A stretch of 47,384 nucleotides of DNA from Perkinsus chesapeaki ATCC PRA-425 (taxonomy: Eukaryota; Protista; Perkinsozoa): positions 1 to 47,384 of the forward strand of contig JAAPAO010000247.1 in the NCBI GenBank assembly GCA_013115145.1, written 5' to 3'. Within the stretch, counting starts at the first letter, position 1. Each line of letters opens with the position of its first letter. The notes under the pieces are model-generated. The model worked only from the letters and a program-made list of their open reading frames with translations. It searched no databases and was not told the DNA's origin. The position numbers were made by a program, and so were the translations under genes. Positions 1-47,384 of the stretch are shown in pieces.

Positions 1-132
1 CCTTTCTATTATATCTCCTTCTCCTCCGTATCACTAGTAACATATTTCCTATTAAACTCCTTTCTATTATATCTCCTTCTCCTCCGTATCACTAGTAACA
101 TATTTCCTATTAAACTCCTTTCTATTATATCA
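1..132. repeat. 58-bp tandem repeat (about 2.3 copies visible, truncated by the window start), intronic
   Basis: Unit CCTTTCTATTATATCTCCTTCTCCTCCGTATCACTAGTAACATATTTCCTATTAAACT at 1-58 and 59-116, partial at 117-132. It ends about 20 bp before the CAG acceptor at 151-153. Confidence 0.95.
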
Positions 133-153
133 CCCCATTCTATCCTCGTTCAG

Positions 154-1219
154 GTGTTCTTGCCATCTGCCCTGCTGGTTGTGGCTTTGGTAAGCTTCAG
201 GAGTGGTTCCTTCCTATCATCAAGCGAGTGAAGTCGCCCATCTCCGACATCCTCGGTACGTTGGCCGAGATCATCAGCTACGAGCTATTCTTCGACCCCG
301 AGAAGTATCCTAAGATCCACGAGAACACTATGATTGATTGGATGTACAATCCTGCCTTTTTCCGAGCCTATACGAATACCTTGAGAGACTTCCCTCTGGA
401 GGACGGATTGAAGCGATATCTCCCCGAGGTAGGAAGGGGGGCAGGTCATCGAGTGGCGGAGTATGGCACAGAGTAACGCCGGTGTAGTTCTCTTGTTGCT
501 AATATTATAATGTAATATACTATCAACACGTGGGATAGGTTTAACTTCCTAGTGTAAAAATGTAAGACATATTACGTATGACTACGGTGATCCAGAATGT
601 AGCAATGCAGATGTTATGTTATTAATAATGTATATAATATGAAGATGATCTTATAAAATCATTAGATATTATTATGTATTATTGTCGGTCTGGATGTATA
701 GTAATGTTAAGGGAGCCTTTAAACTGTTATAACAAAACTGAGAGGTTCTGGTGGCGATCCACTTAGTTCGTATAGTTCTTGATGCAGCTATCAGTCGTAT
801 TGGGCTGACGCAACCGTTTAAATGACCATTGCTAACAACTATTATATGTTCAGCGTGATACTTGAGCTTTCTCCCACCAAAGCGTTTGCCTGGCCTCTTC
901 GCAGTTTCCGCGCCACTTTTAGCAGGCAGAGAATTATCCCTCCGACCAGCAAAAAAATTCTATTGCTAGTGTCGGTTTATCCTGGATGCTGATTTTTCAG
1001 GTGAAGTGCCCGGTCCGTATTCTCCTGGGTGGCAGTGATGATACAGTTAACACGCCAAAGGTGGCTGAGTATCTTGACACGCTGAAGGGCTCGATAGATA
1101 TGACTTATAGGATCATACCTAATCAACCACATGATGTCTGTTTAACAGTGCCAAACGAGGTTACTGATGAGATGTTGAAGTTGATACAGAATAGTCCGAA
1201 GATCGAGAAGGCAAATTGA
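154..1219 (+). CDS. Alpha/beta-hydrolase fold protein, 3' part (exons 154-428 and 1001-1219; 5' exons lie outside the window)
   Basis: Spliced translation VLAICPAG...LKRYLPE|VKCPVRILLGGSDDTV...IPNQPHDV. It has the post-nucleophile strand motif and the C-terminal acid (GxxD) and His motifs of the fold. The GT donor at 429 and AG acceptor at 1000 join in frame. Confidence 0.75.
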
Positions 1220-1766
1220 AGCGTTGTATTTGTTCCCTGTTCAGTAGAGTTTCTTCAGTCGCTTGTGTCGCGTTTGAGAGGAGATCTTGCAATCTTGCCT
1301 TCACTTGCAATTTCTTAACGCTGTGTTAATTTCGGATGTCTCGACGGTTTGGGTGAATTAAAGTGCCACTGCGGAAGAGATATATGTTCTGATCGAACTG
1401 CATAGTGCTTAGTTTGAAGAACACATCGCTTCGTTGCTCTCTGGCATTTTGCCAGATTCCTGGCTCTAGTTAAATATTGCTAAGTTACAGTACTGGTGTG
1501 AGAAGGCTTATGTGCTAGTTGGGAGGGGTAAGGCGGTATTAATGTTGGAGTTAGTATTGAGTATAGACCAGAAGCTAGAGGTGTCTCGATGAATCCCTGA
1601 CCGAGGCGGCGAAGGTTCATAAGAGTGGTGGAATGGTTATGACCTTACACAGTGGTGGAATCAATGGAATGTTTATATGCTCTCTATGGTTTTAGTTCAT
1701 TTCTACTATAATATGTTAACACGCTGCACACCGAAGCTTCAAACGATCGCTGCTGGCTTTCACAAG

Positions 1767-3995
1767 ATGAAGTTCAGAACATTCCCGCCGGCCAGGGTCG
1801 CCATTACCGGAGCGAGAGGCTCTGTTGGCACTAATTTGGCATTCAGGGTTGCCATGGGCGACATGCTTGGTATCTTTGGAAATCTTTATAGTGCGTAAAG
1901 ATATCCTTCAGGTGTTAATCAGCCAGTTATTCTCCATCTTTACTCTCGCGATCGGGAAGCTCTGCGTGGTTTGGTCCTCGAATTGGAGGACACTTGCGCC
2001 CCGCTCCTGGCCAAGGTGGTTGCTACCGATAATTATGAAGAAGCCTTCGGCGATGCCGACTATGCATGCCTTGTTGGCTCTCCACCTCGCCAAGCTGGTG
2101 AGTGGGAATGGCGGTTTATCTTTGTCTTATTGTGTTATACTTTGAGATAGATGGACATTTATATAGAGTTCGGCCTTGTTAAAGTTGGTTTCAGTAGTGT
2201 AAATAATATAACGAATTTGATTACCATTAATAATTTTTGTAGTACTATTCACTTCAGCATTATATCTATAATACTATGTTATTGCATCTCATCTTGTTGT
2301 ATAGTATCTTTCTCGAAATAGGAAGTATTAATTACAGTTCTAATTGCCCTCAGGTATGGAAAGGTCCGACCTGCTGCAGATTTCGGGAGCGCTCTTTAAG
2401 CAAGAGGGGACGATACTAGGCGAGGTTGCCAGTAAGGACTGCAAAGTTGTGGTGGTTGGCAACCCAGCGAATACCAACGCTCTCATCGCCGCCTCCAATT
2501 CTAAGTAGGATCGGGTCATGAGACTTGGGCGAAATTCGCCCGGCGAATTTCCGGCTCTTCGGTATTCTCATCGAAGGGCATCCGGCAAAATATATTTTCG
2601 AATGAAACGTGATTTGATAAATTATTAGATTTTCGGTGGAAATAGATTCCCTTCAGGAACGTCCCGGCCGAGAACTTCACCGCGATGACTCGTCTCGACC
2701 ACAATAGGGGTCTCCTTCAGCTCGCCCACTGCATCAACGCTCATCATGAAGGGCTTAATATCCACCCCACCCATATTGACAACTTTGTCATTTGGGGTAA
2801 CCATTCTCCGAATATGTATCCCGATGTTAATCATGCTACAGTGAGAGGCAGGAAGGTAAGGGAGGGAGGGAGAGTGTTGATGGTTAAATTCGCATTATTA
2901 CTATTTCAGTAAAAGCTGTTGTAGCACTGTGGTTCTAATAACAGTTTTTACGGGATCCTTTGCTGCATGCTTAATCCTTGCTAAATACTATTTCAGTAGA
3001 ACAGCTAGTGATACTTTCATTTCTATAAGTACTTTATTTCACAGTAATATTGTATTCATGTAATACTTTATTACGATAACAACTCTTACGAAAGGCTCGA
3101 ATGCAGGTTTACTATCGTCTCACGGACACCTCCTCCTCGTGTGTCAGATAAAGGATCTGGTCCCTCATCCAGATTGGGTGACTAACGAGTTCATGACCAG
3201 AGTTCAGCAAAGAGGAAAGGAGATCATCGAAGCGGCTGGTAGGTTGAGGTGCTTGCATGTCACCAGTTGTCTTTTAGGCAAATCCTCTGCTCCCTCGGCA
3301 GCTATGTCGTGCGTGGATCAGATGCGTGATTGGGCTCTGGGATCCGATAACAAATGGGTATCTATGGCAGTCATTGGGAAGAATAAGGAGAGTTATGGCA
3401 TTGACTCGTAAGCCAATATTGAACCAACTTTAATAAGCTTCGCTATCTCTCTTTAATTCTACCAAACCCTTNNNNNNNNNNNNNNNNNNNNNNNNNNNNN
3501 NNNNNNNNNNNNNNNNNNNNNNNNNNNNNNNNNNNNNNNNNNNNNNNNNNNNNNNNNNNNNNNNNNNNNATTCCTATTCCCTTTAATTCTACCAAACCCT
3601 TTCCTATTCCCTTTAATTCTACCAAACCCTTTCCTATTCCCTTTAATTCTACCAAACCCTTTCCTATTCCCTTTAATTCTACCAAACCCTTTCCTATTCC
3701 CTTTAATTCTACCAAAGCCTTTCCTATTTCCCTTTCGTTAACGCCTTGCCTATTTATCGACGCTTCCTATCAGGTATGGCGTCGACACCGATTTATGTTT
3801 CTCTTTCCCTGTCATTACTGATGGCGACAGCTGGAAAAAGGTCGGAGGCCTGGAAATGACCGAGTAACCTGGAAGTCATCAATCTGACCTATTTTGTATC
3901 TTTCCTTGTGTAGGTTTGGATACTCCATGCTTCAACGTAACGTACAAGAACTCAAGGCCGAGCGTGACATGGTCCGCAATTTAATGGGCTGGTAA
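1767..3995 (+). CDS. MDH: Malate dehydrogenase, cytosolic/chloroplast-type MDH family. Exons approx. 1767-1869, 1912-2097, 2354-2504, 2657-2855, 3148-3238, 3278-3407, 3774-3863, 3914-3995; an upstream ATG at 1677 is possible.
   Basis: Spliced motifs [79 protein letters not shown]. The malate-binding Arg residues and catalytic His/Asp are present, and all introns are in-frame GT-AG. Confidence 0.95.
2527..2548. mobile_element. Putative hAT-type excision scar (22-bp X/X'/X) in MDH intron 2505-2656
   Basis: GGGCGAA-ATTCGCCC-GGCGAAT = 8-mer GGGCGAAT bases 1-7 + its reverse complement + bases 2-8. The pattern is directly seen; the origin is inferred. Confidence 0.7.
3451..3730. repeat. 30-bp minisatellite in MDH intron 3408-3773, interrupted by an N gap
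   Basis: Unit TTCCTATTCCCTTTAATTCTACCAAACCCT, five copies at 3571-3720 plus partial copies on both sides of the gap. Confidence 0.95.
3472..3569. other. Assembly gap (run of N) inside the 30-bp array
   Basis: Ns at 3472-3569; the true copy number is unknown. Confidence 0.99.
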
Positions 3996-4422
3996 TAATT
4001 GAAGTACTAGTAGTAAAATAATAGCACTCATTTACTCCTCGACGGCCCTCGACGGGGTTTGGTCTTGTTGAGAGTTCAATCCTATGCTATGATGAAGATA
4101 TTATTTACTGCTGCTCTATTGTGTGAACATTATTACTGTAATAGATAACGTATTTGCTACTTGTTAACAACCCGTGTGGTGAAAGTATTATTGTTATCGT
4201 TTTAAAGTGAAGTCAATTGAAGGGGCACGTGTGTTGACGAGGGGGCAGAATTCCAAGAAAATCGGTCGATTTCTGCATCAGTGCATTACAGCGCTTTGGC
4301 AATCGGAGATATTCCGCCATTGTTGGGCTTACGTGAAAGCTGGCTTGTGCAGTGAGAAGCATGGCAGAAAATGTGCGGGAAAAATGAGAAATTTTGTACG
4401 AGGTGGATTTTTCCCTTCACAC

Positions 4423-5150
4423 ATGCCGCCAAAGGTCCGGCGGGCGCTTGGTCGGGTCATCGGTGTGGTGCATGGGGACCGGAGAACCTCGGAAGCTGCG
4501 CTGGAAGTGTTGAAGGTCTTTCGGCCACAAGTAGTGTATTTGGAGGCGGACGCGAAGTCATTTAGATTGAGCGCTGAGGGTAGAGAAGGGGGGATGGGTG
4601 AATGGAGAGATGTTGTTGGGCAGATTATGGGGAATGGAAATCAAAGGGAGAAGTACCAACGTTTTTGGAAGCGAGCGACCGGCTGGAGGCAATTGGATTT
4701 CAGTTGAGAGACTCTCTGCCGAGTAAGGTGACTAGTGCATAGTAGGAACGGTGCGGTTGCCCAGGAATATGGAATGCGCCCGGTGTATTTGACCGTTTCT
4801 CTTCAAGTGGCGAAATATTTTCCGTCAAACTGTCTATTCCAACTTAGCACTAGGATTGCCTTCCGTATCATTTGAGCATATTTTTCTGGGGCTTGTTGCG
4901 TGCCGGTATAGTTGGATGGTTTTTACGTAGATGTTCGACTATTACCAGTCGATCGACTGCGGGTTGCCACAGAGCGGCGAATGCAATGGAGGCATCTGGT
5001 GTTTCCGTGGCAGCTGATTCAAGTTGGAGGTTTCTCGGGGAAGCGTAATCCGGCTCAAATGGAGAAGAAGTGTCCCTCTGCGTGGCTTACACTGTAATAT
5101 CATGGAGGGCGTTTGGGAGCGGTCGTGGACTCCCCACATTTGCCTTGGTG
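4423..5150 (+). CDS. Hypothetical multi-exon protein, possibly TraB/PrgY/GumN-like
   Basis: VIGVVHGDRRTSEAALEVLKVFRPQVVYLE resembles the TraB N-terminal motif (G.aH...S...v..vi....PdvV.vE), and a downstream GAVVDSPHL resembles VVG.GH. The exon structure after about 4590 and the end coordinate are uncertain. Confidence 0.35.
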
Positions 5151-5353
5151 TGTTAGGAAATATCAGTGGCATTGGAATGTCTGTTAGTTTTTGTTGCGGC
5201 TATAAGATTTTCTCCAGGCGGTTAACTCTGGAATCACGTCCAAAGGATACGGAAGATGATGGGCATGTAATTATTTATTTATCTATATCATTTTCCATTA
5301 CTAATAATATGCGCAAAAAAGTAATTTTAGGAGATATCTTTTCTTTCTGATCT

Positions 5354-6792
5354 ATGTGTTCCATCACTGGACTTGGTACGAGGTAGATGAGATGAAGATC
5401 TAATTGATTTAGGTACACTGAGCGGGAGCGTATCTTTGCTCAACGCGCGCACTTGGACTCGATCCGCTCTCGCTGGATGTCCGCTCGTAATGTGGTGGGC
5501 GATGACTTGGAGGTCCTTCGGGGGAAAGAGAAATCAACTGGAGAGAAAATCGACGAGTTGCCGCCGGAGCCGGAGGGGCCGCATATTCCGCTGTTTCCGG
5601 GACAAATGGATCCGCTGGCACAAGCGAAGAAAATGAGAGAAGAAGCGGAAGCTCGGCGGAAGAATCTGATGGAAAAACCGGAAGAGGACCGGCGGGAAGT
5701 TCTGGATTGTGATGTGGGAGGTCCGTGTGGGGTGGAGGATCTTTTGGAAGACCTGCAGAAGTTGCCGGACCCGCCGCTGAGCGACTCGCTGAGAATTGGC
5801 CTTGTTTGCGGGGAGGTGAGCCGGAGGAATGGGTAATATAGTAAACAGGAGCAGTTACGGTGTGTGGGTTCGGGAGAGCCGCTCGGGCTGAGTGGCAAGA
5901 ATAGAATAGGCTTATCTGGAGGTCCGCAGTGTTCGCTGGCAGACTTCCGTGGTCATCGATCGAAGTTGGGTTTCATTGACGTATGTTAGGCACACACTGA
6001 GCGAGTTAAAGGGCTGCTGGCGAGGCAAATGAGGACTAGTTTTAAGGGGCAGATGAAACAGTATGAGTACGATTTAAGGAGGCCACCGAGGGTTGATTGG
6101 GTTTATGTAATAAACGGCGAATTTGATGACTCTAATGCTGTTATATATAAGTTCCTAGGGGCAGAGCCTAGCCTGCCGCAGAGGCCTTCTAGGGACTTGA
6201 GGTGTTTTTACCGAGATCGGAAGCACGTCGACGCATCGGGACCACTTATTTGATACTTGAGGAACATGTCTACGTTGGCGGAGAAATGAGAAATCCTCCT
6301 CCGTATGAGGATTATAACGATACGAAATTTCACTTTTGTAGAGCAGCTAGAGCTCGTTTGACAGCAGTCCTCCCCGATGTTGCTTTTCAGTCCTATTACA
6401 TACTCCTTCCCTTGCTGGTTTGGATACCTCCATATTTGCTAGTGAAGTTCTTCCCGAGGAAGGAGACCCACGAGGAGAAGGCGTTAAAGGCGCCGGCGGT
6501 CTGGCAAGCTAAGGACTCTCCACCGCCAGAAGTACCCACCGAACCTTCGCCTGCCGAGGCGGAGCAAGCTCGATTGCTGGTGTGGAAAGTTGGACAACTG
6601 CAAGGAGTGGAAGACTATAAAGCGAGCGATGTACCTGAAAATGGGAACGAAACTGTGGAAATTCGACAAGTTGCCGAGGTGTTGCCACCCGCCGTGCCGG
6701 CTCGGCCGAGGGGACAGGGAGGGGTTTGGAAGAGCCGGCAGGTTATTGATGATGATGACGACGATGATGATGATGGGCGGTCCACGCGGTAG
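5354..6792 (+). CDS. Hypothetical multi-exon protein with one hydrophobic segment and an acidic C-terminal tail
   Basis: An in-frame splice MCSITGLGTR|YTERERIF joins ORF 5453-5836. Further coding-like ORFs lie at 6029-6253 and 6202-6792 (YILLPLLVWIPPYLLVKFF; poly-Asp tail). No family recognised. Confidence 0.55.
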
Positions 6793-7279
6793 AAGAAGGT
6801 TTCTGAAAGGGTCATGTTTTGTTGGGGTGGTAGAGTGATCTTGAGCAGTTTGAAGTTTTCGGTGATGCTGTTGAAGTCACCAACAGAAAGGAATGGGTAT
6901 GGCGGGAGAGGAGAGGTATTAAGGGCCTCCTTCTGTGGGGTTTCCTGTGGCCTCGGTGAAAGTGTTGAGCGAGTGCTAGAATATCTAGTTTGAAAGCGTA
7001 ACTTGGCAAGCCGTTGGGGTTGGCAGCCCTCTGCCTGACAAAATCACTAGGAGCAACACAATCGAATAGATCACAACAAAGTACTTGAATCATACTACTG
7101 GATGATATCTGATAGTTCGTTGGGTGCTCTGTAGAGGTGATTTATGTCGGTTCTTCGACAGGATGTTTCCGTCACATTGCTGTCGTCGAGGTGCTCAGAA
7201 TCTAGATATCTTATGAAAATGGCACCTTTCTAGGCTAAACGCGCTGCATTGTGGCTTAGTCGAAAGCTGACGGTTTCAG

Positions 7280-9073
7280 GTGGACAGCAGCTCTGATGAC
7301 AGTGACCTGGTGGCTGATACGGCAGATGTGGCACGGAAACTGGCAATGAGTCGGACACCAGTAGCCGCAAGTAAGTGGCTTTCGCAGGCTGTTGGTGTCG
7401 ATGCGGTATTAAATCACATACAGTGGAGTATGAGGAGGAGTCTTCGAGTTAACGTTGGAAGATTCTCAGTTGTCCGTCCTTCAGGCAGAGTGCCTCTTCC
7501 GAAGGCTCCTAGGTCTCCTGGTGGACCACTCGAGAGCACCGCAGTTGATGAGCAGATTGACAGGCCAGTGCTGCTTTCGACATGCGTTCCGCCTCCTCCG
7601 AAGCCCAGTGCGCCGAGGTCTGCACCACCAGCGAGACCACCGCGACATCGCACGACAGGCTCACCGATGAGCGTTGTGAGGCCGGCGAGGATGCCCTCGG
7701 AGACGACAGTGGCGATGGATGTAGTGCTGGATGGGGAAGGGAGGGACTTGGAGCGGAATCTTCCACAATATGTGGAGTTGCTAAAGTCTCATGGGGTGAC
7801 GGACGGCCCTGTAAAGCCAGTAAACCAGGCACCGCGTGTGTCACCAGAGCCGGAAAGCCTCGGAGTTAAACCGTCGGTAAGAATGGCGGAGGGAGATAAA
7901 CAAGAGTACGATAGGGATAGGAAGGCGGTGTATGGTCGGCTGCCGAGGAGGCCACCGGTGCAGTACGCTGGGCCGTCTATGGGGCGTGAGATTGCGCCGC
8001 TGGCGGAGCCTCGACCGAGTTTTAAAAGTGGTGCTGGTCTTCCGAGGGCTTATAATGCGTCACCGCTGTATTATGAGAGGGTGAGGCAGGAAAGGGAAGG
8101 GGAAGCTAGAGGTGTCAGAAAGGAGGAGCGATCATCACCTCGGACTAGTCAGCTACCAGCGCCGCCGCCGCCACCGTCCTCTGTTGCTCGGCGAGTGGAG
8201 GCGGAGCCGACAAGCTCGCCAGTTGCCGAATATGAGTATGTTCCTTACGTGAAGACCAACGAGATATCCGGTTTTAACTCGGCGGAACTGAGCCCGGAGC
8301 CGAGTCGGTCGTGGACGGTACAGCCACCCCGGGGGGCAGGTGGCCCGTGGACCGTTCAGCCGGGGCGGGAAAAGGATGGTCGTGGGGGAATTAGTTGGGA
8401 TCGAGCGGCAGAGGAACTTGAGGACCTGCCGCGAGACAGCTCTTGCAGGTCTTCTCATGAACACGCGGGGTACGACGACCGTCTTAGCGAGGTTGGCAGG
8501 GATGAGGAAAGATACTCGGATGCGCACGCGGAAGATTTTGAGGGCGGTAAAGAAAGGTCGTATAGTGGAGGGTACTCGAGGAGAAGCGATGAAGATTCGC
8601 CAAGATATGGGCATACATCTGATGAGGAGTCGGAGACCGACGGTTACTCGGGTGACAGTTACAGCAGCGGTGGCGGCTATCATCGCGGGAAGGGTGGCGG
8701 CTCGTCAGGGAGGAGGAGGGCAGCAAGCGACAGTAGGTCATCGGAAGATGGAGAGTGGAGCTCTTCGGAGAACGGTTATTCGGAGGACGAGGGCGAGTCG
8801 TCGGTTAGCTCAGGAAAGAGGCGCTATAGTGAAGCGGTGTCGTACAGAGAAGATTTGGCGGAAATACGGTATGAAAGCTCACCTAGACCTTCGTGGGAGA
8901 GTGTCCCGAAGATCGATCCTATTTTCATTAAAGGGACCAAAGGGGGTGGCGGACGTCGACCGGTGGGAGCGGATAAGATAAGAACCGGACAGGCCGATGC
9001 TGTCTTGCCCAGCTTCAACAGAAGTAAGGAGGAAAGTTGGAATAGAGCGGTGATGAAAATCGGCAGATTTTGA
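7280..9073 (+). CDS. Low-complexity Pro/Ser/Arg/Glu-rich protein, one long exon (small 5' exon(s) probably upstream)
   Basis: 597-codon open frame beginning right after a TTTCAG acceptor (7279). The composition suggests intrinsic disorder; no domain recognised. Confidence 0.75.
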   Translation: MDSSSDDSDLVADTADVARKLAMSRTPVAASKWLSQAVGVDAVLNHIQWSMRRSLRVNVGRFSVVRPSGRVPLPKAPRSPGGPLESTAVDEQIDRPVLLSTCVPPPPKPSAPRSAPPARPPRHRTTGSPMSVVRPARMPSETTVAMDVVLDGEGRDLERNLPQYVELLKSHGVTDGPVKPVNQAPRVSPEPESLGVKPSVRMAEGDKQEYDRDRKAVYGRLPRRPPVQYAGPSMGREIAPLAEPRPSFKSGAGLPRAYNASPLYYERVRQEREGEARGVRKEERSSPRTSQLPAPPPPPSSVARRVEAEPTSSPVAEYEYVPYVKTNEISGFNSAELSPEPSRSWTVQPPRGAGGPWTVQPGREKDGRGGISWDRAAEELEDLPRDSSCRSSHEHAGYDDRLSEVGRDEERYSDAHAEDFEGGKERSYSGGYSRRSDEDSPRYGHTSDEESETDGYSGDSYSSGGGYHRGKGGGSSGRRRAASDSRSSEDGEWSSSENGYSEDEGESSVSSGKRRYSEAVSYREDLAEIRYESSPRPSWESVPKIDPIFIKGTKGGGGRRPVGADKIRTGQADAVLPSFNRSKEESWNRAVMKIGRF

Positions 9074-9272
9074 TTGAACTAGTTCAGACTTCGAAAACTA
9101 CCTGGGCAGTTTGGTTTGAAGCAATGATGGTAATTCTGTTATGTTTTTGGGAGGCTTCATGTCGTGGACCGCGCTAGGAAAACTGATCCACCGGGGCCAC
9201 GTGTTCCAGCTGCTGGTTCCTGTTTCAAGGCGTATTGGCTGCGTTGTAGATACTGTGAAGCCGAGCGAGATA

Positions 9273-11030
9273 ATGGGGGTGTTCAAGTCTAAGCCGACAG
9301 TGGAGGTGACATCAACGACATCTGTGGCACTGGAGGAGCCTCCACCAGCCACGCCTGCCAAGAGTGCGATGGATAACACTGGGGAGGCTAAGGTGGCGTG
9401 GATGACGGGGGTGCTGTGGTGGATTGCTAAGTTGGATGGAGTGTGGTATATACGAGGAAATGCTGGCAGCTCGGTAAAGCATTACTTAAAGCCGGTGGGT
9501 CGGAGGAAGGGGGAGGGGGGATTTGACGGAAGTTTGGTAGATTTCTGTAACTCCAACGTTGGAGTTATAATTCACGTCATAGAAAATACTATTTCCTATG
9601 ACGATTGATCGGGAAAGTCTCGGGCAAGTTGAGAGAGGGTGATTGATATCGATACAGGGGTAACTAGATGTGAGATTGTTAACATTGTCTTACCTATCTT
9701 ATCAGAGCTTGAGGTAAAGGTCCCATACGGTATGTCCCCTCATTTAGATTGATGTGTCGACGGCGGAGAAAGGAAGGTTCATGGAGCTCCAACCGGATGG
9801 TGTATCGAGGCCAGCCGGTTATTTAATACTTAAACCGTAAGGCGTTGTTCTATCGGTTGGGTGTGATGGTACTCAGAGCCATATTGGCTATAAGGTTGGT
9901 TAAGTACAGTTCGACTACTAGTGCTCCGCGCTAGTATTGATTCCCTGTCACATGAGCGCGTCGATGTTGACCTACTTTGGATCTTTACCGTTGGTTGAAA
10001 GATATCTTTTTAGGCCTGAGCAACGGCACTTGAATAATTATTTTTACACCGATTTAATTGAATTAGAAGATCTACGGCCTGCCTTGGACAAAGGCGCCTC
10101 ATGGCAGTTGACTGAGGGTAAGACAAGGTCAGCGCCTTATGACAGTGCGACTAGAAAGAGCACTGTGTTATTGGCGTACAGCTTGACAGCATTGTGTGCT
10201 ACTGTCCCCAATTAACTGCATATAATTCGAGACATAATTCATAGAGCGTTATTATTCCATCTCCGACACCAAAACATGTCATCCTGATGGTTAGTGTCTC
10301 AGGTTGCTTCAATTCCGATTTTCGAACCCTTACCTTTGTACGTTCGTCGGTGGAAAGCGAGGTAAGCAAAGAGGGAATCCTAGCTTGATGCGAGGTCTCA
10401 ACGCCAACCTGTGGGGGTTCAGGGCGGCGATACGCACTGGTTGGTATTCGACAGAAGCCCAAGGGTGAAAGGTGGCACGCCAGAAAGTCAACTAAGTCGC
10501 AAAAGCAGCGAGCCTGTGGACACTCCGGAGAAGTCGAGACCGATGATGACGCATCATGTGGATGAGCGATGGAAGGCATGGAGCGGGCAGGGGTGGGACT
10601 GGGAGAATGGAGGGAAGTCTCGGCGGTGGAAGGATGGTGGAACACAGCAGCAGCAGCACTGGGAGCGCTGCGAGTGGGACGCATGCGAGAAGGGGTGGGG
10701 AGGTGGAAAGAAGGCCGCTGCTGTCTTTGATTGGAACAGTATCGAGTATCACCCGGATTGGCGGAGGTTCACTGGTGAATGGTACGGCTTCAAGCAATAT
10801 GGAAACGGTAAGAATTGGCTCGTATTCCCGCCTGTGGAGTTATGTTGTTGTGTAGCATCTGTATTGAGATTCATTCTGTTGTAGGTAAACGTCCAACTTT
10901 CAAGTCGCGAGAGCTGCCGGGGCCACACAAGGTGAGCGGGTTCGATTCTCACTTCGAGCATATTGTCGAAACTCTGAGAAGTGAAGTCCGTTTTTACTAG
11001 GTTTCCTAAGTTGGACTCATAGTGAATAGT
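9273..11030 (+). CDS. Hypothetical multi-exon gene(s) including a Trp/Gly-rich segment; boundaries uncertain
   Basis: Coding-like ORF pieces at 9273-9460 (MGVFKSKP...), 9937-10110 and 10411-10805, with plausible GT/AG sites. No consistent splice path was established. Confidence 0.35.
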
Positions 11031-11640
11031 ACTGTGAACTATTGATATTCTTAACATTGAATTCGATGTCACGATGGAGCTTTCCAAATTCCGAGAAAGA
11101 TTCATCGTTGTATGCATGCATGTAGCAGTGGAAGACTCTCCAAACTGGAGACTCCAAAAAGTGGAAGCCGTCTGTTATTGGTTTACTTAGTATTGAGCGC
11201 AGAATGAATAGTATTGTGAGCTATTAAGGAAGCTTCATTACGTTGAATGTAATGTGGCAGTTGCCCTTGTGGGAGACCTCTTGCGTATCTTTGTTGTGTG
11301 CGTGCATCTCGAGGCACATCAAAAAGTCATGAAATAGAATTCAAGCCTGTCATGAAACGGTTGATCGATTTATCCAGTAGTTATCGTTGTAGTGACCTGC
11401 TTTGAAGAATCATTTTAAGCCTTTACGCAGAAAAGAATTGAAAAATTGCCAATTTGACCAGTTTGGGACGTTTTGGGTCTTTCAAGGTTGAATGGTGGTG
11501 TGGTTATAAGGTAGTGCTGCCTATGTGAGTTGTACTGTACCTATTGCATCCTTGCTAATAATGCTCATTACTTCTCATGCTGTTATTAGAGTCAAATGAA
11601 GTCGAACGATTGATGATTGTTATAAAACAGGTTGTTATGT

Positions 11641-11757
11641 ACTCGAAATGATTGTTTACTCGTATTGGTTACTCGAAATGATTGTTTACTCGTATTGGTT
11701 ACTCGAAATGATTGTTTACTCGTATTGGTTACTCGTAATGATTGTTATGTACTCGAA
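11641..11757. repeat. 30-bp tandem repeat (3 full copies plus a degenerate one)
   Basis: Unit ACTCGAAATGATTGTTTACTCGTATTGGTT at 11641, 11671 and 11701, degenerate at 11731. Confidence 0.95.
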
Positions 11758-11837
11758 GATCTCGGGTTTCCCTGTGTGCTTGAAGAACTCGAGCTATCAG
11801 GGCAGCGTTACTAATTGAATTCGGATTACCCTACTTA

Positions 11838-12750
11838 TTGGGAATAGAAAAGCCGAGTCAGCTTGTCTGGAGGCATGTTGTTCAGGACGATAACTGCATC
11901 GATAATGCCACTATTCTATTTGTATGGGGGATACCCAGCGGTTTCACTGAGGACGATCTTCATAAGGCCTTCTCGCAGTATGGGGAAATCCAGGAAGCTA
12001 AGGTGGGACTTCATCTCCTTTGCTTTCTGTGTTGTATATCGGTCATCCGAGTTTTCATTTCTTGTATGAGCTACTTTGCTGCCAGGTTAAGCGGAGCGAT
12101 CGACTTGAAGGAAGTTTAGGGTTCGGTTATGGATGGATAAGATACAAAGAAAGGTCAGAATGTGAATACTGTATATCGCAAGCCCACCGGAAGCTCATTT
12201 TACAAGGAAGGAAGTATCCAGTTGAGGTGATGTCATTTACTTGGTGTTTCACTGTAATGGATCGGATTATTAGGTTCGACTATTCATGGAAAGATACTTT
12301 TTCCGACGTTATGGGCAGATGTTGAAGGAGGTACGTTTCGGCTTTGTTCATCCTTATCGACCTATCGTTAGGATATCCCTAAGAGGAGTGGATACTGGCT
12401 GAAGGTCCTTAACAACATTGACTATCATTCTTCGGACTATGGCTACCGTTTTGTTCTTCGAGTTTTCAACCATACGGTGGTCGAATTTAATACAAAGAGG
12501 AAAGAAGCAGTCTTGCATAATGGGCGATGCTCTATGCGAGTGGTTGCTTTCGTTATGAATCTCTTCCTTGAAAACACCGCGGACTGCAAGGTTGATAATT
12601 ATCATTCTCCTGGCGAAGTTGATGAGAACTACCGAGTAACTGATAGCGGTTCTTTTTGATAGAATTACCGTTGTCAGGTTTACAAGAACTTCTCTTGTCG
12701 AGGAGCGACCAACAGCGAAAAATTCGTTTCCGGTATGCACTTAGATCTTG
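11838..12750 (+). CDS. RRM-domain RNA-binding protein (start and 3' end uncertain)
   Basis: RNP2-like LFVWGIP with FTEDDLHKAFSQYGEIQEAK, spliced to RNP1-like SLGFGYGWIRY...YPVE|VRLF. In-frame GT-AG introns at about 12003-12085 and 12226-12272. Confidence 0.75.
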
Positions 12751-14027
12751 GTCCGTGCAATAATGCTGACTTGAGCTCGTCCGCTGCACTAGTGGAGCGA
12801 ATGGAGGGGTATATCTCAGAAAAGCGATATAACATCGAAAAACAGGAAAGCGGCTGGCTGGCGTGACAGTCCCGATTTAGGGATTATTGATTCATATCTG
12901 ATTGTTGACACTTAGTTTTACGTTTCTAGTCCTCGCTGGTGTCAAGTTATTCAACTGCTTGTCAATAATGCTAAAGGTGCTGTTCAATCTTGCTCACTAT
13001 CACATGGTTAGAAGACAGTAGTAGCCAGCATGTCCTCAGTGAAGGCTACCTCTTTGCATCCCCATCCGAGAACACACCCGAATTGTCGATGCGAGAACTT
13101 GGCTCCTATCGATGAAATGAAAGCTTACCCCTACCCGACATTTAGCGAGATGAGACGGAATGCATTATATTGGGAGGATATTAGCCTTCTATACAGTAAT
13201 TAGGCATATCTTATCAAGATTCACTGGTAGTTCTGCGCTATGCAGTAGCCACGTTGTCTCTTGATAGCTCCCGATAAGCACGGCGTTTCTTCGATCACGA
13301 GCGTCGCACTGGGGCCGTTCGGGACTCCTGAAGATACGAATACGATACGAATTAAAATCATCATCATTGATCGAAGTGGCACTCGAGCTAAGCGTTTGAC
13401 AATGTCAGATATTGAAATACCTGGAGGTCAGGCTTGTGATCAGGAGTTGAATTTCGGGAGCGATGGCGCTCGTCGATGTCCAGGTCACCCCCGCCAGCAA
13501 GTTGCGCGTCGCATAGATTCTGCGCGGGTGCGTGCACATGCAGACTGTGCACGCGTATCAAGTACGCTACACGAGGGTGGACACACCGAGTCAGATTATT
13601 AAGTATTGGGAATGAGTCTACATTTCTCCCCTGTCTCTTCCCACCCGGCGCGAGGACCTGACGCGCGGCGCGTTACGCGCGGGAACGGAAGGAGTTAACG
13701 ACTGCATTTTTGCATAATATTGACCTTACTGTACAACTTGAACACAAGTCAATGTATTGAACGAAATCACTGGTACAAATGGAGGAGGTGAAATCGCTCT
13801 GTTCGTTAGTTATCGGAGATTTCGAGAGACATCGATGAGCCGAGAGAAAGTTAGTTGTTTAAAGCTGGAAGGGCTTGCCTTCATCGACTTCCGGCAGCAT
13901 AAAGTTATCTACTCCGTAGGAGCCTGCTCTCCTAATGTTGAAATGAATCTAGGAGGAGGCTATGATGTAATCAATATTATTAGTAGTAGTATGCCATGGT
14001 GTAATAATCCCCTTCGACTGAGATGGG

Positions 14028-14930
14028 TCAAATGACAAAGTTTTGAGACGTTTTCTTACGCATAACTTGGACGAACTTCAGCTTCTCATATAGTGCGATT
14101 GCAGCCTCGTGGTTTTTGTTGACGTCTAGGACCATAGCAAGAGTGTTAGAGGTGGTCCGGCCCTGAGGTATAAGCGACATTGAAGGCCCATATATGGAGG
14201 CGATTCTTAATCGGAAACTGAACTTCATGGAAGGGGAAGATGGTTTCCAGGGGAGTAGGCAATTACAACTACTCTTACTACCTTATCAATAGAGTGTTGA
14301 ACAGGACGGCTCCCTATACCTTGTTTTCGATATTGCTGGGATACATCAACCTGAAAACACGGTAGGAGGACCTGCCCCTGATATATCAGATATAGATAAT
14401 CTATATAGTTAATCTACACGCTTATAGATAAATCTAGTTACATATTTCGAAAGGAACCATAATATGCGTCATTGAAAGTCCCAATATTTCCAACAAGGGT
14501 CTTCCAACTATTTCGAAACAAGATATTCCCGTCCAAACCTACCAAGCCAATGTTGCCGAAAATGCCAGCCTTCTTGGGATTTGGCCTGATCGAAGAAAAC
14601 AGTGGTAAGTGTAATTTCCAGGCACCGCAAGCAGCCTCGGCGAGCACTGACATTTTCTTTCTGACCGCCTCTTCTTTTTCCTTGGGCAGTGGATACGGTA
14701 TGTCCATCCCCATGCATCCAACAATCTTCTGAAGAGTAATTAATCTCCGATCACGTCAAATGTAGATAGACATCTCACATTGATCTTATCATCAATGCCC
14801 ACATAACAGGGAATGCCTTCCTTGTTTCGGCAAGCATAAAAGCACACCTGGTAAAGGAATTTATCACCGTCTTTGTAATCACGGTAGTTTATCTCTCCGG
14901 TCACCGGGGGAATGATAACGAGGGCGATGT
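14028..14930 (-). CDS. GNAT-family N-acetyltransferase (5' exons may extend towards 15400)
   Basis: Spliced minus-strand motifs EINYRDYKDGD, KIVGCMG, FGNIGL|VDVSQQYRKQGIG (acetyl-CoA motif A, Q/RxxGxG) and LDVNKNHEAAIALYEKLKF (motif B). Confidence 0.85.
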
Positions 14931-15549
14931 ACAGATTCAGCTTCATGCGTGACTTGATAAAATCCCGAGTTTACAAACTGGACGATCAGTTGAACACAAG
15001 AGACGCGACTGAAGTATGTGGCATCCCGCGTGGGGCTCTCCCGCTGCCAATAGCTATTCGGCCGTTGAATGGCTCGAAAGCTTCAACATTCAGAAAGAGC
15101 CAGAACTCGCATGCATACCTAGAGGCTCCCTTGTGGGGCAGGACTCTAGCGGTGTGGCGCTACTGGAGCACGGTGAGCCCCATCACGTGCACTACCAAGT
15201 AAAGGTCTTAACGAAGGTTTGCCGAGCTCCGCGGAGCCAGCTGGAACTGTCAGCTTTACCCGCAGTATGGTAAGCCGATTCTGGTGATCTTTCACTGGCT
15301 TGACGCTGGAAAGTCGTCTGCAGTGTCTGGGGCAGCCGCCGGCTGTTGCGCCACTTGTGCTCCGGCAGTGTGCGCCAATACGCCTGCTGTTCACCCCTTC
15401 CCCCTCTGTTTGTTGAAGACCTCAAGATAGCGACTTTGACCTCAAGAATCCCAACGACCGCGTTGGATCGTCAGTGGTCTCTCTTCTGTTGTGATCTGTT
15501 TGTTGATCGCTCGTTCATTCGAGTCCCCGTTTCCCGCGAGCATGGCCAC

Positions 15550-15587
15550 TCGCCCACAGGCGCGTTGCGCCACGCGCCTGTGGGCGA
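15550..15587. repeat. Perfect GC-rich inverted repeat, 16-bp arms, 6-nt loop
   Basis: TCGCCCACAGGCGCGT-TGCGCC-ACGCGCCTGTGGGCGA. Confidence 0.95.
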
Positions 15588-15666
15588 ATGAACGTGCCCC
15601 CCAAATTGTTTGTGATGATCAGTCGACGTGGACGATGGGGCTTGTTTATACTTGAGATCAAAGTTC

Positions 15667-15688
15667 AGAGGTTGAACCTCTGAGGTTC
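15667..15688. mobile_element. Putative hAT-type excision scar (22-bp X/X'/X), intergenic
   Basis: AGAGGTT-GAACCTCT-GAGGTTC; inferred 8-mer AGAGGTTC. Confidence 0.7.
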
Positions 15689-15924
15689 ATTCTGATTATT
15701 GGTTGCCAGGTAAGCGCTAGACGCACCAAGTTCTCAGCGTAGGAATCTAGAACTGTGAAAGAGCGTCCAATAACTGCCCGGGGCTCAGGCTTATGTGAGG
15801 GTCCGTGATTGAGCCAATGTGCAACACATTCTGCTACAGTGGTGTTGACGGCACTGCAGAACGGATCTCGCAATTGAAGGGCGTAGCGTAAATGCAATAG
15901 TACGGAGTTGGTCTAGGCCATGAG

Positions 15925-16089
15925 ACTAGTGAGCGAATGAGGAAGGTTACCTCGGAAAAACGATGTCGTTGATGCCAAGCAGTCATTCTCGGCTTTATCG
16001 ATTCGTTGAGGAGGATAACTACTGCATGCCGTGACAGTCTATTGATTCATATCTGACCGCCATACATCCGTGTAGTGTCACGTTTCTAG
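15925..16089 (+). pseudogene. Diverged direct copy of 12788-12929 (3' region of the RRM locus)
   Basis: Collinear matches ACTAGTG(G)AGCGAATG, CGTGACAGTC, an exact 17-mer TATTGATTCATATCTGA (12885-12901 vs 16040-16056) and ACGTTTCTAG. Confidence 0.6.
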
Positions 16090-16325
16090 GTCTCACCTAG
16101 CGCGAGTTGTCAATCATTCCGGGAAGTGTTTCGAAATGTTTCTCGTGACAGATCGTCGCGGCCCACGACTTGTGTGGATCCTAGAAGTACGCGCCGGGGA
16201 CACGAACACTCATCAGCTACCTCGCTCGTTCTTATAGAACTTCGAAGGGCCATCGTTGGGGCAGCTTTGAGGTACCACTTTCGTCAAACAGTGGCATTTT
16301 CCTTGCAATGGCACGAATGAATAAC

Positions 16326-19300
16326 ATGGAGCTACGCCGGCGGTATAAAGAGTTGGACTTATTCCGCAAAATTTCTCCCGAAGTCCGAAACCGACTCAAC
16401 TCCACGTCGAATGGTTGGGTGGTCCAGGTAGCGCTCTAGCTTGGCGAGTACCTGCCAGACCGGAACCTGTGTTAGGCTATCCAGGCAGCATTCATATCGC
16501 TCATGGTCATTCTACTGCTCCTCAATTTAATAGATTATCTACAGCCGGCAGTGAGTACATTAATGCCTCTCGTATAGTCTTTCAACCTCGCTCATCGCTC
16601 GATCAGCAACGCTATTTCCGGTTTTGGTCTTCAAGCTCCTGGATGAGAGGGGCCTCGTATATACTATATCATTTGTCCCCGGGTCAACAGCTCTGCAGTC
16701 AATACTTTATCTATCCAATGAATATTGAAGAATATGCCAATAATACCAAATTGATTATTTTCATCTTGTAAATCTTGCTGAAATGAGTAGCTCTCACCTT
16801 GGATATTATATAGGCTTCGAAATCCAAAACCTACATTTCGTGCCCCTAATGGCCAATACGATACAGAAAGGTATCTGATATCGAATATAGAGTTCAGTGA
16901 AGGGCGCCTGTCATCCACTGCCTCAGCCACCCGAGCAATGGTTCAGTGTGGATGCATCCGAATCATTGACCAGCGATTCCAAACCAAAGCTGCGAGTGAT
17001 GCTGAATATGACATTCACCAACCTGCCATGTGCGGCCCTCAGCTTGGACTACCACGTAACGCTTCCACTGAGCTTCCGGGGCTCTTCTGAGCATTCTTTT
17101 TATGATAGGATGTCATGGGATCGAAAGTGGTCGATGTTCGATCAACCATGTTCAAAACTAGGCTGAAATCGGACGGGACGGAGATCAGTGTGGAGAACAA
17201 TGCACCGCGTGCCATCGGTGAGCTCTAGAAAGTTGAAGCGTGGCGCTGATATCGCAGCGTTAATAGTACACAAGTGGTCAGACTCGGAGTTGAAGTAAAG
17301 AGTGTAGTCATCCGCCCGCGCCGTAGCCATCAGTATGTCTTATTATTTCGATCCTACTCACCACTCGAGCTTTCATGGTTGAAAAAGTTGATGTCTGAAT
17401 CTCTTAGTTCACTCCGAAAACCGAGCGAACGGCGGACCGCAGATCAGACTTCGAGCGGCAAATGATACCAACGAGTCCTGCGGTAGAACTGAGCTATGTT
17501 GTTGGCTGCCAGCTCTTAGTGTTGTCTGTTACAGGCAACTGCTATGGTGCAATGGAACCCGATAACTGTTGTGATCGATGTGCTGATGTCATGTACGCCT
17601 ATAGGTTGAAGAAGTAAGAGTGAATGGTTGAGTGACAAATGTAAAGATAGTTATTGACAGTATAAAGACTTTTTAGATAGTCATATTCAGCATGATGAAT
17701 TGCTGGTATTGATCACTACTAAATTGTCGTTAATAACTCGGATACTCTATCACAATCTATTCTATTATAGGATCGACATACAAATATATTATCCTGGTAA
17801 CGACAAAACTCTAGCTTCATCATTACCAGCAAATAGCTTTGTTATTATCATATTTGAGGACGCCGATGAGGCACAGGGCCTTGTTATGGTGTCGGTTTCC
17901 GAGCCCCTATAATCTTAAACTTCGATCTATTTCCTGGCGACGCTAGTCCAATTTGGTCAATATCCCAGTCACTCCTCACCGCCTGTGTACCAGAGACACC
18001 ATTGCGGAACCGATGAGATTCCCGTTATATCTCTTGGTCGTAGGTGGGCTCTCCCGAGAGTTGAGGATGTTGCCCAATGCAGGGAGGAGGCAGCAGCTGG
18101 TCGGCTCAACACTGGTGATGCAGTTTAGATTAGCTTTGGGTTACTCTACGCTGGATTCTTTCTGGTGTCATCAGGTTTAAACGGTCCACATCAGTCAACA
18201 CTGACTAAGGGTGGCGTTGAAAGCGCGAAGAAACACGAGCAAGCATTTGACGATATGATATGGGTGGCCATCTCGCCTTTTTCGGCATCTGTGAACGGTT
18301 TCTAATTAGGGAGGAGGCAGCGTTCCTGGCTTTGGTGACCGAAAGACTTGGAAGGCAGTGAAGGTTGAGCAAGGTGAGGGTGTGGTGGAACAATGAACAC
18401 GTCCGAGATTTGCGGAGTCCGAGTTTTCCCATTCTACGCCCCCTTCTGCGGGTGACTGCAGCCAGTTGTTGTATAACTGCTATATTAAATATCGAAACCA
18501 AAATAGTTACTATTGAGAACACTTTTGCATTGTGATTTTGGTTTGCCTTTAAGAATCTAGTCGCTTTGCCGAGTCGGGCCTCTTTTTCAGGGGGATAGTC
18601 TCAACACTTGCTCACTCTTCTGTCGTACACAGGTTCAACTGCCGCTTTGCAAGTTGGCAAAAATCCCACAGTTAATATGGAGTACTCGGACATTTTAGAG
18701 GACGGCAAACTATCTCTGAAAAGACCGGAAGGCGGCCGTGGTAGAACAGCCGTCTTCGATTCTGCAACAGCACGCAGCAAGCATGCAGAGGATCCAGGCT
18801 TGGCTCGCGAGGCTGAGGTGATCGACGACACTGTTCCAGAGGCTGACTCGACTGAGCCAAGTGAGGAACGACCGGAAGCTCCGCGAAGAAGACTGCGAGA
18901 GGTCGGACATATAGGTGAGCTAGACGGGAGCTTCATGTGACCTCGAAGATCTATGTTGTTAGCGCCTTACCAAGGTCGCTTTTCTCCCATATTCGCACGG
19001 GACGAGGTTGAGTTGCAGAGACTCGAGGAGCAGAAGGGAGAAATGTGCCGAGTAGGGCGATCTGGTTGTGTACGCAACTGTTGTCTTGATAGTTCTGGGG
19101 ATACTTTGATACGGCAAAAGTTCCAGGGAACTTTCACATCTCAACACATGGAGTTTCGAGAGAGGCTTGGGAACAAGTCATGGGTCCACGTAAGGTCTTT
19201 ACCGAGGATGTTCACGGTCTCGCTATTTCGACGTTCCTATTCGTTTATATCTGGACGCCTCAGGTGGGGGATACCTCGGTTTTGATAAGCCCTCAAGAAG

Positions 19301-20782
19301 CGATTTCAATATGAGGTGAAGTCGGAGGGTGTCTGCTCGGGTATGCAATATATTTGATAATATGAGACAGAACAGTGATGTTAAAGTGTCCTATTCAAAC
19401 AACGTAGCTCCTTTAGCATAGCCTCTGCAACGGAACACCTAGGCTTTCACAAAGCCCCACAGTTTGACTGGACGTATCATACAGAAGTTCGTAATGAGAA
19501 CCAAGCCGTTGCGCAAATTTCAGTTTTAAGCATGAAACTGGATAGATGACCGTTGATGATGTACATGGCTCGCAGGCACATCATCCACCGTTTGGACTTT
19601 GTCGATCCGCAGACAAATGCAACAGTTGGTGCTAGCAATCTGATGGATATGGATGATAAAGCTGAGAGCCGTTCATTGGCATATCAGTAAGCTTGCCATG
19701 TCCTTGCAACGCGACCATATGACGCTTACTGTTAGATACTACCTAACCGTGAACCCAGCATCCGACCTCACTGGTCAGCTGCCTATTCATGGGTAAGTAG
19801 AGGTTTGGCCTGCAGAGTCACGTGAGCTTGCTATGAGAGCTGCACAAGATTGTGTCTCAAATGTATATCGAAGAGGAACAGAGACGATTTCCATGACCCT
19901 GTATCTGTTTCGATCAAATATAATTATGCAAAACACACTGTGGTATACTTGTGGACGAGGATAGTCTATCCGTCAACGCTCGCTCGAATAGGATTACAGA
20001 CTCGATAATGCGAACCACCACTTACCGCGTGTAGAGTAAATAAACGAAGAACAGGAAGAGCCCGCCTGTGCGCCTTTTGAACTACGTGTCCTAGGGCGAG
20101 CAAGGTTCTTGACGGTGGTGATTAGCGATTCATTGTGCGTCACGGTCTTATTTTTCTCAGGTATCAGTATCAGGGTAGTCTCATCGGCAGCTCTTCAAAT
20201 TCATATGACCTTACGACAACATTCAGATTTGACATCGATCCTATCCGCATCAGGTAACCTTCTAATTTACCCGTTTTCAGCCTGGAGCTCTCGGATTACC
20301 GCGTGGAGAGATAATGTCTCTCCAATAGAGCTGTTATAAAAATATTATAACAGCTATATCATACTTGCATAAGCAAACGATATTCATAGGAACTCATCAC
20401 CACTAGTTGAACTCAATGTAGACTTCCATAATCTGGAAAATACAAGAGCGATGGAGGAATGTACTGTATAATTAGTCCTGAGCGTAGTAGTTCACACCTT
20501 CTTGGGACAATAACAATCAGCGTGGGTGGTGTACCCTAGGAATCCCTAGGATACTCTTCCATGGCTGACGTAGGAATCCCTAGTAGGGATCGGCCAGGAA
20601 TGGGAATCCGCCCCTGTTCTCTTTCTCGCGGCAGGTAGCTGCATTTGTGTTTTCTTGGCAGTTACAAGCTAGCACCGTCGAAAACCCTGGCACATTTCCT
20701 AACTCATGCATTAGCTATTACTGGTGGTATGGTCGCCGTTATGTCTATGATGATCAAAGTTGTTGATAATGTATTGATATGA
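16326..20782 (+). CDS. ERGIC3: ER-Golgi intermediate compartment protein, ERGIC3/Erv46-like, many exons
   Basis: MELRRRYKELDLFRKI, TM1 AFISLMVILLLLNLIDYL, LRVMLNMTFTNLPCAALSLD, Cys cluster CGNCYGA...CCDRCADVMYAY, GEMCR...KVPGNFHI, HIIHRLDF, YQYYLTVNP, FRFDIDPI, TM2 HFLTHALAITGGMVAV. Confidence 0.92.
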
Positions 20783-22243
20783 ATTATCTCTGCTCATCAT
20801 GATTGAAGAACATGATAATGTTTCTAGTGTGGGAGGATTTTCACCTGTTTTGCATTAGTATGGAGACTCTCCTTTGCGTGCCGACACCTCTATCGTGGAT
20901 CTCGACTCGGAACTAAACCCTGTTAAAAAGTAGAGATACACTAGTGCCCCGGTAGAGCCATCTGATGAGAACGCTGTCAGAGCCTAGACTACGCTTCTGT
21001 GGGTGACACGACTGGTGATGAATACGTACCTGCTCTGGAAGCTGTGTACTTCAACAACCTCGTAATAACCTTGTTTAAAGCGTGTATACTTAAATAACGT
21101 GATCATGAAGACCAATATCGATCAGTGAGTTTCGCGGAGCTCCTCAACTGAACAACTTCACGTGAGCCCGTCATCAGCGAACCCGTCATCAGTGTCCCAG
21201 CAGTAGTACCATGATGGTACACGTGAAGATATCTAGCCGCGCTGCTGTTCATCGATAATTCGTGACCTTGCCTTATCTATCGGATGTTCTAGACAACAAG
21301 GCTCTCATAACGATGACATGGATAATAATGCGGCGAAATACAAATCAGCTGCCCAGGATGAACTCTGGATGACACACACGTAAGTATTAACTATGAAAGA
21401 GTGAAGTGACACGCTTGGGACCTAGTCATTCACCCGTTTTGAACTCTGAGCCATCAATGCTTGAGGATGATGAAAGAACCCCTGTTGTGCCACAAATGGA
21501 AGCTTTGCTATACAAACTAGTACCAGAGGGCGATCGCATAGCCCCGCTTTTACTGATAGCTCACTGAAAGAATCAGCCTGACACACTCTTTACTATCAGA
21601 TGGCCTTTCCGAGAAGGCGGTACCCTTCACCATTACTATGAGCCTAAAAATATTAGATTGAACGATTGATCCGCGATTTGTCCACTGCAAGCTGGACTAG
21701 TTGTTCCAGTAGTTCCTCATGGAGCAGTTGAATTTCGGTCCCCGTCTCCCGCTCGGGCAGCAGGGTTGCTTGAGCACGGTATAGTGCCAAGTTTTCGTAG
21801 TTGGTGGCACACCAGTGGCGCTGAGCGGCGCCACACCGGTCTGCTGTGGGTGACACCGTGTGGCACAACTGAATGCTGTATCACTTGTATAATTCCAAGG
21901 ACCAGTGGCAAGCAGGCAGGGTCTGTCTTCAGGCTCCGCTGGATCCATTAAATCTGTTAGCCAATCTGTATACTGGTATGGTCTATATCGTCATCGATAC
22001 CGTACAGATTACGATGGGTAATAATGAGTCTTCCTGGAGCTTCCGTGACACGCCGCGGTCTTCAAATCTGTAACGAGATGGTTTCTCCAACTCAACTTGG
22101 TAAGAGGTTTCTGTATTCCGTCTACTTGTACTTTTCAGCTGTCTGCCTGCTACATTGTAACTGAACTGATTTTATTTGGTCACATGTAGCTGCCAGCCTT
22201 TATATTCCTCTTCTGTTGTTGTCGCTCGCTGGCGCGGCGGCGT

Positions 22244-22265
22244 CACGGTGCCATCGTGACGGTGG
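22244..22265. mobile_element. Putative excision scar with one mismatch
   Basis: CACGGTG-CCATCGTG-ACGGTGG; the expected centre is CCACCGTG (single C>T). Confidence 0.6.
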
Positions 22266-22326
22266 CGCTTTTCGTTCAATGCATCGAGCAGTTCACAGTT
22301 TTGTATAGTTTCACATTGTTGGACGA

Positions 22327-24390
22327 ATGAAGCTGACCGCTTTCCACCCTCTTCTTGCGATAGTTGTCGGATGGGGCAATGATAAGAACAAGCCAACCGG
22401 AGGTCAACACAGGCCAACCCAAGTGGAGATTCCCTTCAACGAGTTTGGAGAACTCTCCCACAGTACTTTCCACAACTTCATCGAGCTCTTTATTATCTTT
22501 AGGTCAACTTCAGCACATCCAATCAACAGTTTTTCACGACAAAAAGGCGAACCCAGGAGAAATTGGAGGACTTATTGTTACACCTGATGGACGGGAGCTT
22601 CTTGCTGTGACTGCAAATGCGTAAGTTGTTGCTAACATCACATATCCACACATCTCATTAGTCAATTCCTTTCCTTGCGGCTTGCTGATAGAAGAGACAA
22701 TCTGTTTGAAATTGAGAAGCTTTGGAGGCATGAAATGCTCAATATCGAAGGAGAAGTGATGACCCAAGATGAATGTGGGTTTATAAAGACTGTTTCGATA
22801 TTGTCTTATCATTCCTCTCTATCAGGCTCACCGTGGGGTTTGACTACTGGAGCTGTCTATGGCGGGAGCGTCAAAGGCGATTTTTACGTTACTTGCGCGA
22901 ATAATCCAGGAATAGGTTTGCAGGTCCCGGACCCGTGCATCACTTTGCGGTATTGGTTGCTGCAACCGATGCTGCCTCAGAATCATGCGTTATTGCTGTG
23001 AACATCAGTAATATTCTTCAGATTCAAAGATAATGCTGTCTCGGATGTGGCCTTAGCGTCTGTTTGGGAATCTTGTGAAACAAATCCCGCGATGACTGCT
23101 GTACTGAAGCTACGTAGGTGAGTGTTGGGGTGTATAGTAATTGCTGTCCAACCAGGTGAATATGAAGATGCCGTGCTGCTGGTCGTTTATTATGAGTGGA
23201 TAGAGGCCAACCCCTCCTTCTCCGGCGTTGCGGTCCCCACTGGAAGTACAGTGGATGGAGTCAAAGTGCTCACCATCGTTGTAGCCAAGAGCGAGTTCAT
23301 GAGGACTGCCAATCCCGTCTTGTTTGTCAGATGCATGGTGACTATCAGTTGGTCAGCATGTCCCAGTTCAACAACGGTGATGTCATGATGCTACTCAACA
23401 AGTAACTTTGTGAATCCTAAAGCAATGTGATGTTTCTTCAGGCCCAATGCCCCTGAAGGTAACAGAGAGATGATCATTGCTTATTCGACTGCCGCCGATG
23501 TCTCTGCCGCTGTGCATCTTCTCTCACCACTCTCCCCGAAGGTCCTTCTCAGGCTCCGGGAAACAGATGGGTAGGGATTGTTGCAAATATCGTGTTTCCG
23601 TCAGGGTTGATGTCCAGGGTTCCCGCACCAGGCGCTCGCTTTATTCAATTCATTCTTCATCGTTTCACGCTACGCTGCTACCACACACTGTCGAATGACT
23701 TTCGTCCATGGTCTGCTATCACCATATTCGCTCATTTTTAGTACCCGCCGTTCCACAGGTACAACATCGGGGATGTGAAAGGCCTAGCTATACAGGAAGA
23801 TCCGAAGACTGGCCGTTCCTTTATCTACATTATCGGTAACATATATAATCACGCAGAGGTGAGATAAGATAGGTGAACTTCGTAGGGATAACTCTCCGTC
23901 CTTTCTTTCAGAATAGGCTGGAAATGCAATTGGCAAAATATGCTTGGACGCCGAAAGTGAAATCCGAATAAGCCAGTGATTCCCTGGCAGTGAAGATACC
24001 CTACAGTGGTTCGGAATGTGCATTTGTGCCATTGGCACAGTGCCACTCGGTTCTCATCTGCCGACGGTCGGCAGCCGACCTGCTTTCTCAAACAATGATT
24101 CATGATGTATCTTATTCTGACTTTTCTTAGTCGCTCGGGCGTCTATCAGACTAAGGTAAACTCATTTTTGCTTCGGCTTTTTCATTCGGTCTCACGACAA
24201 CAACCACTACAAGTCTTCGACTGTTAGTGTATAGTAGTGTTGTTACATCTACAAACTGCGTAAAGGGCCACAGATGTCCATCGTTAAAACCATATCATAA
24301 TATTTGTGTTCTACAGAGTAAATAATATAACCTAGTATTAACGCAGGCTGTGACGGAGATTTCTTGCACACAGCCTACGGTACCTTTACG
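22327..24390 (+). CDS. Putative secreted protein with beta-propeller-like blades; multi-exon, 3' end uncertain
   Basis: Signal-peptide-like start MKLTAFHPLLAIVVG. Blade-like segments EIGGLIVTPDGRELLAVT, PWGLTTGAVYGG...FYVTC and VKGLAIQEDPKTGRSFIYII are separated by short GT-AG introns. Confidence 0.5.
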
Positions 24391-24440
24391 GTAAGTTTCA
24401 ACACGGTATCCCTCTCCGAGGTCTTATTCCCTTAATTGGC

Positions 24441-24738
24441 CTTATATGCCCCTTGTAGGTGCCTTCATTGACCTTATATGCCCCTTGTAGGTGCCTTCAT
24501 TGACCTTATATGCCCCTTGTAGGTGCCCTTATTGACCTTATATGCCCCTTGTAGGTGCCCTTATTGACCTTATATGCCCCTCGTAGGTGCCCTTATTGAC
24601 CTTATATTCCCCTCGTAGGTGCCCTTATTGACCTTATATGCCCCTTGTAGGTGCCCTTATTGACCTTATATGCCCCTTGTAGGTGCCCTTATTGACCTTA
24701 TATGCCCCTCGTAGGTGCCCTTATTGACCTTATATGCC
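24441..24738. repeat. 32-bp minisatellite, 9 copies plus a partial, after a GTAAG donor at about 24391
   Basis: Unit CTTATATGCCCCTTGTAGGTGCCCTTATTGAC starting at 24441 with period 32 up to 24729. Minor variants occur (CCTTC/CCCTT, TTG/TCG); there are no spacers. Confidence 0.97.
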
Positions 24739-24862
24739 ACCAACAAATATACCATGATATAGAAGAAACAGAAAAACGAATGGGACGGATATTAGTATGA
24801 CTGTATTAATCGGATATTGCAGATGACCGAATCGGATAAATGTGTGCTGGTCGGAAATAATG

Positions 24863-24884
24863 GTGACGCCGCGTCACTGACGCG
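24863..24884. mobile_element. Putative hAT-type excision scar (22-bp X/X'/X)
   Basis: GTGACGC-CGCGTCAC-TGACGCG; inferred 8-mer GTGACGCG. Confidence 0.7.
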
Positions 24885-25285
24885 CCGGATATTTGCTTGC
24901 GGTCCCTGTAGTTGATCTCCCTGATCTGTATGCGATCCTGTATCTCATCACTGTGTAGCTACCGAGTACAAACAGCTTCCTCGGAGCCTCATGAGATTCA
25001 GTCGAAGAGGAGCAAGCAACAGAATTATTGACAAACAGCTACTCAACATCATCAAGGATGACTAGGAACGTTGAACTATATAGCAGTCAGATACGAATCG
25101 ATGATCCAGATATTGATACTCTCTCTTCGCATTACTAGTGGACAAATCTTTAGACCAAGATCGGATTCGACGTGGCATACGAGCCACGATAGCCTTCTTT
25201 CACAAAGAAGGATTTTATACATCTGACAATAGTAACTTTACAAAGCCACAGAATCATTTGCACTACGGTAGGGCTCCCTTCGACT

Positions 25286-25430
25286 CATAACGTCGAAAAG
25301 GTTATCTTTCCATGAATAGTCGAACCTAATAATCCGATCCATCACAGTGAAACACCAAGTACATGACATCACCTCAACTGGATACTTTCTTCCTTGTAAA
25401 GTAAGCTTCGGGCGGCCTTCACATTCTGAC
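25286..25430 (-). pseudogene. Inverted, intron-containing fragment of the RRM gene (copy of about 12154-12313)
   Basis: The reverse complement reads TTTACAAGGAAGAAAGTATCCAGTTGAG-GTGATGTCATGTACTTGG...GGATTATTAG-GTTCGACTATTCATGGAAAGATA, nearly identical to the RRM exon-intron-exon. The ORF track gives the matching peptide LQGRKYPVEVM. Confidence 0.9.
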
Positions 25431-25856
25431 TTCATTTTTTTCGTTCATCATGGACGAATGAATTCTGTAACACCGACGACGTTCTGGTAACGGTAAATAG
25501 TATGCAAGATATCTCTATATTTACAACGGCAATAATGATGCAGTATAAGTATACGACGGTGGAGCCTGTGAGGGAGGTGGAATGGTTACGAATTAGGAAC
25601 TGAAAGGGACAGCATTACACAATCCCATACCTCTGCCCAGCACCGAATAGCGTTACCTTTTATCACGAACTTACTATCAATTTAGTTTACCTAATTTCAT
25701 ATCATAACGCGACACATGCAATCCACCGTCAGTCGACATTCAAATTTTACAATATAAAATAATTTTATAACACAGAAGATTAATTCTATAGATTCTGTTT
25801 TCTACAGCTGACCATTCGAATAGGATGAATGCCTGTTATTTTAAAATGATACCAGT

Positions 25857-27460
25857 TTATATCTTCTCGTTCCAGTTACTACCAGAATTCACTGACGCCG
25901 GTGTTTTCCGCCGAAAGGTTAATGTGCTCCTGGAGCCCCAAGTGTCAAATTGAAGGACACCTCCAAGAATGCATCCAACAATAGTTAGCATATCGACACC
26001 GGGTTCAATCTGATCGACGACTTTGAATGGATGTTCGATTACATTTCCTACAACAAAATGGTGCCCGTCATAATTGTTCTTATCCCAATGAACTCTCGCG
26101 ACATCTCCCCGACTTGGATGGGATATGACAATACTGCTATTAGAGTCGGCAACAAAAACAAGACCTAATGCCACCAAGTTCCCTGTCAACAGTAGCCACT
26201 AACAGTTAATGCTACCAGTGATGGAACATTCGGCTTTGGTCTTTCCCAAGACACTTCTGTGTTCTACAATGTTGGCCAGCTTTTCATTTTCGGGCGTCGT
26301 GAGGACGACATTGTCATCTCCACGCTGAATAGGGACAACATATTTGTTGGAACTTCCGCGAAGCTCAGTTCGCTTCTAAAATGTTTTTTCGAAAATTCTC
26401 CCCAAAAAATCTATTATTAGAAGTATTCTTCTGCAACAGGCCATCCGAACGCCTTACTTTTCGAAAAAGTTTTTCCCTCTGCCATCACAGGCTAAGTCGC
26501 CGAAAATACGCATACAGTCCCGAGCAACAAAAAATGACGAGTTCCGTAAGCCGTCGATCCGCAGTCAAGCAAGGCACAACCATCCGTGGTTGAAGTGTCG
26601 GAACCAACTATACGGCTGGATGTGCTGCAAGCGCTCCTCCCCCCCAGCAGCCTCATTACATGGGTTGTTGAGAGCAAGAGCAGGCCGGTGGTGCAATCAA
26701 GTATCTGGGCGTTCTCGCCGAATCTGACAAGATACTTATAAAGCTTTGCCTGCTGCCCAACGTACTTCAACATCAACATTATAGGCTTTCCCTTCGAGTC
26801 CAATACGGCACTAGTGTCACCGTCTATTCCAAGGTTAGCTATGTCGGCTGTGAGCTCCTAAATAGATTAAACGAAGGCAGCTCAGCAGGAGTCGTAGAGG
26901 CACATGAGAAGTCAGAAGTAAGGCAATTGATGCTCCCCTTCATCTGGGATCATATCTTCATTATATGCCCCACAGAAGTGCAATGTCAATGAGTGCAGTT
27001 GTACTTGCGGACTGTAAATTTTACCCCAAGCTCGTGGCGAGTTTTTGTGAAGATGCCCTGGGATATTACCGTCTTTTTGGGAGCTATCCATTTAGGATTC
27101 GACGACCATCCCATCACTTCTATAGCGGACCGGCTCTCGGGTGATCTGAAAAGGAGCGTGGATTTCATTACATTCATTGTCTTATTCAATATACAGTATG
27201 CGTATTTTACTAAATTAGATTTTCGTAAGGGGGCGTATTTTACTGTTAAAACCTTTGTCGAGTATGAAAAGTTGAGCGGGTTATTCTAAAGCTAATAGCT
27301 TGTCCTAATAATATAATTTTTGCCTAATGATATAAGAGCACTAATTATAACATGGAATAGGTCTCTTGAGGGGCCCCTACATAGAGCGGAGAGTGCCAGG
27401 TCCACTGGCACTGGGAAAGGGGGCCGGAGAGGTAGCAGCTTTGGAGGATGAACATCCCAT
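25857..27460 (-). CDS. LURP-one-related/Tubby-C (scramblase-superfamily)-like protein with an N-terminal acylation motif
   Basis: Start MGCSSSKAATSP (ATG at 27460). The internal VLDSKGKPIMLMLK and C-terminal VVDQIEPGVDMLTIVGCIL resemble the LOR family D..G.pl and v.PGVD..li motifs. The splice path is only partly resolved. Confidence 0.55.
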
Positions 27461-28191
27461 TAATACAACAAATAACTGGGAACGATAACAATACACCAGT
27501 TTCACAGAGCGGGCTGTGTTCGATGACAGGACGAAATCGTGGAGAAGGCGTGACGAAATTGATGGAGCCGTGGAGCTTATGGAGCTCCACACGGGGGACG
27601 TGGCGTTATGGGCACCTCTAAGGCTTTTTACGGAAAGCTCTTTTCATCAGGCCATTCGGCGCTTAGGTTATTTTATTGATTGGGCGATGGGTCAAATCCT
27701 GGTTGGGTCACTTCTTGCGTATTTATTTCTAACCACGACGACGTGCACGCATGAACACGACGCAACTCGCAGTATTTCGTGACAGCAGACTTTTCAGCGA
27801 GTGTGGCGAGGTTTGATTGATAATATAATCATCAGAATATCGAAATGAGAATTGGAGAAGACATAATTCGACCTATTTAAGAATCTTTCACCTCGAGCAT
27901 CTTTACCCTTCGGATAGCACCTACTGGTTGAGGAAAGATACTCCTTATTACCCTATCAATTAGTCTGCTGTATGGCTGAGGAGAAGGTCCATAAGCTTCC
28001 CTAAAACCCCCTGCACACGGTTTAGCAGCAAATATGGGATCAAATAACATTTAAGCTAGTGAGCTAGCTTTGTCGCTAGTGGGCACTAGGGGAGATTGCC
28101 CATTGTTCACATTTTAAAAGGTGTACAGTATTATCAACTTTTGTATAGGCTTTCTCTATCCAATAAGCAATATCAGGCTAATAGGACGAGG

Positions 28192-31100
28192 ATGCCCAGT
28201 GTGGTTTCAGAGTTCACTGGATTAGTAAAAGTGAACACCTATACATCTGTGCAGTTTATAGAATTGATATTTTCTGTAATTATGGTTGAGAGAGAGGTAC
28301 TTCCTACCAACTTTGAGGTCAGCCAATATGATATCCATCTTGCCCCTTCATTTGAAACCTCAAGGTAGGATACCTCGCCACCATTACTAATACATATCTA
28401 TCAGGTTTCAAGGCTCGGTTGATGTTCATCTCGATATACTACAACCAACTACCTCGATAGTGCTCAATGCGCAAGAGCTTCTCATTGACCCTGAGGTAAG
28501 ATATAGTAGTGTTCACTTGGTAACAATTGAATTCAAATTCGTGTGGTTTAAGATGCCATATGGGACACTGAAGGGAGGAATTGCAAATGACTTGAATTTT
28601 TCATTTGGGACTCCCGAATTGGGAAGTACGTATGTTATAAATAATAATCGTATAAAAATAGTCCTGGCGGTGATCCCCCAAGGCTTCTAGTGTGCAAATG
28701 TTTGGGATGAACTTAATGTTAATAAAGCGAATTAAAGTAGACCTGTTATAGACTCGTTAACAGGTTACCTTCAAAAGTGATAATGAGGAGCTAAAGGCGA
28801 CAAGCGTCGTAGTAGACGTTGAGAGGACCGAAGTATCTTTTAAGTGAGTCCAAGATATCTCATTGTGAAGTATCCCGACGTGTCAGGTTCGGTCAGGAGC
28901 TCCGTAAAGGAGCAGGTGTGTTGAGCGTTAAGTTTGTTGGGACTAATAATGACAAGATGTGCGGCTTTTATCGATCAAAGTAATAACGGCGCTGTCTTTG
29001 AGTGTAATCGCTGGGTTGTATGCACTTACTATCACTCGCTCACTAACTACATTACACGTACTAATTACGCCTTTTATTTAAGTAGTTTTGTATATTTTAC
29101 ATCCCTCTGAAATACGTGAAGTCGTGTGAAAAAATTTTTGTGACTTTGCTCAGCAGTTGTCCCATTTGTGCTACCTTTAGATATACCGATCTTGATGGTG
29201 CAAGCCACTATATGTTAACTACTCATTTTGAGGCATGGTATGCAAGAAGGGCGTTCCCTTGTGTTGATGAGCCGGCAAGGAGAGCTATTTTTAAGATTAG
29301 TATTACTACTGAGGCTGATAAACAGGTAGTGCTGGCGGAAGATAGGATATGGTAAATAATAGAGATGCGCTTTGCACTTAGTTCTCACTGTAGTGTCTGT
29401 CCTTCCGTGTTTGCCTTGAATGGGTATGAAGGAGCTTGCCTCCATTCTATCTGTCCAGACACCGGAGCTGCTGGGGAATATTAATATATGGTACTGAAGA
29501 GCGTGGCACGTATTGTAGTCGATGTAAAACATTGTCCATATGGAGAATGCGCCCCTCGCGTTTTATCGAAGTGCTTCCCGTTTCTAGTTTTCGGTTTATG
29601 GCCTCTATTTTGTATTCACGGGAAGTGTCGATTCGTATATGTACATTAAAAAACCTATGTCGAATACATTGTCAACTCTGCTGCTATTAGGTCGTCTCCA
29701 ATATGCCGGTTGCATCTCGGGAGGTCTTCAAGAGCGGCAAGGACGACCACACCGTTTACCAGACGGTCGAGTTTTTACCTACCCTGAAAATGAGCAGTTA
29801 CCTCGTTGCTTTCTGTGTGGGTGATTTCGAGTGTGTACAGAAAATGACTAACAATGGCACACTGGTAAGCTCCGGTAGGCTCATTTGTGTGGTGGATTTC
29901 CGGCGTAAGTTCGAGTCCCAGGGTCGGCATGTTAGGTTCGTGTTATTTGCACCCCTGGTAAGAAGAGCCTTTGCAACTTTGCTTTGGATGTCGGAGTCAG
30001 AGTTCTCCAATGGTAGTAGCGCCCCTCCAATCGTATTGACTATCCTGTTTGGTGAACACCTCCGTCCGCTTTCTCCCTCTTTCTCCTATGGTTGCGATAG
30101 ACTCACAGTATTTCGCCTTTACCGACGTAATTGAGCACTTAATATCATATTAATAATAAAAAGTGATGATATGGTATCATCATTTTTCGTATTATCCTTG
30201 ATGCTTCATATCCCTCCTTGAACGCCCGCTGTGTATTTTCTATCTTTTGGAAGATATCTTTACTTCAGCTCATTTGAGAATGATAATAGCAGTGTATCAA
30301 TGTCGCAGGTACGAAGGCTTCTTTGGGACCAAGTTCCCTCTGCCCAAGTTGGACATGATTGCTATACCAGACTTCGCTATGGGGGCTATGGAGAACTGGG
30401 GGCTAGTTACCTTCAGGGAAGTGGATCTGCTGTGTGATGCTGAAAAGGTACGTATGGGGAATTGAACTTGGGTTTACGGGTATGTAGTCTGCTGCTCTAC
30501 TGTTCGGCTATTTAGGCTTCATTTGCTCGACAAGAGCGTGTTGCTACTGTTGTTGCCCATGAGCTTTCCCACATGTGGTTTGGCGATCTGGTGACTCTGA
30601 GCTGGTGGGATCAGCTTTGGTTGAAGGAAGGTTTCGCCAGATTTATGCAGCACTTGAGCACCGATGAAGGCCTCTTCCCCGAATGGCGAATCTGGAACTA
30701 GTACTCAAGTTGACCTCGAAAATACCTTTTCATCGACCTCTCAGTTACATCACGACGTGTTATGAGAAGTGCCTTCAGATGGATGGTTTGAGATCAAGTC
30801 ATCCCATTGAGGTTGAGATTCACCGGGCTCATGATGTGGAGCAGGTAGGATTCTTCGACAGCAATTTGCGCTGGTACATTTCATAATAATAGTGCTTTGT
30901 CTCATTCAACTACGGTTACTCTTCATACTATATAATGGATTATGACATACTGGTTGCATTTTGGATTTATATATTCCAACTTAATTGCTAATTATTATAA
31001 TTTGTATTTTTATCAGTTATTTCTCCTTCATAAGTAATTATTAAAAATTTGATTATTATCGTAATAATATTTTAATATTTATCATTGCGTGAGAGAATAG

Positions 31101-33509
31101 TTAGTTCCCGAGATCCCGACAAGGTCCCGTGATGTCAACAAAAAGCGGTTTCGGCGAGTCATGTGTTGCTCAGACACTATCAATTAGTCGTTGAACGTTC
31201 GCGGCTGCTGACGGTTTTCCTCCTGATCAGGTGTTTGACGCTATCTCATACGATAAAGGTTCCCAGATGGTTAGGATGCTGTATGCTATCCTTGGTGCGG
31301 ATACGTTCCGTAAAGGTTGCCAGTTGTATATGCATAAATATGAATATGGCAGTACTGTCACTTCTCAGTTGTGGGAGGCATTTGAGGAGGCAAGTGAAGG
31401 ATTAACATGGAGGAATATTAGTCATTGTGCGCATTAGGGTATCTTTTATAGTGCGTAGTAAGGGTATAATATATGACTGTATTCTTTATAGTGCGTATAA
31501 GGGTATCTTCCATTATGCGAGCCCTCTGTTGTACTACAACACCTCCCTGTCATGTATCTGAAAGCCCTCGAGCATGTTTAATCCTTACCTTACTCTCACC
31601 ATTGTTCAGGCCTCTGGAAAGCAATTAAAGGATATGATGGCCAGTTGGACGGAGCAGATGGGTTATCCTATTATCGAAGTTGGTCCAGTTGTCAACGGCA
31701 AGTGTAAAGTGACCCAGTCCTACTTCCTTGGAGACGGTTCGGTCCAACCTGGTGACTCTGACAAGCACTGGATCGTTCCGATCTTTGTCGGATCTAATAA
31801 GACGCCTGCTGGCAGTAATGGTGACCTTACCATCATGACCGAGAGGGAGATGGAAATCGCTGTGGATGGCCAAGCGAAGTGGGTGTCCTTCAAGTTCGGG
31901 GCCCTGGTGCCTTATAGAGTTCAATACAAGTCGAACGAGATGTGGTCTTCGCTTGTTAAAGGTATTCGAGATGGTGAGCTATCTGTAAAGGATCGTATTG
32001 CTGTTATCGATGATATCTGGGCCATGGTTAAAGCGGGTCGCTCCATGCCCGAGGAAGCCACTAATACGTTGAAGGCATTCGCGAAGGAGGAGGACCCTGA
32101 TGTGTGGCAGGCTTTGCGTGGTGTGATCGCGGGTATGTCTACAATGTGCCGAGGTGTCGGGCAATCTGAGGGGTTAAATCGTTTGGTTGCGGCGATGATC
32201 ACACCGGTGCTGGCCAAGATTGGCTGGGAGGCTTCCTATGGCGAGGACATCAAAACGAGACAGCTACGGTCGAATCTGGTGGCGCTCGCGAGCGTGCATT
32301 GCAGGGAGAACAAGGAGTATGTCAAGATTGCTGTCGATATGATGGAGCACTTCTTCGCCGACCAGTCGAGTCTGGCCGATGATATTCGCCAATCGATTTT
32401 CCGTCTTGCCCTTGGTGGCTCCAATGTTGAGGTATCCGAGAAGTTATGGCACAAGTTGATGAAGGTGGCAGAGGATCCTCATACTGCCCAAGGCACTCGA
32501 GTGGATGCCTTCGCTACTTTGGGGTAAGCAAATGATCATTAATGTGTGTTGTTGATGAGGCTCGCGTAATATAATCGTTTTAGTGTGGGAGAACTAATAG
32601 TTGATTGCAACGGGTGTTGTATACGGATAAAGGTTCGAAACAGATTTCATGTGGCTCTGTTATCACAGTTATTCCTGGTCACTTGTGGACTGGCTAATAT
32701 CATCTTTACTAATACGAGTTCATTACGTCTTTTTCAATTTTTCTGGTTGACATTCGTCTTTTGCGATCGACATGTTATACCTCTATTCACAACATCATTT
32801 CCTAGTGTTTTTACACACTAGTTTTTGCACACTGTTTTTACACTTTTAGACCGTATTTTTATTATTTCGGCATGCTGCTATATATAACTTTGTTTTTCGC
32901 TTGCCTATCATTCTCTTTCAGGTTCGTTACCGATCCAGTGTTAAAGCAACGTACCCTAGACTGGTCTCTCAGCTCATCAGTGAAGCCTCAGGATTTCTTC
33001 CAGCCAATGCTTGGTAAGAGGGCTAATCGAGGGGTCGTTGTCGGAATCACCAGTTCTTACCAAAACTAATATGGCTTTTGCTAGACCGCCCAATATGGGT
33101 ATTCCCGTCACCTGTGTAGCTTAGATGACATCATCTCAGGTGTTCGTGCTTCCGGAGCCGAGGCGGCCAAAGGTTGCTGGAACTGGCTTGAGGCCAACTT
33201 CCCTGCAGTATTCGCCAGAGTGTCCACTTCAAGACCGAACCTTCTCACCAACGTATTCAACTGCTGTGCTGGTGGCTCTTATACGGAAGATATGGCAGAA
33301 AGAGTTGAGGCTCTTGGCAAGAAATACAACCTCAAGATTGTAGGCGGAGCGAAGCGAGGAATGTTTGACATTTTTGATTTGATCAGGTTGCAAGGGCTTT
33401 GTCGCAGCTTTGCGAGTCTATTAGAGCGAACGCTCGTCTCGTCGATTCGGCGAAGTCGAGTGTTGTTGCGAGCGGTGACTATTGGAATGCTTTAACTACT
33501 GCTATGTGA
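28192..33509 (+). CDS. M1-family zinc aminopeptidase, puromycin-sensitive aminopeptidase-like, about 14 exons
   Basis: [25 protein letters not shown] (30382-30396), HELSH-x18-E (from 30558), [18 protein letters not shown] and an ERAP1-C-like C-terminal region; all splices are in frame. Confidence 0.97.
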
Positions 33510-34128
33510 AGGGCATTATTATCACGCTGTTTTACCGGCATATATGTCTCGGAGTTTCATTAGCTTATTTGGTGATTGCGTTTGAAGTTGAGGGTGGGGG
33601 AGCGACGTAAGACCCGAGATTGCGACACTAATCTCATATTAGTGAACCGCGCTCAGATGCAAAAGTAGGCCACCGATACTGCCTGGACGGTTGAGCAAAC
33701 GGAATCACATGGGGCATGTCAGCACGACAAACTATACAAGGAAGCACTTCGTCCGAAGTTAGATTGATAAGTTGATCGCGAACACTGTGGAATAAATAGT
33801 ATTTAACGTTCAAGTCTACGGGCTTAAAAACATAACAAGTGTGCTGCGCTTTATCAACTTTCAAATGGCAAACTGGAGATGCCTGAACTGACCAAATGCA
33901 ACGGGAGCAACTAGCAATCGGGACGCAAACCTTCTTAGCTACCAAGGCTTCGCGATTGCTCTGGGGGGGACAGTAAAGCCCACTTGAACCGGTGTCTTAA
34001 GAGGTAATTTTCATGAATATATCGGCACGTTTTAGCTTATTCTCTGTCGCGAAAATTTTTTGGTCAAGAAGCCATACTTCGGCGGGCCTGACGTTCAGCA
34101 CCCCATCTCTAGTTGGTTGTTTTGCCTG

Positions 34129-36593
34129 ATGTCAAGTACATTTGCTGGGTTCTCAACTCGTGTCGGTATACCCAGCTTCATCGCGGGGCTTATTGTCGGG
34201 GGAGCTGGTATGAGTATGCAGAGGCAACACACAGCTCTACCGGGTGACAGTCAGGAACCTGTTGCCAAGCCTCAAGGTCAGTGTTGAGAATTAATGGTAT
34301 TTCTGTTGGCTTTTATGGCATGAACGCAAACTATTTAATATCGATGATATGTGTTTACAAAGGTGGATGCATAGATTCATTTTACTTGCGATGTGTCATG
34401 ACCTGCGATTCATCTCATGGATGCATCAGGTTGGTAATGATACCTCATTGCGGCATAAAGGCTATATAACACTAGAAACCCTCTATGAGAAGGATTAGCC
34501 TTCTCACTCTTATGTGGATTGAATTCTGAGGCGCACCATGCTATGAAGCTACTGTATCTTTATAACAGTGACAAACTTTTCATCAAACTTTCGATTATAT
34601 CTCCGCACAAGTAACCCTGCTCGGCCCGCAAGTAACGCATTTCTCTTTTTGAGGTTAGTACCAATATCAACTAGCTACCCTCTTATCAGAATCCCCTCAT
34701 GAAGAAAAGACCAAGCACTATCCCTCGGCGAAGCTCCCATCTCAGGATCACATCCTCACAAGACAGTCCTATACCAGTAGCGCTAACTACGCTACAAAGA
34801 TACCAAACTGGGTAGGAAACGGTTTTCTGCTAATATTACAGTGCTGCTCTTCGGCAGGTAGCTGAAGCCATTACGTACAATAGCGTAACGAGTAAAAACG
34901 CAGACAGAAAGAGAGCTGCGTTCAAAGCTGATGAAGACGTTCCTGAGATGTAAGGATCCACATTGTTCACGACAGCACAACCATTGCGAATTTGAGCAGC
35001 ATCGAGAATTTGCTGATTCTTCCGTGTCTAGTGCCCGCTGCGTTCTGTAGAGTAGGAATATCGGCAGGCGTAACTCGCCTCGGGCAAGTTGCATCGCCAA
35101 AACCTCGTGAACTGTACGACGTGAATGATGTAAGTGTCAGCGAGCTCAATGGACCTCCAACGGGAATTTCTTGAACAAAACTCTGGAAAATTTTTTATAT
35201 TTTTTTACTGAGCCACGTTCATTTAGTGCACATAAGTGCCACTCTATTCAGCTTCCTATTCCACCCAGGTTCCGAGCATCAAATGCGGACTACTGGGATT
35301 CGGGCTGGTCACGAGGACATCTGTCCATGGCCGGCGCACACAAGGATGACCAGAACGCCCAGAACGACACTTTCCTCCTTAGTGGGAACATCGTAAGTCA
35401 GCACTTTAAATGCTCTCGGAAATCGACGTTTTCAGGTCCCTCAAGATTTGAGTATGAACGGTTCCGATTGGTTACGGCTCGAGTAGGGCAGCTTAACGTT
35501 GGTGTGTGTAGGGTACTTACTTAGGTATCTGACTTTGGATTTGGCAAGAGAGCATGGTCCTGATTCCGATGACGCTGTTTATGTTGTCTCTGGACCATTA
35601 TGGATGGCTGACTTCCCTGAGGATCATCTCACCAAAGAGATCGGAGCAAGGTCGCACACTAAGGTGAGCTGTTGGTATGATTTTATGGTCTAGGAAGAGC
35701 TGTTAAGCTCCAAGAACTTTTACGTTGTTGACTTGCTAAGCCTATCATATGTTTGTATTGAAGCGGCGAGTGTGTTGGCTAGTTACTACCTACCACTTCT
35801 ACTAGTTGCCTAGTGACCAGTATGGACTCACGACGAGTTGCCCATCGCATTTCACTGTTGCAAGCTGCAACTGCAACTTGCACCTCTCGTCGCTCCTTCG
35901 ATGGAAGAAATAGCACTGCTTTTCGTTATGGTTTGTCACGTTCAAAATTCGTGGGGTTGTTACGCCTCACAGACTAGCCTCCCATTTATCCTGTAGCTAC
36001 TAGCAATAGTTGTTATTTAGGTTATCAACGACGGCAGCAACGGTAAGCCGAAGCGGTATCAGGTCAAGTACGAGATCATAGGCGACAACGAGCTGGCCGT
36101 GCCTACCCATCTCTTCAAGGTTGTCTACGACACGAAAACGAATTCCTCGGCGGCATTCATTATGCCAAACAAGCCTATTCGGTACGAGAAGAATCTGAAA
36201 CAGTACCAGGTCCCAATCGAGAAGGTCGAGAAGGCTACTGGCTTGGACTTGTCTGCGATGAAAAAGGGGACAGATTTGTGTGGTCCCGAGAACCGCTGTG
36301 TTAAGAAGGGTGGTCGACGTATAAACTCGTGGCGGGTATATGGTTCCATCCAGAGCGCCAAGGACAGGGAGACCTTCATTAGAAGAGTGAAGAGAGCTAT
36401 TGATAGGAACTACTTGACGGATGACAACTTCCTTCTAACGAAGATGATTCGAGAAGAGATGATCGATCATCAAGGAGCGACGAATCCAGTGGAATTACTC
36501 GGCCCCGGAGAGTATGCTGAGAAGCTCCAAGAGGCCTTCGATCGGATTGATGCTCGCGAGCAGGAAAGAAGAGCTGTTAAACAATCTGCTTGA
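34129..36593 (+). CDS. EXOG: Mitochondrial-type DNA/RNA non-specific nuclease (EndoG/Nuc1/EXOG family) with EXOG-like features
   Basis: N-terminal hydrophobic SFIAGLIVGGAG; KIPNW|VAE; FKADEDVPEM|FRASNADYWDSGWSRGH (SRGH at 35309-35320); NI|VPQD...W..LE; VYVVSGPL; VKYEIIGD...VPTHLFKVV. A C-terminal extension follows the LC...C motif. The family call is firm; the EXOG subfamily call is tentative. Confidence 0.85.
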
Positions 36594-36648
36594 TTTGCAG
36601 TAACTGACGTTTTCGAGTCATTCGCGGTTTGAGTTAAGAAGTTTGTGA

Positions 36649-38344
36649 TCATCGAGTCGATGACAATCTACCTGCGCCAGGGTCGTCTTTACTACTTAAA
36701 CGCCCATATAATACATGGCATATATGCCAGTATAACACTAATGACATTAGTCTAATGTGACGTAAATATCTCTATGCAATGTGTGCATGTCACTAATACG
36801 ACTCTATCGAGCGTGGTTTATCATCATTATGAAGGCCTTACGTGTTACGTACTACTGTTTTACATCACCAAGGGGACTTTTCAAGGTGCCCTTCTCATTA
36901 CCCATGAATACAACAATGAATGAATCAATAATTAGGTGACTGAGTCACCGTGACTCTGATAATTATTGTACGGAATGTATTACCAACAATCCCTGTATAA
37001 GACGACTGCAGTCACCAAGATATATTGTATTCAAAGCATACGAACCAGTGTTACCCACCAGTATTATTTCAAATGAGGCCATGGTAGACCATAGAAACGG
37101 TCATCACTAACGGAGCCGCACAGTGTGCGGCGCACACTCCCTTTTTTACGGTACGGTAACTGAGTTACCGTAACTCAACTACTATATCTAACTATTAACT
37201 GTAGTTATATACAATACTATCTAACTATTATCGCCAATGGCCAATCGCCAATCGGATGACATCCACCGTCCTGTTCTTTCTGAACAGGGCCAGTAGCCCT
37301 GGGCCACAACTCAGGTAGGGTCATTTAAGTTGTAGTCTATGAAAAGTTATCTCTACAACTTGTAGAGATAACTTCAAGTTATTAACTTGTCATAACTGAA
37401 AACTATTTATGATCTTAGAAAGCGACTATCGGGTAGTCTGACGGAATCGATGAACGAGCCCCTGTGATGGATAGCACTAAACTCATGATGAGAAGCCAGA
37501 TATTGTTAGTGTGACTGTCTGGGTTCCAGTCTCCATCATAGCTCGAAGGAAAAGGGCCTTTACTAAGGCACAACTCGCAAATAGTAGTACTGTACTACTA
37601 CTACTGTGTTAGATTCTTCGTCCTCTGGTACCATCTTAACTCGAGGCTTATTGGAATTAGACATTCAATTTTATACAAGTAAAATGTTAATAATACAATT
37701 GGCAGTAAAACAGCTGATGTATAATAATTACACTATAATCAGTATTAGAACACTATCAGTAACAAATAATCAACTCCTCAGTCTAATAATCATAGAAGTG
37801 TTCACGGCGTGAACTTCACGCTAGGCTATAACGTAGCTTAAAGATGTTGTGCTTCCATTGTGATAAATGAGTAGAGGCAAATAAATAAAGGGCTGCACAC
37901 AATCAATAAGCGCTCGCCACACTTCTGTAGTAGAGATAATACCAGATGGCATCTGGCAGATGCCGAGTCTCTGCGGGAGCAGACAAAGGGACGTTCAGAA
38001 AAAGGTAGAAATGACCCTAAATTAGATGCAAATAATGGCGGGGCAGCATAGCTAGTACCGTACCGTATAATTCACGGCGTGAATGCAATAACGATAACAA
38101 TAATGGGAGGTATTGCAGCCTGTAATTTGCAGGTACTAGCGCTAAGCTGCGCCGTGACACAATGTACGAAACCATCTTGCACAAAATCTGGTTAGCGAAA
38201 GGAGAAATGGACTGTAGCCGCTACAGTGTAGCGGCAGTGAAATATCGCGAATAGAGGGATTGCGCACTGGTAAGGTGCAACCCCACGGGGGTTGCACAGT
38301 AATTCGGATTTCTATTTTATGTGGCACATAAAATAGAAATCCGA
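36649..38344. mobile_element. Intergenic cluster of putative transposon excision scars and 1-nt-centred palindromes
   Basis: Perfect 22-mers at 36737, 36935, 37116, 37155, 37368, 37800, 37942 and 38212; a one-mismatch copy at 38112. Single palindromes at 36649-36663, 37344-37374, 37582-37600, 38070-38084, 38275-38297 and 38304-38344. Confidence 0.75.
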
Positions 38345-38886
38345 CACAACCCGTGCGTGCAGCTGTGGGCACGCGTGCAAAATCCAGCGATACCATCAGT
38401 TCACATCTGGGCATATGGTACGGCCGTATCGGCCGAGCCGGGCCTGGAGCGTTGTCGAGTGGACTTCGACGGACAACTTTTTCTGTGAAAGATCTTGAGT
38501 ACGGCGATGTCTAGTCTGCTGCTAATAAACCTTGAACAGTACTCGGCAGCTGGGGTTTCCTCACTCCTTTAGTTCGAGGTCAAGATTAGAACGATAGACT
38601 GACATTGGAAACATACTACATACCTATCCTGGAACTCCGGGTGTTCATGGAGTTCAGGCTTTGAGCCCAAAGATAACCTAGCGTCCGGGTTTCGGGTTGA
38701 GTATTGCTGTTCCCCCCCGTAATCCCGTATTCGATGAGATTTCATGTCCACTTATATATCAGGGCAGCCGTCAAATTAGTCGGAGTCCGCGCCACCGGAA
38801 TTTTAGGGCGAGCGAGGTTACCAACTGCGTTTTCGGTCTGTCATTCGAAAGACGAGTGGGATATAAATTCTTCCCAGTGCCCGAAG

Positions 38887-39804
38887 ATGGAAGTGCTATC
38901 AGACTCTACCCAAGCCGAAACATTGAGCTCGTCCTCCTCTCTTGAGAGCTCAACGGTGATTTCGGCGTGTCGGACTGAACTGTGGGCGCCCTTACTGGAA
39001 GGTTTAGCGATCGACAGCGTCGCCATTGATATCGGTGATGACTTTATTGGTTATATAAACGAAGACGGTCTCGATGGCGCAGCCTTTCCAGTGATCAGGA
39101 GGGACTCTGAAAGCGATTGGGAGTACGACGATGATGAAGTAACTTCAACCGTAACGGAAAGATTCCCTCAATTAAGCGCTCGAGTTCAAACTGCGATCGA
39201 CGATTTTGGCGGCACGGTCTTCCCCAAACTATCTTGGTCTGCACCGACTGATGCCGAGTGGATCAGAGGACCGGACGGTATGAAGTGCCACAGTCTCGAC
39301 GACATTGCGGTTTTATTGAAGGCGAGCGACTTCGCCCAGTTCGACCTTCAGGGGTTGGCGCTGCCAGAAGCCTCTCGACTGAGCTTTCCCCGCCCGAAGC
39401 TGATCCTAAAACCGTATATTGAGCCTTGGCATCAAACACTGGAGTTTAGGTGCTTTGTAAACAAGCGTAAACTGCGAGGAGTATGTCCGAGACATCTCAC
39501 AGGGCATTTGCCATTTCTGAAGGAGATGATGTTTGGCGAAGAAAACGGTATGGGAAAATTGAAGACCTTCGTGGAACACAAAGTAATGGCGCGGCTGGTG
39601 GCCGAAGAGTACGATAAGGTCGTCATCGATGTATACAAGAAAGGGCAGCGTTATGTCTTGGTCGATCTTGGCCCGTGGGATGAAGAATTGACGGACCCTT
39701 TGCTGTTCACCTGGGAGGATTTAGCAGAGCGAAGTGATGATGCGGAGTGGAGGGAAGTCCCTAGAGGAACGATCCCTAGCAATCCTAGTGCACTCAGGAA
39801 GTAA
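38887..39804 (+). CDS. CDC123: Cell division cycle protein 123 (D123, ATP-grasp eIF2 assembly factor); largely intronless
   Basis: FIGYINEDG, FGGTVFPKLSWSAPTDAEWI, SLDDIAVLLKASD, LEFRCFV, YVLVDLGPW...TDPLLFTWEDL. The likely start is the ATG at 38887 inside ORF 38704-39804; a short extra 3' exon is possible. Confidence 0.92.
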   Translation: MEVLSDSTQAETLSSSSSLESSTVISACRTELWAPLLEGLAIDSVAIDIGDDFIGYINEDGLDGAAFPVIRRDSESDWEYDDDEVTSTVTERFPQLSARVQTAIDDFGGTVFPKLSWSAPTDAEWIRGPDGMKCHSLDDIAVLLKASDFAQFDLQGLALPEASRLSFPRPKLILKPYIEPWHQTLEFRCFVNKRKLRGVCPRHLTGHLPFLKEMMFGEENGMGKLKTFVEHKVMARLVAEEYDKVVIDVYKKGQRYVLVDLGPWDEELTDPLLFTWEDLAERSDDAEWREVPRGTIPSNPSALRK

Positions 39805-40609
39805 TAGTGGGGCGCGGGAAACTTACCAAAGCTTTCCAAACAATATTTTGGCAATATCTATCTCGAAGATGTCTGACATAATTCAGACTTCAAAGCATTC
39901 TTGCTTAATTCGCGAACGAGTTGTTTGTTTGAAAATTGTAATCGATGTCATCGTTATTGTAGTAGTATTGAGAGTGAAGATATATTACATTGTCGTGGCC
40001 AATACTGATTAATACTAATAATACTCATTTTTATTGCAATTTATTGTTCATATCTTACCGATATCTTCGTTGTAAATATAGGGAAATACTGTCCCCCTCA
40101 GGCAAGCGTCTCGTATGCCGGTTGAGGTTGCGGAGCAGTTGCTGCTACATGGCGGAGATGTGGATAAGTTGGTAGATTCATTACGTTGATTAATACACGT
40201 TTCTATTTGAGAATGTCCTTGAGCAATCACGGAGGGGTTGGTGAGGTTAATTTTCCGCGTAAAGTTCGCAAGTGCGGTGATTGGTTCGCCAGGTATTTCG
40301 AGTCTGACTTTGCCCTTGCTATTCTCTGATGAGGTGGGAAAGTGAGCTTGAGCGTTGAAGATATGTTCATCCTAGTGTGTTGGCGGGGATGAAAAATGGC
40401 CAAAAAAATCTTCCTTTTCCCAGCTGCTATCTTGGTGTGATGAGAGCGCTCTTCTGGACTAAATTGCTGTGTCTTTTATCTGATTAATCTGGTATGTAAT
40501 TTCGTGGCGCATTTCTGGGAGAAATATGCTGGGAGGTCATAGAGCTTCCTTGGGTCGGGTAGCAGATGTTCCAAGGTTGTTCGGGCCAGGAGTTTTGAAA
40601 TCGATTCCA

Positions 40610-43528
40610 ATGGCGAATAATTTGGACAACATCGACATGCCTTCGGACAAGAAGGAATATATTGTAGCGAAGCTGAACCCAGTTTTGGAGGAGATGGTCA
40701 CCAGGATCGTCACAGATCTTCCGGAGGACCTACCCAAGTGAAAATCTGGGGGAAAGTTGGTATGAGGATTTTAACGCAGATACATGATAGACTTCCTGAA
40801 GGAGAAAGCTGGACCATCTGGTGCTAAGGAGAGTTCGGGTGATGAGAGTGCGTTGCGCGAGGAGAACGCTCAGTTGAAGGTGGAGAAATTCAGCATTGTT
40901 CGGCGCTACGGCGATTTCTTATGTCGTTTCAGAAGCAACTGGCTGAGCTTAGGAAGGCCACAGCAAATTACTCCTTACTCAGTGCTAAGCTTCAATCAAC
41001 GGATGGTGGGAGGGGGGGGCGGAAGTCGACCTATTTTGTATCTTTAGATTGCGGCACGACAACCAATGCTGATTCTGATGTTGAGTCTGACGAGGAGGAC
41101 GATGATGAGGTCGATGAGCTGCCGGAGGCATTCCTCATGCCTGAGAATCAGAAAGGTGATAATTGTGGCGGAGCGGATGGGCACCCTCGGCAAAATATTG
41201 TTGGTGTTTGATATGGTGAACTACTATATAGTATCCTTGTGTGCCGTGGCTACTTTGGTAGTTCTATCTCCCTAGCAAACTCTTGTGCCCGGTTTTTGTA
41301 TGGATGCTGCTGTACTACGAACTGGAAATGTTGGAGGTTAAATGATAGGACCGGTAGAGCAACTCTGGTCATATATGTCCCCATCGTTTAATTCTACCCG
41401 GCGCGAACTGGTAGCTTGCAGTAGGGAGCTTATCGTACTTGCCTTGGCGTGAGATGGTGCATTTAGGAAAGAACCGCCAATCTGTGTCGGCGGAGGCATA
41501 CGGTGCGTGGAATGTCAAGCAAGCATTTACCCCACCAGTGGTGGATAAGACAGAGGAGCAGAAAGCAAGGATACGGGAGGTACTTGGGAGGGCCAGGAGT
41601 GGCGGAGGGGTATTAGTTGCCTCAAGTAGAGGTCTGGAATCTGGGAAGACAGGATTAAGTCTTTGTACTTGCTGCTCGGGTCGGCAAAATTATCGGCATT
41701 TTGTGAAATGTTTATCGGTATTTTGCCGTGACTACTTTTCCGACGGATAAAACACCGAATTTGGAGGGAGTAGCGACTACGAGGAGCTGCAACTGTTGTT
41801 GTTAAGGGCAATTGCTGGCGAGTCCTCAACAAACACGAGTTGTTGCCAATGTCCAGTGCACCGTATTCTCAATTTGCCGCGGTGAATATCTCATCATATA
41901 CAGGATAATAATTGATCATATCATCCACGGTATACTAATAGCCTACTGCACCTGATTAGGTCCTGGGTAAGTCATTTATGTTCGCCAATGTTGAGGAGAA
42001 AGAGATGGCTGTGGTAGTGGACGCCATGGAGGAGGTAACAGTAGGCCGAGGTTTGGGATCCGATAGTCTTCTTCTGAAACGGTTGATCGATTTCGTGCTT
42101 CTGTGGCCTATAATAGGAAGTACAGGTGGCATGTCACTATTGTATATTAGTTATATTTTGTCAGAATCTGTGAAGTACCGTTCGCAGCATTCTCTTTATT
42201 TGCCCCTACAACTATGAGCTATTACTGATCCTTCCTAGGTTAAGCTAGATGCTGGTGTACGAGTTATTAAGCAAGGTGATGATGGTGACTTCCTATTTGT
42301 TATTGAAGAGGGTACCTTAGACTGTATTAAAGAGGTACCTTTCAATTCCTCTTTACTACTTAACAGTCTTAACAGATTAACGGTGAGGAGAAGGTTGTTA
42401 AGACTTGTGAGAGTGGCGATGTCTTTGGTAAGTGATGGTAGATCTCCTGGCTCCATTGGCCCTGTGTGTTTGAAATACCTCCACATGACGGGGGTGACTC
42501 CTGTGAAAATTTATTGTTGGTTTTTACGGCAAAAACTGTTCTTATTGTTCTTGAAAAACAAACAAAAATGTAATTTATATTTAGTTTATTGTTATGTGCT
42601 GTATTATCGTGCAGTAGGTAAGATCCTCCAATGCTTCCATTATCTCCTGTTCAGGTGAGCTATCGCTTCTTTACAACTGTCCAAGGGCGGCTCATGTCCA
42701 ATCTAAGGACGCCTGTGTGCTATGGAAACTTGATAGGGAGACATTCAATCACATTGTTAAGGTAAGCAGCGGATGGATTGGATTGCTCATCTGGAAAATA
42801 TCCTGCCGAACGCATCTTCTGGCTCTGGAGGATTTAAAAATTGGGTCGAAGTTTTCGGAAAGTCGCTTGCCGAGATACTGTGAGAGGATCTGCTATGAAA
42901 TCCATCGGCAAATTTTACGCTGAGCGTCCGGTTTAATTTTAGTGAAATGTTTGGACGATTTTTATCGGTGGGGCCGAACTTGTTTTGTATGTCAGGACGC
43001 TGCTGCGAAGAAGCGTGAACGGTACGAGAGCTTCCTCCACAAGGTGCCACTTCTGGCCGCCATTGGCGCCTACGAGCATTCTCAGGTAAGTTGGCGAACT
43101 TCACTTGTGTGGGACGCTCGCTCTGATTTGTCAGATTGCTGATGCATTGAAGCCACAGTCTGTCGGTGCGGGTGAGGTTATTATGTCTCAAGGTGAACCT
43201 GGTGACACTTTTTATATTCTTGAGGAAGGCGAGGCTTACGCTGAGAAAGACGGCGCTAAGGTGGGCAGATGGTAAGATCGTTTTGTGAGGCTTCCGTTAG
43301 GTTATGGACTACGCGTCCGGCAGCTACTTCGGCGAGTTGGCACTGATCAAAAATGAGCCGCGCGCTGCGACTGTGAAGGCGGGAGGTGAGCTATGCTGGA
43401 AGTGGAGTTCGGAGGCCTGTGTTGCAGGGTCGGGAGCGAAGCTGCTGGCGTTGGACAGAAGATCTTTTAAAAGACTCCTTGGAAGTGTGGAGGAGTTGTT
43501 GAAGAAACAAGCCGACGAATACCAGTAA
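40610..43528 (+). CDS. PKAR: cAMP-dependent protein kinase regulatory subunit, about 12 exons
   Basis: Inhibitor linker KNRQSVSAEAYGAWN and two cNMP-binding domains with phosphate-binding cassettes FGELSLLYNCPRAA and FGELALIKNEPRAATV; splices are in frame. Confidence 0.97.
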
Positions 43529-43858
43529 AGAAAACCAGCAGCTGCTTCGATGGTTTAATTCGTGAACATGTTATGAATACTACATTCATGGTTGTTGATG
43601 TCCTTTGAGTTGCGTACGAGTGAAGATCATCGTAACGAACAAGAAAGCCAGTGCGTTGCTGGCGACGAGTTAAAACGACGGACTGCTCTAAACGGCTTCG
43701 AAGGTGTTCAGATATTCCATGACATATGACAATGGCATGCCAAAATCCATTTCGTGTTAGTAGTACCTGTACAGCAGTGTGGTATAGGGACTACTAACAC
43801 GAGATAGAGTTAACTGAACTTGTGGTAACCACTCCTTCGGCCAGTTTTCGTGAGGAAC

Positions 43859-46569
43859 ATGTCACCCCGGCTCGCACGTTGGCCGGGGATGAGCTTGGCA
43901 GGCCTGGCGGCTGCCATGGTAACTGTTACTGGAGTCTACATGGGGTCCGACATAAAGCGACGAGAAGCTTGTAAGGAATCGGCGCTGAGCGGGTGATGAT
44001 GGTCATGACTGCAGGCGCGGCGTGGTTCCATTCGTTGACGAGAGGCGCTGCACTCGTTAGACTGGTTAACCAACAACAAAAAGAAACAGCGAGCTTGGCT
44101 GCATCTAGAGGAGACCCGATTAAGGAAGGCCTTCTGGCAGGCGTCACGCGCCTCATAATTCAGTCAGCTGCCGGCATGGAAGTCCTCGCGCCGTAAGGTA
44201 TCGCGTCGCTCGGCGCTCAAGGCTCCCTCAGGACCGTCCAACTCCAACTGGCCAGCGACCAATCGTTCCTATCCTTCCTGTGGGCATGTGGTGCCTACGA
44301 CGTACTGGCGCGGCTTTTGGCAGCTGTGCCGCCCAGGACGGTAATCTTGCGTATCGAGTTTTGCTGTAGTGAAGATCTTCAGGGAGTTGACATCGTATCG
44401 ACGGCACCTTCGACTACATCGCTTTTGTCTTTCTGCGAGCACTTTGTACAGGGCTCGGGTTCTAACCTCAAGTACGTCTCGTCGGAGGAATTGTGTGCTG
44501 CTGTCTCCCTTTTAGGTGCCTCTGTGCTGCCCTAGACTTGTTTCTGCCTGTTGACTTTCCGGTTCTGCGTCCAGTGGCGGATTGCCAATCATCTATCCAA
44601 CAGGACCGAACGGAGGCTTTGGATCTTCTTCAAAGATCCGGTGATGACACAACGGCGCGGTTATGTTCTAGATATGTGCTGACTAAAACCGCAAGGGAGA
44701 TGCGCGGCCGAAAGTAAGCTGGCGCACCAATCTCTGATGAAAGTTCGTTTTAGGTTTCAAGTATCTTCCCGTCCGGATGCGAAGGTCAGTTCCACTGAGA
44801 AACTTTTGTGGTTGCGGGAGGTCGAGTGCTGGTTGGCTGGCATTGACGGAAGTGACGTTCCAAACGATTTTTCAAATGGGCTCATCAAGGCCTTCCTCCC
44901 AGTCAACCGTTCTCTTACGATCTCTATTCTGACACTTCTAGCCATCCAAGGCCGCCTTAAGATGTCCGACAAGGAGGCTGAGTTGCTCACAGAAGAGGAG
45001 CGCCTTTCGATCTGGTCGAAGGCCAGCAACGTCCTCGAGATGCCCAACTCTGTTTTGGCTGCCTTGTTGTCCAACCCTACAGGCTGGTCTCTTGTGAACC
45101 GGTGGATAAACGCTGTGCCTCTCGATGACAAAAGAGTTGACGCTTTACTAACAGACGTGATAGCCGTCGGCGAGGACTACCTCGGCGTTACAGATTATGA
45201 ATTGTTCGCCAAAACTGAGCTTCAAGCCGACTCCCCCCTTCGAATGGCCGATGATATGACACTCGTTGTGACCGAACCAACCGATAAGCTCCCTCTATCA
45301 GTGCTGACTCAAGAAGAGCTGATCGGACGTCTCTCCATCCTGGCGGAGCTCGCTACATCTCGGCCGAAATCTAGAGCGTTGGTCGGCGAAGCATTGGGGG
45401 CTATGTGCTTGCCTTTATGTATGCGACTTCTTCCAGAAGGAAAAGGACTGGTTGCGAAATGCGCAGCGAATATAGTCGAACTCCTGCCACCCACAAGTCG
45501 GTACGTTCCCGACCAACCGCCGTCTGAGATCGATGACGTCATGGAAGGTGTAGAGGCCTATTATGAGCTTCGTCGGTTGCGCGAGAACATTTCGGCGAAG
45601 AGGATCATAGGGGCTCCACAGTACGTTGAAGGTGTTCTACCACTAGTCGGTGAACGTAGCTCAACCGACTATGACATAGTTTTCGTGCATGGCCTACAAG
45701 GTGGCCTCTACACATGGCGAGAGGAGCCACCATGGATGAGGGAATTGCGGGCCAAGCAAGTGAAAACTGAGGACACAACTGCCGAGTCAGGTCCACAGTT
45801 CCACTGGCCATGGTCTTCATCGGCCAAAGCTGAAGAAACAGATAGCCGCGAGTGGAAGGACTGGCATAAGCCTGTCCTTTGGCCAGTTAACGATCTCTCT
45901 CCACTGTTTCCCCGCGCAAGCATGTTTGCTTTCTCTTACGATGCTCCCGTATTCTCGTTCATGCTCAAAGGGCCGTACGTTCAGAAGACCTATCCAACGA
46001 CCCTCCAGGACATCTCCGACTTGCTGGTCAGTGGCCTGGCTCGTGCTGGAATCGGCCGTAGCGGCAGACCGGTCGTGTTCGTGGCACACTCTCTTGGAGG
46101 ACTAATTGTCGAGGCCGCTCTATTGAAGGATGAAGACCTCCAGAAATCGACCCGAGCCATTTGCTTTTATGCAACTCCACACGGCGGCTCGCCTCTTGCC
46201 TTGAAAAGCGATCGAGTTGTACTATCGATGCTCTTCCCAGAATTCGTTCGCGAGCTCTCACCGAACAGCGAGTGGCTGAAGAAGCTGAATGAGAAGTTTA
46301 CTCAACATGACTGGAGTCATATTGACGTGCTATCCATAGCAGAATCTGCCGTCACTTCGGTCGGTGGTGGTGTTAAAGTAAAGATGGTTCCTCGAGAGAG
46401 CGCTGCCTTAATCCACATGGGAGAGTTCGTCGATGCCCCTCCCGGAATTGGCCACATTGGAGTTTGCAAGGTTAATGCTTCAGATTTGGAGCATGATGTC
46501 CGATTCACCAAACTGGTCGAGTTGTTGCGGCGGTTCGAACATCGGGTGATTTATTCTAAGCCAGAATAA
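43859..46569 (+). CDS. SERAC1: SERAC1-like serine lipase/hydrolase with an N-terminal hydrophobic anchor and helical region
   Basis: Start MSPRLARWPGMSLAGLAAAMVTVTGVY, several short exons, then the long exon about 44753-46569 with DIVFVHGLQG, FAFSYD, VFVAHSLGGL (nucleophile elbow), FYATPHGGS and GHIGVCK. Confidence 0.8.
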
Positions 46570-47384
46570 ACCTTCTTGGTGTATAAGTTTGTGTTCAGTG
46601 TACTATGCGACCATTATGCACAGTAATTTCGATCTGTAAGTTTTGAGTAGTAAATCGAGATCTCTGGAAAAATGCGAGCCTGTGACATGCAACGATGCAG
46701 GAAGAGACTAACTTATTTGTCCCTGACAACTTCCACGAAACACGAGTTACACAGGATTGTGAATAAGCCTCTACTGCGACCGTTGCTGGTATCGTTTTTT
46801 AAACGCCTGAAGAGCCAAAAGACGTGAGATACGTCAAATACCGTACAAGATCACGGATTCTACTGTTCTTTTGCCTTCGAGGATGACTCGCTATTTAACC
46901 GACAGATGCGCTCAAAAAGTCCGATATATGATAGAGGTGGTTACTTGGCTTACTTCAAGGGAGGATAGTCTACAAACCGGCCCTTGAACTGTTCGGGTGT
47001 TTCCTTAGGATCCATAGTTAACACAACAGTTAGGAATATGTACCCAACAGTAATAATAAGTGACAACAGCAATAACTGGACAATTAGCTAAGGGGACAGT
47101 TATTGTGCAACTAGAAATATAGAAGTGTGCAAGTGTATGTCTGGGAAATGCTTACAGAAACCGAAGTTCCGCATAAAATAGAAGTAGCCAGGCAAGAGGG
47201 AAAATGGAAAATGCTTGTGACTCCGAGGCTCAGAGTCCGACCTAATAATAATCACAGCCTCCTACAGTGGGCAGTAGGGTAGAACGTCTTAAAGCATGTA
47301 TATGGAAAAGTTACTAGTATGGTGCCTCCTTGCGTACGCATCTACAATAAGCTTCATCTTGATTATAAGGATCATCGAATACAG

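Follow-up and report, generated by a model that had tools for sequence, protein, structure and literature searches.

Because cut-and-paste transposition is conservative, past events normally cannot be seen in a genome. The target duplications of hAT transposons are 8 bp long, Hermes reportedly nicks 1 nt into the flank, and the footprints obtained from hAT elements in experiments are short and varied. The footprints of Ac/Ds, Tam3, Ascot-1 and Hermes combine the 8-bp duplication with inverted copies of the flank, and in Ac/Ds these palindromes have at their centre the complement of the transposon-adjacent base; in yeast their arms reach 20 nt and 88-89% of the footprints show microhomology (PMC5873905). 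Palindromic additions also arise as P-nucleotides at the coding joints of V(D)J recombination, where RAG and Artemis combine transposase-type cleavage, a hairpin-sealed flank and off-centre opening. Polymerase theta and quasi-palindrome template switching make short inverted templated insertions that are joined via microhomology. Finally, the MULE Muta1 forms hairpins on flanking DNA on excision and makes 8-9-bp duplications (PMC5499845).

We analyzed a 47,384-nt stretch of DNA (the window) from Perkinsus chesapeaki, an oyster-parasite relative, for a 22-letter motif built by the rule X[1-7]+revcomp(X[1-8])+X[2-8], where X is an 8-mer core. Pattern scans of the window found 12 perfect copies against an analytic expectation of 1.8e-4, in agreement with the ~2e-4 per 47 kb estimated in an earlier note on this DNA. 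First-order Markov shuffles of the window contained no perfect copies, no one-mismatch copies and ~0.6 two-mismatch copies. The 22-bp motif is confirmed as real and lies well beyond chance. All 11 perfect sites of the earlier note fit the rule exactly, with the 8-mers as given there, and its list was one short, lacking a 12th perfect copy at 24059. To its one-mismatch copies at 22244 and 38112 our scan added four (23973, 24025, 36704 and 37286), for six in total. Its two-mismatch copies at 13660 and 28604 were likewise recovered along with six others (11137, 30139, 37584, 37719, 38063 and 47221), a class of which a part may be chance, since ~0.6 are expected per window. The cores share no common sequence and are mildly GC-rich (56% vs 47%, P=0.014). 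The perfect and one-mismatch copies, referred to here as scars, are listed below together with the associated palindromes and the spacer that holds the main cluster. The comparison set consisted of Logan contigs, among which X1 and X4 come from different samples and studies.

2527..2548, unstranded: perfect scar, core GGGCGAAT (pattern scans)
15667..15688, unstranded: perfect scar, core AGAGGTTC (pattern scans)
22244..22265, unstranded: one-mismatch scar, core CACGGTGG (mismatch scan)
23973..23994, unstranded: one-mismatch scar, core CCAGTGAA (mismatch scan; absent from the earlier list)
24025..24046, unstranded: one-mismatch scar, core TGTGCCAA (mismatch scan; absent from the earlier list)
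24059..24080, unstranded: perfect scar, core TGCCGACC (pattern scans; 12th perfect copy)
24863..24884, unstranded: perfect scar, core GTGACGCG (pattern scans)
36594..38886, unstranded: spacer from the Endonuclease_NS gene to the D123/CDC123 gene (Pfam scan, relatives and contigs)
36704..36725, unstranded: one-mismatch scar, core CCATATAT (mismatch scan; opens the spacer cluster)
36737..36758, unstranded: perfect scar, core ACTAATGT (scan and identical contigs of X1, X4 and X5)
36935..36956, unstranded: perfect scar, core GGTGACTC (scan and contig comparison)
37116..37137, unstranded: perfect scar, core CCGCACAC (scan and contig comparison)
37155..37176, unstranded: perfect scar, core GGTAACTC (scan and contig comparison)
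37286..37307, unstranded: one-mismatch scar, core AGGGCCAC (mismatch scan)
37344..37374, unstranded: perfect palindrome, 15-nt arms, single central base (palindrome scan)
37368..37389, unstranded: perfect scar, core ATAACTTG (scan; adjoins the palindrome at 37344-37374)
37800..37821, unstranded: perfect scar, core GTTCACGC (scan, paralogous contigs and RNA contig X6)
37942..37963, unstranded: perfect scar, core CCAGATGC (scan and paralogous X5 contig)
38112..38133, unstranded: one-mismatch scar, core ATTGCAGG (mismatch scan)
38212..38233, unstranded: perfect scar, core CTGTAGCG (scan and paralogous X4 contig)
38304..38344, unstranded: perfect palindrome, 20-nt arms, single central base (palindrome scan and paralogous contigs)

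The geometry of the motif was sharply defined. The scan of core lengths that the earlier note had proposed, run here over cores 4-12, gave a sharp peak at 8 only (12 vs 0), with cores 6, 7 and 9-12 each giving 0 in the window at offset 1. In a grid of core length against offset, the combination (8, 1) alone stood out, and offsets 0, 2 and 3 were at chance. Core 5 with offset 1 showed a slight excess (5 vs ~0.6-0.8), which was dismissed because two of the five copies sit within degraded 8-type scars. When palindromic tail lengths were varied, the sole combinations found were those summing to 8, and a paired-palindrome scan returned 7 as the sole distance between centres. Palindromes with a 1-nt centre were ~15x over-represented in the window (36 vs ~2 expected), whereas those with a 0-, 2- or 4-nt centre occurred at chance level. 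Within the scars, the base at each palindrome centre complements the first or the last base of the core, as the single 8-mers of paralogues confirmed; a centre complementary to the terminal base that was lost is also the rule published for Ac/Ds footprints (PMC5873905). In V(D)J recombination, by contrast, RAG nicks exactly at the boundary and yields palindromes without a central base, P-tracts typically run to 1-4 nt, and no target duplication provides homology. Lone long-arm palindromes with a single central base also stand beside the scars. For the one at 38304-38344, paralogous contigs carry the right arm alone, and the G at its centre complements the ancestral C; judged by these contigs, this palindrome is also a derived state.

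Paralogous contigs showed what some of the scarred sites look like without a scar. At the 37800 scar, exactly 14 bp are missing in X4 record 10 and X5 record 20. The 37942 scar is represented by a single CCAGATGC in a paralogous X5 contig and the 38212 scar by a single CTGTAGCG in a paralogous X4 contig, each exactly 14 bp shorter. These contigs are diverged paralogues, not alleles. The 14-bp-shorter copies anticipated in the earlier note were therefore present for three of the three scars with a visible paralogue, but the transposon-occupied allele anticipated alongside them was seen in none of the compared contigs. A comparison of the window with itself found no paralogous segments spanning scars. 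On grounds of parsimony, the motif would be a +14-bp replacement of one 8-mer, in which an ancestral ABCDEFGH becomes ABCDEFG + H'G'F'E'D'C'B'A' + BCDEFGH. The direction rests on parsimony because slippage between the 6-7-nt direct repeats of a 22-mer can restore the 8-mer. We regarded the opposite direction, a slippage deletion from 22 to 8, as less parsimonious: the 8-mer state is common to several paralogue copies, and random sequence cannot have an inverted triplication as its starting state.

Eight of the perfect scars lie in the spacer between the Endonuclease_NS and CDC123 genes, which measures ~2.2 kb here but only ~150 bp in L003 and ~450 bp in P. olseni L002. Multi-copy DNA forms most of its sequence from ~37440 onward, and scars alone account for ~13% of the spacer. 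A total of 14 scars fall within the 1.5 kb of the cluster (P=4e-10 under a uniform model). A search of the spacer for inverted repeats as possible element termini gave nothing convincing. The Pfam scan of 29 window ORFs matched D123, ERAP1_C, Endonuclease_NS and alpha/beta-hydrolase only, and scanning the window for Rfam families and tRNAs gave no matches. The 22.7-kb syntenic locus of P. olseni holds two perfect scars and one one-mismatch scar, with 11 odd vs 2 even palindromes, and L003 has a one-mismatch copy. Since P. olseni carries the same kind of scars, the process would be genus-wide. Among P. olseni haplotypes (L004 vs L001, L002 and L005), the 7.7 kb of alignable, mostly genic sequence showed no 14-bp indels. 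A three-copy 200-bp repeat in L004 was considered as a miniature element and rejected; it looks like a repeated exon, with neither termini nor duplication.

We consider it probable (roughly 0.62) that each 22-mer marks a donor site repaired after the excision of a cut-and-paste transposon with an 8-bp target-site duplication and hAT-type chemistry. The transposon would insert, duplicating its 8-bp target, and later excise, with a first nick 1 nt inside the flank and both flanks sealed as hairpins. The left hairpin would read ABCDEFG-H'-G'F'... and the right hairpin ...C'B'-A-BCDEFGH. Host nucleases would then open both hairpins several nucleotides off the tip. The palindromic 3' tails produced in this way would, when totalling >8 nt, be complementary over the duplicated 8-mer, anneal and be filled in. 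This derivation, put forward in the earlier note, was redone by hand and produces exactly the 22-mer whenever the two palindromic tails total >8 nt. Every such annealing event would yield the same 22-mer, and a stereotyped outcome would therefore be expected. On this reading, the data point to long off-centre hairpin opening followed by annealing, and the GC-rich cores fit such an annealing-dependent repair route. The dense cluster may reflect repeated short-range hops into neutral gene-flanking spacer, and scars in coding DNA would have been removed because 14 bp shifts the frame.

The core of 8, the 1-nt offset, the 14-bp-shorter paralogues and the centre rule all uphold the reading of the motif as a hAT footprint, as the earlier note had it; a hAT transposase, an occupied site and the hAT target consensus did not appear. 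No 8-bp duplication with terminal inverted repeats was found in ~105 kb of Perkinsus DNA (the window, L001, L003 and L004), and the hAT transposase that the earlier note had proposed to look for was likewise not found there. Inverted termini with 7- and 9-bp duplications were also tried on the window and the Perkinsus loci, none having 8 bp, and Pfam detected no hAT, BED or other transposase domain among the 29 window ORFs. The Ac/Hermes-type target consensus nTnnnnAn was matched at background level (T2 in 5/18, A7 in 6/18). This consensus is weak and family-specific, and such mismatch counts speak only mildly against hAT. The product spectrum also speaks against hAT footprints. Known hAT footprints are varied and mostly gain or lose a few bases, whereas here one full-length +14-bp product dominates; the classic short forms were at chance level in the tail-length grid and the full 22-mer class alone was enriched. 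Experimental footprints also differ from the abundant genomic record seen in this protist, with no element in view. The extreme density of 14 scars in 1.5 kb in turn argues against independent insertion-excision cycles. MULE transposases also make flank hairpins (PMC5499845), and we infer hAT as the agent from geometry alone.

It is unlikely that no mobile element was involved, and that the scars come from a host nuclease or domesticated transposase with an 8-bp stagger and hairpin sealing, or from template-switch or snap-back repair making inverted triplications directly. An extremely stereotyped outcome, extreme clustering of the scars and the lone long-arm palindromes next to them would suit such an origin, as would the failure to find any element or transposase in the DNA sampled. 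However, cut-and-paste movement being conservative, many scars with few resident copies would be expected anyway. Polymerase-theta and template-switch products have no fixed length or offset, whereas the core here is always 8 and the offset always 1; we know of no reason why template switching or polymerase-theta snap-back should settle on these values, nor of any host break with an 8-bp, 1-nt-offset geometry.

We give somewhat less credence to the same chemistry in another superfamily, one whose transposons make long target duplications and hairpins on the flank; a Mutator-like element would be the main candidate. Muta1 supplies the flank hairpins and the duplication length, but MULE duplications vary (8-11 bp; 9 bp or variable) and cores 9-11 gave no scars. 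In addition, Muta1 excisions are >90% precise, and its hairpin of 43+43 nt suggests no 1-nt offset (PMC5499845); such an offset is not known from MULE excision. If there were no offset, then the palindromes would lack a central base, and palindromes of that kind are at chance here.

That the 22-mers are selected structural motifs, either cruciform or hairpin signals or protein-binding sites, seems very improbable. The scars are intergenic and near gene ends, here and in P. olseni, and the 37800 scar is present unchanged in an RNA contig, X6, from a 2017 marine metatranscriptome (environmental RNA). The lack of a sequence common to the 8-mers, however, argues against binding sites, the alternative named in the earlier note, and paralogous copies lack the scars, a 1-nt loop is not viable as an RNA hairpin loop, Rfam gave no matches, and the scar-holding spacer is absent in relatives. 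Despite an assembly gap in the window and the high heterozygosity of the genome, a sequencing or assembly artefact is extremely improbable given X1 and X4 contigs with 0 differences from the window over 35800-37882, the agreement of the third, environmental run and the same motif in independent P. olseni assemblies. The gap (3472-3569) adjoins a 30-bp tandem array at 3571-3735 and lies 923 bp from the nearest motif (2527-2548), and no motif touches it or needs continuity across it.

In the literature searched, we found this signature described neither for Perkinsus nor as a genome-wide record. If the reading as excised hAT-type elements is true, the 22-mers would be a countable, datable and sequence-independent record of single insertion-excision cycles. 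With 0.1-0.25 scars per kb, thousands would be present genome-wide, and transposition rates, target choice and local hopping would become measurable from one assembly, with a pattern scan that can be applied to any genome. The scars would also provide a readout of hairpin-capped-break repair in a little-studied alveolate parasite, and would explain the origin of many single-base-centred palindromes and of expanded spacers. More speculatively, and in our estimate improbably, the scars would be more than passive leftovers of a selfish element. A hAT-like hairpin nuclease retained by the host, or a single low-copy element that is very mobile and tolerated, could be repeatedly breaking intergenic 'accessory' DNA. 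Such breakage, combined with annealing-biased repair, would amount to a distinct mutational engine in Perkinsus, one that builds palindrome-rich spacers in 14-bp steps and could drive rapid intergenic growth relative to sister species.

All eleven perfect scars claimed in the earlier note (11/11) were recovered, each with the 8-mer ascribed to it: a 22-mer made of bases 1-7 of an 8-mer core, the reverse complement of the whole core, and core bases 2-8. A systematic scan of the window found a twelfth perfect 22-mer at 24059 and scars with one mismatch at 22244, 23973, 24025, 36704, 37286 and 38112. Scars with two mismatches numbered about ten in the window, those already noted at 13660 and 28604 among them. 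First-order Markov shuffles of the window gave 0 perfect, 0 one-mismatch and ~0.6 two-mismatch scars, and the analytical expectation for perfect 22-mers in the window was 1.8e-4. The scar observation in the window is confirmed. The assembly gap at 3472-3569, which adjoins a 30-bp tandem array and lies 923 bp from the closest motif, has no bearing on it. The tandem arrays of the window are as follows.

Tandem arrays in the window
1-131: 58 bp x 2.3
3571-3735: 30 bp x 5.5, immediately following the assembly gap
11640-11746: 30 bp x 3.6
24429-24738: 32 bp x 9.7, between the scar group 23973-24080 and the scar at 24863

Elsewhere in the window, a 135-bp segment is present as inverted repeat copies 13 kb apart (25286-25419 and 12180-12313, 92% identity). 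The region 4000-10900 combines strong GC skew (+0.2 to +0.27) with long plus-strand ORFs that lack a Pfam match, among them one of 597 aa; it may represent a large gene that is lineage-specific or of low complexity.

The comparison of core lengths proposed in the earlier note gave a clean result. Across cores 4-12, enrichment was confined to core 8, with 12 scars versus 0 in shuffles, and cores 6, 7 and 9-12 returned 0 matches. When cores 5-11 were combined with offsets 0-3 (the offset standing for the distance of the presumed first nick into the flank), the sole outlier was core 8 with offset 1; the 4 matches at core 10, offset 3 probably represent these core-8 sites with longer arms. With inverted tracts allowed any length from 0 to 8, enrichment was seen only where the lengths summed to 8, that is for the 22-mer, and classic short footprints were at chance level in the window. 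Paired palindromes able to rebuild an 8-bp duplication, sought at any spacing, occurred at a centre distance of 7 only. Among perfect palindromes whose arms were 7 nt or longer, 36 had one central base, versus about 2 in shuffles, whereas centres of 0, 2 or 4 bases were at chance level in the window. Odd palindromes and core-8 geometry together therefore indicate that a process in this genome copies flanking DNA inverted around a single unpaired base, in a fixed 8-bp register.

Pfam matches and homologues assigned the window to a Perkinsus species and gave a conserved gene order of M1 peptidase, nuclease, CDC123 and GPI-deacylase-like hydrolase, with 66% identity to the P. olseni protein for CDC123 and 77% for the hydrolase. 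In P. olseni a cNMP-binding gene lies between these two; it was not located in the window. The nuclease-CDC123 spacer holds 8 perfect scars (clustering P=4e-10), 3 one-mismatch scars and 3 two-mismatch candidates, and the scars by themselves make up about 13% of the clustered stretch. This spacer measures about 2.2 kb in the window, about 450 bp in P. olseni (locus L002) and about 150 bp in a further Perkinsus locus (L003). No perfect scar in the window lies in a long open frame, where open frames are not proper gene models. At the last nuclease exon (36064-36596) a second contig of about equal depth (86 vs 97) carries 61 differences and diverges completely past the end of the nuclease gene. 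The pattern points to two haplotypes or copies that have diverged deeply, only one of which has the scar-rich spacer.

Public contigs were aligned to window positions 35800-39300. Contigs from two sets (X1 and X4), drawn from different samples and different studies, showed 0 differences from the single-copy part of the cluster. From about 37440 on the spacer is multi-copy and reaches 12 times the single-copy depth. Its segment 37657-37894, including the 37800 scar, matches exactly an environmental RNA contig from a 2017 marine metatranscriptome, which could reflect transcription of this repeat or DNA in the library. The 14-bp-shorter state anticipated by the earlier note was present in diverged paralogous contigs, with a difference of exactly 14 bp to the window at each of three scars. 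At the 37800 scar 14 letters were omitted at 37804, at 37942 the junction was a single CCAGATGC, and at 38212 a single CTGTAGCG was found; the exact gaps at 37942 and 38212 were upheld on re-alignment. That the scar is a +14-bp derivative of a single 8-mer is well supported, and we regard it as very likely. In principle the 14 bp could also be lost through slippage between direct repeats within the 22-mer; a change from 8 to 22 is therefore argued by parsimony, for which the case is strong.

A palindrome beside the cluster, with 20-nt arms around one central base (38304-38344), is likewise missing from paralogues, which keep the right arm only; the G at its centre is complementary to the C preceding that arm in the paralogue. 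The paralogous contigs read ...GTGCAACC TACT GTGCAACCC CACATAAA... in this region and contain an 8-bp direct repeat of GTGCAACC, with copies 4 nt apart, which may be a different type of footprint. The neighbouring palindrome at 38269-38291 has 10-nt arms and a 3-nt centre (ACG) and falls outside the 1-nt rule.

Published Ac/Ds footprints contain palindromic additions that have the complement of the transposon-adjacent base at their centre, with arms up to 20 nt in yeast and microhomology in most (PMC5873905). By a hand derivation of the excision chemistry, we infer the following route. Insertion of a hAT element would duplicate ABCDEFGH, and excision would nick 1 nt into each flank and seal the flanks as hairpins, the left being ABCDEFG-H'-G'F'... 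and the right ...C'B'-A-BCDEFGH (primes denoting complements). If both were opened on the 3' side, away from the tip, they would carry the 3' tails H'G'F'... and ABC..., which would be complementary within the duplicated word if their lengths summed to >8; annealing and fill-in would then always yield the observed 22-mer. Since tails would anneal whenever this sum is exceeded, the product would be stereotyped without a fixed opening site. A loss of classical end joining would also account for such uniformity. The mild GC richness of the scar cores (56% vs 47%, P=0.014) fits such an annealing-dependent route. Alternatively, hairpins opened at the tip and resected would let the duplication copies anneal and restore the original 8-mer, and therefore many excisions may leave no visible trace.

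Of the hAT excision proposed earlier, the core-8, offset-1 geometry and the gain from 8-mer to 22-mer stood, but its agent did not appear: no element with inverted termini and an 8-bp duplication was found in the Perkinsus DNA examined (about 105 kb), no transposase domain in the window's ORFs (0/29), and no occupied allele of the form 8-mer-element-8-mer. The nTnnnnAn preference was absent from the scar 8-mers. Many scars with few elements is no problem in itself, since cut-and-paste leaves one scar per hop and adds no copies. The agent may instead be a MULE transposase, an enzyme that likewise forms flank hairpins (PMC5499845), though the strict 8-bp length and 1-nt offset count against it. 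An element-free process may also be considered, but nothing known would set both length and offset. We consider hAT-type excision followed by repair through annealing to be the best explanation, at a probability of roughly 0.6.

Scars recur at other Perkinsus loci. The syntenic P. olseni locus (L004/L005, 22.7 kb) has 2 perfect 22-mers and 1 one-mismatch copy, all three (3/3) outside called genes, and 11 odd versus 2 even palindromes; L003 has a one-mismatch copy. Compared with the other P. olseni haplotype (L001/L002), L004 carries an insertion of 1,953 bp at 3565-5517. The insertion is flanked by 221-bp direct repeats (99.5% identical), so that it looks like a small LTR-type element, and contains a 289-aa gene and one perfect 22-mer scar at 4350.

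The literature searched contained no description of this signature in Perkinsus, and none of it as a record across a whole genome, whatever the organism. Individual palindromic footprints are textbook knowledge for hAT elements, whereas the Perkinsus scars are a single dominant +14-bp product, and it is the keeping of this one product in large numbers that appears to be new.
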